A stretch of DNA of 35,963 nt from a virus. The notes below the pieces were generated by a model, which was not told where the DNA came from, did no database searches, and worked only from the letters and a program-made list of their open reading frames with translations. The stretch lies in the IMG/VR virus record IMGVR_UViG_3300037423_002564. The stretch is one strand, 5' to 3'. The position numbers were made by a program, and so were the translations under genes. Below are positions 1 to 35,963 of the stretch, in pieces; position 1 is the first letter of the stretch; each line of letters starts with the position of its first letter.

Positions 1-22
1 GGGCCTGCTCAAGGGGTAGCTG

Positions 23-397
23 ATGGACAAGCTCATCTACGACGCCGTCTTCGAGCGGGACCAAGGCCGCTGCCAGTTCCCCATCGAGGACGGCCGCTGC
101 ATCGCCTGGCGCAAGTGCGGCGCGAGCTTCCGCGTCGAGGCCCACCACCGGCACATCCGCGGCCAGGGCGGCGAGGACACGGTCGAGAACCTGATCCTGC
201 TGTGCCAGGAGCACCACATGTGGTGCCACGCCCACGCCCGGGAGGCCGCGGAGCTGGGGCTGATCGTGCTGGAGAAGGACGGCCGCTACGACACCAGCCG
301 GCACGAGTGGATGGAGGATCAGATCCCCGAGGACGGCTACTTCGAGGACGTGGAGCAGGCCCTGTTCGCCCACGAGCCGGGCGACTTCGTGTGGTAA
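23..397 (+). CDS. HNH endonuclease
   Basis: VFERDQGRCQ...EAHHRHIRGQGGEDTVENLILLCQEHH matches the small phage HNH pattern (RD..RC, HH, N, C..HH). Confidence 0.85.
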   Translation: MDKLIYDAVFERDQGRCQFPIEDGRCIAWRKCGASFRVEAHHRHIRGQGGEDTVENLILLCQEHHMWCHAHAREAAELGLIVLEKDGRYDTSRHEWMEDQIPEDGYFEDVEQALFAHEPGDFVW

Positions 398-414
398 GGT
401 AGTACCAAGCGACC
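398..414 (+). promoter_or_regulatory. 17-bp motif copy GGTAGTACCAAGCGACC
   Basis: Perfect GGT-N3-ACC-N5-ACC immediately after the HNH stop and before the RBS of the next gene. Confidence 0.7.
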
Positions 415-427
415 GAAGGACCCACGC

Positions 428-1057
428 ATGGCCGACACCTCCCACCAGGAACCGCTCACCCTCTCGCCGACGGCGAACATGCCGGCCCACACGCTGGAGC
501 CGGGCTTCTGGCGCAAGGCGCTGCACACCGACGAGGAGCTGTACGCCGCCCTGATGCAGCTCCTGGAGAAGAACGAGGCGCGCATGACGCTGCTTCAGCG
601 CGCCTTGGACCGGGAGCTGCCGGCGGACGACGGCTACCTGCTCTCGCGCGCCATCACCTGGCTCGACAGCCAGGTCACGTTCATGGGGCGCCTCTTGAGC
701 GACGCGGAGGGGCTTTTGGACCTGGCCGAAGCGCACTTCCTGCTGCCGGCGGGCCGCAGCGAGATCTGCACCGACGACGAGGGCAAGCTGATCCCCTCGG
801 ACGCCAAGGGCTGGAGCTTCGACCTCAACAAGGCCACCCCGGAGGAGACCAAGGCGTTCAAGCCGCGCTGGACCAGCCTCACCACCAACGACCGCGAGGT
901 CGACTGCGCCGCCAAGTGCGTGGCCTTCCGCCGGCTGCGCAACGAGTACCAGGCCGTCGCCAAGGGGTTGGAGAGCAAGCTTTACAAGGCATCGGGGCTG
1001 CTGGACGAACTCAAGGCACGGCATCGTGCCGCGGGCCTGGTGGAGCGACCCCGATGA
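428..1057 (+). CDS. hypothetical protein, helical/coiled-coil
   Basis: GAAGGA RBS, GC3-biased codons, protein-like composition; no family recognised. Confidence 0.75.
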   Translation: MADTSHQEPLTLSPTANMPAHTLEPGFWRKALHTDEELYAALMQLLEKNEARMTLLQRALDRELPADDGYLLSRAITWLDSQVTFMGRLLSDAEGLLDLAEAHFLLPAGRSEICTDDEGKLIPSDAKGWSFDLNKATPEETKAFKPRWTSLTTNDREVDCAAKCVAFRRLRNEYQAVAKGLESKLYKASGLLDELKARHRAAGLVERPR

Positions 1058-1074
1058 GGGCCCGGTCCCATCCT

Positions 1075-1080
1075 TACAAT
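1075..1080 (+). promoter_or_regulatory. putative -10 box (TACAAT) for the RNAP operon
   Basis: ccatcctTACAATatg in a short intergenic gap upstream of 1108. Confidence 0.5.
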
Positions 1081-1107
1081 ATGTGTAGGGATGCGAGAGG
1101 GGGCGTG

Positions 1108-1341
1108 ATGCAGACCTATTGCTACGTCATCAAGCCGGTGACGGACCGCGACGAGAAGGCCATCCGCAACGTGATCGTCGGCCAGCAGATCCATGCCAAG
1201 GTCGCGCGCCTCAAGGGCAAGGACGGCATGGCCTTCTTGGAGGTCGTGGTGCCGGACAAGAACGAGATGGACCGCATCATCAACCTCTCGGCCATGATCA
1301 GCGGCCGGCGTCTGGCATACACGGAGTGGAGGCCCCAATGA
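1108..1341 (+). CDS. small hypothetical protein (MQTYCYVIKP...)
   Basis: Real part of ORF 916..1341; GAGGGG RBS before ATG 1108; ATGA overlap with the RNAP gene. Confidence 0.7.
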   Translation: MQTYCYVIKPVTDRDEKAIRNVIVGQQIHAKVARLKGKDGMAFLEVVVPDKNEMDRIINLSAMISGRRLAYTEWRPQ

Positions 1342-3182
1342 TCACCACCGTCGGCCAGATGATGGTCCAAGACGCGCTCCCCGCGAGCGTGCGCACGAAC
1401 GCGGTGATCGACAAGGGTGGCCTCGGCCGGCTGCTCAAGCAGGTGGCCGACAAGGAGCCCAAGCGCTACGGCGAGATCGTCGGCAAGCTCAAGGACATCG
1501 GCAACTTCTCCGCCTTCATCACGGGCACGAGCTACTCGCTCGACGACCTGGCGCCGGAGACCGGCATGCGCGACCAGCTCTTCAAGAAGCACGGCCGCGA
1601 GCTGGAGGCCCTGCGCAAGGAGATCGCCAAGGACCCCAGCCGCGCCAACCACCCCGAGATGCTGAAGCGCAAGGCCGCGGTCTTCTCACGCATCGAGGAG
1701 GACATGAACGCCCACATGGGCGAGCTGCTCAAGACCCCCAACGGCCTGACCGGCTGGGTGGCCTCGGGCGCCAAGGGCGACAAGAGCATGCTGCGCCAGA
1801 TGGTGGGCATGACCGGCCTGAACGTCGACGTCGCCGGCCGCCTGGTGCCGGAAATTGCCCGCAACTCCTTCAGCGAGGGGCTCTCGCCCATCGATCACCT
1901 CGTGCATGCCAACGGCGCGCGCCGCGGCGTCGTCAACACCTACACCAGCGTGCGCGAGCCCGGTGCCTTCGCCAAGGAGCTGAACACCATCAGCGCGGAC
2001 ATGGTGATCACCCAGGCCGACTGCGGCAGCTCCGACGGCGTGGTGCTGCCGCCGGACCACCCCGACGCGCTCGACCGCTGCCTGGGCCAGGACGTGCCCG
2101 GCATCGCCCACAAGAATGACATCTGGACGCCCAGCCTGGCGGAGGCGGCGCGCAAGAAGCAGACCGGCAACCTGGTCTTCCGCTCGCCGCTGCACTGCCA
2201 CGCCCACGAGGGCGTGTGCGCCCGCTGCTTCGGGCTCAACGAGGAGGGCCGGCTGCCGCCCGTGGGCGAGCATGTGGGCCTGAAGGCGGCCCAGGCCATC
2301 ACGGAGCCCCTGACGCAGCTCGCGCTCAACACCAAGCATACGGGCGGCGTGATCGGGGCGGGCAAGAGCCCGTTCCAGCAGATCATGCAGATGATGCACG
2401 CGCCCAAGAACTTCACCGGCGCGGCCACCCTGGCGCGCGTGGGCGGCCCGGTCACGGCGATCGAGGAGGCGCCCGCGGGCGGCCACCAGGTCACGGTGGC
2501 GGGCGTGGTCCACTACGTGCCGCCCGACTTCGCGGTGGTGGCCCGCCGCGGCCAGATGCTGCGCCGCGGCGATGCCCTCTCCGAGGGCCAGCTCCACCCG
2601 GCCGAGGTGGTCGAGCACCGCGGCATGGACGAAGGCCGCCGACAGTTCGCCGCGGGCGTGCAGAAGCTCTACGCCGACGCTGGCATCCGCGGCCACGGCA
2701 AGATCTTCGAGACCATCGCGCGCGGCGTGCTCAACCTGGGCCAGGTGGTCCAGCCGGGCGCCCACGAGTTCGTGCCGGGCGAGGTGGTCCACTGGAACGC
2801 CGTGGCGCCCTTGATGAAGGAGCCGCTGGAGTCGGTGCCGCTCTGGAAGAGCGAGGGCCGCATCCTGGCCGACGACCACGGCCCCGCCCGCCACTACCAG
2901 GTCGTCACGCCGCGCCTGCTCAAGGACATGGAGGCCGCCGGCCACCAAGACGTGACCGTCTACCGCAAGAACGCCCTGGTGGTGCAGCCGGTGATGATGG
3001 GCACGGAGCGCGCGGCCCTGCACAAGGGCGACTGGATGGCGAACCTGGGCTTCCGCTTCCTGGGCAGCCGCTTCAAGGAGAACGCGGCCACCGCGGCCGT
3101 CACCAACATCCACGGCTGGAACCCCTTCCCCGCCTACGCCGCCGGCAGCGAGTTCGGCAAGGGGCCCGGGGGCCGCTTCTGA
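1338..3182 (+). CDS. rpoC: DNA-directed RNA polymerase beta' subunit, C-terminal half (phage-encoded)
   Basis: TTVGQ, SGAKG, NSFSEGL, bridge helix GARRGVVNT, DCGS plus RSPLHC..EGVCARCFG zinc site, trigger loop GEHVGLKAAQAITEPLTQLALNTKHTGG; no NADFDGD; GGAGG RBS before ATG 1338. Confidence 0.92.
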   Translation: MITTVGQMMVQDALPASVRTNAVIDKGGLGRLLKQVADKEPKRYGEIVGKLKDIGNFSAFITGTSYSLDDLAPETGMRDQLFKKHGRELEALRKEIAKDPSRANHPEMLKRKAAVFSRIEEDMNAHMGELLKTPNGLTGWVASGAKGDKSMLRQMVGMTGLNVDVAGRLVPEIARNSFSEGLSPIDHLVHANGARRGVVNTYTSVREPGAFAKELNTISADMVITQADCGSSDGVVLPPDHPDALDRCLGQDVPGIAHKNDIWTPSLAEAARKKQTGNLVFRSPLHCHAHEGVCARCFGLNEEGRLPPVGEHVGLKAAQAITEPLTQLALNTKHTGGVIGAGKSPFQQIMQMMHAPKNFTGAATLARVGGPVTAIEEAPAGGHQVTVAGVVHYVPPDFAVVARRGQMLRRGDALSEGQLHPAEVVEHRGMDEGRRQFAAGVQKLYADAGIRGHGKIFETIARGVLNLGQVVQPGAHEFVPGEVVHWNAVAPLMKEPLESVPLWKSEGRILADDHGPARHYQVVTPRLLKDMEAAGHQDVTVYRKNALVVQPVMMGTERAALHKGDWMANLGFRFLGSRFKENAATAAVTNIHGWNPFPAYAAGSEFGKGPGGRF

Positions 3183-3559
3183 TGAACGGCGTGCGGCTGG
3201 TCAAGGGCAACACGCGGCTCGTGCTCCTGTTCGACTCCTACGCCATCAAGGTGCCCCGCCCGGGCAACGAGGCGGACGGCCGCGAGGCCAACCGGCGCGA
3301 GGCGGCGCTCTGGAAGGCGCACCAGGACGAGCGGCTCTGCCCGGTGCTCTTCGCCGACGAGAAGGGTGCGATCCTGGTCATGCGCCGGGCGCAGAAGTAC
3401 TACGCCTACAACAAGAAGGACTTCATCGACCAGGTGTACTGGCGCAAGGTGTTCACGGACTTCCTGGCCTTCGCCAACGACATGCACCCGGGCAACTTCG
3501 GCTACCTGGATGGGCGCCTGGTGCTCCTGGACTACGGCACCATGCTGGTGGAGGGATAG
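3182..3559 (+). CDS. minimal protein-kinase-like protein (125 aa)
   Basis: GNTRLV, AIKVP, NRREA, DMHPGN and LLDYG correspond to kinase-like subdomains I, II, III, VIb and VII; TGATG coupling to the RNAP gene. Confidence 0.8.
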   Translation: MNGVRLVKGNTRLVLLFDSYAIKVPRPGNEADGREANRREAALWKAHQDERLCPVLFADEKGAILVMRRAQKYYAYNKKDFIDQVYWRKVFTDFLAFANDMHPGNFGYLDGRLVLLDYGTMLVEG

Positions 3560-4327
3560 ATGCGCGACTTCAACGAGATCATCGCGGCCCTGGGCATTCC
3601 CGACGACGTCGACCCGATGGCGGTGGTGGGCGACGGCAGCGAGCTGCGCCAGGGCGCCCTCAAGGAGGGCATGGTCAACGCGGTCGACAAGGTCAGCATG
3701 AACTACCAGTTGCTGCACCTGCGCCTGGAGACCATGCTGATCAGCATGCTCGAAACCCTCTACCGGCAGGACGACACCTTCACCTTCAACCCGGAGGACG
3801 AGATGGACTCCGGCATCGTGATCACCAACACCTTCAGCCGCAACGCGGTGGAAGGTCGCGACAAGCGCCCGGTCATCGTCATCGGCTTCGAGAGCGGCCA
3901 GCCCTCGAACCTGGTGCTGCGCGACGCGGCCTGGCGCTCCCCGCCGAACATGCTGCCGATGGAGAAGAAGCAGGTCTTCGAGACCATGCGCTTCCGCATC
4001 GCCTGCATCCACACCAACCGCTGGATCGCGAGCTTCCTGGGCGGCCAGGTGCGCGCCTTCATCGCGAGCTACATGGACGTGCTGCGCGTGGCCTTCAACC
4101 TCCAGAAGGTCTACCCGCCCGCGTTGGCCGGCCTGGGCCTGCTCGACACCTACGACGACCTGTTCGCCTGCATGATCGACCTCCAGGTCGAGGTGTTGCC
4201 CGTCTGGACGCAGACCAAGGACCCCAAGCAGATCAAGCGCATCATCGTGAGCGTCGAGGCCACGGTGGCGCGCCAGCTCCAGGGCGCGCTCACGCAGGAC
4301 ATCGAAGTGGTGCGGGTGGAGCCGTGA
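3560..4327 (+). CDS. putative tail terminator / tail completion protein
   Basis: RPVIVIG...FRIACI...ASFLGGQVRAFI alternating strand/helix pattern resembles tail-completion proteins; the CDS is clear, the function is inferred. Confidence 0.5.
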   Translation: MRDFNEIIAALGIPDDVDPMAVVGDGSELRQGALKEGMVNAVDKVSMNYQLLHLRLETMLISMLETLYRQDDTFTFNPEDEMDSGIVITNTFSRNAVEGRDKRPVIVIGFESGQPSNLVLRDAAWRSPPNMLPMEKKQVFETMRFRIACIHTNRWIASFLGGQVRAFIASYMDVLRVAFNLQKVYPPALAGLGLLDTYDDLFACMIDLQVEVLPVWTQTKDPKQIKRIIVSVEATVARQLQGALTQDIEVVRVEP

Positions 4328-4539
4328 GGCCCCGCCCCGCTCACCCGCGCACCGGCGGAAACAGGCGCCGGAAATGCCCCTGCTGCAAGCGCTTCTTGAA
4401 GCGCGATCGCGTGGACCACTACTGCCAGCCCTGCCGCACCGAAGCCCGGCGCCGGCGCGCCGACCGCGCGGCCATCGAGCGCGAGCCGCGCTGGGGCGGC
4501 CACCTGCTGGGCGATCTTTTGAGGTTGGCGAGCGGGTAG
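4324..4539 (+). CDS. small basic zinc-finger protein
   Basis: RKCPCCKR...HYCQPCR two CxxC pairs; GTGA overlap with upstream stop; ends just before the terminator. Confidence 0.55.
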   Translation: MRPRPAHPRTGGNRRRKCPCCKRFLKRDRVDHYCQPCRTEARRRRADRAAIEREPRWGGHLLGDLLRLASG

Positions 4540-4556
4540 GGGGCAATCGCTTAAAT

Positions 4557-4595
4557 AAAGAAACCCGGTCGCCACGCGGGCTTCCGGGTTTTTTT
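4557..4595. terminator. bidirectional intrinsic terminator
   Basis: AAACCCGG (4561-4568) / CCGGGTTT (4584-4591) stem, T-run on the right and A-run on the left, between convergent genes. Confidence 0.85.
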
Positions 4596-4627
4596 GAGTG
4601 AATTTCTGTTTACAATGCAAATAAACT

Positions 4628-5302
4628 TCAAAAGCGCATGCCGGCGCCGACGAAGTAGCCCGTGGCGAGGTCGTAGCCGACGTAGCCACCCGCGCCGAAG
4701 TAGATCTTGCCGCCCAGGGCGCCCATCGCGCCGGCGGCCTTGTGGTTGGCGAGCAGATCCACCGAGGCTTCCACCCGGGTCACGTCGTGGGGCAGCACGC
4801 CGAAGCGCTCCACCGCCATCAGCGGCCGGCCGCGCAGGGTCTGCATGTCGAAGGCGAAGGCGCCCGGGAGCGTGCCGACGAACACGCCCAGCCGGGTGTG
4901 GTCCAGCTCGGGCACGGCCGACACGACGGCCACCGGCACGGGCGGCGGGGTGATCACCACCACCGGGGCGCTGGCCGCGGCGTCCTGCTTGAGCACGATC
5001 TCGATCTCCTCGAAGCCGGGCGAGGCAGCAGGGCCCGCCGGGGCATCGCCAGCGGGCGAGGAAGGCCCTTGTGGGGGTAAGGGGCGACGGATGATGACGT
5101 GCGCCTCCTGGGTGGCCTTGGCGGCCGTCACGGGCGCCGGCGTCGGCGAGGGCGCCGGGGTGGACGGCTGCGGGCCGAGCACGGGCCGCGGCACCGGCGC
5201 GGGCTCCACGTGGCCGCAGCCGCGGGTCAGGCAGAGCAGGAGCGCGATCGCGGCCAGGGCGAGACCGATCTCAAGGGCGAGCGGGGGGAGCTTCCAGTTC
5301 AA
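4628..5302 (-). CDS. membrane-anchored protein with Pro-rich linker and C-terminal amphipathic beta strands (spanin-like candidate)
   Basis: AAGGAGG RBS then TTG at 5302; hydrophobic N-terminus ending in LTRGC; Pro/Ala linker; ends in YFVGAGMRF. Confidence 0.65.
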   Translation of the reverse strand: MNWKLPPLALEIGLALAAIALLLCLTRGCGHVEPAPVPRPVLGPQPSTPAPSPTPAPVTAAKATQEAHVIIRRPLPPQGPSSPAGDAPAGPAASPGFEEIEIVLKQDAAASAPVVVITPPPVPVAVVSAVPELDHTRLGVFVGTLPGAFAFDMQTLRGRPLMAVERFGVLPHDVTRVEASVDLLANHKAAGAMGALGGKIYFGAGGYVGYDLATGYFVGAGMRF

Positions 5303-5891
5303 GAGGAGCCTCCTTGAAGGGGTACGGCGTCGCCTGCGGGACGAACACGACGTCGTACATGCGCCCGACCAAGACCGCGGCCTCCCATTCGTCCCGCACG
5401 GGGTGCAGGCCACTGGGGTCGAGCAGGTAGGTGCCGCTGGTGTGCCAGATCAGGCAGCCTTCGTGGAAGTACAGCCAGTAGGCGCGGCGCTCACGGATGT
5501 TGCGCACCAAGTCGACGAGGGCCGCCCAGATGCTCTGGTAGCGGAACACGTACATCTGCGCCCGGTAGACACCGGGCATCTGGCGCGCGGCCAGGTAGGC
5601 GAAGGCGCTGACGTCGTCGCAGTCCACCCGCAGGGGCCACTCGCGCGCGTCGCCGTAGAGCCCCTTGGCGATGTTGTGGACGATCCAGTAGTTCACGTTC
5701 GCCGGGTGCGTGTAGTTGTCGAGCAACCCGCCCCACAGGTCCCAGGTGTACTTGAAGTTGGTCGCCAGGTAGGCGGCCAGCGCCTGGGGCGTGGCGAACG
5801 ACGGCAGGGGGGCCAAGAACAGCCGCGGCTGGAGCGCGCGGCTGACGAGGCCCTTGAAGAACATCCAGACCCAGGTCAGCAGGGCGAGCAT
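5271..5891 (-). CDS. transglutaminase-like cysteine peptidase-fold protein with hydrophobic N-terminus
   Basis: VDCDDVSAF, HEGCLI and YLLDPSG give a Cys-His-Asp order typical of transglutaminase-like proteins; AAGGAG RBS. Confidence 0.7.
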   Translation of the reverse strand: MLALLTWVWMFFKGLVSRALQPRLFLAPLPSFATPQALAAYLATNFKYTWDLWGGLLDNYTHPANVNYWIVHNIAKGLYGDAREWPLRVDCDDVSAFAYLAARQMPGVYRAQMYVFRYQSIWAALVDLVRNIRERRAYWLYFHEGCLIWHTSGTYLLDPSGLHPVRDEWEAAVLVGRMYDVVFVPQATPYPFKEAPLELEAPPARP

Positions 5892-5900
5892 GGCGGCTCC

Positions 5901-6560
5901 TTAATCGCCCTGGCCGCCACCGGACCGACCGTCGGTCTGACCCGGCGCGGGAGCGGGGCTGGGGGTGGTGGGGGCCTCCGCGGCCGGCTCGGGGATGGCC
6001 GGGGTCTCGGTCGCGGGGGCGCTCTCGGGCGGCGTCATCACCCGGCCCGCGATCAGGTCGCGGATGCCGTTGAACATCGCCATCTGCCGGATGTCGAAGG
6101 GCAGGTTGCCGCTGTCGTAGAGGTTCTCGGCGATGCTCCACAGCTCCACCATGGCAAGGAAGTACATCACGGACTTGTGACCCCAGACGTCGCCCAGCAA
6201 GGGGATGGTCAGGGCGCCGGCGATGTACAGCAGCAGGTAGTCGCGGAACTTGGGCAGCCCCTTGTCGCGCATGATGCGGCTCGTGAAGGGCAGGCCCTGC
6301 TTGCGGCAGGCGTTGTACTTCGTGATGAGGTCGATGGTCAAGAGCGCGAACAGGGCGCCCAGGCTGGCGATGTGATCCGGCAGCACGGCGGTGAACTTCG
6401 CCATCACCGTACTCAAGATGGTGCCCATGGCGACGAGCACCGGCTTGTCCTTCAGGAGGTGCCAAAAGTACACGGCGTAGTTGGCCGCCTCGTGGACGGC
6501 CCCTTGGACCTGCTGCACCGACTCGCGGGCGCCGACGGGCGTCGGGGTGTTGGTTGCCAT
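5901..6560 (-). CDS. phage holin (toxin-secretion/phage lysis holin type)
   Basis: Several TM segments with IDLITK...TSRIMRDKGLPK...ELWSIAENL signature. Confidence 0.8.
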   Translation of the reverse strand: MATNTPTPVGARESVQQVQGAVHEAANYAVYFWHLLKDKPVLVAMGTILSTVMAKFTAVLPDHIASLGALFALLTIDLITKYNACRKQGLPFTSRIMRDKGLPKFRDYLLLYIAGALTIPLLGDVWGHKSVMYFLAMVELWSIAENLYDSGNLPFDIRQMAMFNGIRDLIAGRVMTPPESAPATETPAIPEPAAEAPTTPSPAPAPGQTDGRSGGGQGD

Positions 6561-6607
6561 CTTGCTCGCTCCTGTGGCTCGATCGTCCGGCGGGATTACG
6601 CGAGGTT

Positions 6608-6613
6608 ATTATA
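6608..6613 (-). promoter_or_regulatory. -10 box TATAAT upstream of holin
   Basis: ggggccTATAATaac on the minus strand, 48 nt upstream of the holin ATG. Confidence 0.7.
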
Positions 6614-6655
6614 GGCCCCGGCCGGGGTCGGGCCAGGGCGGCACCAGGAGCGGCC

Positions 6656-6695
6656 AAAAGGAAGGCCGGAGAACCGCACAGGACGGTCCTCCGGC
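6656..6695 (-). terminator. putative intrinsic terminator ending the tail-fibre operon
   Basis: GCCGGAG-ACCG / CGGT-CTCCGGC stem followed on the minus strand by CTTCCTTTT. Confidence 0.5.
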
Positions 6696-6776
6696 TCGGT
6701 CGGCCACAGGAGCCGACTCAACATGGCGCCCAGCATAGCATGGGGGCACCCGGGCCTACAATGGAACGTTTGTTCG

Positions 6777-7349
6777 TTACCAGCCTTGGCCCGGGAAGGT
6801 GTGGTTGTAGAGCGGCGAGCTGCGCGGCACCCAGACCGTGCGCAGCGTGTCCGCGTTGCGCAGATCCTTCGGCAGCGTGTCCACGTCCTGGACGGCGGGC
6901 ACCAGGTCGTAGCCCGAGCGGTAGTAGGCCATCGCGATGGTCTCGGAGCAGACCTTGCGCCGCCCGTCCTGGCTGACGTCGTCGTCCATGCCGGGCCGGT
7001 GGCGCAACCCCAGCCGGTAGCCGATCACGATCTGGGCCAGATGCCCGTAGCCGTAACCCTCGCCGACATGAGCGCGCATCCAGTCCACGGCGGCAAGCTT
7101 GGTCGCCGCATCGCAGTAGGGACGCCAGACCTCGAAGTGGTCGAACTCGTCGAAGATCTTCTCGTGGACGCCGTTGTAGGAGTTCTCCAACACGAACACG
7201 GTCGGCTCCTTGAACACGGGCGACAGGTCCACCCGGCTCACCATCATGGCGTGCGGGAACGCCGCGCCCGTGAAGAGCCAGGCCAAGGTCGGCCAAGGCT
7301 CGCCACCACACTGAACCAGCACATCGCCGGCGGTATAACGTTGATACAT
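6777..7349 (-). CDS. permuted papain-like NlpC/P60 amidase (YiiX/YaeF-like)
   Basis: AGDVLV, early His in FPHAMM, VGEGYGY, late Cys in KVCSETIAMAY, TLPKDL. Confidence 0.8.
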   Translation of the reverse strand: MYQRYTAGDVLVQCGGEPWPTLAWLFTGAAFPHAMMVSRVDLSPVFKEPTVFVLENSYNGVHEKIFDEFDHFEVWRPYCDAATKLAAVDWMRAHVGEGYGYGHLAQIVIGYRLGLRHRPGMDDDVSQDGRRKVCSETIAMAYYRSGYDLVPAVQDVDTLPKDLRNADTLRTVWVPRSSPLYNHTFPGQGW

Positions 7350-7364
7350 TTCTATGTCCTTCCC

Positions 7365-8288
7365 CTACTTCTTGCGGGTCATGTCCCAGTCGACGTCGAT
7401 GTAGGGCCGGATCTCGGCGCTGTTCGCATCGAGTTCGCACGGGCGGGTGCGCTTGATCTTCAGGCGCACGATCAGGTTCGCGATGATGGTGGTGCCCGCG
7501 CCGAGATGGGCCAGCAGGTCCGCGCCCAGGGCGTGGTCCACCAGCGGGATGCCCTCGCCGTCCATCTGCGGCGTCGCGCCGTCCATCAGGATGGGGAGTT
7601 GCGGGTAGAGGTTCGCGCTGGCCCAGGTGCCGCCCGGGGGCATCTTGATGGGCTGGTGGTTCGTGCCGGCGAGCGTGATGCCCTGGTTGGCAAGCGTGAA
7701 ACCGCCCATGCGGCAGAAAGTGCTCTCGTCGGCCGCGTCCAGGTAGAAGCCGGTGTCCACCTCGATTTGCGTGAAGCGCGGCACGTTCTGCCATTCGGCA
7801 GCCACCGCGTTGAGCGAGAGGTCGGCGACGATGGGGTAGACGTGATAGCTCACCACCGGGCTGTCGTCGCCGGCCGCGCCGGTCGCTTCCAGCCAGGCGC
7901 ACCCGCGCGGCAGGGTCGCCAGCTTGGCGGCGCGATCGCCGGCCGCGAGGAAGGCGGTCACGTCGGCATCCGTGGGCAGCTCCATGGCGACGGAGCCCTG
8001 CGCGTACTCGATGGACTGCGGTCCCGCCGGCGGGTTCGCGGTCTTGAGCCACCCTTCGGCCGTCACGCCATAGTCGAGCTGCGGCTTGACGGTGTTGTGG
8101 AAGTGGTCCCAGTCGCTGCCCGCGTTCTCGTCGTAGTGGACGACGGCGACGTGCAGGGCACCGCCCAGCTCCAGCCGGACCTCCACGTCCTTGGGGCCTA
8201 GGGACATGTGCCGGACCTTCGGCAAGAGCCCCTCGGCCTGGCCGGCGATGGCGAGCAGCTCGCCGTAAGTGACCTTGATCGTGTGCAT
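7365..8288 (-). CDS. hypothetical protein, probably virion-associated
   Basis: AGGAG RBS; lies within the tail-fibre operon; no family recognised. Confidence 0.7.
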   Translation of the reverse strand: MHTIKVTYGELLAIAGQAEGLLPKVRHMSLGPKDVEVRLELGGALHVAVVHYDENAGSDWDHFHNTVKPQLDYGVTAEGWLKTANPPAGPQSIEYAQGSVAMELPTDADVTAFLAAGDRAAKLATLPRGCAWLEATGAAGDDSPVVSYHVYPIVADLSLNAVAAEWQNVPRFTQIEVDTGFYLDAADESTFCRMGGFTLANQGITLAGTNHQPIKMPPGGTWASANLYPQLPILMDGATPQMDGEGIPLVDHALGADLLAHLGAGTTIIANLIVRLKIKRTRPCELDANSAEIRPYIDVDWDMTRKK

Positions 8289-8298
8289 CGCGGGACTC

Positions 8299-10851
8299 CT
8301 AGCCGTTGCGGGTGATGGGGAGGCTGAAGTAGCTGAAGCTGATGTTGCCGTAGTTCGCGGTGGAGCCCGCGGCGTCGCTCCAGCGGATCTGGAAGTACTG
8401 GGCGGCCGTGCCCGACAGCGGGGAGCGCGCCTGGACGGCGCCGGCGAGGTCCGAGTCGAACTCCTGGCGCGAGAGAAGGCGGAAGTCGCGCGCCACCACG
8501 CGGGACACCTTGCCGTCCGCCAGGTTCACCAGGTTGAGGTTGACCGCCGAGAGGCCGGCCGCGTTGTCGATGGTGCCCGAGAGCTTGCCCAGCACCCAGG
8601 CGGGCGCGAGCGTGCGCGTGTTGAAGGCCACATCCGCGTTGGCGTCGTGGGTCAAGGCCGCGCCGTTGTTGGTAGAGCGGAAGGCGTTGCCGCTCGCGTA
8701 GGGGTTGCCCGTGAGCGAGCCGTGCATGCGCCAGGTCGCGGCGGCCTGGGTCTTGTTGTTGAGCACGATCGCGTAGTAGTTGTTCGCCGTGAGCCCGGCC
8801 TTGCCCATCAGGCCCTTGTTGAGCGTGATGTCGGTCGCCATGGCCGACGACCCGACGCCTTGGATGGTGATCTTGGTCGAACCGTCATCGAGCGTTACCA
8901 GCGCGCCCAGGGCGCCGGGCGTGGGGTTCGCGCCGAAGTCATACAGCGAGACGTCGACCGAGCCCACGTCGGAGTTCACGATCACGTTGTCGATGTAGAT
9001 GGCGTTGCCGTTGCCGCCGGCGCCGTTGACGACGATCGCCATCTTCTTGATCTGCGCGAAGTTGGGGGTGCTCGCGCCGTCGTTCACGAAGTTCGCGGGC
9101 GCGAGGCTCTTGGTCTCGTTGACGTTGAGCGCGACCGGCGTGATGGCGGCCGAGGCCGAAACGCCCGCGGCGTCGACGAGGCGAAGGCTGAAGATGTTGT
9201 TGCCGTTGGTCGAGCGGACCGTCACGCTGATGCTCGTCATCGCGGTGTAGTCCTGGTTGGCGCCGAAGGTCTTGGTGACGGTGTCGCCCGCCGAGTTGGC
9301 GTTGCCGGCCACCGCGATCCTCATGCTGTTCGACCCCATCGTGGTCGTATCGAGCGTGACGCCGGTGTTGACGCTGTCCGAGGCCACCCACACGGCCTGG
9401 AGGGCCGCGGAGTTGGCGTAGGTGCTGAAGTCGTCAATGGTGCCGCCCGGCACGAGGGCCGAGAGCCAGAGGCGCACGCTGGCGAGCGACGTGGTGGTGG
9501 GACGGAAGATCTGGCCGATCATGTTGTTCGTGGCGTCGAGTTGCTCCACGACGTCCGCGGTGCTGCCGATCCAGTTCTCGCCGTGGGTGACGGGCTGCCA
9601 CTGGACGGTGGTGTCCTGGCCGCGGTTGATCGGGATGAGGACGTCCGTGCGGGTCAGCTCCCAGTTCTCGATGCTCGACGTGAGCCGCACGGCCACCGCC
9701 TGCTGGGTGGCATTCTGGGTCGGGGTGAGCGAGGAGGTGGCACCCAGCTTGACCACGCTGTCGAGGTGGTAGTGCAGCGCGGAGGCCCAGCCGGTCAGGC
9801 CACGCCCGCCCGCGGGCATGGTGGCCGCGTTGATGGCGGCGCCCACCACGTTGTAGTCGATCTGCGAGAGCCAGCCGATGCCGTAGCTACCGCCCGCGCC
9901 CAGGGCGTTGTTGGCGGTGATGGGGTTGCCGGCGAGCGCGGCGAAGACCGGGTTGCCCGTCGCCGTGCCGGGACCGGACGCCAGATGCATGCCGAAGTCG
10001 GCGTTGGTGCCGGGCTGCACGTAGAGGGCGTTGCCGGCGGCCACCAGCGCGCCGCCCAGGGTGAGCACGCTGTAGCTGGGGGACGCGAGGGCGAAGCCGG
10101 CCCCCGAGGCGAGGTGGACACCCTGATCGGCCGGGTAGTTGTTGATGCCCACGGTCCAGGCGCCGCTCTGCGCCGCCAGTTGGGGCTGGGTCTGGTTGTA
10201 GGCGATCTGCGAGAGCCAGCCGATGCCGGCCGTGCCGCCCGCGCCCAGGGAGGCCGCGTTGATGGGGGTGCCGCTCATGTTGATGGGCAAGGGGTTCGCC
10301 GCGCCCACGGCCGCGCCGGCCACCACCAGGGTGGCGTAACTCGGCGTGGCGAGCGCGAAGCCCGCGCCCGAAGCCAGGTGAACGCCCTGGTCGGCAGGCG
10401 CCGTGAAGGTCGTGCCCGTGACCACCAGCGGGTTCGCGTTGGTGCCGAGGCCGCCGTTGCCGATGTCGAAGCCGGTCGGGAAGTTCGTGACCTGCGCGAA
10501 GAGGGGCGTGCCGACGAGCGCGCCCGGGCCAGAGGCCAGGTGCATGCCCTGGTCCGAGGTGCCCGCGAAGGTGACATGCAGCGGGTCGTTCGAGGCCGTG
10601 CCGGGGCCCGCGGCGATCTGCGCCGACAGCGTGCCGCCCAGCTTGGTGTCGATGGCGCCCAGCTTGGTGAAGTTCTTGTCGGCGTAGTCGAGGAGCGTGC
10701 CCGCGGTGCCCACGCCGCCCATGGCGGTGACGAGCGAGGCCGTGCCGCCGTCATGCACCAGCAACTCGTTCGCGTTGTTGATGGTCGCGAACTTGTTGGA
10801 GTTGCCGCTCTTGAGCTTCAACCAGCCGGTGACGGTGCTTTGCGGGTTCAT
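8299..10851 (-). CDS. tail fibre / receptor-binding-like protein with internal repeats and a carbohydrate-binding-like domain
   Basis: G/A/T/N-rich; four D(Q/F)G(M/V)HLASG repeats; IDDFSTY...QDYTAMTSISV...IYIDNV resembles a galactose-binding-like beta sandwich. Confidence 0.7.
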   Translation of the reverse strand: MNPQSTVTGWLKLKSGNSNKFATINNANELLVHDGGTASLVTAMGGVGTAGTLLDYADKNFTKLGAIDTKLGGTLSAQIAAGPGTASNDPLHVTFAGTSDQGMHLASGPGALVGTPLFAQVTNFPTGFDIGNGGLGTNANPLVVTGTTFTAPADQGVHLASGAGFALATPSYATLVVAGAAVGAANPLPINMSGTPINAASLGAGGTAGIGWLSQIAYNQTQPQLAAQSGAWTVGINNYPADQGVHLASGAGFALASPSYSVLTLGGALVAAGNALYVQPGTNADFGMHLASGPGTATGNPVFAALAGNPITANNALGAGGSYGIGWLSQIDYNVVGAAINAATMPAGGRGLTGWASALHYHLDSVVKLGATSSLTPTQNATQQAVAVRLTSSIENWELTRTDVLIPINRGQDTTVQWQPVTHGENWIGSTADVVEQLDATNNMIGQIFRPTTTSLASVRLWLSALVPGGTIDDFSTYANSAALQAVWVASDSVNTGVTLDTTTMGSNSMRIAVAGNANSAGDTVTKTFGANQDYTAMTSISVTVRSTNGNNIFSLRLVDAAGVSASAAITPVALNVNETKSLAPANFVNDGASTPNFAQIKKMAIVVNGAGGNGNAIYIDNVIVNSDVGSVDVSLYDFGANPTPGALGALVTLDDGSTKITIQGVGSSAMATDITLNKGLMGKAGLTANNYYAIVLNNKTQAAATWRMHGSLTGNPYASGNAFRSTNNGAALTHDANADVAFNTRTLAPAWVLGKLSGTIDNAAGLSAVNLNLVNLADGKVSRVVARDFRLLSRQEFDSDLAGAVQARSPLSGTAAQYFQIRWSDAAGSTANYGNISFSYFSLPITRNG

Positions 10852-10852
10852 C

Positions 10853-11170
10853 TTAGGTCCTCGTGACGGACTCGGACGCCACCTCGCCGTTGGCGTCGAG
10901 CGTGTAGGTCCAGGTCTCGGTGCGGGTGACGCCGCCGCCGGCGAACGTGACGACGGCCTGCGTCACGAAGCCGTTGCCGTCGCGGGTGAAGTCGGTGGTG
11001 ACGGTCTGGGTGATGCCGCGCGTGTCCGGGCCCGAGCGCACCTCCTGCGTGACCTCGCCGGTGACGGGGTCGGTGGTGCGGCCGATCAGGGGCAAGTCCA
11101 TGAAGTCCCGCTGCGTGAGCGAGAAGTCGTGGATGTTGTGGCCGTCTTTGCCCTGCCAGCCAACGCTCAT
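10853..11170 (-). CDS. small beta-rich virion protein
   Basis: GGAGG RBS before ATG 11170; TRDGNGFVT...YTLDANGEV hairpin-like segments. Confidence 0.7.
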   Translation of the reverse strand: MSVGWQGKDGHNIHDFSLTQRDFMDLPLIGRTTDPVTGEVTQEVRSGPDTRGITQTVTTDFTRDGNGFVTQAVVTFAGGGVTRTETWTYTLDANGEVASESVTRT

Positions 11171-11187
11171 CGGGTCCTCCAAGGTGC

Positions 11188-11216
11188 GAGGGGGCGGGGC
11201 GGCGCCCCACCCCCTC
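11188..11216. other. GC-rich hairpin without U-tract
   Basis: GAGGGGG-GGGGC / GCCCC-CCCCCTC inverted repeat. Confidence 0.55.
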
Positions 11217-11228
11217 TAAGGATACTAC

Positions 11229-11245
11229 GGTCGGTCGGTCCTACC
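11229..11245 (-). promoter_or_regulatory. 17-bp motif copy GGTAGGACCGACCGACC
   Basis: Perfect match on the minus strand directly after the stop at 11246. Confidence 0.7.
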
Positions 11246-13000
11246 CTACGCCGCGGTGGTCTTGAGCCAGCGGAGCGAGATCTTCATCCCGGCCTCCAGG
11301 GGCACCGTGGTGTCGAAGTGGATGCGCACGCGGTCGTTGGCGGGCTCGGTGAACACGCCCTCGTAGCCGTTGCCGGCCCCGTTGTACTCGGCCAGGGGAT
11401 CCTGCGGGTCGCCGTCCACCAAGACGGCCATCAGGTTGCGGCCGGGGATGTAGGTCCCCTTCGCGCCCGGGATGAGCACCTCGAAGTAGGCGACGTTGGC
11501 ACCGATCGCCGGCGCCGGGGTCGCCCCCGCGATGTCGCCCGCCTGGATGGTGTAGCGGTGGAAGCCGAACTCGATGGCGTCGATGCGGCGATCCAAGGCC
11601 ACGATGGCTTCCTGGCCGTTGGCGACCGGCGAGTTGTCCGGGTTGGTCAGGTTCGTACCGGTGGGGTCGAAGGTCAGGTCTTCCAGGGCGTGCGCCGCCG
11701 TCGACGCGATGTGCGTCGTCAGCAGGGTCTCCAGATCGATCACCTTCTGGTCCAGCTCCACCAACGGGCGGTGCGCCTCGTTGGGCAGCGCGCTGAAGCT
11801 GATCACGCCGCCAGCGGCCGTGGCCTTGCCCAGCTTCGTGAACTCGCCCGCGCCCGGGTAGGCCAGGCCGGTCTGCACCGCGCCCGTGTTGTCCACCCAG
11901 AAGAAGAGGCTGGTCCCGTCGGGGACGGCCACCGGCGCCACCGGGATGGCGAAGCGCTTGCCGGCGACGTAGGCGAAGCGGCCGGCAGCGGGCTGCGCGG
12001 TGTTGTCGCCGTTGTCGATCAGCGTGGCGGCCGTGCCCAGCACGCCGTTGGAGCGCAGGTCGTTGAAGTACTGCTCCAGGTTGCCCTGGGCAGCGCCCGA
12101 CGCCGCGGTGACGTTGGTCTGGAGCTGGTTCAGCGCATCCTTCAGGGTCGCGTTGGCGCCCAGGCCGCTCACCACCACGCCGTCGGCGACCTCGACGTCG
12201 ATGTCGATGGTGCTGTGGCGCTCCGCCCCGGGACCGGTGATGCCGCCCACGTGGTCGGCGATGCGCTGGATCACGCTGCGCGCCAGGGAGGCGGCGCCGT
12301 TGTTCGACAGCGTCACGCCCAGGTCGGCCGCGAGCTGCTGGATGTTGTTGTTCTCGTTGATGTCCACCGCGCCGGGGCTGCTGATGATCACGCGGCCCTG
12401 GTCCTCCAGGAGCTGGCTGGAGCCGGGCACCCACTGGCGGAACCAGGCATAGGCCGTGGTCGCGCCGGGCAGGGTGTACGGGGCCTCCACGCCGCCGGGG
12501 GCGTGGTAGAAGGTCAGCGTCCACGCGCCGTTGGGGCCGCCGGCGTTGGAGAGGCGCGCGTAGACCTCGTTGCCGTTGGCGTCCTTGATGGGGTCGGTGC
12601 CGTCGGGCTGGCCGGCGGGGCCGGGGGCACGCAGCATGACCTTGTTGCCCGCGTCGGCGCCCGCGCCCACGTAGGTGGCGGCACCCAGGTTGGTCCAGGT
12701 GCGGCTGGGGGCGTCGAAGGTCGGCGCGGCGGCGGACACGGCGGTGCCGGCCAGCTCGGCCGAGACGTCCATCGTGCCGGCGGCCGGCAGCAGGATCGCC
12801 GCGGCCGTGATCTGCACCGGGATCACGCGCTTGGTGGTGTCGAGCAGCGCCTGCGCGAAGCCGACCTGGGTCTTCTCGAAGCCCAGGGTGGCATCCTCGA
12901 CGTTCTGGTTCTTCACGGACTGGAGCCCCAGGAGGCGGTTGATGACCGTGCCGTCCTTGAGCGTCAGGTACGCGACCTTGGTGTTCAACAGGTTCGCCAT
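11246..13000 (-). CDS. virion structural protein (fibre/whisker-like)
   Basis: GAGGAG RBS; A/G/T-rich with short coiled segments (TLKDALNQLQTNV, QEAIVALDRRID); operon context. Confidence 0.65.
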   Translation of the reverse strand: MANLLNTKVAYLTLKDGTVINRLLGLQSVKNQNVEDATLGFEKTQVGFAQALLDTTKRVIPVQITAAAILLPAAGTMDVSAELAGTAVSAAAPTFDAPSRTWTNLGAATYVGAGADAGNKVMLRAPGPAGQPDGTDPIKDANGNEVYARLSNAGGPNGAWTLTFYHAPGGVEAPYTLPGATTAYAWFRQWVPGSSQLLEDQGRVIISSPGAVDINENNNIQQLAADLGVTLSNNGAASLARSVIQRIADHVGGITGPGAERHSTIDIDVEVADGVVVSGLGANATLKDALNQLQTNVTAASGAAQGNLEQYFNDLRSNGVLGTAATLIDNGDNTAQPAAGRFAYVAGKRFAIPVAPVAVPDGTSLFFWVDNTGAVQTGLAYPGAGEFTKLGKATAAGGVISFSALPNEAHRPLVELDQKVIDLETLLTTHIASTAAHALEDLTFDPTGTNLTNPDNSPVANGQEAIVALDRRIDAIEFGFHRYTIQAGDIAGATPAPAIGANVAYFEVLIPGAKGTYIPGRNLMAVLVDGDPQDPLAEYNGAGNGYEGVFTEPANDRVRIHFDTTVPLEAGMKISLRWLKTTAA

Positions 13001-13015
13001 GTTCCTTCTCCTCTG

Positions 13016-13321
13016 TTACGTGTACACATAACGCACCTGGATCAGCCAGCCGGTGGGCAGGTCGATCGCGAGCGTGAACAGCCCTTGGGTGGGATCCGAC
13101 TCCAGGTAGGCCGGCGGGGTCACGAGGCTGTAGCCTTCTTCACCATCCGGCGCCGCCGAGAGGCGGACTTCGAGGTTGCCCGGCTGGTAGTTGCCCGCGA
13201 GCACCTGGGCGAGCTGACGCCCGCCGATGAACGAGGGAACCTCCCAATCGCTGTGGCGGTGGTTCACCGGCCCCGGGTTCGGGGGCGTGGAGCCCTGGGC
13301 ACCGATCTCGTAGACCGGCAT
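13016..13321 (-). CDS. small hypothetical virion protein (MPVYEIG...)
   Basis: Real part of ORF 13016..13579; TGATG coupling at 13321; GGGGAG RBS. Confidence 0.7.
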   Translation of the reverse strand: MPVYEIGAQGSTPPNPGPVNHRHSDWEVPSFIGGRQLAQVLAGNYQPGNLEVRLSAAPDGEEGYSLVTPPAYLESDPTQGLFTLAIDLPTGWLIQVRYVYT

Positions 13322-13764
13322 CAGTGCTTCTCCCCGCGGATCTGGACCTCGACCCTCCCGCCGCCGTGGGCCGTCACGACCAACTGGTCGCCAGGCGTCA
13401 TCGGCAACGTGTCGGTCACGGTCAAGCCCGTGGACACGGCGTGGAACCGCTCGATCAGGGGGAACCGTTGACCGCCAAGCAGCAGGTGGATCCCGAAGTC
13501 CTTGGGGTCGGTGTTGGGCACCCAGTTGCCGTTGCCGTCGTCCTTCAAGAACTTCAGCGCGACAACTCGCGTGCTCCACGGCCCCGTGAAGTCGGTGACG
13601 AGATCCAGATCCGCGGTCCCCAGGTCATGGCTTACACCGTCCGCCAGCATCTGCGGCGCTACGGGGCGGGACATGACGCGCAGGACGCGCTGTTGGCCGG
13701 TCTCGTCCTCGGGAAGAGCCTGGACAACGGAGAACAGGATCTCGGCTTCGCTCGGAACGGTCAT
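13321..13764 (-). CDS. hypothetical protein (MTVPSEAE...)
   Basis: GGGAG RBS before ATG 13764; first gene after the TATAAT box at 13797-13802. Confidence 0.7.
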   Translation of the reverse strand: MTVPSEAEILFSVVQALPEDETGQQRVLRVMSRPVAPQMLADGVSHDLGTADLDLVTDFTGPWSTRVVALKFLKDDGNGNWVPNTDPKDFGIHLLLGGQRFPLIERFHAVSTGLTVTDTLPMTPGDQLVVTAHGGGRVEVQIRGEKH

Positions 13765-13796
13765 CAAGGTCTCCCAGCCGAATACCATCCAAGAAC

Positions 13797-13802
13797 ATTA
13801 TA
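13797..13802 (-). promoter_or_regulatory. -10 box TATAAT
   Basis: ctccaTATAATgtt on the minus strand upstream of the fibre operon. Confidence 0.7.
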
Positions 13803-13818
13803 TGGAGGGCCGGCACGC

Positions 13819-13842
13819 AAAACCCGGCCCCTGGGGGCCGGG
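13819..13842 (-). terminator. intrinsic terminator
   Basis: CCCGGCCC / GGGCCGGG stem followed by TTTT on the minus strand, 24 nt after the stop at 13866. Confidence 0.7.
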
Positions 13843-13865
13843 CGAAGGAATATGTCGAGGTGAAC

Positions 13866-14264
13866 CTACTGGGCTTGGACCTGCTGCTGCGAGATCGGCT
13901 CGTCCAGCTTCTTGTGGAGCTGCGCCAGGAAGAAGTCCTTCAGGGTCTTGACGATCGGCTCGTCCGGCTTGCCCTTGAGGTCCAGGAGCAGCTTCATGCC
14001 TTCCGGGCTCAAGGCCATCTCGCCCAGCACGGAGGTCATCTGGAAGTCGCCGTCGGCGTCCTTCCGGCCGCACTGGGGCACGGACACGGCCACACCCTGG
14101 CTGGTGTTGAGCACGATGTTGCCGATGCGGAACTCGGCGTCCAGCTTGTTCTGGGCGGTGAGCACCTGGCGCAGGGTCGCGCCCGGGGCGGGCGCGGCGG
14201 CCGGGGCGGCGTCCTTGGTATCGGCTTCGGGGGTCGCGGGGGCGGGGGGCGTCTGTTCGTCCAC
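13866..14264 (-). CDS. hypothetical protein
   Basis: AAAGGAG RBS then GTG at 14264; flanked by its own promoter-like box and terminator. Confidence 0.7.
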   Translation of the reverse strand: MDEQTPPAPATPEADTKDAAPAAAPAPGATLRQVLTAQNKLDAEFRIGNIVLNTSQGVAVSVPQCGRKDADGDFQMTSVLGEMALSPEGMKLLLDLKGKPDEPIVKTLKDFFLAQLHKKLDEPISQQQVQAQ

Positions 14265-14278
14265 GGGGGTCTCCTTTG

Positions 14279-14295
14279 GGTAGTACGGTCTGACC
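14279..14295 (-). promoter_or_regulatory. 17-bp motif copy GGTCAGACCGTACTACC
   Basis: Perfect match on the minus strand between a TATACT box (14307-14312) and the RBS. Confidence 0.7.
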
Positions 14296-14333
14296 AACGA
14301 GCCACCAGTATACCCCAGCCGTCCGCGCAAGAC

Positions 14334-14366
14334 CACGGACCCGTCGAGCGCGTCGACGGGTCCGTG
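14334..14366. repeat. perfect 14-bp inverted repeat
   Basis: CACGGACCCGTCGA-gcgcg-TCGACGGGTCCGTG; CGCGTCGACGGGT recurs at 14390-14402. Confidence 0.85.
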
Positions 14367-14401
14367 AAACGTGTCGATGAAAGGCCGTCCGCGTCGACGG
14401 G

Positions 14402-16204
14402 TTAGCCCAGGTTGACCCAGACCTTGATCTGGCCTTCCTGCGCGTCGCCTTCCGCGGGATCCCAGTCCTGCATGGCCTTGCCGATGATCGAGCCCGGCGG
14501 GATGGTGCCGTTGGGGCAGTCCGACGGGTCGGCGGCCATGGCGTGGCCGGGGATGGAGGAGGCCACCACCAGATCGCCGCGGTGGATGGACCGACGAACG
14601 GTCTGACCCTGGTTGTCGATGTAGGTGGTCGTGACCTTGGTGGGCACGCGGCCGGCCACGGCCTGGGGCGACTGCACCGGGGCCGTGCCGCCCTGCGGGC
14701 CGTCGTCGTAGCTGATCGCCATCGCCGGGTGCGTCGAGTGGACGCCCGCCACCATGCGATCGTACTGGGTGCCCGTGTGCTTCTTCACGGCCTCGTCGTG
14801 GTCGAGGTCGATCACGGCGACGTCGCCGGGCTCCAGATCGTCGGCCGGGTTGGGCACGAACTCCGCGTAGTCGCCGAACTCGGCGCCGTTGCGGTGGGCC
14901 AGGAAGGTCCAGCCCTCCAGGCTGATGTAGGAGCCGTTCGCGGTGTTGGTGAAGATGGCGTTGGCGTTGGTGGTCTTGAACAGGCCGGACGCCACGATGA
15001 GCGAGGCGCCACCGTTGATCGTCACCGCGCCGGTGGTCGTCAGCGAGCCGCAGTTGCTGATGCTGTTTCCGCCCATGTTGAGGCCGCCCGAAAGCGTGCC
15101 GCCGGTCAGGGGGAAGAAGTTGCTCGTGACGTAGCTCTGGGTCGCCGCGGCCACGCCGCCGATGGTCAGGCTGCCGAAGGAGCCCGCGCCGGTGACGGAG
15201 AGGGAGCCGGCGCCCGAGATGGTTCCGCCGGCCATCGTGAGGTGGCTGTTGGGGCTCAACAGCAGCAGGTCGCCCGAGCTGCCGCCGTTGCCGAAGACGA
15301 GGTCGGCTTGGACGCTGATCTGACCACCCGTGACGCCGCTGGCCTGGTAGATGCTGCCGACGTTGAGGGTGGTCGGCGAGATCGACTGGCCCGCCAGGGC
15401 GGCCACGGCGCGGGCGTTGGTGAAGTAGAGGTTGCCGCTCTCCGTGATGTCCGCGCTCGTGAGCACGATCGTGTTGGTGTTGGTGCCCTTGCCGTTCACG
15501 GTCAGCGTCACCGCGCCGGTGGCGCCGTTGAGCGAGCTGACGCCGCCCCCGCCCGCGGCCGTCGAGGTCAGGGCGCCGTTGCCGTCCAGGCTCATGTTGG
15601 CGCCCAGCTTCACGCGGAGCTGGCCGGTGCCGAGGTCGATCTGCAAGCCGCTCAAGGTGGGGCTCACGTTGACGCTCGCGAAGCCGTTGATCATGGTCAT
15701 GCCGGTGGGGCCGCCGATCTTGACGCCGCCCAGCGTGTTGACGTCGGCGGTCGGCAGCGCGTAGGCAGCGCTGATCACGCCGTTGCCGTCGATGGTGACG
15801 CTGGTGCCGTCGACCTTGACGCCGCCCAGGATCGTGGTGCTCGCGGTGGGCAGCGTGTAGCCGCCGCCCCCGCCGCCGGTCGCGCTGATCACGCCGTTCG
15901 CGTCGATCACGATCGTGGTGCCGTCAATCTTCACGCCGCCCAGCACGGTGGGGCTGGCGGTGGGCAGCGGCGTGCCGACCGCGCTGATGACGCCGTTCGC
16001 GTCGATCAGGATGCTCGTGCCATCCGGCTGGACGAGGCCCAGGCTGACGGTGGTGGCCTTCACGGCCGCGGTGGCCTGCTGGGAGCCGTCGCCGAAGATC
16101 AGCTTCTTGCCCGTCCCGAAGGCGATGTCGCCCACGTTGGACAGGCCGAAGCCCTGCATCGGCAGGTTCTCGTCGATGGTGAGCATGGCGGTGCGAATGG
16201 TCAT
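14402..16204 (-). CDS. tail fibre protein with C-terminal intramolecular-chaperone-like domain
   Basis: LPTAS.T.LGGVK.DGT...ID.NGVISA repeats; C-terminal GDYAEF..LEPGDV..GRVPTKV..IHRGDLVVAS..GHAM..IIGKAM; GGAGG RBS. Confidence 0.8.
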   Translation of the reverse strand: MTIRTAMLTIDENLPMQGFGLSNVGDIAFGTGKKLIFGDGSQQATAAVKATTVSLGLVQPDGTSILIDANGVISAVGTPLPTASPTVLGGVKIDGTTIVIDANGVISATGGGGGGYTLPTASTTILGGVKVDGTSVTIDGNGVISAAYALPTADVNTLGGVKIGGPTGMTMINGFASVNVSPTLSGLQIDLGTGQLRVKLGANMSLDGNGALTSTAAGGGGVSSLNGATGAVTLTVNGKGTNTNTIVLTSADITESGNLYFTNARAVAALAGQSISPTTLNVGSIYQASGVTGGQISVQADLVFGNGGSSGDLLLLSPNSHLTMAGGTISGAGSLSVTGAGSFGSLTIGGVAAATQSYVTSNFFPLTGGTLSGGLNMGGNSISNCGSLTTTGAVTINGGASLIVASGLFKTTNANAIFTNTANGSYISLEGWTFLAHRNGAEFGDYAEFVPNPADDLEPGDVAVIDLDHDEAVKKHTGTQYDRMVAGVHSTHPAMAISYDDGPQGGTAPVQSPQAVAGRVPTKVTTTYIDNQGQTVRRSIHRGDLVVASSIPGHAMAADPSDCPNGTIPPGSIIGKAMQDWDPAEGDAQEGQIKVWVNLG

Positions 16205-16222
16205 GGCGTGTCCTCCGCGTTG

Positions 16223-16228
16223 ATTATA
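16223..16228 (-). promoter_or_regulatory. -10 box TATAAT
   Basis: gtccaTATAATcaa, 19 nt upstream of the fibre ATG. Confidence 0.7.
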
Positions 16229-16235
16229 TGGACGG

Positions 16236-16715
16236 CTAGTTGACGATCTCGTGCAGCAGCACGGCCTTGCGGAGGTAGCCACCCGGCTGGATCGTGACCT
16301 CCAAGGTGAAGTTGTCGCTCTTGAGCGGGAGCTGCTCGGGCCCGAAGCGCTTGGTGAGCGGCACGTCGCTGCCGTGGTGGTGCGTGTTCTTGTACGCCTT
16401 CACCACCTGGTAGCTGACGCCGTCGCCCTCCAAGATCACCTCGTTCAGCAGGACCTCCTGCGCGTAGGCGGCCTTGAGGAAGGTCACGACGCCCTCGCGC
16501 GCGCTGGCCTGGTCGACGCGCAGCGCGCCGTCGGCGAGCACCACCTCCTCGCTCTTGGCCGCCACGTCCTCGCCGATGCCGAGCCGCAGGTAGGGCTTCT
16601 CGGACATGACCGTGACCAGGTTCAGCAAGGAGTGGTAGGTCTCCTCGTTGAGCTTCATCACGCTCTTGGCGTGGTAGATGCAGTTGCGCAGCAGGTGCTG
16701 GGTTTGGGTGAACAT
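16236..16715 (-). CDS. hypothetical protein
   Basis: GGAGGAG RBS, normal codon bias. Confidence 0.7.
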   Translation of the reverse strand: MFTQTQHLLRNCIYHAKSVMKLNEETYHSLLNLVTVMSEKPYLRLGIGEDVAAKSEEVVLADGALRVDQASAREGVVTFLKAAYAQEVLLNEVILEGDGVSYQVVKAYKNTHHHGSDVPLTKRFGPEQLPLKSDNFTLEVTIQPGGYLRKAVLLHEIVN

Positions 16716-16718
16716 GGC

Positions 16719-17303
16719 CTAGATCTCCTCCATCATGCGCATCAGGCCCGCGAAGTCCTCCTCCGCCTGCCGCTGGGCTCCCATCTTGATCTCCATCGGG
16801 TCGCTGCCGCCGGCCACCGGCACGCGCGGCGGGGTGACGGCCGCGCGCATCGGGCTGGGACCTCGCGCCGCGTCGGCGATGCCGCCGGCCATCTGGCCCA
16901 GGGTCATCGCGCCGCCCGCCCAGACCGCGCCACGCTGGAGCGTGAGCTTCTGCGGCCCCTCAGTGTTCATGCCGATCAGGTTCGCCGGGTGGCGCACGAT
17001 GCCCGGCGCCTTCGAGAGGTCGTAGCGCATGCTGGGCAGCTTCACGCCGCCCACCGTGTCCTGGTTCAGCACCTTGTTGACGGCGAAGGTCGCCTTGTTG
17101 GCCCCGGTTTCGAGGCTCTGGCCCGCGCGGTAGAGCGCGCTGGGCGCCGCCTTGCTCCCCAGGCCGCGACCGACGAACTTCAAGGCGGTGCCCGCCAGCG
17201 CGCCCAAGGCGGGCAGGCCGACGACCTGGTTGAGCGCCTGGAGCGCCGGGCCGATCATGGCCTGCTTCTGCGCCCGTTCCATGTAGAGGTCGTAGGGGGT
17301 CAT
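16719..17303 (-). CDS. Gly/Ala-rich protein with N-terminal KQA motif (putative internal head protein)
   Basis: MTPYDLYMERAQKQA start resembles 24722 (MTTPFDVWMDSMNKQA) and 27620 (MLDAYQVYMDRVKRA); ATGA overlap. Confidence 0.7.
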   Translation of the reverse strand: MTPYDLYMERAQKQAMIGPALQALNQVVGLPALGALAGTALKFVGRGLGSKAAPSALYRAGQSLETGANKATFAVNKVLNQDTVGGVKLPSMRYDLSKAPGIVRHPANLIGMNTEGPQKLTLQRGAVWAGGAMTLGQMAGGIADAARGPSPMRAAVTPPRVPVAGGSDPMEIKMGAQRQAEEDFAGLMRMMEEI

Positions 17304-18379
17304 GGGCGTGCCTTCCGCATGAGGATCGTCGTCACGACCTCGACCAGGCGCGCGGAGACCTCCGCACGGGTCTGCATGTCGTTGCCGCGGTACAGGTAGA
17401 AGCGGGGGATCTCCTTCACGTCGCGGTAGATCCACTCCACCAGGTCGTTCTCGACCCCGAAGATGGTGCAGAGGGCGGCCTGGATGTCCAAGGGGTGCAG
17501 CAGGCAGCCGTGCTTCATGCCGCCCTGCACCTGGAGCAGCATGCCGGTGGGGCTCACCTCGACCTGCGTGATCATCTGGTCGATGACGTGCCGCACCGCC
17601 TTGTAGAAGTCGGCCTCGCGGCGGTAGATGTGGAAGTCGTCGGGCAGGACGTGCTCGAAGTCCACGTTGGTGGCGGCCTTGACCATCTGGATCACGGCCA
17701 GGCGCTCCAGGGGCACGAGGTGAGCGAGCAACTCGGTGACGCGGCCGGTGACGACGGCGAGCCCGAGCTTGTCGTGGTACATCGCCACGATCGTGTCCCG
17801 AATGTGCTCGACCAGCGGCTTGTCGGCCACGGTAAGCTGAATGCCGTGCTTCGACAGGCTGAACATGCCCTCCAGCCAGCGCGGGTTGCTGGAGCGCAGG
17901 TTGACCACCGGCGCGGCCTTGCGGAGCACCTGGCCGATCTTGGGGCTGTAGGCGCTCACGGCGACCACGCCCGGGTAGCGGCAGACCAGCAGCTCGTCGT
18001 CGGTGACGACGATCGCCGGCAGGTCCTCCTTCAGGCGCCCGATGCCGAAGATGCCGGAGACCCGGCTGGGCCGCTGGCCCTTGGCGGGCAGCACCGTGCG
18101 CCGGCGCGGGTCGAGCGAGCCATCGTCGCGGTAGCCGGCCACCACCAGGTGGCTCATGTTCTTGTTGTCGAAGTCGAAGTAGTACGGGAAGACCACGCCC
18201 GTGGTGTCCGGCAGCGCCTTCCAGAACACCTCCTGGGCGTCCTCGCGGAAGTAGGCCATCGACGGATACCAGCCGAGCTTCAGCGCGTCGGCGTGGGGGT
18301 AGAGGGTGAAGTTCTCGGGGACCGCTTCCTTGGCCGCCTCGACCGCGCGGCGATGCAGCCCCTGCACCGAGCGGATCAA
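17300..18379 (-). CDS. degenerate DnaG-primase-like protein
   Basis: LKLGWYP, GVVFPYY and IFGIGRL..AIVVTDDELL..GVVAVS follow DnaG core motif order but lack EG..D and DxD; TTG start overlaps the upstream stop. Confidence 0.5.
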   Translation of the reverse strand: MIRSVQGLHRRAVEAAKEAVPENFTLYPHADALKLGWYPSMAYFREDAQEVFWKALPDTTGVVFPYYFDFDNKNMSHLVVAGYRDDGSLDPRRRTVLPAKGQRPSRVSGIFGIGRLKEDLPAIVVTDDELLVCRYPGVVAVSAYSPKIGQVLRKAAPVVNLRSSNPRWLEGMFSLSKHGIQLTVADKPLVEHIRDTIVAMYHDKLGLAVVTGRVTELLAHLVPLERLAVIQMVKAATNVDFEHVLPDDFHIYRREADFYKAVRHVIDQMITQVEVSPTGMLLQVQGGMKHGCLLHPLDIQAALCTIFGVENDLVEWIYRDVKEIPRFYLYRGNDMQTRAEVSARLVEVVTTILMRKARP

Positions 18380-18774
18380 AGCTGATACCTCACGTCCACC
18401 GGGCTCTTGCCGGACTCCAGCTTGCGCTTGGCATCCATGAGGTAGCTGTAGCGGTGGGCGGCCTCCATGGTCATGCCCACCATGCCGCCCAGCACGGCGC
18501 CGGTGAGGCCGGGGTGCGGGCCCACATGGTTCGCCACGCTCTTGGCGATCGCCGCGCCCAGGGCCGCGCTGCCGTAGATGCCGGGGTGGAAGGTCGAGAT
18601 GAAGGGGTGCTTCATCTGGTAGTCCTGCTCCAGCTTGTGGTTGGCGAAGTGGCCGCCGGGCGTCTGGACCTCGCCAATCCACTCGAACTCGGCCAGCTTC
18701 CGCAGCCCTTGGGCCGCGGCCTTCATCACGATGGCCGTGGTGAACGACTGCTCGAACGCTTCGCGTGGATCCAT
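18376..18774 (-). CDS. small Gly-rich hydrophobic protein with KAA/KLA motifs
   Basis: GAGG RBS; GSAALGAAIA and GAVLGGMVG glycine-zipper-like segments. Confidence 0.7.
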   Translation of the reverse strand: MDPREAFEQSFTTAIVMKAAAQGLRKLAEFEWIGEVQTPGGHFANHKLEQDYQMKHPFISTFHPGIYGSAALGAAIAKSVANHVGPHPGLTGAVLGGMVGMTMEAAHRYSYLMDAKRKLESGKSPVDVRYQL

Positions 18775-18783
18775 GCGTGCCTC

Positions 18784-18834
18784 TATAATGTGTTGGGTAG
18801 GTTGGTCCTACCGTTCTACCACATGCCTATTATA
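18784..18834. promoter_or_regulatory. face-to-face promoters enclosing a double copy of the 17-bp motif
   Basis: TATAAT + at 18784-18789, TATAAT - at 18829-18834; GGT-AGGTT-GGT-CCT-ACC-GTTCT-ACC at 18796-18820. Confidence 0.75.
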
Positions 18835-18848
18835 GGGCGAGGACTTCC

Positions 18849-19268
18849 ATGGAAGACGGGCGCACGGCGGACTACGACCTGACCATCACCATCGAGGCGA
18901 CGGAGCCGCGGGTGTGGAAGCTCTTGGGTCGAGACGCGCACGGCACGCTCGCCTTGGACCGCATCACCCTGGGGCAGGTCGACCACACCGCCGAGGCGGC
19001 GACGCAGGCCCACGCTTACGCGTGCCTCGACGCCCTGAACGCGGCGCGCGAGCTGGGCGCCAAAAGCGTCTGCATCCTCACCCCCAGCGAGCGGGTGCGG
19101 GACCAGCTCAACCGCCGGCTGAAGGTGAACCAGCCGGCGCTCGCCAACGCTTACGACCGGTTCTGGCGCCTGGCCCAGAACTTCGGGCTGGTCCACGTCG
19201 GGCCGGCCACCGCCGCCAGCACCCACCCCGCCGCCCGCGAGCATGACGCCGCGGTGCTCGATCCATAG
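18849..19268 (+). CDS. RNase HI-like fold protein, probably catalytically inactive
   Basis: ACLDALNAARELGAKSVCILTPSERVRDQL..LKVNQPAL..LAQNF matches the RNase HI-like core, but the acidic catalytic residues are replaced. Confidence 0.65.
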   Translation: MEDGRTADYDLTITIEATEPRVWKLLGRDAHGTLALDRITLGQVDHTAEAATQAHAYACLDALNAARELGAKSVCILTPSERVRDQLNRRLKVNQPALANAYDRFWRLAQNFGLVHVGPATAASTHPAAREHDAAVLDP

Positions 19269-19278
19269 GAGGCCCCGC

Positions 19279-19689
19279 ATGGGCGACAAGGTCACGATCA
19301 TCAGCAAGGGACGCTTCAACGACACCGTCGTGGAGCTGGGCGCCGTGGGCACCCAGGAAGGCGCCTACACCGTCCCCGGCGGCGACCTCCAGAAGGTGCA
19401 GGTCTACTGGGAGCCCGGCTGCGACCAGGTGGCCTGCGAGGTGAAGTTCGTCCACGAGGGCCGCATCAAGCGCTGGAGCGGCGTCAACGAGGACGACGAC
19501 TTCGTCTTCGAGCTGAACGCCACGGACGAGAATGGCACGGCCTACGTGGTGCGGGCCGGCAAGAGCAGCATCGACCTGTGGGTCAACGGCGCCAAGGCGT
19601 TCGCCGACTGCCCCAAGGTCGTGGAGATCGTCGCGGACGGCTGGGCCATCCAGCTCAACCGCTACTTCGACATGAAGAAGGAGGGCTAG
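19279..19689 (+). CDS. hypothetical beta-rich protein
   Basis: AGGAGG RBS before ATG 19279. Confidence 0.7.
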   Translation: MGDKVTIISKGRFNDTVVELGAVGTQEGAYTVPGGDLQKVQVYWEPGCDQVACEVKFVHEGRIKRWSGVNEDDDFVFELNATDENGTAYVVRAGKSSIDLWVNGAKAFADCPKVVEIVADGWAIQLNRYFDMKKEG

Positions 19690-19692
19690 GCC

Positions 19693-20406
19693 ATGGGCCG
19701 TATTCTCGACATCTCGGGCAAGATGCCCAACTCGGACAAGCTCTGGTACGGCGTCCGCGAGGCCGTCTGGCAGGGCACCCGCCTGGAGTTCCGCTGGGTG
19801 AACCACCAGGTCAACGAAGACACGCCCACCAACGGCATCGGCACCTGCTTGCACTGGACCGCCGACCGCCGGACGGTCATCTACAACGACTACATGGTGA
19901 ACTGCATCCTGGGCGCGGACGGCAAGCCGTACCTGGTGAAGACCGTGCGCTGGGACCAGCGCCAGGCGCACCTCTGGAAGCGCAACAGCCTGATTGACGG
20001 CTGGACGATCTGCGCCGACCCCACCGTGCCCGGCCGCGAGCCCACCAAGGAGATGGTGGAGCTGCTCGCGCAGTGGAACGCGGAGTACTGCAAGTGGAAG
20101 CACATCGACCCGCGCGCCCAGATCACGGTGCCCGAGATGGCCTGCGACGCCCAGGCCGAGAACGCCTGGTACACCGGCAAGGACATCCAGGTGCCCAGCG
20201 TCTTCCACCACTCGGGCTACGCCAAGCGTGACGGCTACGCCTCGTTCCGCTGGGACTGCGACTGGGTCCTGCCCGGCACGGGCGGCAAGACGGTCTTCCA
20301 GTACTACGTCGAGCGCACGCTGGCGATCTACGACGAGCTGGGCGGCAAGCCCATGCCCGACGGCACGCACCGCCAGTTCGAGTTCGTGGAGGCGCTGAAG
20401 ACCTAA
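19693..20406 (+). CDS. N-acetylmuramoyl-L-alanine amidase-like protein (candidate endolysin)
   Basis: CLHWTA, ILGADG, AHLWKRNS, PTKEMVE, VFHH and DGY..RWDC follow the Amidase_2 motif order. Confidence 0.7.
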   Translation: MGRILDISGKMPNSDKLWYGVREAVWQGTRLEFRWVNHQVNEDTPTNGIGTCLHWTADRRTVIYNDYMVNCILGADGKPYLVKTVRWDQRQAHLWKRNSLIDGWTICADPTVPGREPTKEMVELLAQWNAEYCKWKHIDPRAQITVPEMACDAQAENAWYTGKDIQVPSVFHHSGYAKRDGYASFRWDCDWVLPGTGGKTVFQYYVERTLAIYDELGGKPMPDGTHRQFEFVEALKT

Positions 20407-20555
20407 TGCAGAAGACCGGCCGGCTGGCCTGCCCCGCCTGCGGGTCGGGCAACTGCCACGAGAACCCCACCAAGGAGGCGAACGGCCAGGGCGAGACCCA
20501 GGCCGTTCACCACGACGCTCGCTGTCTCGATTGTGGAGAGAAATGGAAATGTTGA
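20406..20555 (+). CDS. 49-aa zinc-ribbon protein (not in the ORF track)
   Basis: My translation: MQKTGRLACPACGSGNCHENPTKEANGQGETQAVHHDARCLDCGEKWKC; TAATG coupling upstream and overlap with the next ATG. Confidence 0.75.
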   Translation: MQKTGRLACPACGSGNCHENPTKEANGQGETQAVHHDARCLDCGEKWKC

Positions 20556-21151
20556 TACATTTGATGGTCGCCATCGCCTGCATGATGGCCTGGTTCGCCC
20601 CTCCCGCGGCCTCCGCATCCGTGGTTTGGATGCCCGTGATCACGCACGGCGGGCGGCCGAGCGCCACGCCCACGCCGACCCCCCTGCCGGACCTCTTGCC
20701 CCCGCCCGGGGTCGTCGACGCCTACTGCTACGCCGTCCACGACGGGGATACCATAACGTGTAAGACCCCGACCGGCATGCAGAAGGTGCGGCTCTTGGGC
20801 ATCGACGCGCCGGAGCTGAAGCAACTCCCGTGGGGCCCCAAGGCCCAGGCCGCGCTCCAGGCGCTGGTCTACCTGCACAACGTGCGGCTCGACACCGCCG
20901 GCAACGCGCACCCGCTCGACCTCTACGGCCGCACGCTGGCCTACGTCTACGTGGACGGGACCTGGGTGCAGGAGAAGCTCGTGACCCAGGGCCTCGCCAT
21001 GGCGAAGACCTACGGCAAGGCGCCCCGGGACTACGCGCAGCTCGACGTGCTGATGCGCCAGGCCAAGAACCTGCATGTGGGCATCTGGAGCGACCCCGCC
21101 TTCGTGCTGCCCTCGGACTACCGCAAGCAGCACGGCATCGGCAAGCACTAG
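20549..21151 (+). CDS. thermonuclease (SNase-like) with signal peptide
   Basis: VHDGDTI, VRLLGIDAPE, DLYGRTLAYVY, GLA, GIWS; hydrophobic N-terminus and Pro/Thr linker. Confidence 0.9.
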   Translation: MLIHLMVAIACMMAWFAPPAASASVVWMPVITHGGRPSATPTPTPLPDLLPPPGVVDAYCYAVHDGDTITCKTPTGMQKVRLLGIDAPELKQLPWGPKAQAALQALVYLHNVRLDTAGNAHPLDLYGRTLAYVYVDGTWVQEKLVTQGLAMAKTYGKAPRDYAQLDVLMRQAKNLHVGIWSDPAFVLPSDYRKQHGIGKH

Positions 21152-22737
21152 ATGTAGAGCTTGCGCTCGCGCAAGAGGTACAACAGGATGTTCGCGTAGA
21201 CGGCCGTGTGCGTGAAGTCGTCCGCAATGTCGGGCGGGTGATCGTACTTGAACTTGTCGTTGAAGTTCCGGTCGTCGAGCGGCTCCATGAAGATGCACAA
21301 GATGTCCTTGGCGTAGTGCTGGAAGATGCTCCAGTCGGGGAACCAGTAGCGCTTCTGCTTCATGAGCAGGAACGACTCGGACATGGCCTGGGTGCGGTTG
21401 ACCTTGTAGACGTGCGAGTCCTTGTCGTACTTGGCGATCTCGCTCTGCTCCGACACGTACATGAACTTGTGGACGCGCTGGCCCACCTTCTGCTCCAGGC
21501 TCACGCCCTGCACGATGCCGGCGCCCCAGTCCGCCCCGATGAGCTGCACGTTCCAGACCTTGATCCAGTGCGCGATCTGGTCGATCTGCTTGAGCAGGTC
21601 GTTGTGCATGAAGCGGTAGCAGAACAGCAGCTTGATGCGGTTCTCCGCCACGCCCCAGATGCTCAAGATGGTGAAGGACTTGCGCGCCGTGAGGCCCCAG
21701 TCGATGGTCGCCATGATGAGCGGGAAGCGCTCCTTCTGCGGGTTGTAGTAGTCGGCGAACTCGTAACCCGTCTCGCAGCAGGCGCGCAGGTCGTCCTCGC
21801 TCAAGAACTCGATGCCGGAGCCCGCGGCCTGGCCCATGACCTCGTTGGCGAAGCGGATCTGGTCCATGTTGTGCCGCTTGTGGACGATCTCGGACCACTT
21901 CTCCGGGTCCTCGGTGTGCAGGGGCAGGATGATCTGCGGGATGCGGAAGCCCAGCCACTTCTTGTCCACGGCGTTCATCGCCATCCAGTAGCCGTTGCGC
22001 ACGTCGCAGACGGACTTGCACTTCTTGCAGGTGAAGCCGTCGCGCTGGATGTTGTCGACGTCGGGCAGGTTGTGGTGGCCGCTGGGGCAGACCACGATCC
22101 ACTCGCAGGCCGTGGAGTCGCGGAAAGTGGCTTCGAGGACGTTGCCCACGGTCTTGGCGGTGCCCGTGCGCATGATCGCCTGGCGGTCGCTGCTCTGGCC
22201 GGAGAGCGACTCCTCGACGATGTCGAGGTCCTCGCCGTTCATGTCCTGGACCTCGTCCTCGATGATGCGGTTGCCGGACAGGCCGCGCAAGCTCTCGATC
22301 TGCGAGAGGGCGCCGAAGAACATGGTCGACCCGTTGGCGAAGCTGCGCTCGAAGGTGTTGCGCTTGCAGCTCGCGTTCATGAACCACTTGCGGATGATCT
22401 CGCTCTCCGAGATCACCTTGGCGACGCGCTGGTTGCTGAAGCGGCGCATCTGCATGACCGAGGGCAATACCGCGATCGCATCCCAGTGGCTCTCGCCGAT
22501 GCACTCGGCCGTGATGAAGTTGGCGGCCGTGGTGGACTTCGCGACCTGGCGCCCCGAGCAGATGACGAGGTGCTTGACCGTGGCGCGATAGATGTCGTGG
22601 AACGGGATGTAGTCTTCGAGCGAGAACTCCCGGCCCTTGAGCGTGAAGCAGCTCTCCGTGATCGTCTTGCGGTCGCTCCAGATGACCTGGCGACCGCGGC
22701 TGTCGACGGTGACGAGCGGCCCTTGTGGCTGGACCAA
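21148..22737 (-). CDS. terL: terminase large subunit
   Basis: SGRQVAKST (Walker A-like), IIEDEVQD (Walker B), RTGTAKT, zinc-binding CPSGHH..CKKC, nuclease IDWG and DDFTH; GGGAGG RBS then TTG at 22737. Confidence 0.9.
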   Translation of the reverse strand: MVQPQGPLVTVDSRGRQVIWSDRKTITESCFTLKGREFSLEDYIPFHDIYRATVKHLVICSGRQVAKSTTAANFITAECIGESHWDAIAVLPSVMQMRRFSNQRVAKVISESEIIRKWFMNASCKRNTFERSFANGSTMFFGALSQIESLRGLSGNRIIEDEVQDMNGEDLDIVEESLSGQSSDRQAIMRTGTAKTVGNVLEATFRDSTACEWIVVCPSGHHNLPDVDNIQRDGFTCKKCKSVCDVRNGYWMAMNAVDKKWLGFRIPQIILPLHTEDPEKWSEIVHKRHNMDQIRFANEVMGQAAGSGIEFLSEDDLRACCETGYEFADYYNPQKERFPLIMATIDWGLTARKSFTILSIWGVAENRIKLLFCYRFMHNDLLKQIDQIAHWIKVWNVQLIGADWGAGIVQGVSLEQKVGQRVHKFMYVSEQSEIAKYDKDSHVYKVNRTQAMSESFLLMKQKRYWFPDWSIFQHYAKDILCIFMEPLDDRNFNDKFKYDHPPDIADDFTHTAVYANILLYLLRERKLYI

Positions 22738-22760
22738 GCGTTCCTCCCGTGCTAGGGTTG

Positions 22761-22785
22761 GGTAGGTCGGTACTACCAATCTACC
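22761..22785. promoter_or_regulatory. double (dyad) copy of the 17-bp motif between divergent genes
   Basis: GGT-AGGTC-GGT-ACT-ACC-AATCT-ACC gives one perfect copy on each strand. Confidence 0.75.
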
Positions 22786-22802
22786 ACGAGAGGAGTTCCC
22801 AC

Positions 22803-23189
22803 ATGAGTCTTAATAGCGACGGTTTCCAGCTCCCAGTGGACGAGGACGATGACCTCGGTCACATCCCCTACTGCAAGCGAGAAGGGCTCGTCATCGCCAA
22901 CGAGATGATCCCCTGGCTGCAAGTCGAAGAGTTCCGGGCCACGAGCAAGGAAGACCTGCTCGTCGTCTTCAAGGAAGTCGACGGCGTCACGCGCGAGCCG
23001 GTGGAGCTGACGATCGCGGAGAAGTCGGCCCACATCCTGCTGTCCCTGCCGCACATGATCGCCACCTGGCTGTGCCAGAGCAACCTGGCGGAGCTGGACG
23101 AGAAGCGCGAGAACGTGCTCAACGGTCCGAAGTTCAACTTCAAGAAGATCGCGAAGTCGTCCAAGGAAGCCTACGCGGTGGGGGGCTAG
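22803..23189 (+). CDS. hypothetical acidic protein
   Basis: GAGGAG RBS before ATG 22803. Confidence 0.7.
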   Translation: MSLNSDGFQLPVDEDDDLGHIPYCKREGLVIANEMIPWLQVEEFRATSKEDLLVVFKEVDGVTREPVELTIAEKSAHILLSLPHMIATWLCQSNLAELDEKRENVLNGPKFNFKKIAKSSKEAYAVGG

Positions 23190-23220
23190 TCCCTCCCCCA
23201 GACCCGGCCCCACGGATCCA

Positions 23221-23249
23221 TATAATAGGCGTGGTAGTACCGACCTTCC
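23221..23249 (+). promoter_or_regulatory. -10 box TATAAT plus 17-bp motif copy at the head-module start
   Basis: atccaTATAATagg (23221-23226) then GGTAGTACCGACCTTCC (23233-23249, one mismatch). Confidence 0.75.
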
Positions 23250-23280
23250 TACCCGCACCCAGGGGGCCAAGGAATAGCCG

Positions 23281-24045
23281 ATGAACATCAAGCCGTGGCT
23301 GGAAGCAGAGGCCGACCGGATCGTGGACACCTTCCGCAAGGAGGGTGGCGACATCAACGACCTCATCGCCAAGCACGCCGCCAGCAAGCAGATCGAGGGC
23401 GAGCGGGTTCATAGCCTCGTGTGGCTCGTGAACCGCCACTCCTTCAAGCTTGCCAAGCAGCAGGACGGCCAGGACGAGTTCGAGATCGCCAACCCCGACG
23501 ACGTCGAGCTGCGCCTGCGCCGCCTGCGCACCACCAAGAGCGCCTCCGCCGCCCCGGCCTACGTGCGCCCGGGCGTGATCGACGCCGACCCGATGCTGGG
23601 CGGCCAGGCGCTGGCTGGCGGCCTCGTCGCCAACAACGGCCATGTGGTCCACCTCCAGAAGCTGGCAAGCCGCCGCCAGGAGCTGACGCGGGACATCCGC
23701 ATCGCCCGGGGCCGCGTGACCGCGGGGCTCTACCGCGCCGCGATGCTGGCCGAGAGCATCAAGCGGGCCGGCCTGCTCGACAGCCAGACCTTCCAGGCCG
23801 AGCACGAGAAGCTCGCCACCAGCGAGCGCGCCGTGATCGACGCCGTCTTCTGCCATGTGAAGGCCGCGCGCGTGCCCGCCCCCTCCCGTGCCTACGTGGA
23901 GCGCGCGCTCGCGGACTACCGCGAGCTGGTGAAGATCGCTGGCGAGGTCCGCACCGCCCAGCGCGACGAGGCCGAAGCCAAGGACCGCGTGGAGACGGTC
24001 GATGCCGTCACGGGCCGCATCCGCGGCCAAGCCCAGGAGGCGTAG
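23281..24045 (+). CDS. K-x-A-rich helical protein (putative head assembly/internal protein)
   Basis: 8 of 13 lysines are in K-x-A; first gene of the head module. Confidence 0.7.
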   Translation: MNIKPWLEAEADRIVDTFRKEGGDINDLIAKHAASKQIEGERVHSLVWLVNRHSFKLAKQQDGQDEFEIANPDDVELRLRRLRTTKSASAAPAYVRPGVIDADPMLGGQALAGGLVANNGHVVHLQKLASRRQELTRDIRIARGRVTAGLYRAAMLAESIKRAGLLDSQTFQAEHEKLATSERAVIDAVFCHVKAARVPAPSRAYVERALADYRELVKIAGEVRTAQRDEAEAKDRVETVDAVTGRIRGQAQEA

Positions 24046-24636
24046 ATGAACTCCGAGACCCTGATGGCGGGTGGCACCGCGCTCGCGAAGGCCGCGGCGG
24101 CCCCCATGACGTTCGGCCAGCACGCCGGGCGCGAGCTGCTCGGCTTCGGCCTGGGCGTGGCCCGCGACCTCCTGCGCGAGCGGCACGCCCAGCAGCTCGC
24201 CCTGAAGAACGCGCCCGCGGCCGTGAACCCCATCCGCGGGTTGCTGACCAACGCCGGCACCCTGGCGGCCGGCACCGGCGCCGTGATGGCGGTGGGCGCG
24301 GCGGTCGACTCCTACCAGATCGACCAGTCCTACAAGAAGATGTTGACGCTCTACCCGGAGCTGGCGCGCGAAGACCCCAACAAGGTCAAGAACATCTTCG
24401 ATGCCGTCACCGCCGGCTCCCCCGACCTCGCGAAGCAGCCGGTCATCGTGGGCAGCCTGGTGCGCCGCATGCTGAACTTCGACGGCTTCGACCACACCAC
24501 CTTCAACGACCTCGTGTCGGCCCAGTCCTCGATCAACAAGAGCCGCTCCGGCGCGGCCCAGCAGATCATCGGCGTCGGCACCGCCGGGCTCAACATCATG
24601 CACAACTACGGCATCAACGCTCCGCCTCGGCGGTAG
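24046..24636 (+). CDS. Gly/Ala-rich hydrophobic protein (putative internal/ejected protein)
   Basis: AGGAGG RBS; AGTLAAGTGAVMAVGAAV hydrophobic segment. Confidence 0.7.
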   Translation: MNSETLMAGGTALAKAAAAPMTFGQHAGRELLGFGLGVARDLLRERHAQQLALKNAPAAVNPIRGLLTNAGTLAAGTGAVMAVGAAVDSYQIDQSYKKMLTLYPELAREDPNKVKNIFDAVTAGSPDLAKQPVIVGSLVRRMLNFDGFDHTTFNDLVSAQSSINKSRSGAAQQIIGVGTAGLNIMHNYGINAPPRR

Positions 24637-24673
24637 TCCACGTCATTGGCAACGCAGGCTCGCCGGCGGACCC

Positions 24674-24679
24674 TATAAT
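24674..24679 (+). promoter_or_regulatory. -10 box TATAAT
   Basis: gacccTATAATagg upstream of 24722. Confidence 0.7.
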
Positions 24680-24721
24680 AGGGGCAGCGGTCGACCGACA
24701 AGCACAGGAGGAACTTTCCCC

Positions 24722-25537
24722 ATGACCACTCCATTCGACGTCTGGATGGACTCCATGAACAAGCAGGCTGTGGACGCGCTCGTCCCCGGTCAGGTGGGCA
24801 CCGGCGTGCCCAACCCGGGCACCATCCCCTCGGGCGCTCCCGGTTCGCTGGATTCCGACCCCGCCGGCGCGAGCAACACGGACCTGGCGCTCCAGCGCTT
24901 CGCCCAGGGCTCCGTGCCCGTCCTGTCCGCCACCGATGCGGACGGCGGCATGGGCTACAGCCACCCCGCCCCCGGCACCAGCTCCAACATCCAGATGTTC
25001 GCGGACGTCAAGGCCGCCGCCATCATCCAGGAAGGCCAGGCGTTCGCCGACCAGGTCTACCTGGAGATGAAGCAGGCCAACGTGGCGAACATCGCCCAGA
25101 AGGTCCGCGGCGTCGCCCAGGACGTCAGCGCTGCCGCTCACCGGATGACCGGTGGTCGCGTCGGCGTCGGCCAGGCCCCGGTCGCCGAGCCCCAGGGCGC
25201 GATGGCCGCCCTGACCCAGGGCGTCAAGGACAAGGCCCAGCAGGCCGCCGCCACCGCCCAGGCGGGCGTGCAGCGCGTCGGTCAGCAGGCCCAGGAGGCC
25301 GTCGGCAAGGCGCAGCAGTACGTCCAGCAGGGCGCGCAGAACGCGGCTCGCCGTGGCGCCGAGGAAGCGGCCAACCACCCCTACATGGCGGCCGGCATCG
25401 GCGGCGCGGCCGTGGCGGGCGCGGGTGCGGCCGGCTACGCGGCGGGCTCCAACAAGCAGGCGTCCGAGGACCGCATCAACCAGGCGGCGCTCGCGGGCCA
25501 GGCTTACGCGATGCGCCTGCTCCAGGGCCAGGCGTAG
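24722..25537 (+). CDS. Ala/Gln/Gly-rich protein with repeated KQA (putative internal head protein)
   Basis: AGGAGG RBS; three KQA motifs; hydrophobic AAGIGGAAVAGAGAAGYAAG. Confidence 0.7.
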   Translation: MTTPFDVWMDSMNKQAVDALVPGQVGTGVPNPGTIPSGAPGSLDSDPAGASNTDLALQRFAQGSVPVLSATDADGGMGYSHPAPGTSSNIQMFADVKAAAIIQEGQAFADQVYLEMKQANVANIAQKVRGVAQDVSAAAHRMTGGRVGVGQAPVAEPQGAMAALTQGVKDKAQQAAATAQAGVQRVGQQAQEAVGKAQQYVQQGAQNAARRGAEEAANHPYMAAGIGGAAVAGAGAAGYAAGSNKQASEDRINQAALAGQAYAMRLLQGQA

Positions 25538-25553
25538 GCCGGACCAACCGACC
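25537..25553 (+). promoter_or_regulatory. 17-bp motif copy GGCCGGACCAACCGACC (one mismatch)
   Basis: Starts at the stop codon of the upstream gene. Confidence 0.55.
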
Positions 25554-25608
25554 GACGTACCGGGTGGCGGGTGAGGGAACTCGCCCGCCACCTTTGCTAG
25601 GACACGCG

Positions 25609-26208
25609 ATGCAGGACGCCGCCCAGGTTGTCGACGAACGTGATCAGCGCACGCTGGGCCATATGGCCGGCGGGGCGGTCATGGGCGGCATGGTGGGCAC
25701 GCTGGCCGGCCTCGCCAAGGGCGGCATCCACCCGCGGATGCTGCACCCCACCGGCGGCCTTGCTGGCAAGTTGGGCCTGGTGGGCACGATCGCCGGGGCC
25801 GGCGCGGGCTACATGGCCGCCGACAGGGAGCAACACATGGCCGAACAGCAGCTCAAGATCGCCGCCCAGATGTTCATCGCGGGCCAGAATTTCGCGCGCG
25901 CCGTCCTGGCGCTGCCGCCGGCCGAGAAGGCCGCCCTGTTCAAGGAGCTGGACCAGGCCGTGGGCCACGGCGTGAGCGCCATGGGGATCGGCGCGGGCCG
26001 CCTGATGCAGGGCGTGGGCCACGCCGGCAAGGCCCTCGAAGACGTCGCCAAGAACACGAAGAACCACGAGGCCCTCGGGCGCGTGGCGGGTGGCGCGGCG
26101 CTGGTGGGCGGCACGGCCCTGGCCCTGCACGCCTTGCAGCGCCAGCGCGAGGCCGACCAGTACGCCTTGAGCACCTACCCCCAAGGAGGCACGCCGTGGA
26201 TGCCATGA
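25609..26208 (+). CDS. glycine-zipper-like membrane-inserting protein (putative internal/ejected)
   Basis: GGAVMGGMVGTLAG, GLVGTIAGAGAG, GGAALVGGTALAL; start uncertain (25564 or 25609). Confidence 0.65.
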   Translation: MQDAAQVVDERDQRTLGHMAGGAVMGGMVGTLAGLAKGGIHPRMLHPTGGLAGKLGLVGTIAGAGAGYMAADREQHMAEQQLKIAAQMFIAGQNFARAVLALPPAEKAALFKELDQAVGHGVSAMGIGAGRLMQGVGHAGKALEDVAKNTKNHEALGRVAGGAALVGGTALALHALQRQREADQYALSTYPQGGTPWMP

Positions 26209-27620
26209 GCAAGTACGCCTACCAGGGCGTCGAGGGCCACGAGAAGCGCTCCCCCATCGGGCCGGATGACTACCTCGCCGCCGGCGAGCGTCGCGCCACG
26301 CCGCTGGTGCCCTTCCGCGGCGGCCTGGAGGTGGACGACCGCCTCTCGCGCGGCCGGGTGAAGATCGCCGCCTGCGACGACGCCGTGAAGGCCGCCTCGC
26401 AGGTCCAGCCGCAGCCGGGCCGCGTCTACGCGCTCGTGATCGGCCTGGGCTCCGAGGGCCACTGGGGCACCAACAACAACGGCGACGCCTTCCCCGAGGA
26501 GGCGCTCTTGGGCCAGGCGCCCAAGGGTCTCGCGATGGGCTTCTTCGACAAGTTCGCGCGCCGCATCCCCAAGGAGTGGGGCTACCGCACCTTCAAGAAG
26601 GCCCACGTCTTCCAGGAGCACCACAACTCCAACCCGAAGCTCGCCATCGGCGGCGTCGAGAACACCTTCTGGAACGACCGCATGCACCGGGTGGAGAACC
26701 TGGTCTGGGTCGACCGCGCCAATCCCAAGGGCATCAAGTGGGCCCGCCGCATCGACGAGAACGACCCCACCGTGGGCACCTCGATGGCGTGCCACGTCCC
26801 CTTCGACCGCTGCTCGATCTGCGGCAACCTGGCGCCCACGCGCATGCAGTACTGCGGCCACCTGCGCCGCGGCCACCCGGACTACGCGCTGCGTCAGATC
26901 CGCCCCGACGGCCGCTCGGTCAGCATGATCAACGACTTCCCCGACTTCTTCGACGAGAGCTTCGTCGAGGTGCCGGCGGCGCCCGAGGCGCTGCTGATCG
27001 CCAAGGTCGCCTCCCAGGGCGGCGCCACCAAGCAGAGCGAGATGGAGAAGCACGACCTCGACCTGTCGGTGGACGTCGCGATGGACGACCTCAACGGCCT
27101 GTACGCGCGCGAGCGCGGCCTGCCCACGAGCGTGCTCGACAAGCTGGCCGCCCACGGCCTGCCCGCGGCCATCACGGCGGCGGGGATGCTCGGCATGTGC
27201 CTGCGGCCCAGCGAGGTGTACCACATCGCCTTCGGCCCGGACGCCCTCGACCCCAAGACGGCCGCGGCGGTGGACGCCAAGGCCCTCCAGCTCGCGCCCG
27301 AGCCGTTGCCCGAGCATCTGGTCGAGAAGCTGGCGGCCTCCGCCAAGCTGCCGCTCGCCGGCCGGCCCGGTACGATCACGACCGGCTACGTCGTGGATCT
27401 GCTGCGCCCGTTCGCCCCCGGCCGCTCCTACCAGGAGCCCTACCTGACGCCGCGCCTGATGAAGAGCGCCAGCCGCCCCGTCACGCCCCAGCCGCTCACC
27501 GACAGCGAGCGCCGCGTGCTGGCCGCCTACCACGGCATGTACAAGCTGGCGTCCGGCTTCTGCGGCTACGGCGAGCGCCAGGCCAAGCTGGCCCATCTCG
27601 GCCGGTACGGGTCCTACTGA
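26196..27620 (+). CDS. prohead (capsid maturation) protease with zinc-binding insert
   Basis: NNNGDAF, HVFQEH, GTSMAC (catalytic Ser candidate), CSICGN..YCGHL, FFDESFVEVPA; located upstream of scaffold and MCP. Confidence 0.8.
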   Translation: MDAMSKYAYQGVEGHEKRSPIGPDDYLAAGERRATPLVPFRGGLEVDDRLSRGRVKIAACDDAVKAASQVQPQPGRVYALVIGLGSEGHWGTNNNGDAFPEEALLGQAPKGLAMGFFDKFARRIPKEWGYRTFKKAHVFQEHHNSNPKLAIGGVENTFWNDRMHRVENLVWVDRANPKGIKWARRIDENDPTVGTSMACHVPFDRCSICGNLAPTRMQYCGHLRRGHPDYALRQIRPDGRSVSMINDFPDFFDESFVEVPAAPEALLIAKVASQGGATKQSEMEKHDLDLSVDVAMDDLNGLYARERGLPTSVLDKLAAHGLPAAITAAGMLGMCLRPSEVYHIAFGPDALDPKTAAAVDAKALQLAPEPLPEHLVEKLAASAKLPLAGRPGTITTGYVVDLLRPFAPGRSYQEPYLTPRLMKSASRPVTPQPLTDSERRVLAAYHGMYKLASGFCGYGERQAKLAHLGRYGSY

Positions 27621-27901
27621 TGCTCGACGCGTACCAGGTCTACATGGACCGCGTGAAGCGCGCCATGGAGCAGGAAGAACCTAAAAACGAAGCTTCCACG
27701 TTGAAGCACGTTCGCAACAACGTGATCTACGGCCTCATGAGCAGCCGCGCCGGCGGCCCCGTGAGCCTGGTCGGCTCCAGCGTCGGCGGCGCCTTGGATG
27801 GCGTCCTGATGAAGCCGGTCATCGACGCCGGCATCGACGCGGCCGGCAAGGGTGTTCGGTGGGCCTACGGGCTCAAAAACGAGCCCAGCGCATCCCTATA
27901 A
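27620..27901 (+). CDS. small Gly-rich protein (MLDAYQVYMDRVKRA...)
   Basis: Real part of ORF 26576..27901; TGATG coupling to the protease. Confidence 0.65.
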   Translation: MLDAYQVYMDRVKRAMEQEEPKNEASTLKHVRNNVIYGLMSSRAGGPVSLVGSSVGGALDGVLMKPVIDAGIDAAGKGVRWAYGLKNEPSASL

Positions 27902-27902
27902 T
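27897..27902 (+). promoter_or_regulatory. -10 box TATAAT
   Basis: atcccTATAATacc overlapping the upstream stop, 22 nt before ATG 27924. Confidence 0.7.
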
Positions 27903-27923
27903 ACCCACAGGAGGGCCTTGACC

Positions 27924-28484
27924 ATGGAAGACACCCAGAAGAGCGCCAACTACATCGAAGACGTCCTCGCGGACCTCTTCCCGAAGCAGGCCGCCGACGA
28001 AGGCGACAAGGACACGCGCGGGAAGGAAGAGAAGGCGCCACCCTTCGAGAAGAAGGACAAGGACGACGACAAGTCGAAGTCCGAGAAGGGCGAGAAGGGC
28101 GACAAGGACAAGGACGACGACAAGGGCAAGGACAAGGAAGCGTCCGCCCAGGTCGAGCTGTTCGCCGAGATGAACCAGCTCCACCCCGAGCTGATGAAGG
28201 CCGCCAACCTGGAGGCCACCAGCCGCGTCCTGGCCGACGTCAAGCAGGCCCAGCTCATGGACGCCTACCGTCCCGCCGCCGCGCCGGCCGCGCCGTCCGC
28301 CCAGCAGAAGCTGGCGAGCCTGGACGTGCCCGTCGAGCAGGCCCGGGAGCTGTTCAACGCCGGCTACGTCGACCGTCTGTCGAAGTACGCCGCCGAAGAC
28401 CCCGAGTTCGCCCAGATGCTGGAGGAGGCGGCGAAGCCGGCCTTCAACGCCGGCTTCGCTTCCGTGGCCCGTAACGGGCGTTAG
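27924..28484 (+). CDS. scaffold-like protein with D/K low-complexity tract
   Basis: AGGAGG RBS; KDKDDD tract; eight K-x-A motifs; position after the protease. Confidence 0.65.
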   Translation: MEDTQKSANYIEDVLADLFPKQAADEGDKDTRGKEEKAPPFEKKDKDDDKSKSEKGEKGDKDKDDDKGKDKEASAQVELFAEMNQLHPELMKAANLEATSRVLADVKQAQLMDAYRPAAAPAAPSAQQKLASLDVPVEQARELFNAGYVDRLSKYAAEDPEFAQMLEEAAKPAFNAGFASVARNGR

Positions 28485-28514
28485 CCCGGGCCCCCACCAG
28501 AGAGGAAAACGCCC

Positions 28515-28778
28515 ATGAGCACCCAGTACACCCCCGAGGAGCAGGCCGCGTTCGAGAACGCGTACTGGAACACGATGGCGAAGGCCGCCGGCACGGTGGA
28601 GGCCCAGCAGGGTCGCGACCTGTTCAACGCCGCCTTCGACGATCGCATCGCCAAGTACGCCGCCGCCGACCCCGAGTTCGGCGCCGAGTGGCAGGCGGAG
28701 CTGGAGAAGGCTGCCTTCAACCAGGCGGTCGAGGCCACGCTCAACCAGCACGGCCTCACCTGGAACCCGGGCGCGTAG
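28515..28778 (+). CDS. small K-x-A protein, paralogous to the C-terminus of 27924..28484
   Basis: GRDLFNAAFDDRIAKYAAADPEF versus ARELFNAGYVDRLSKYAAEDPEF. Confidence 0.75.
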   Translation: MSTQYTPEEQAAFENAYWNTMAKAAGTVEAQQGRDLFNAAFDDRIAKYAAADPEFGAEWQAELEKAAFNQAVEATLNQHGLTWNPGA

Positions 28779-28790
28779 GAGGGAGCCTCC

Positions 28791-29036
28791 ATGATCGGTC
28801 AGGACCCCGTCCGCGAGCGCATGCTCAAGGAGGCGGCGACCGAGCTGTCGGAGGCGGCCGATCTGCTCGCCGAGCACGAGAAGGCCGCCTCTAACCAGGC
28901 TCCCACCGCCGACCCCATCGAAACCGCCAAGCAGGCGTCGCTCGCGCGCACCGCGGCGAACCTCATCTACGTCGACCACGTCAACGCACTCTTGGCGGCC
29001 AAGACCGCGAGCCAGGAGCCGGCAGCCGCCGGTTAG
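28791..29036 (+). CDS. small K-x-A protein
   Basis: GGAGGGAG RBS; all 4 lysines are in K-x-A. Confidence 0.7.
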   Translation: MIGQDPVRERMLKEAATELSEAADLLAEHEKAASNQAPTADPIETAKQASLARTAANLIYVDHVNALLAAKTASQEPAAAG

Positions 29037-29038
29037 TC

Positions 29039-29962
29039 ATGGCCGCCCCGCTGACCTCCGAGCTGCACAGCCTCCTGATCAGGCCCTCCAACGGGAGCCT
29101 GATCTTGGGGGCTGCGCACCATGCGCTGTACCGGCCGGCCAACGCCCTCGCCCACAAGGTGACGGGCCACGCGCTGCCGACGGCCTTGGACCCGGGGGAG
29201 TGGGGCGCGGCAGCCGCGCGCGCCGGCGAGAAGGTGGACTACCACCTCGCCTTGGGCGGCGCGCAGCGTGCGGAGACCATCCAGCTCGACAACGATCACC
29301 TCAAGCACATCGGCCAACACCTGGATACGATGGCGGCCACCGACCCGGGTAAGGCCCGGGCGCTGGAGACCGACCTCAATTCCGTGGTGGCGGATCATTA
29401 TAATAGGGGGGAGACCATCCGGGGGTTGGTGGACAAGGCTCACGCCGACCAGAACTTCCGGGCCACCCTTCACGAAGTTGCCGTCCCCAGCGCCACTGGC
29501 GAAGTCGGACGCACCGCCAAAACCCTCGCCACCGATGCAGCGGGCCTCTACGGCGCCGCCGCCATCACGGACAAAGTCCGCCAGGCGATGGACCCGCAAG
29601 CCAAGGAGAAGCAGAGTTCGATGAGCAAGCTGAACGTGGCGATCGAGAAGATCCAGAAGGCCGCCTCGATCCTCGACCAGATCCCCGCGCGTGACGCCGC
29701 CTTCGCCAAGGCCGCGGCCCTCGCCGAGGAGGAGGTCATCGGTCAGCACGAGGTCGAGAAGTTCGCGGGGCTCTTCGAGCGCAACCCGCAGGACGCCGAG
29801 ACCGTCGTCGCCGCCCTGCGCCGTGGCGAGGACGAGGCCACCAAGTTGGCGTCGTTCGGCGAGGTGGTGAAGAGCGAGCCCCAGAACGGCGCCGGTGCGA
29901 ACCGTGGCCGCTTCGAGGCTCTGTGCCTGGAAAATAACACCCAGCCCAAGCGCTCCTGGTAG
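29039..29962 (+). CDS. head-module protein, possibly with a nested in-frame scaffold-like product from ATG 29621
   Basis: Open frame; internal TATAAT at 29399-29404 and AAGGAG before MSKLNVAIEK. Confidence 0.6.
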   Translation: MAAPLTSELHSLLIRPSNGSLILGAAHHALYRPANALAHKVTGHALPTALDPGEWGAAAARAGEKVDYHLALGGAQRAETIQLDNDHLKHIGQHLDTMAATDPGKARALETDLNSVVADHYNRGETIRGLVDKAHADQNFRATLHEVAVPSATGEVGRTAKTLATDAAGLYGAAAITDKVRQAMDPQAKEKQSSMSKLNVAIEKIQKAASILDQIPARDAAFAKAAALAEEEVIGQHEVEKFAGLFERNPQDAETVVAALRRGEDEATKLASFGEVVKSEPQNGAGANRGRFEALCLENNTQPKRSW

Positions 29963-29974
29963 TACCAATCTACC
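29958..29974 (+). promoter_or_regulatory. 17-bp motif copy GGTAGTACCAATCTACC
   Basis: Perfect match overlapping the stop at 29962. Confidence 0.7.
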
Positions 29975-30010
29975 GAAAGTCCGTCCGTCCCCTATGAGGA
30001 GGAGATTCCC

Positions 30011-30559
30011 ATGACCATCTCGTTCGGCGTTCCCGGCTCCCCCCGCAAGACCTTCGACGACAAGAAGTTCGACTTGCAGGGTGGCGTCTACTCCAAGTGG
30101 CCCTGCCCGCTCCAGTCCGGCCTGCCTGCCGGCACCGTCAAGGACGGCCAGTTCCTCGCTCCAGACGGCCTGGGCGCCTACGTGCCCGCGCCCGACGCGG
30201 ACCGCGCCCTGTTCCTGATGTTCACCGCGAACAACGAGGTGATCGTCAAGGAAGTCACCGCCGCCGACGAGTTCCCCGGCGAGGAGCGCACCAACACCCC
30301 CACCGGCCTCCAGGGCAAGATCAACGGCGTCTGGTCCGTGGATCAGCTCTTCCTGGGCGCCACCGGTGGCGGCGCGGTCACGCTCGCCGACTACGACGCC
30401 AACCAGGCGCTCACGGTCAAGGCCGGCAAGCTCTGCCCCGCCAACTTCGGCACCAACGCCGGCGAGAAGGTGATCGGCTACGTCGACACCCCCAACACCT
30501 GGGCCGGCGGCAGCCTCGGCTCCACCGCGGGTGCGATCGCCGCTTCCATCGACATCTAG
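30011..30559 (+). CDS. putative capsid decoration/cement protein
   Basis: GAGGAGG RBS; beta-rich 182 aa immediately upstream of MCP; ALTVKAGKL..VIGYV pattern. Confidence 0.6.
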   Translation: MTISFGVPGSPRKTFDDKKFDLQGGVYSKWPCPLQSGLPAGTVKDGQFLAPDGLGAYVPAPDADRALFLMFTANNEVIVKEVTAADEFPGEERTNTPTGLQGKINGVWSVDQLFLGATGGGAVTLADYDANQALTVKAGKLCPANFGTNAGEKVIGYVDTPNTWAGGSLGSTAGAIAASIDI

Positions 30560-30567
30560 GCCCTTCA

Positions 30568-30636
30568 CCCGCCGCGAGACGTAGTATCTACGCCCCGCGG
30601 CGGGGATAAGCCTCCGAATATTCGGGGAAAGTCCCC
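30568..30636 (+). other. structured intergenic leader upstream of MCP
   Basis: CCCGCCGCG/CGCGGCGGG stem with inner CGTAG/CTACG, then CCGAATATTCGG palindrome overlapping GGGGA..TCCCC. Confidence 0.55.
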
Positions 30637-30690
30637 GCAAGCCACGCCACACCACGTTCTACGCCCACAACCTTTCAGGAGGGTTTCACC

Positions 30691-31638
30691 ATGGAAGACA
30701 ACCAGGTCATGTCCGTCGAGGAAGCGCGCCTCGTCAACGCCGGATTCCTCGCGGCGGCCCAGGAGGGTGGCGCGAAGCTGAAGAAGGTCGCCAACACGGT
30801 GAACGAGGACATCATCCTCACGATTCTCCGTGAGGATGGCATCTCGCGTCGCATCATGCCATACAAGCCCATCTCCTCGGCGGAACTGTCCACGGACAAG
30901 GACTTCCCCGATGTGCCCGTGAAGTTCGTCCCGGTCGAGGTCCCGGTCAACGAGTACCTCGCCTTCGCGGTCGACTTCATGCAGCCCTCGAAGGACATGT
31001 GGTTCCGCTCGAAGGTGGCGCCGGTCTACTTCAAGCCGATCAAGACCAAGACGGTCCGGCTGACCGAGAGCCAGTTGCTGGCCAACAACTACCCCATCAA
31101 GAGCTACATCGAGAGCATCTTGAAGAACGACATCCTGGCCGTCGAGGACATCTCCTTGATCGGCGCCATCGAGCGCTGCGTCACGAAGAACATCCCCAAC
31201 GGCAACGCGCTGGCCGCCGCGGCCCCGCTGATCAAGGATCACGTCGCCGACATCAACAAGCAGATGGTGCGCAACCGTCTGTCTACCGTGATGATCATCC
31301 TGAACGAGATCACGTACCAGGACATCATCAAGTGGAACTCGTCCGAGATCGGCAGCCTGGTGATGGAAGGCATCATCGAGCACGGCCCCAAGGGCGAGCA
31401 GCTCAAGTACAAGAGCTGGCTGGGCTACAAGTGGGTGATGACGAACAACGCGGACGTGGTGCCCGAAGGCACCCTGTACGCGTTGCCCGCGCAGCGCTAC
31501 CTGGGCTCCAGCTACATGCTGGCGGACGCCGAGCAGTGGATCGAGTTCCGCGACGGCATCCTCTCCACCAACACCCGCGAGATCGTGGGCCGCAACCTGT
31601 TCAACCACCGCGGTCCCGTCAAGATGGTGCTGTCCTAG
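30691..31638 (+). CDS. major capsid protein (probable HK97 fold)
   Basis: 315 aa; AGGAGG RBS; LREDGISRRIM, ILAVEDISLI, WLGYKWV..NADVVPEGTLY; position after protease, scaffold and decoration and before neck genes. Confidence 0.8.
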   Translation: MEDNQVMSVEEARLVNAGFLAAAQEGGAKLKKVANTVNEDIILTILREDGISRRIMPYKPISSAELSTDKDFPDVPVKFVPVEVPVNEYLAFAVDFMQPSKDMWFRSKVAPVYFKPIKTKTVRLTESQLLANNYPIKSYIESILKNDILAVEDISLIGAIERCVTKNIPNGNALAAAAPLIKDHVADINKQMVRNRLSTVMIILNEITYQDIIKWNSSEIGSLVMEGIIEHGPKGEQLKYKSWLGYKWVMTNNADVVPEGTLYALPAQRYLGSSYMLADAEQWIEFRDGILSTNTREIVGRNLFNHRGPVKMVLS

Positions 31639-31639
31639 C

Positions 31640-31683
31640 GGTCTGACCGAAGGACCGTCCCGCCGCCTACGGGTGGCGGGACG
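31640..31683 (+). promoter_or_regulatory. 17-bp motif copy followed by a UNCG hairpin
   Basis: GGTCTGACCGAAGGACC (31640-31656) then CGTCCCGCCGCC-tacg-GGTGGCGGGACG (31656-31683); no U-tract. Confidence 0.7.
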
Positions 31684-31718
31684 CCCCGTTCGTTCCGCAA
31701 GCAGAGAGGATCCCCCAC

Positions 31719-32141
31719 GTGTTCAAAACCGTTACCAACCTGTCCGAGACGGCCTCCGCCGTGGTTGCCGACCGCACGCTCGCGATCGGCGAGTCCAAGG
31801 ACCTGCCCGCCAAGGCGGTCGACAAGTGGCTCGCCAAGGGCGGCCAGCGCCTGGTCGACAACGGCACCGTGAGCGTCAGCGAAGAGAAGGCCGTCGCCGC
31901 GGCGCCGGCGCCCTTCGTCCCGGCGCCCGCGCCCGCGCCCACCCCGGGTGACGAGGGCGCGGCTTCGGCCAGCCAGCCCCAGGGCAACGCCCAGGGCAAG
32001 CCGGATGGCGAGAGCGACGAGGCCAACCAGAGCCCCAACACCCCTCCCGAGGGCGGTGAAGAGGGCGACGCCGGCGGCGACGCGGGCGGCGAGGGTGGCG
32101 AGACCGCCACGGGCCCGAAGAAGAAGTCCGGCAAGAAGTAA
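31719..32141 (+). CDS. hypothetical protein with disordered acidic/Gly tail and basic end
   Basis: GAGGA RBS then GTG; typical of the gene found right after an MCP. Confidence 0.7.
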   Translation: MFKTVTNLSETASAVVADRTLAIGESKDLPAKAVDKWLAKGGQRLVDNGTVSVSEEKAVAAAPAPFVPAPAPAPTPGDEGAASASQPQGNAQGKPDGESDEANQSPNTPPEGGEEGDAGGDAGGEGGETATGPKKKSGKK

Positions 32142-32162
32142 GCCGGCAGACCATCTGGTTTC

Positions 32163-32193
32163 AGGGCGCCTTCCCGGCTCGGGCAGGCGCCCT
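32163..32193. other. intergenic hairpin
   Basis: AGGGCGCCT-CCCG / CGGG-AGGCGCCCT. Confidence 0.55.
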
Positions 32194-32213
32194 CTGCGCG
32201 AGAGGAGCCCTCC

Positions 32214-32690
32214 ATGGCCGTGATCGACGACTTCATCGCGATGCTGATCGACGACGCCAGCCCTGCCGTCATCCACGTCAGCGACGTGCGCGATCAGCTC
32301 CGCGACTACCCGGAGTTCAACGAGATCGTCCGCAAGGAGGCGGAGGACGAGGAGTACGCCAAGGCCATCATCAAGGTCATGGCCTCCTTCAACGCCATGA
32401 GCCCCTTCGACAGCGGCTACGGCCCCAAGGACTTCCCCGACCGCAGCCTGCTGATGGACTGGAGCGCCGCGCAGGTGCTGCGCCAGGTCTACACCTGGCA
32501 CGCCCGCAACCAATGGAGCGCCTCCGACGCCGGGCTCCAGGTGCCCCTGCACGAGCAGTGGGAGGGCCTCCAGCGCATCGCCGAGGGGCTGATGGCCGAG
32601 GCCAAGCAGACCGCCCGGGAGCTGAAGACCCGCCTGAACATCAAGCGCGGCTTCGGGCGCGGCGTCAACTCCGCCTTGTGGTGGCGCTGA
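32214..32690 (+). CDS. putative head-tail adaptor (neck) protein
   Basis: Helical 158 aa, VRDQLRD..AIIKVMASFN..WSASDAGLQV; position after MCP. Confidence 0.6.
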   Translation: MAVIDDFIAMLIDDASPAVIHVSDVRDQLRDYPEFNEIVRKEAEDEEYAKAIIKVMASFNAMSPFDSGYGPKDFPDRSLLMDWSAAQVLRQVYTWHARNQWSASDAGLQVPLHEQWEGLQRIAEGLMAEAKQTARELKTRLNIKRGFGRGVNSALWWR

Positions 32691-33634
32691 TGCAACTCAC
32701 GCTCGCGACCGTCTTTGCCGCCTACGATCGCGTCGCCTTGCGCTGGGACGCGGACGAGACGCTGCCGCCCGGTGTGACATATTCCCTGTGGCGGTCCGAG
32801 AGCGCCGTGACGGGCTTCCAGCAGGTGGCCGAGACCCAGCGCCTGGTCCACATCGACCGCGTCAACCTCTTCTCCAAGAACCGCAACATCCAGTACCAGG
32901 TGCGGGCGTTCGTGAACGGCAAGGAGCTGCGCTCGAACGTGGCCGATCTCTTCGGCCCGGCCGGCGACGATGTGCTCCGGTTCCAGCGTCGTGAACGCTT
33001 CCAACTGGCTAAGTACGACGGTGTCGAGGCGTTCTTGTACGTCAAACGTACCTTCGGTCCCAGATGCCCCCGCTGCGTGGTGCGCAAGGGCGTGGGCGAC
33101 GCGGGCATCGAGTGCCGGCGTTGCTTCGGCACGGGCTTTGACGGTGGCTTCCTGCCGCCCATCCCCATCTACATCGCGCACCAGACGCTGGACCAGTCCA
33201 ACGCCGACCTCCAGAAGGAGTACGTGAAGGAGGGCTCCAGCGCCCAGATGTGGACCAGCAACTGGACCGACCTCGCCGCCGAGGACATCATCATGGAGGC
33301 CGCGCCGCCCAACACGATCTGGATCGTAAGCGGCGCGCAGGCGTCGGCCCGCCGGCGGACGAAGAGCCGCCAGCTCTTCAGCGCCAACGAGGTGACGCGC
33401 GGGCATGTCGTGTCCCACCTGCCCGTGCCGCTCTTCCCCTGGCCCGATCGCAAGGACATGTTCCTCGTCGACCATGCCAAGCCCCCGCGGGACTTCAACA
33501 CCGTCTTCGAGGAGCTGCTGACGACCTATGTTCAAGCTCAAGCTGATGGCCGTGCGGACGAGCCCGGCCCTGGACCCCACCACGCTCAAGCTGAAGGTGG
33601 AAACCGAAACCCGGCGAATCGCGTCTCTAGCTAG
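32690..33634 (+). CDS. putative neck/head-closure protein with zinc finger
   Basis: TGATG coupling; FN3-like N-terminus (LRWD..YSLWRS), GPRCPRC..CRRCFGTGFDGGF. Confidence 0.6.
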   Translation: MQLTLATVFAAYDRVALRWDADETLPPGVTYSLWRSESAVTGFQQVAETQRLVHIDRVNLFSKNRNIQYQVRAFVNGKELRSNVADLFGPAGDDVLRFQRRERFQLAKYDGVEAFLYVKRTFGPRCPRCVVRKGVGDAGIECRRCFGTGFDGGFLPPIPIYIAHQTLDQSNADLQKEYVKEGSSAQMWTSNWTDLAAEDIIMEAAPPNTIWIVSGAQASARRRTKSRQLFSANEVTRGHVVSHLPVPLFPWPDRKDMFLVDHAKPPRDFNTVFEELLTTYVQAQADGRADEPGPGPHHAQAEGGNRNPANRVSS

Positions 33635-34428
33635 ATCTGCGGCTGGGCCAGGGTCGGAGGCGGCCCCAGGTCCGACAGCGCCGCTTGATCCTGGCCGTTC
33701 CCCGTCTGAATATCAAACGCCTCCGACTGGGCCGTCGGAATGATCGTGGGGCTGGCGGGCACGATGCGCGAGCAGACGATCGAGAAGTTCTCGATCACGA
33801 CGTTCTGGTTGGCGTCCATGCTCTTGGTGCCGCCGGCGTACATGCACTTCTCGTAGTACTCCGCGCTCATGGGCACCAGGTCGGCGGTGAGCTGCACCAG
33901 GTAGAGCCCGAACGGGTAGTCCAGCATGTCGGAGTCCGGCGTCACGGCATGGTAGCTGTAGTCCTCGACGCCGCCGGTGTCGGTGGGCGCCTGGAGCTGG
34001 TCGCGCGTCGGGTTGACGTGGAAGGCCGGGTTGCTCATGAGCAGCCAGCGGTAGAGCATGCCCATCAGGTTGCCCGAGCGCGAGAGGATGCGCGTCAGGC
34101 TGATCGAGTGCGCGTTGCGACCGCCCACATGGCGGTAGCTCTTGCTGCCCAGCTCGGGAACGGGCGTCATCTGCCGCTGGGTGCCGGCCTGCGCGCCTTG
34201 CAGCAGGCCGATGGGCGTCATGCGCCGAAAGTCCTTGCGGGCCTCCGCCAGAAGCGGAGGCCCGGAGAAGATGAAGGTGTACTGGGTCTGGGCGATCTCG
34301 CCCGGCAGGTCGTCCCGCCAGATCGCAGTGTTGTAGGGGTCCGGGGCCTGGCCGGCCCCGGAACCGTCGATCGAGCGGGCCGCGTCGTAGCGCAGCCGGG
34401 CGAGGAAGTCCGACGACAGCTCCGCCAT
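33631..34428 (-). CDS. tail tube-like protein, paralogue 2
   Basis: Colinear with 34432..35199: PIG..QG, PE.GS, PFGL, EYYEKC, EN.SIVC.R.VP. Confidence 0.65.
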   Translation of the reverse strand: MAELSSDFLARLRYDAARSIDGSGAGQAPDPYNTAIWRDDLPGEIAQTQYTFIFSGPPLLAEARKDFRRMTPIGLLQGAQAGTQRQMTPVPELGSKSYRHVGGRNAHSISLTRILSRSGNLMGMLYRWLLMSNPAFHVNPTRDQLQAPTDTGGVEDYSYHAVTPDSDMLDYPFGLYLVQLTADLVPMSAEYYEKCMYAGGTKSMDANQNVVIENFSIVCSRIVPASPTIIPTAQSEAFDIQTGNGQDQAALSDLGPPPTLAQPQI

Positions 34429-34431
34429 GGC

Positions 34432-35199
34432 TTACTGCGGCGCGGCGCCGCCCAGCAGCGGGTCGCCGTTGCCCAGGCTGATGTTGAAGGGGCTGGTCGC
34501 CGGGTTGAGCGAGAGCTGGACGTTGTTGCACGGCACCTTGCGCGTGCAGACGATGCTCACGTTCTCCTGGACGATGCCCTGACCCGCCTGGATGGCCTTG
34601 CCCAGGTTCTGGATGTAGCACTTCTCGTAGTACTCGCGGCTCACGAGCACGCCGCCGGCCGTCATGGTGAAGGTCAGCAGGCCGAAGGGCACGCGGATCA
34701 GCTCCGACTCCATCGTCGTGAAGTGGGTGTGGCCCGCCACGCCCGGGTCTTCACCCGGCTTGCGGATGAAGTCGAGCGCGAAGGTGTTGCCACCCATCTT
34801 CGCGATCCAGGCGTACAGCGCGTGGCGCAGGTTGGAGTGCCAGGTGAGCACCTTGCTCATCTGGACCTGGTACTGCGCCATGCCGAAGGCGGTGCGCTTC
34901 AGGCGCGAGCCGACCTCGGGGAACTGCTGGACGTTGTTGACCTCGTTGTCGCTGAAGCCCTGCACCGACCCGATGGGGACCATCAGGTTCTGGAGCTGGG
35001 CCGCGGCCGTGGCGAGCACGGGCGGCACCGAGAAGATGATCGACGCTTCGCCCGACGCGACGTTGTTCGGGTCGTCGTCGAACTGGACCACGTTCTCCTG
35101 GAAGTTGTAGGTGCCAGGATCCGACGTGACCGGGTAGAGCAGGTTGCCGACGGGGTTGGCCCCGTTGGCGCCCCGCAGGAACTCGGCGATAGTTGCCAT
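34432..35199 (-). CDS. tail tube protein
   Basis: Directly downstream of the sheath; PIGSVQGFS..QQFPEVGS..YYEKCYIQ..VQENVSI tube-like pattern; GAGAGGA RBS. Confidence 0.7.
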   Translation of the reverse strand: MATIAEFLRGANGANPVGNLLYPVTSDPGTYNFQENVVQFDDDPNNVASGEASIIFSVPPVLATAAAQLQNLMVPIGSVQGFSDNEVNNVQQFPEVGSRLKRTAFGMAQYQVQMSKVLTWHSNLRHALYAWIAKMGGNTFALDFIRKPGEDPGVAGHTHFTTMESELIRVPFGLLTFTMTAGGVLVSREYYEKCYIQNLGKAIQAGQGIVQENVSIVCTRKVPCNNVQLSLNPATSPFNISLGNGDPLLGGAAPQ

Positions 35200-35225
35200 G
35201 GGTTAATCCTCTCCTTCCGTCGGAA

Positions 35226-35963
35226 CTAGGCCACGACTTCGACGCGCGCCTTGATGTAGTTCAAGGGCACGGGGACATCGATCAGGGTGCGCAGGCGCAC
35301 GGTGTCGACCTCGAACGGGTCCTCCACCACCTCGGCGACCTTGCCGGACAGGATCGGGGAGCCGATCTTGTCGAAGCGCTGGCCGAGCAGGCGGGAGTGG
35401 TACGCCTCGACGTCGTTGTTCAGGGCCACCAGGGTCCCCTTGAACACGTTGTACGGACCCACGAACTTCTTGAGGACCGCCTTCAGGCCGATCGAGTAGT
35501 AGTCCAGCGTCTTGGTGACGCTCAACTCCCGGCGCTGGATCGAGCTGTTGTCGGTGGTGGTCTGCAAGAAGGCGAAGGGCAGGCCGTCGTCGGTCTCCTG
35601 GATCACCAGGAAGCCACCGGAGCCGGCGATCAGCTTCTGCTGGTCGTCGGTGAAGTACTTGTGGCCGTAGCGCACGCTCTTGATGGCCGACACGCCGACG
35701 TTGGTGAAGCCCTGGTGCGGGGGGAAGCCCGCGTTCATGCCGCCGTAGGCCGCCGCCAGGTAGTAGCCGGGAACCGCGATGTCCGCGTTCTGGCCGGTGG
35801 TGGGGTCGGGCAGCGTGATCACGCACTCCGCGTTGGTGATGTAGGTGACGCGGCGGGAGTTGAAGCCCGACGCGCGCGCCGCGATCGCCTCCGCCTGGCC
35901 CTGGCGGTCCAGCACGCGCACGACCTCCATGTCGAAGGCGTCGGGCGGGAAGTCCACGGCGAG
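35226..35963 (-). CDS. tail sheath protein, C-terminal part (runs off the window)
   Basis: VPGYYLAAAYGG..PHQGFTN..QTTTD..RRELSVTKTLDY..VPVPLNYIKARV is a contractile sheath C-terminal signature. Confidence 0.85.
   Translation of the reverse strand, partial: LAVDFPPDAFDMEVVRVLDRQGQAEAIAARASGFNSRRVTYITNAECVITLPDPTTGQNADIAVPGYYLAAAYGGMNAGFPPHQGFTNVGVSAIKSVRYGHKYFTDDQQKLIAGSGGFLVIQETDDGLPFAFLQTTTDNSSIQRRELSVTKTLDYYSIGLKAVLKKFVGPYNVFKGTLVALNNDVEAYHSRLLGQRFDKIGSPILSGKVAEVVEDPFEVDTVRLRTLIDVPVPLNYIKARVEVVA

What the first reader, a model, noticed from the sequence alone, without database searches (positions are those of the whole stretch)
398..31656. Strand-oriented 17-bp intergenic motif GGT-N3-ACC-N5-ACC, 11 copies, forming dyads at divergent genes
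Seen: perfect copies at 398-414(+), 11229-11245(-), 14279-14295(-), 18796-18812(-), 18804-18820(+), 22761-22777(-), 22769-22785(+), 29958-29974(+) and 31640-31656(+), plus one-mismatch copies at 23233-23249(+) and 25537-25553(+). Every copy is intergenic or overlaps a stop codon, lies about 10-60 nt upstream of a start codon, and points in the direction of transcription. At both divergent gene pairs two copies share the GGTnnnACC core, giving a 25-bp dyad GGT-N5-GGT-N3-ACC-N5-ACC. A rough estimate for 9 fixed bases at about 70% GC is under one chance hit per window. Inference: a phage-wide control element. It could be a promoter for the phage RNAP (the terL divergent gap has the dyad but no TATAAT), an operator with 8-bp periodicity, or an RNA-level site (it sits downstream of the -10 box wherever both occur). 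I do not recognise it as a known site.
Basis: partly seen in the sequence, partly recalled or inferred. Interest (0 to 1): 0.88.

Follow-up and report, generated by a model that had tools for sequence, protein, structure and literature searches.

The report
Oriented operator arrays in jumbo phage
A 204-kb uncultured high-GC phage that carries its own RNA polymerase marks its promoters and many gene gaps with one short palindrome followed by repeats spaced exactly 8 bp apart that point along transcription. This is most likely a docking array for a still unidentified DNA-binding regulator, a variation on the "stoperator" networks already known from mycobacteriophages.

Summary
All 9 perfect and both one-mismatch copies sit where stated (0.31 perfect copies expected by chance). 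All are intergenic or overlap a stop codon, and all point with transcription.

The motif is part of a genome-wide system:
- The window lies in a 203,733-bp virus record with 38 GGT-M-N-K-ACC cores, 28 of them in the 6% of non-coding DNA (p=2e-26).
- Extra KACC units follow at exactly +8 and +16 bp, always on the downstream side (14 of 14 asymmetric sites in co-directional context).
- Arrays start 0-17 nt after most -10 boxes (30 nt at one), or lie inside a -35/-10 spacer, just upstream of a -10, or directly after stop codons.
- A complete relative (median protein identity 41%) keeps the palindromic core at orthologous gaps but mostly lacks the extensions.

The core matches the published GntR/FadR-subfamily operator consensus (TGGT-N3-ACCA). 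The phage has no detectable GntR gene.

My best reading (about 50%) is an operator and roadblock array for a dimeric DNA-binding protein. An RNA-level site (about 20%) and a phage-RNAP promoter (about 10%) are not excluded.

This scan already reported the same system from another window of this genome (e1-5351589).

The parts
398..422 (+). Array inside the RNAP operon, directly after the stop codon of gene 23-397. Core GGTAGTACC plus units AAGCGACC and GAAGGACC. The start codon at 428 follows.
   Evidence: A perfect core sits at the orthologous gap of relative G001 (19021).
11229..11245 (-). Array directly after the stop codon of gene 11246-13000. Core GGTAGGACC plus GACCGACC, followed by a degenerate unit and a G+C hairpin.
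11190..11214 (-). G+C-rich hairpin 14 nt downstream of the 11229 array.
   Evidence: read from the sequence
14279..14295 (-). Array 11 nt downstream of a TATACT -10-like box (14307-14312, - strand) and 14 nt upstream of a GTG start preceded by AAGGAG.
18796..18820 (.). 25-bp dyad in the divergent gap 18774/18849. It lies between two face-to-face TATAAT boxes (18784-18789 + and 18829-18834 -), so both transcripts cross it.
   Evidence: The core is kept at the syntenic gap of G001 (41738), and a degenerate core (GGTCCTACT) sits in the corresponding divergent gap of L013.
22761..22785 (.). 25-bp dyad in the divergent gap between terL (start 22737, -) and the head-module operon (ATG 22803, +). No TATAAT here; only weaker -10-like words.
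   Evidence: One-mismatch cores sit at the same gap in L013 and in L014/G001.
23233..23249 (+). One-mismatch copy (GGTAGTACC GACCTTCC) 6 nt downstream of TATAAT 23221-23226.
25537..25561 (+). One-mismatch array overlapping the TAG stop of gene 24746-25537. Three ACC units at an 8-bp phase, abutting the hairpin at 25562-25592, which is followed by TTTGC.
29958..29974 (+). Array whose GGTAG contains the TAG stop of gene 29039-29962. The next gene starts at 30011.
31640..31656 (+). Array 1 nt after the stop of the putative major head protein gene (30691-31638), abutting the hairpin at 31657-31682.
   Evidence: G001 has the same layout after its ortholog: stop, core, hairpin (55788).

Best explanation
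The motif is the binding array of one sequence-specific double-stranded-DNA-binding protein that acts on the whole phage genome.

Proposed mechanism (inferred):
- A dimer docks on the palindromic core (T)TGGT-MNK-ACCA(A).
- Further copies add cooperatively on weaker C-K-ACC units spaced exactly 8 bp apart. These units are laid out only on the downstream side.
- At promoters the array covers the start site, or the -35/-10 spacer, or the region just upstream of the -10, and so blocks initiation.
- In the short gaps directly after stop codons it acts as an orientation-dependent roadblock that lowers read-through into the next gene, as Cluster A mycobacteriophage stoperators do.

Shown here: the anatomy, the statistics, the placement and the conservation.

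The core has the sequence that GntR/FadR-type winged-helix dimers read, and no such gene is detectable in the phage.
- HU-like 190608-190925 (G000 coordinates)
- AbrB-like 191244-191549
- winged-helix protein 183217-184374
- XRE 33600-33962
- tandem HTH_17 protein, about 7590-8249
For: 1. Non-random and non-coding. The window has 9 copies against 0.31 expected. Genome-wide, 28 of 38 cores lie in 6.1% non-coding DNA, p=2e-26. Ten control palindromes of the same composition have 0-5 intergenic copies each.

2. Two-fold symmetric core with independent halves. Both the A/T and C/G combinations and the mixed forms (GGTAGGACC, GGTCATACC) occur. This fits a dimer on duplex DNA, not a base-paired stem.

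3. Rigid lattice. A downstream ACC sits at +8 in 17 cores and at +16 in 8, with none at 7, 9 or 10.

4. Operator-like, variable placement relative to promoter words:
- 0-17 nt after TATAAT-type boxes at most sites and 30 nt at one (116400), so most arrays cover the expected start site
- inside the spacer of TTGACA-N18-TAGTAT (G000 124417)
- ending 1-2 nt before TATAAT (G000 130021 and 44516)
- three core-like elements around TTGACT-N17-TACGAT next to the XRE gene

5. Seven of the eight divergent junctions carry an array; the eighth (20522/20705) has only array-like sites in nearby sequence called as coding.

6. Conservation. In the complete relative G001 (terL 58% identical, 105 shared proteins, median identity 41%), 18 of 35 cores are intergenic. 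Perfect cores sit at 4 of 13 testable orthologous gaps (plus 2 more by synteny), and one-mismatch cores at 4 more. The rough chance of a perfect core is below 0.01 per gap.

7. Precedents in print:
- FadR-subfamily consensus GTM-N-KAC, written TGGTN3ACCA; LldR site TGGTCTGACCA (PMC4494728, PMC2602784)
- three NanR dimers bind phased GGTATA direct repeats cooperatively (10.1101/2020.04.22.056440)
- L5-type stoperators are oriented with transcription and lose function when inverted (PMC9283540)
Against: - No binding protein has been identified and no binding has been shown.
- The phage has no GntR domain in any frame and no ribbon-helix-helix hit.
- A symmetric dimer does not by itself explain why the extensions always point downstream (14 of 14). 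Every copy is also transcribed in sense orientation, which an RNA-level site would explain more simply.
- Three window copies abut hairpins. That layout is typical of RNA-binding termination control.
- An 8-bp repeat puts successive units on different faces of B-DNA, which many helix-turn-helix oligomers could not follow.
- No transcript data could be obtained.
Confidence: 0.5

Rival explanations
1. The motif is an RNA-level site. The sense-strand RNA (GGU-MNK-ACC followed by ACC every 8 nt) in 5' leaders and between cistrons is bound by a protein that controls translation of the next gene, termination at the adjacent hairpin, or processing.
For: - All asymmetric copies are co-oriented with transcription (14 of 14).
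- Many arrays end 0-4 nt before the Shine-Dalgarno sequence.
- Three window arrays abut hairpins, and the same stop-core-hairpin layout follows the head protein gene in G001.
- At divergent gaps the face-to-face -10 boxes mean both transcripts carry the motif.
Against: - There is no consistent or stable fold: the mean z-score of 20 sites is -0.72 and the predicted structures differ from site to site.
- There is no covariation. GGT and ACC never vary, the M and K positions vary independently, and the extension unit does not track the left half of the core.
- No Rfam family matches.
- Exact 8-nt spacing with a two-fold symmetric core is a property of duplex DNA.
- In G001 most sites are bare palindromes with no strand information.
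- Placement inside a -35/-10 spacer and just upstream of -10 boxes has no RNA rationale.
Confidence: 0.2
2. The motif is a promoter or initiation element for the phage-encoded RNA polymerase, or for one of the two phage sigma-like factors. This would give each marked gene its own transcript, like the T7 promoters that sit in tiny gaps.
For: - The phage encodes a multisubunit RNAP (Rpb1 domains 4 and 5 in window gene 1326-3182) and two sigma-like proteins.
- The copies are oriented, sit just upstream of genes, and often follow a stop codon with no TATAAT nearby.
- The terL gap has the dyad but no TATAAT.
Against: - The distance to -10-like boxes varies from 0 to 30 nt, and the motif sometimes lies upstream of them or inside the spacer.
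- The core is palindromic even at one-way sites.
- Three copies are followed at once by hairpins, which a new transcript would run straight into.
- The conserved promoter-like word of this phage group is CC(C)TATAATA, which precedes structural genes in three relatives that largely lack the motif.
- Several arrays leave 5 nt or fewer before the Shine-Dalgarno sequence.
Confidence: 0.1
3. The motif marks architectural or other DNA transactions. Examples are loading sites for the phage HU-like protein, or replication, packaging or nucleoid organisation, with no direct role in gene control.
For: The phage HU/IHF-like gene carries the core in its own promoter spacer in both G000 and G001. The sites are dispersed over the whole genome.
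Against: The strict link with promoters, stop codons and the direction of transcription, and the absence of the motif from the three convergent gaps, are not expected for architecture alone.
Confidence: 0.07

Closest known systems
Operators and stoperators of Cluster A mycobacteriophages (L5 gp71, TipsytheTRex repressor; PMC9283540)
   Same: One short site occurs in more than 20 copies across the genome, both in promoters and in short intergenic gaps. Its orientation tracks the direction of transcription.
   Different: Stoperators are asymmetric 13-mers bound by a monomer with two domains. Here the core is a two-fold symmetric palindrome with 8-bp-phased extra units. The phage is a 204-kb genome with its own RNAP and sigma-like factors. 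No repressor has been identified and immunity is not shown.
GntR/FadR-subfamily operators (FadR TGGTN3ACCA; C. glutamicum LldR TGGTCTGACCA; PMC4494728, PMC2602784)
   Same: The core sequence is identical in form (GT-M-N-K-AC with TGGT/ACCA boxes and 3 nt between GT and AC). Some phage sites are letter-for-letter TGGTCTGACCA. The sites overlap or follow promoters.
   Different: No GntR-domain gene is detectable in the phage and the host is unknown. Ordinary FadR-type regulons have a few sites and no oriented 8-bp arrays.
E. coli NanR on the (GGTATA)3 operator (10.1101/2020.04.22.056440; direct repeats TGGTATAW in PMC4494728)
   Same: This GntR-type repressor reads short GGTA-type direct repeats in a fixed close phase, with several dimers binding cooperatively. 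It resembles the GGTAGATT GGTAGATT GGTCAGACC type of array seen here.
   Different: NanR has one operator, made of direct repeats only with no palindromic core, in a host sugar regulon.
AbrB-type regulators on bipartite TGGNA motifs (PMC3738160)
   Same: TGG-containing pentamers are used in direct and inverted orientation, and long sites hold several motifs. An AbrB/MazE-fold protein is encoded by the phage and conserved in G001.
   Different: AbrB motifs are separated by 4-5 AT-rich bp (period 9-10). Here the spacer is 3 bp (period 8) and the sequence is far more strictly conserved.
MetJ met-boxes (8-bp tandem) and omega-repressor heptads of pSM19035; phiC31 conserved inverted repeats (from my own knowledge, not checked in papers here)
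   Same: Repressor dimers polymerise on units repeated every 7-8 bp in direct or inverted orientation. In phiC31 a repressor site recurs in intergenic regions.
   Different: Those readers are ribbon-helix-helix proteins, or the phiC31 c-gene products. No RHH domain was detected in this phage.

Membership tests
Cluster A-type operator/stoperator network | One short site in more than 20 copies dispersed over the phage genome, in promoters and in short intergenic gaps | tested here: met
   There are 38 cores, 28 of them non-coding. They lie at 7 of the 8 divergent junctions and directly after stop codons.
Cluster A-type operator/stoperator network | Site orientation correlates with the direction of transcription | tested here: met
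   14 of 14 asymmetric sites in co-directional context extend downstream. ACC occurs at +8 in 17 cores, against GGT at -8 in 5.
Cluster A-type operator/stoperator network | Asymmetric 13-mer read by a monomeric two-domain gp71-type repressor | tested here: not met
   The site has a palindromic core plus 8-bp repeats. A gp71 homolog was not searched for specifically. The only XRE-type HTH protein is absent from G001.
Cluster A-type operator/stoperator network | Bound repressor stops initiation and elongation; confers immunity in lysogens | not testable with these tools
   There is no culture and no transcript data. A tyrosine recombinase gene is present, but lysogeny is not shown.
GntR/FadR-subfamily operator | Palindrome GT-M-N-K-AC with TGGT/ACCA boxes and 3 nt between GT and AC | tested here: met
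   The core is GGT[AC]N[GT]ACC with T/A flanks in both G000 and G001. The consensus is taken from PMC4494728 and PMC2602784.
GntR/FadR-subfamily operator | A GntR-family winged-helix regulator that reads it | tested here: not met
   PF00392 has no match in six frames of the phage at E<=10. A host regulator cannot be tested because the host is unknown.
Promoter of a phage RNAP or sigma factor | Fixed geometry relative to the transcription start and other promoter elements | tested here: not met
   The motif lies 0-30 nt after -10-like boxes, inside a spacer, or upstream of the -10. Hairpins follow three copies directly. Transcription starts themselves were not measurable.
Structured cis-regulatory RNA | Known family match, or a stable conserved fold with covariation | tested here: not met
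   No Rfam match at gathering score. The mean fold z-score is -0.72 with inconsistent structures and no compensatory changes.
AbrB-type TGGNA arrays | TGGNA pentamers 4-5 bp apart in any orientation, and an AbrB-fold reader | tested here: inconclusive
   A reader candidate is present and conserved, and the mix of orientations is similar. The spacing is 3 bp, however, not 4-5 (PMC3738160).

The most novel reading that the evidence does not exclude
The arrays are read by a protein of no recognised class, or by a hijacked host GntR/FadR-type metabolite sensor. That protein nucleates on the palindrome and polymerises one way along the 8-bp lattice towards the gene. This would form a directional clamp that both shuts promoters and stops elongating polymerase (host or phage-encoded) at some 35 places. 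The effect would be to tie the gene programme of a jumbo phage with its own RNAP to one factor, or to a host metabolic signal.
Probability: 0.15. Interest if true: 0.75.

Novelty: new variant of a known kind. Interest (0 to 1): 0.55.

Why it matters
Genome-wide oriented repressor sites are well documented only for Cluster A mycobacteriophages. Here the same logic appears in an unrelated, uncultured 204-kb phage lineage that carries its own multisubunit RNA polymerase and two sigma-like factors, and the site is built differently (palindrome plus a rigid 8-bp lattice).

The core has stayed the same while the shared proteins diverged to about 41% identity, so a conserved reader must exist. Finding it would show how such phages time or silence whole operons. 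In practical terms, the motif gives a ready map of regulated transcription-unit boundaries for annotating this phage group.

Tried and rejected
- Close relatives in GenBank phages: none by megablast, and terL reaches only 28% identity to Bacillus phages.
- IMG/VR scan with the exact 17-mer: only a 98.8%-identical contig (L011), which is uninformative, plus chance hits in low-GC contigs.
- terL peptide scan of IMG/VR with the single protein: nothing. The scan with an alignment gave G001 and G002.
- G002 (75 kb, 57% GC, terL 54% identical): no enrichment of the core (4 copies against 4 for the control) and no obvious repeated intergenic word. The motif is therefore limited to a subgroup.
- Reader identification:
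  - The XRE protein has no homolog beyond itself and is absent from G001.
  - The MarR-like 385-aa protein has only 8 relatives, no PDB match, and looks more like a phage-group-specific winged-helix protein.
  - The tandem HTH_17 protein has no relatives in IMG/VR.
  - No GntR, RHH or TetR domain was found.
- Host guess through the PhoH-like gene in genome contigs: nothing. ARAGORN found no tRNA or tmRNA.
- PHROGs and Pfam gave almost no function for the genes downstream of the window copies.
- An iterated position-weight-matrix scan drifted because the motif is periodic and palindromic. I used exact core counts instead.
- RNA hairpin reading: rejected as a structure.
Full report
**Observation**

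Dinucleotide-preserving shuffles give 0.31 on average and never more than 3. The two one-mismatch copies at 23233 and 25537 are also there.

I called genes by codon usage and read the flanks directly. Every copy is intergenic or overlaps a stop codon. Every copy lies 13-63 nt before a start codon and has the orientation of the gene that follows. Both divergent gaps (18774/18849 and terL/22803) hold the 25-bp dyad.

**Where the window lies**

The window is bases 79088-115050 of a 203,733-bp IMG/VR virus record with terminal repeats and 67.6% G+C. GenBank phages hold no close relative.

Window gene 1326-3182 carries RNA polymerase Rpb1 domains 4 and 5. Gene 21148-22737 is a GpA-type large terminase. 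Gene 30691-31638 weakly matches a major head protein. Most other genes have no family.

**Anatomy, genome-wide**

The record has 22 perfect 17-mers, about 19 of them in the 6% of DNA that is non-coding.

The conserved heart of the motif is the palindrome GGT[AC]N[GT]ACC, usually flanked by T(T) and A(A).
- There are 38 copies, 28 of them non-coding, binomial p=2e-26.
- Ten control palindromes of the same composition have 0-5 intergenic copies each.
- The two half-sites vary independently. GGTAGTACC, GGTCNGACC and the mixed form GGTAGGACC all occur.

Further units with consensus R-A-N-C-K-ACC follow in a rigid phase.
- ACC occurs at +8 in 17 cores and at +16 in 8.
- ACC never occurs at +7, +9 or +10.
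- The mirror-image GGT at -8 occurs only five times: the three symmetric dyads and two arrays at divergent junctions. It never occurs at -16.

In co-directional gene context all 14 asymmetric arrays extend downstream. Seven of the eight divergent junctions of the genome carry an array; the eighth (20522/20705) has only array-like sites in nearby sequence called as coding. None of the three convergent gaps does.

**Relation to promoters, stop codons and hairpins**

The other strongly enriched intergenic word is CC(C)TATAATA. There are 24 TATAAT hexamers, about 20 of them intergenic, often 6-7 nt before a Shine-Dalgarno sequence.

Arrays sit in several different geometries relative to promoter words:
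- They begin 0-17 nt after a -10-like box at most sites and 30 nt after it at one (116400). In the window these are 18784 (+), 18829 (-), 23221 (+) and TATACT at 14307 (-). Most arrays therefore cover the expected start site.
- At divergent gaps the two -10 boxes face each other across the dyad.
- At G000 124417 the core lies in the spacer of TTGACA-N18-TAGTAT.
- At G000 130021 and 44516 the array ends 1-2 nt before TATAAT.
- Next to the XRE gene, TTGACT-N17-TACGAT is followed and overlapped by three core-like elements.

In co-directional gaps the core abuts or contains the upstream stop codon (TAA-GGTAG, TAG-GGTAG, or TAG inside GGTAG). The last unit often ends 0-4 nt before AGGAGG. Three window arrays (11229, 25537, 31640) run into G+C hairpins.

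**Conservation**

Relatives with terL 58-64% identical (L013, L014, L015) keep the TATAATA word everywhere. They show only degenerate cores, at the two divergent gaps.

The complete relative G001 gave the clearest test. It is 208,264 bp and 63.9% G+C, with terL 58% identical. It shares 105 proteins with G000 at a median identity of 41%.
- It has 35 cores, 18 of them in its 7.7% of non-coding DNA, mostly as TGGTCSGACCA.
- Of 13 G000 sites whose flanking genes have adjacent orthologs in G001, four have a perfect core in the orthologous gap. These are the RNAP-operon gap (window 398), G000 118498, 135363 and 190945.
- Four more have a one-mismatch core, including the terL gap.
- By synteny, the window dyad at 18796 and the site after the head protein gene (31640) are also matched, the latter again followed by a hairpin.
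- A rough per-position probability of about 1e-4 makes a chance perfect core in a 60-100-bp gap unlikely (below 0.01).
- The 8-bp extensions are rare in G001.

G002 (57% G+C, terL 54% identical) shows no enrichment.

**What it most likely is**

A two-fold symmetric, invariant core points to a dimeric protein on duplex DNA. So do the independently varying halves, the exact 8-bp lattice, the variable but always promoter-overlapping placement, and the conservation across deep divergence. That protein would repress initiation.

The stop-codon-abutting, strictly oriented copies then look like the stoperators of Cluster A mycobacteriophages. Those sites lie in short intergenic spaces, track the direction of transcription, and fail when inverted (PMC9283540).

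The core also has a published match. The FadR subfamily of GntR regulators reads GTM-N-KAC within TGGT/ACCA boxes, with 3 nt between GT and AC (PMC4494728). FadR reads TGGTN3ACCA, and Corynebacterium LldR binds TGGTCTGACCA best (PMC2602784). NanR, of the same family, loads three dimers cooperatively on closely phased GGTATA direct repeats. This gives a precedent for the array grammar.

**Who reads it**

The phage has no GntR domain in any frame, and no RHH or TetR domain. Its detectable DNA-binding proteins are listed below (with conservation).

| Protein (G000 coordinates) | Found in G001? | Link to the motif |
|---|---|---|
| XRE protein, 120 aa, 33600-33962 | no | three core-like elements around the promoter next to it |
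| Tandem HTH_17 protein, about 7590-8249 | no | gene lies directly behind the strongest array |
| MarR-like winged-helix protein, 385 aa, 183217 | yes, 22-24% identical | core 160 nt upstream of the gene in G000; a core also lies upstream in G001 |
| AbrB/MazE-like protein, 191244 | yes, 42% identical | array lies upstream of the gene in both genomes |
| HU/IHF-like protein, 190608 | yes, 35% identical | apparently leaderless gene with the core in its promoter spacer in both genomes |
| Two sigma-like proteins, 67723 and 116888 | yes, 42-44% identical | both genes lie in operons that start with a TATAAT box plus an array |

AbrB is known to read TGGNA pentamers in direct and inverted orientation, but 4-5 bp apart rather than 3 (PMC3738160).

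A conserved phage protein or a host GntR/FadR-type factor would fit the conserved core. The two G000-only proteins could relate to the G000-specific extensions, but that rests on two genomes only.

**Rivals**

An RNA-level site remains possible. All copies are transcribed in sense, many abut the ribosome-binding site, and three abut hairpins. Against it:
- no stable or shared fold (mean z -0.72)
- no covariation
- no Rfam match
- G001 sites are bare palindromes

A promoter for the phage RNAP is disfavoured. Its geometry relative to -10 boxes varies, the core is palindromic at one-way sites, hairpins follow some copies, and TATAATA is the group-wide promoter-like word. A purely architectural role does not explain the link to transcription direction.

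**Status and novelty**

This scan reported the same system earlier from another window of this genome and reached the same stoperator-like reading (e1-5351589). I re-derived it independently. I add the test in a complete distant relative, the GntR/FadR consensus match with no GntR gene in the phage, the candidate list, and the hairpin and spacer placements.

It is a new variant of a known kind.

Noticed in passing
window 18784-18789(+), 18829-18834(-), 23221-23226(+), 24674-24679(+), 27897-27902(+), 6608-6613(-), 13797-13802(-), 16223-16228(-): The second conserved intergenic word is CC(C)TATAATA(GG). There are 24 TATAAT hexamers in the genome, about 20 of them intergenic, often 6-7 nt before the Shine-Dalgarno sequence. 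It is the top intergenic word in G001 too and is present before structural genes in L013, L014 and L015. It is probably the main promoter -10 element of this phage group. About half of these boxes have no array.
   Followed up: partly
window 18784-18834; G000 116325-116405, 195230-195243; L013 13373-13443: At divergent gene pairs the two -10 boxes face each other across the dyad. Each leader therefore contains the complement of the other promoter, and the two transcripts overlap by about 30-70 nt. The layout is conserved in relatives.
   Followed up: partly
L016 about 7590-8249 (-): My simple caller missed a gene for a protein with two to three tandem HTH_17 (excisionase/MerR-like) domains. 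It lies directly behind the strongest array (core plus AATCTACC AATCTAC, then AAGGAGG). It is absent from G001. A tyrosine recombinase gene lies at 12780-13619 (-), so a lysogeny-type module is conceivable.
   Followed up: partly
L028 1462-1824 (+) and 1826-1890: The XRE-family gene (120 aa) is an orphan in the 5.8-billion-protein search. It is followed by a canonical TTGACT-N17-TACGAT promoter with one core-like element in its spacer and two cores just after the -10.
   Followed up: partly
G000 190608-190953; G001 146048-146404 (L039): The phage HU/IHF-like gene appears leaderless, with GATAAT 6 nt before the ATG. The core lies 5-7 nt upstream of that box in both genomes. An AbrB/MazE-like gene with its own TTGACC-N18-TAAGAT promoter diverges from it.
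   Followed up: partly
L015 9940-9975: In this relative the terL gap carries a different 8-bp tandem repeat, GAACATGC GAACATGC, where G000 has the dyad. This may be a changed specificity at the same place.
   Followed up: no
P0012 (779 aa terL homolog); L015 3791-6337: Some relatives carry intein or homing-endonuclease signatures. These are PF14890 in a terL homolog and Hint plus LAGLIDADG (weak precomputed hits) in an 848-aa head-module gene.
   Followed up: no
G000 67723-68364 and 116888-117871: Two sigma-70-like proteins are encoded, one with regions 3 and 4 and one with region 2. Both lie in operons that start with a TATAAT box plus an array, and both are conserved in G001 (42-44% identity).
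   Followed up: partly
G001 (L032-L042): The everted word ACC-MNK-GGT is also unusually intergenic in G001 (6 of 13). This may reflect adjacent cores 16 bp apart, as at 162452/162468.
   Followed up: no

Follow-up and report, generated by a model that had tools for sequence, protein, structure and literature searches.

A predicted C-terminal module of the beta' subunit in a phage RNA polymerase of bacterial type, probably cut from a one-gene beta-beta' enzyme

Background

Multisubunit RNA polymerases (RNAPs) encoded by phages are known mainly from phiKZ and AR9, and these are very divergent. In Helicobacter and Wolbachia there are natural head-to-tail fusions of beta to beta' in one reading frame, which belong to ordinary cellular enzymes with alpha and omega and an uncut beta'. 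The phiKZ and AR9 types are, like the enzyme described here, phage-encoded two-barrel polymerases in which beta' is cut in the same general region; those types also have a cut beta, usually two enzyme sets and no sigma homologues, whereas the present phage has an uncut beta part, a single enzyme set and a sigma-70-type gene. Group 1 (phiKZ-type) jumbo phages have been described as having no sigma factor (PMC7824862), and the AR9 and phiKZ enzymes as having no homologues of bacterial alpha, sigma and omega (PMC13282480).

A two-gene layout identical to the one reported here is found in Salmonella phage Arash (gp206 and gp216, OQ632216) and in Vibrio phages D69, D181 and D148, which encode a chain of about 1525 aa annotated as 'beta' and a chain of 606-609 aa with the same start point as our gene, and whose genomes also carry sigma-70-type genes. 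The chains are named beta and beta' in the Arash paper, where the passages on the polymerase and the sigma factor make no mention of a fusion, a cut or active-site changes (PMC10585845).

Another group, mReC, comprises uncultured tailed phages, some of them larger than 200 kb (Weinheimer and Aylward 2020, PMC7481178). Cellular profiles recognise both beta and beta' of these phages; the two subunits branch as a clade away from cells and are tabulated as separate ORFs of 997-1422 aa and 899-1342 aa, respectively; the main text does not mention a split, sigma, an intein or the virion, and speaks of fusion only with regard to crAssphage (PMC7481178). The Gp23-type capsid protein (PF07068) was matched in only 8 of the 97 mReC contigs (PMC7481178), and a search of the complete genome analysed here found none at E 1. 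The mReC paper may cover the present lineage without describing the two-gene layout.

Results and discussion

The predicted rear half of beta' and its partner chain

The window, that is, the whole stretch of DNA that was analysed, comprises 35,963 nt of IMG/VR virus record IMGVR_UViG_3300037423_002564. The gene under study (hereafter beta'C, Table 1) runs from an ATG to a TGA codon and encodes 614 aa. A GGAGG lies 6 nt 5' of its start codon, the start shares ATGA with the stop of a 76-aa ORF, and the start residue is the same in close homologues. An earlier sequence-only reading had let the ORF begin at a TTVG motif, and indeed its N-terminus, MITTVGQ, lies opposite TTVGR 572-576 of E. coli beta'. 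The protein matched Pfam Rpb1_5 with 61.3 bits (cut-off 28.5) and Rpb1_4 with 23.3 bits, slightly below the cut-off of 24.8, and its best PDB phmmer matches were bacterial beta' (E 1e-42). Bacterial beta' chains were also the top Foldseek matches of the AF2 model (mean pLDDT 81), with about 570-640 columns of the 614-residue model aligned, and they match family-model positions 546-597 near their own C-termini; this agrees with the proposal that the protein runs to the normal beta' end, the final ~50 residues being of low confidence in the model. Its description as close to RpoC holds in relative terms, since beta'C is far nearer to bacterial beta' than the phiKZ and AR9 pieces are, but not in absolute terms, as the identity is only 20-24% in structural alignments.

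Table 1. Coordinates of the polymerase genes, their catalytic elements and neighbouring genes (window positions unless genome positions are indicated)
Feature	Position	Strand	Evidence
beta' C-terminal module gene (beta'C)	1338..3182	+	Pfam, PDB phmmer, AF2 + Foldseek
Bridge helix, residues 184-219	1887..1994	+	E. coli alignment, AF2 helix, family profile
Second zinc site, Cys229/Cys287/Cys294/Cys297	2022..2228	+	Invariant alignment columns
Trigger loop and two base helices, residues 313-354	2274..2399	+	E. coli alignment, AF2, family profile
Partner: beta fused to N-terminal half of beta', 1431 aa	genome 71888-76183		Pfam + motif
NUDIX + SNF2 helicase gene, 845 aa	genome 76569-79106 (last codons = window 1..19)	+	Pfam
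HNH endonuclease, 124 aa, between the polymerase genes	23..397	+	phrog_740 1.2e-15; Pfam HNH 3.9e-4
Hypothetical gene, 209 aa, between the polymerase genes	428..1057	+	GC3-based gene call
76-aa ORF before beta'C	1111..1341	+	Sequence read
Kinase-like ORF, 125 aa	3182..3559	+	Sequence read

Taken together, these matches indicate that beta'C is the functional-looking C-terminal module of beta' of a bacterial-type RNAP of the phage's own, with a rim-helix region, a bridge helix, the second zinc site, a trigger loop and the C-terminal end; judged by this content, the product alone cannot be a polymerase. The catalytic half, noted beforehand as missing from the window, was found further upstream in the genome (Table 1). 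The partner gene ends 2.9 kb before the window and 4.2 kb upstream of beta'C, and its product contains the Pfam domains Rpb2_3, Rpb2_6, Rpb1_1 and Rpb1_2 and, at residues 1339-1345, the catalytic Mg-binding loop NMDHDGD with its three Asp. The beta part of this chain is uncut, and the N-terminal zinc ribbon of beta' is missing.

A sigma-70-type gene is also present (394-aa ORF, genome 116687-117871, Sigma70_r2 47 bits), in addition to a 235-aa ORF with weak matches to sigma regions 3 and 4; with the partner, it bears out the earlier view of a subunit of a phage-encoded multisubunit RNAP and not an orphan. Among relatives, Sigma70_r2 gave no match at E 0.01 in two records (100% and 88% complete). 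Searches of the complete genome for alpha and omega (PF01000, PF01193, PF01192) found nothing at E 1, while 14 of 14 control genomes were positive. A second polymerase set was considered and discarded, there being only one beta/beta' set in the 204-kb genome; the large upstream ORFs (1534, 1544 and 1291 aa) had no Pfam match and hence are not further subunits by this test. A scan of window positions 1-4400 found no sigma-70-type promoter, and terminator matches in the same region were at chance level.

The two chains would assemble without a covalent join, and promoters would probably be recognised through the phage's sigma-70-type factor, while the covalent link between beta and beta' may replace the role of the alpha dimer in assembly. 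For the explanation as a whole, with beta'C as the rear half of beta', cleanly cut from a one-gene enzyme, in the phage's own RNAP, and with the proposed assembly, packaging and catalytic properties, we estimate a probability of about 80%.

A cut in a one-gene enzyme

Related uncultured phages encode homologous single chains of about 2050 aa, with unsplit genes on two IMG/VR viral contigs (L030 and L031). One such chain (P0040, 2077 aa) contains every Rpb2 and Rpb1 domain; its residues 8-1472 align with the partner and its residues 1475-2077 with beta'C, and the two ends ('...IEITGL' and 'MITTVGQ') abut with nothing missing relative to the unsplit homologues, at a position corresponding to about 569/570 of E. 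coli beta'. The two chains are collinear, residue for residue, with the single chains, which makes beta'C the downstream part of a one-gene enzyme that has been cleanly cut; as the whole enzyme is a single chain in related phages, the comparison indicates that the split is derived. The pair of genes is syntenic in relatives. The trees separate the family from bacterial beta' as a monophyletic group (100 and 99); when the tree is rooted with bacterial beta', unsplit forms are basal and 109 split forms fall within a 115-row clade (98), with at least three changes between the split and unsplit states needed. Clustered at 50% identity, the family has at least 150 representatives that score far above any bacterial beta', and 186 family stretches were found in IMG/VR, many of the listed contigs being 180-226 kb long.

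In the unsplit relatives beta is joined head to tail to beta' as in Helicobacter and Wolbachia, but the phage enzyme is compact (about 2050 aa in all) and has no beta' N-terminal zinc ribbon. A cut of beta' in nearly the same inter-domain stretch separates RpoC1 from RpoC2 in cyanobacteria and plastids, although there RpoC1 is free-standing, whereas here the N-terminal half is fused to beta. In PDB chains 8h3v_B and 8gzg_Z (papers on cyanobacterial RNAP cite 8GZG), the alignment starts at residues 4 and 11, which pair with residues 20 and 21 of beta'C. About 10-17 residues thus lie between the phage cut and the cyanobacterial rpoC1/rpoC2 break, and the stretch is one in which a break is also tolerated in cyanobacteria. 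The large trigger-loop insertion SI3 of cyanobacterial and plastid RpoC2 is absent from beta'C, and the comparison gave no sign of specific relatedness to these proteins.

With a fusion chain in the range of 1430-1530 aa, a beta'C of about 610 aa beginning at TTxG and an SNF2 helicase neighbour, this phage fits the Arash-type layout, in which an SNF2 helicase is also found alongside the polymerase genes. The chains of Arash and the Vibrio phages are only 28-32% identical to those described here and belong to the other large split clade, and the genes in the gap differ from those of the present phage.

Bridge helix and trigger loop

[quoted passage not shown] The Cys residues C229, C287, C294 and C297 lie opposite E. 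coli C814, C888, C895 and C898 and do not vary across an alignment of 29 sequences, bacterial beta' among them; the same holds for G193-A-R-R-G197, Q327 and H334. Residues 193-215 of the bridge helix align gap-free to E. coli 778-800, with TYTSVREPGAFAKEL in beta'C standing opposite TALKTANSGYLTRRL in E. coli, and the trigger loop reads QLALNTKH opposite QLTMRTFH (929-936) with His334 kept; both elements had been read correctly. In the AF2 model the bridge helix (184-219) is single and continuous without a kink, at a low pLDDT of 54-69, and the trigger helices span residues 313-334 and 345-354, with about 10 residues between them and no SI3-type insertion.

Column profiles of 173 family representatives indicate that Arg195, Gly209, Lys213, Gln327 and His334 are invariant or nearly so family-wide, and the catalytic residues are common to more than 170 cluster representatives. 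Lys213 (1974-1976) is opposite E. coli R798, the equivalent of archaeal mjA' R829 (PMC3077646). At the C-terminal hinge of the bridge helix there is a Pro208 (1959-1961) followed by Gly209, the codons of which were checked; Pro208 is equivalent to mjA' S824 (numbering via PMC3077646), and the S824P variant shows ~210% activity, being termed a "superactive" polymerase (PMC2776397). The conserved Pro208-Gly209 pair probably holds this hinge in a kinked form favourable to rapid nucleotide addition. In E. coli, D785A, L788A and K789A are defective, with K789 touching trigger-loop L930, while N792A, S793A, Y795A, R798A and R799A are almost silent (PMC3077646). Since alanine changes there are almost silent in E. 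coli, part of the bridge-helix 'rewiring' falls on tolerant positions.

In the trigger loop (Gln327, Leu330, Asn331, Lys333, His334), the bacterial Met-Arg pair (E. coli M932, R933) and Phe935 are replaced by Leu330, Asn331 and Lys333, giving a Leu-Asn as in Pol II plus a Lys; E. coli R933 corresponds to yeast N1082 and H936 to H1085 (PMC3325174). The side of the bridge helix in contact with the trigger loop (E. coli 785-790) would have changed together with the Leu-Asn-x-Lys-His trigger loop. Arash and the Vibrio phages have SKPG in the bridge helix and G/S-T-K-H in the trigger loop. For a basic residue at trigger-loop positions 331 and 333, the raw counts look strong (114 versus 24, and only 2 sequences with both). 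A repeated compensatory swap of the basic residue from 331 to 333 was considered but is not supported, because with 11 independent pairs (p ~0.25) one or a few events explain the pattern.

The altered catalytic dynamics or inhibitor sensitivity proposed previously is a possibility that draws on mutants of other polymerases. [quoted passage not shown]

The family is large and yet can be aligned residue by residue to bacterial RNAP, while being compact, encoding putative sigma-70-type factors and apparently needing no recognisable alpha or omega. The coexistence of one-chain and two-chain forms amounts to a natural experiment on cutting with assembly kept, and the family offers natural variation in bridge helices and trigger loops, including a proline at the one position at which this residue is known to make an archaeal polymerase faster. 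A minimal polymerase of this kind, with two chains and dependence on sigma, could serve as a laboratory tool.

Probable virion packaging

By analogy with Arash, the enzyme is probably packaged in the virion and injected, so as to transcribe early genes without the host polymerase. Mass spectrometry of Arash virions gave 3516 spectra for gp206, 1210 for gp216, 467 for the sigma factor gp10 and 1148 for the helicase gp217 (PMC10585845). If the polymerase is injected with the DNA, as the Arash data suggest, this would explain host-independent early transcription in widespread large phages.

A different role, possible though rather unlikely in our judgement, is that of a non-virion polymerase only, made after infection for middle and late genes, with early genes being read by the host polymerase and phage sigma factors. 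The Arash authors allow that abundant enzymes may be mere carry-over in particle preparations (PMC10585845), and the phage has a single set, as opposed to the virion and non-virion pairs of phiKZ and AR9. Against this, the Arash fusion chain is reported as the most abundant protein of purified virions and is accompanied there by beta'C, sigma and helicase, and in the present genome the polymerase genes lie amid very large ORFs that match no family, as is typical of genes for virion or injected proteins.

Possible relationship to the many-piece polymerases of jumbo phages

An independent acquisition of the polymerase had also been proposed. This is not established, given an AU p of 0.25 for the placement of AR9 and a root that was not inferred. 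It is unlikely, but deserves consideration, that the family instead has a common origin, and perhaps a common cut, with the many-piece polymerases of the AR9/PBS2 and phiKZ types. In an IQ-TREE analysis under a site-heterogeneous model, the split clade includes the beta'C-like protein of AR9 (SH-aLRT 95); in RP13 and IME392, the beta'-like pieces start 0-35 residues ahead of the same TTxGR point, and PHROG families of jumbo-phage 'RNAP beta subunit' match beta'C (2.9e-17 and 1.4e-6). However, the AR9 branch is very long (2.59) with only 43% of the columns filled, and AR9 outside the family is not rejected by the AU test (p 0.25), which leaves its position inside the split clade unsupported. 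The family profile scores bacterial beta' (182-297 bits) well above AR9 (102 and 38) and phiKZ (25 and 18), in line with the earlier remark that jumbo-phage pieces are more divergent, and the phiKZ and AR9 types have no sigma homologue and have a cut beta (PMC7824862, PMC13282480). The 'beta-prime' genes of RP13 and IME392 were rejected as family members, being ~500-aa pieces of the jumbo-phage type.

More doubtful still is the idea that the lineage is an evolutionary bridge from bacterial RNAP to the many-piece polymerases of the AR9/PBS2 type, perhaps also of the phiKZ type. A compact single-chain beta-beta' of bacterial type would then have been cut first at TTVG, and subsequently cut further and diverged, and the many-piece enzymes would be derived and not relics older than the last universal common ancestor.

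It is very improbable that beta'C is an orphan that plugs into or modifies the host polymerase, for instance by replacing the C-terminal module of the host beta'. With no detectable alpha or omega, a host component could in principle be borrowed, but a matching partner with the catalytic loop lies 4.2 kb upstream, and the pair is collinear with the single-chain homologues and keeps its synteny in relatives.

Genes between and after the polymerase genes

The two polymerase genes are separated by the NUDIX and SNF2 helicase gene (NUDIX 6.8e-20, SNF2-rel_dom 2.6e-12, Helicase_C 2.2e-7). Wherever this gene was found in a relative, it adjoined the polymerase genes, and its product shares 31% identity with gp217, the Arash virion helicase (E 5e-52). 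The HNH endonuclease gene that follows is likely a mobile insert and was found among relatives in one locus only (L024); the 209-aa gene has no Pfam match and has homologues only in that locus and in L025. For the 76-aa ORF there was no Pfam or PHROG match and no tblastn match in 8 related loci.

The HNH gene in the gap could hint at a split intein that joins the halves again once they have been translated, or at removal of the 4.2-kb gap from the RNA like an intron. This is highly improbable: the two ends abut exactly on the unsplit homologues and therefore leave no room for intein halves, the gap holds the conserved SNF2 helicase gene, whose Arash counterpart is a virion protein, the Arash gap contains genes on the opposite strand, and gp206 and gp216 were reported as separate proteins by Arash mass spectrometry (PMC10585845). 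A recent host rpoC fragment or decaying pseudogene, which would draw on general similarity to bacterial beta' only, can practically be dismissed, given the 20-24% identity, the monophyly of the family apart from the bacterial outgroup in the trees, the intact reading frame with a GC3 of 0.91 and the catalytic residues kept in more than 170 representatives.

Downstream of beta'C, the 125-aa ORF was not found in four relatives (L024, L026, L027 and L029). Its start overlaps the stop codon of beta'C (TGATG), and its product resembles the Pfam ABC1 atypical kinase at a level below the cut-off (E 0.0028).

A probable two-chain RNA polymerase encoded in and just before the window

The virus record is complete (203,733 bp, direct terminal repeats, 67.6% G+C), with the window covering its bases 79088-115050, and the gene under study encodes beta'C, the C-terminal module of the beta' subunit. 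The start residue of beta'C is the same in close homologues in the alignment, and an extended frame beginning at 1119 was rejected as noncoding, its initial 73 residues resembling out-of-frame sequence. As the sequence-only reading had claimed, the protein starts at the TTVG motif, MITTVGQ aligning with TTVGR 572-576 of E. coli beta', and keeps the four Cys of the second zinc site (Cys229/287/294/297, corresponding to E. coli Cys814/888/895/898 and invariant in the alignment). Against Pfam, Rpb1 domain 5 scored 61.3 bits and domain 4 fell slightly below the cut-off, while the top phmmer matches among PDB sequences were bacterial beta' only (E 1e-42, residues 3-489 aligned). Bacterial beta' chains were also the best Foldseek matches (about 570-640 aligned columns, 20-24% identity) of an AlphaFold2 model with a mean pLDDT of 81, for which a 29-sequence alignment was the input.

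The catalytic half had been noted as absent from the window and is indeed encoded upstream of it, by a 1431-aa ORF whose domain order indicates that beta is fused to the N-terminal half of beta'. The Mg loop of this fusion chain reads NMDHDGD, with three of three Asp retained, and the beta' N-terminal zinc ribbon is absent from the chain. The partner subunit and the sigma-like gene, for which a search of the rest of the genome had been proposed, are both present: besides this chain with its catalytic loop, a 394-aa ORF matches Sigma70_r2 (47 bits). In whole-genome profile searches a single beta part and a single beta'C were detected, and an ORF of 235 aa gave a weak signal for sigma regions 3 and 4. 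Searches for alpha and omega gave no match in the complete genome and were positive in 14 of 14 control genomes.

Four genes lie between the two polymerase genes, encoding a NUDIX + SNF2 helicase (845 aa), an HNH endonuclease, a 209-aa ORF and a 76-aa ORF. The helicase part is homologous to the abundant Salmonella phage Arash virion protein gp217 (31% identity, E 5e-52), and a helicase homologue adjoins the polymerase genes in six of eight related IMG/VR loci, with no match in L028 and L030. A role as RapA-like recycling factor is possible for this protein, whose NUDIX part would then act on 5' ends of RNA. The HNH gene is probably a mobile insert, since among the eight related loci it is present in L024 only. 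Four close relatives (52-62% identity) have the fusion gene first, then the helicase and then beta'C, with the HNH gene and small ORFs varying. Downstream, a 125-aa ORF contains the kinase-like motifs AIK, HPGN and DYG and matches Pfam ABC1 atypical kinase under the cut-off (E 0.0028); four close relatives lack it and have the next gene directly 3' of beta'C. A 219-aa ORF shows a weak Pfam Phage_holin_4_1 match, also under the cut-off (E 9e-4).

Coordinates of the polymerase genes and neighbouring features (L003, locus on the window's own genome)
Feature	Genome	L003	Window	Strand	Remarks
Fusion chain, 1431 aa	71888-76183	5288-9583			stop 2.9 kb before window; Rpb2 domains 3, 6, then Rpb1 domains 1, 2
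NUDIX + SNF2 helicase	76569-79106	9969-12506	ends at 19		N-terminal NUDIX domain
HNH endonuclease			23-397	+	within gap between polymerase genes
76-aa ORF			stop at 1341	+	different frame; overlaps beta'C ATG as ATGA
beta'C, 614 aa			ATG 1338 - TGA 3182	+	GGAGG 6 nt 5' of ATG
125-aa ORF			3182-3559	+	start overlaps beta'C stop (TGATG)
219-aa ORF			5901-6560	-	
394-aa sigma-like ORF	116687-117871				

Split and unsplit members of the family

HMMER, run in full against 1.84 billion representatives of clusters at 50% identity, gave 5919 matches, 1210 of them with E <= 1e-30; the best 150 of the 5919 all had E < 1e-72, far ahead of any bacterial beta'. When layouts were assigned by mapping a custom family profile onto all collected proteins, 109 representatives were standalone beta'C (start at most 12 residues from the TTVG point), 37 had at least 1300 residues N-terminal of that point, 21 had a shorter N-terminal extension, mostly ended by contig ends, and 7 were N-terminally truncated. 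The proteins counted as unsplit include 21 that are incomplete. A second IMG/VR scan found 186 split-clade relatives, and many among the best 80 are on 180-226 kb contigs.

The unsplit homologue P0040 (2077 aa) carries Rpb2_3, Rpb2_6 and Rpb1_1 to Rpb1_5 on one chain; the fusion chain aligns with its residues 8-1472 (35% identity) and beta'C with residues 1475-2077. The ends '...IEITGL' and 'MITTVGQ' meet on the unsplit '...VRVAG-KNTSAGR' with no residue gained or missing, and this exact fit rules out a split intein joining the two chains. Unsplit genes also occur on the IMG/VR viral contigs L030 and L031 (163 and 94 kb), with an SNF2 helicase directly 3' in one of them.

A 179-row FastTree phylogeny with six bacterial beta' as outgroup separated the phage family from bacterial beta' with 100% support; the unsplit forms made up a basal grade and 109 of 109 split forms fell inside one 115-row clade (98%), with at least three changes of state between split and unsplit. 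The window's protein belongs to a 23-row clade, all split (100%), to which the unsplit P0057, an intein-containing single chain of 2565 aa, and P0068 are nearest; the joint 26-row group has 92% support and the order inside it is unsettled. Arash and Vibrio D69 fall in the other split clade. A short IQ-TREE search (55 rows, site-heterogeneous model) agreed on family support, basal unsplit forms and split clades. It is likely that the single chain came first and was cut later, which is not proven because the root, a bacterial outgroup, is an assumption rather than a result; one cut with later re-fusion, or else two separate cuts, would explain the tree just as well.

Relation to other polymerases

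The claim that this protein is closer to bacterial RpoC than jumbo-phage polymerases are is borne out by the family profile, which scored 182-297 bits on bacterial beta' (E. coli 238) and, on beta'-like pieces, 163 bits for RP13, 138 for IME392, 102 and 38 for AR9, and 25 and 18 for phiKZ. On these scores the family stands far closer to the bacterial enzymes than do those of the classic jumbo phages. In the site-heterogeneous IQ-TREE analysis the beta'C-like protein of Bacillus phage AR9 (L017, 128354-129394) nests in the split clade on a very long branch, and a placement outside that clade was not rejected by the AU test (p 0.25).

The cyanobacterial rpoC1/rpoC2 split, which had been noted as lying near this point, is offset from it: residues 4 and 11 of the cyanobacterial PDB chains 8h3v_B and 8gzg_Z lie opposite beta'C residues 20 and 21, so that the cyanobacterial break is 10-17 residues downstream of the phage cut. 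The beta'-like pieces of RP13 and IME392 begin 0-35 residues ahead of the TTxGR point. E. coli beta' cut near the TTVG place reportedly still assembles (Severinov and colleagues, 1996). The TTVG stretch looks like a generally permissive cut site rather than a shared inheritance.

Jumbo-phage polymerase reviews treat the phiKZ and AR9 kinds only and state that alpha, sigma and omega homologues are absent (PMC7824862, PMC13282480). Weinheimer and Aylward (2020) described 97 metagenomic tailed-phage contigs, named mReC, with beta and beta' recognised by cellular profiles; their table gives these as separate ORFs, and their text makes no mention of a beta-beta' fusion, a cut, inteins, sigma or virions (PMC7481178). 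The Gp23-type capsid of mReC was not found in the window's complete genome. The nearest PHROGs families, phrog_25354 and phrog_24349, are filed as unknown function, and the Arash paper annotates the two Arash genes as beta and beta' (PMC10585845).

Bridge helix and trigger loop

Both elements differ from the bacterial consensus in the way first proposed: the bridge helix G193-L215 aligns without gaps with E. coli 778-800, and the trigger-loop stretch Q327-H334, opposite E. coli 929-936, reads differently with the His retained. Column profiles of 173 representatives show that the bridge-helix changes are conserved rather than due to drift. Nearly all members retain Gly209 and Lys213, which correspond to E. 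coli G794 and R798. At position 208, equivalent to E. coli S793, the whole of the window's clade (100%) has Pro, as do 97% of unsplit forms and 36% of all split forms, a pattern requiring four changes on the tree. E. coli R798 is R829 of M. jannaschii A' (PMC3077646), and therefore Pro208 corresponds to A' S824. Prolines in the M. jannaschii bridge helix mostly cut or abolish activity, T821P and A822P being among the few with clearly detectable activity, but S824P has about 210% activity, which the authors attributed to the C-terminal hinge being fixed in a kinked state (PMC2776397). Position 207, Asp/Glu in 83% of the window's clade, matches Thermus Asp1090, and Lys213 matches Arg1096, the two residues that pair in Thermus and lock the kink (PMC2776397).

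Higher up the helix, the face that contacts the trigger loop in E. coli is altered: Asn stands in place of D785, Thr of L788, Ser of K789 and Val of T790. The E. coli substitutions D785A and L788A reduce activity, and K789 of that enzyme touches trigger-loop L930 (PMC3077646). N792A, S793A, Y795A, R798A and R799A are almost silent in E. coli (PMC3077646), and thus part of the bridge-helix difference falls on tolerant positions.

In the trigger loop, Met-Arg-Thr-Phe-His of bacteria is replaced by Leu-Asn-Thr-Lys-His. Since E. coli R933 and H936 correspond to yeast N1082 and H1085 (PMC3325174), the Leu-Asn pair is, as aligned, the Pol II pattern. Unsplit relatives are intermediate (MRTFH in eight representatives, LNTFH in two), and 92% of split forms have Lys at 333, against 14% of unsplit forms. 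A basic residue occurs at 331 or 333, almost never at both, an exclusion that was non-significant after allowing for relatedness. An SI3-type insertion is absent from the trigger loop in the alignment and the AlphaFold2 model.

Proposed role and drug response

On sequence grounds it is clear that beta'C holds the active centre's mobile half and is unable to act without the upstream chain. The two chains would assemble non-covalently into a compact core, which a phage sigma-70-type factor would direct. According to the Arash paper, the fusion chain (gp206 in that phage) is the most abundant protein of purified virions, with 3516 spectra, and beta'C (gp216), a sigma factor and the helicase gp217 are present with 1210, 467 and 1148 spectra (PMC10585845). 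Because of these virion spectra and the helicase homology to gp217, the enzyme most likely acts, by analogy, as an injected, self-sufficient early transcription machine, the main alternative being a non-virion polymerase.

Insensitivity to rifampicin and streptolydigin is predicted for the enzyme: in the beta part of the fusion chain the rifampicin determinants D516, H526 and S531 are replaced by Ile, Asn and Thr, and the bridge helix, to which streptolydigin binds (PMC3077646), is heavily changed.

C-terminal extensions and inteins

Among the standalone beta'C representatives, 23 (P0038, P0042, P0111, P0136, P0150 and 18 others) have C-terminal extensions of 340-790 aa and fall into two clades of the tree; Pfam scans of two of these extensions, those of P0038 and P0111, gave no match. 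This polymerase family is very rich in inteins, which sit at its three most critical places. One site falls within the bridge helix (family-model 202-215) and another within the trigger loop or immediately ahead of it (323-343), as in P0054, P0022, P0025, P0128 and others, and at L024:3874-5438 an in-frame intein about 520 aa long, bearing a LAGLIDADG-like motif, directly follows the catalytic DHDGD loop. At least one interruption was present in 68 of the 174 representatives.
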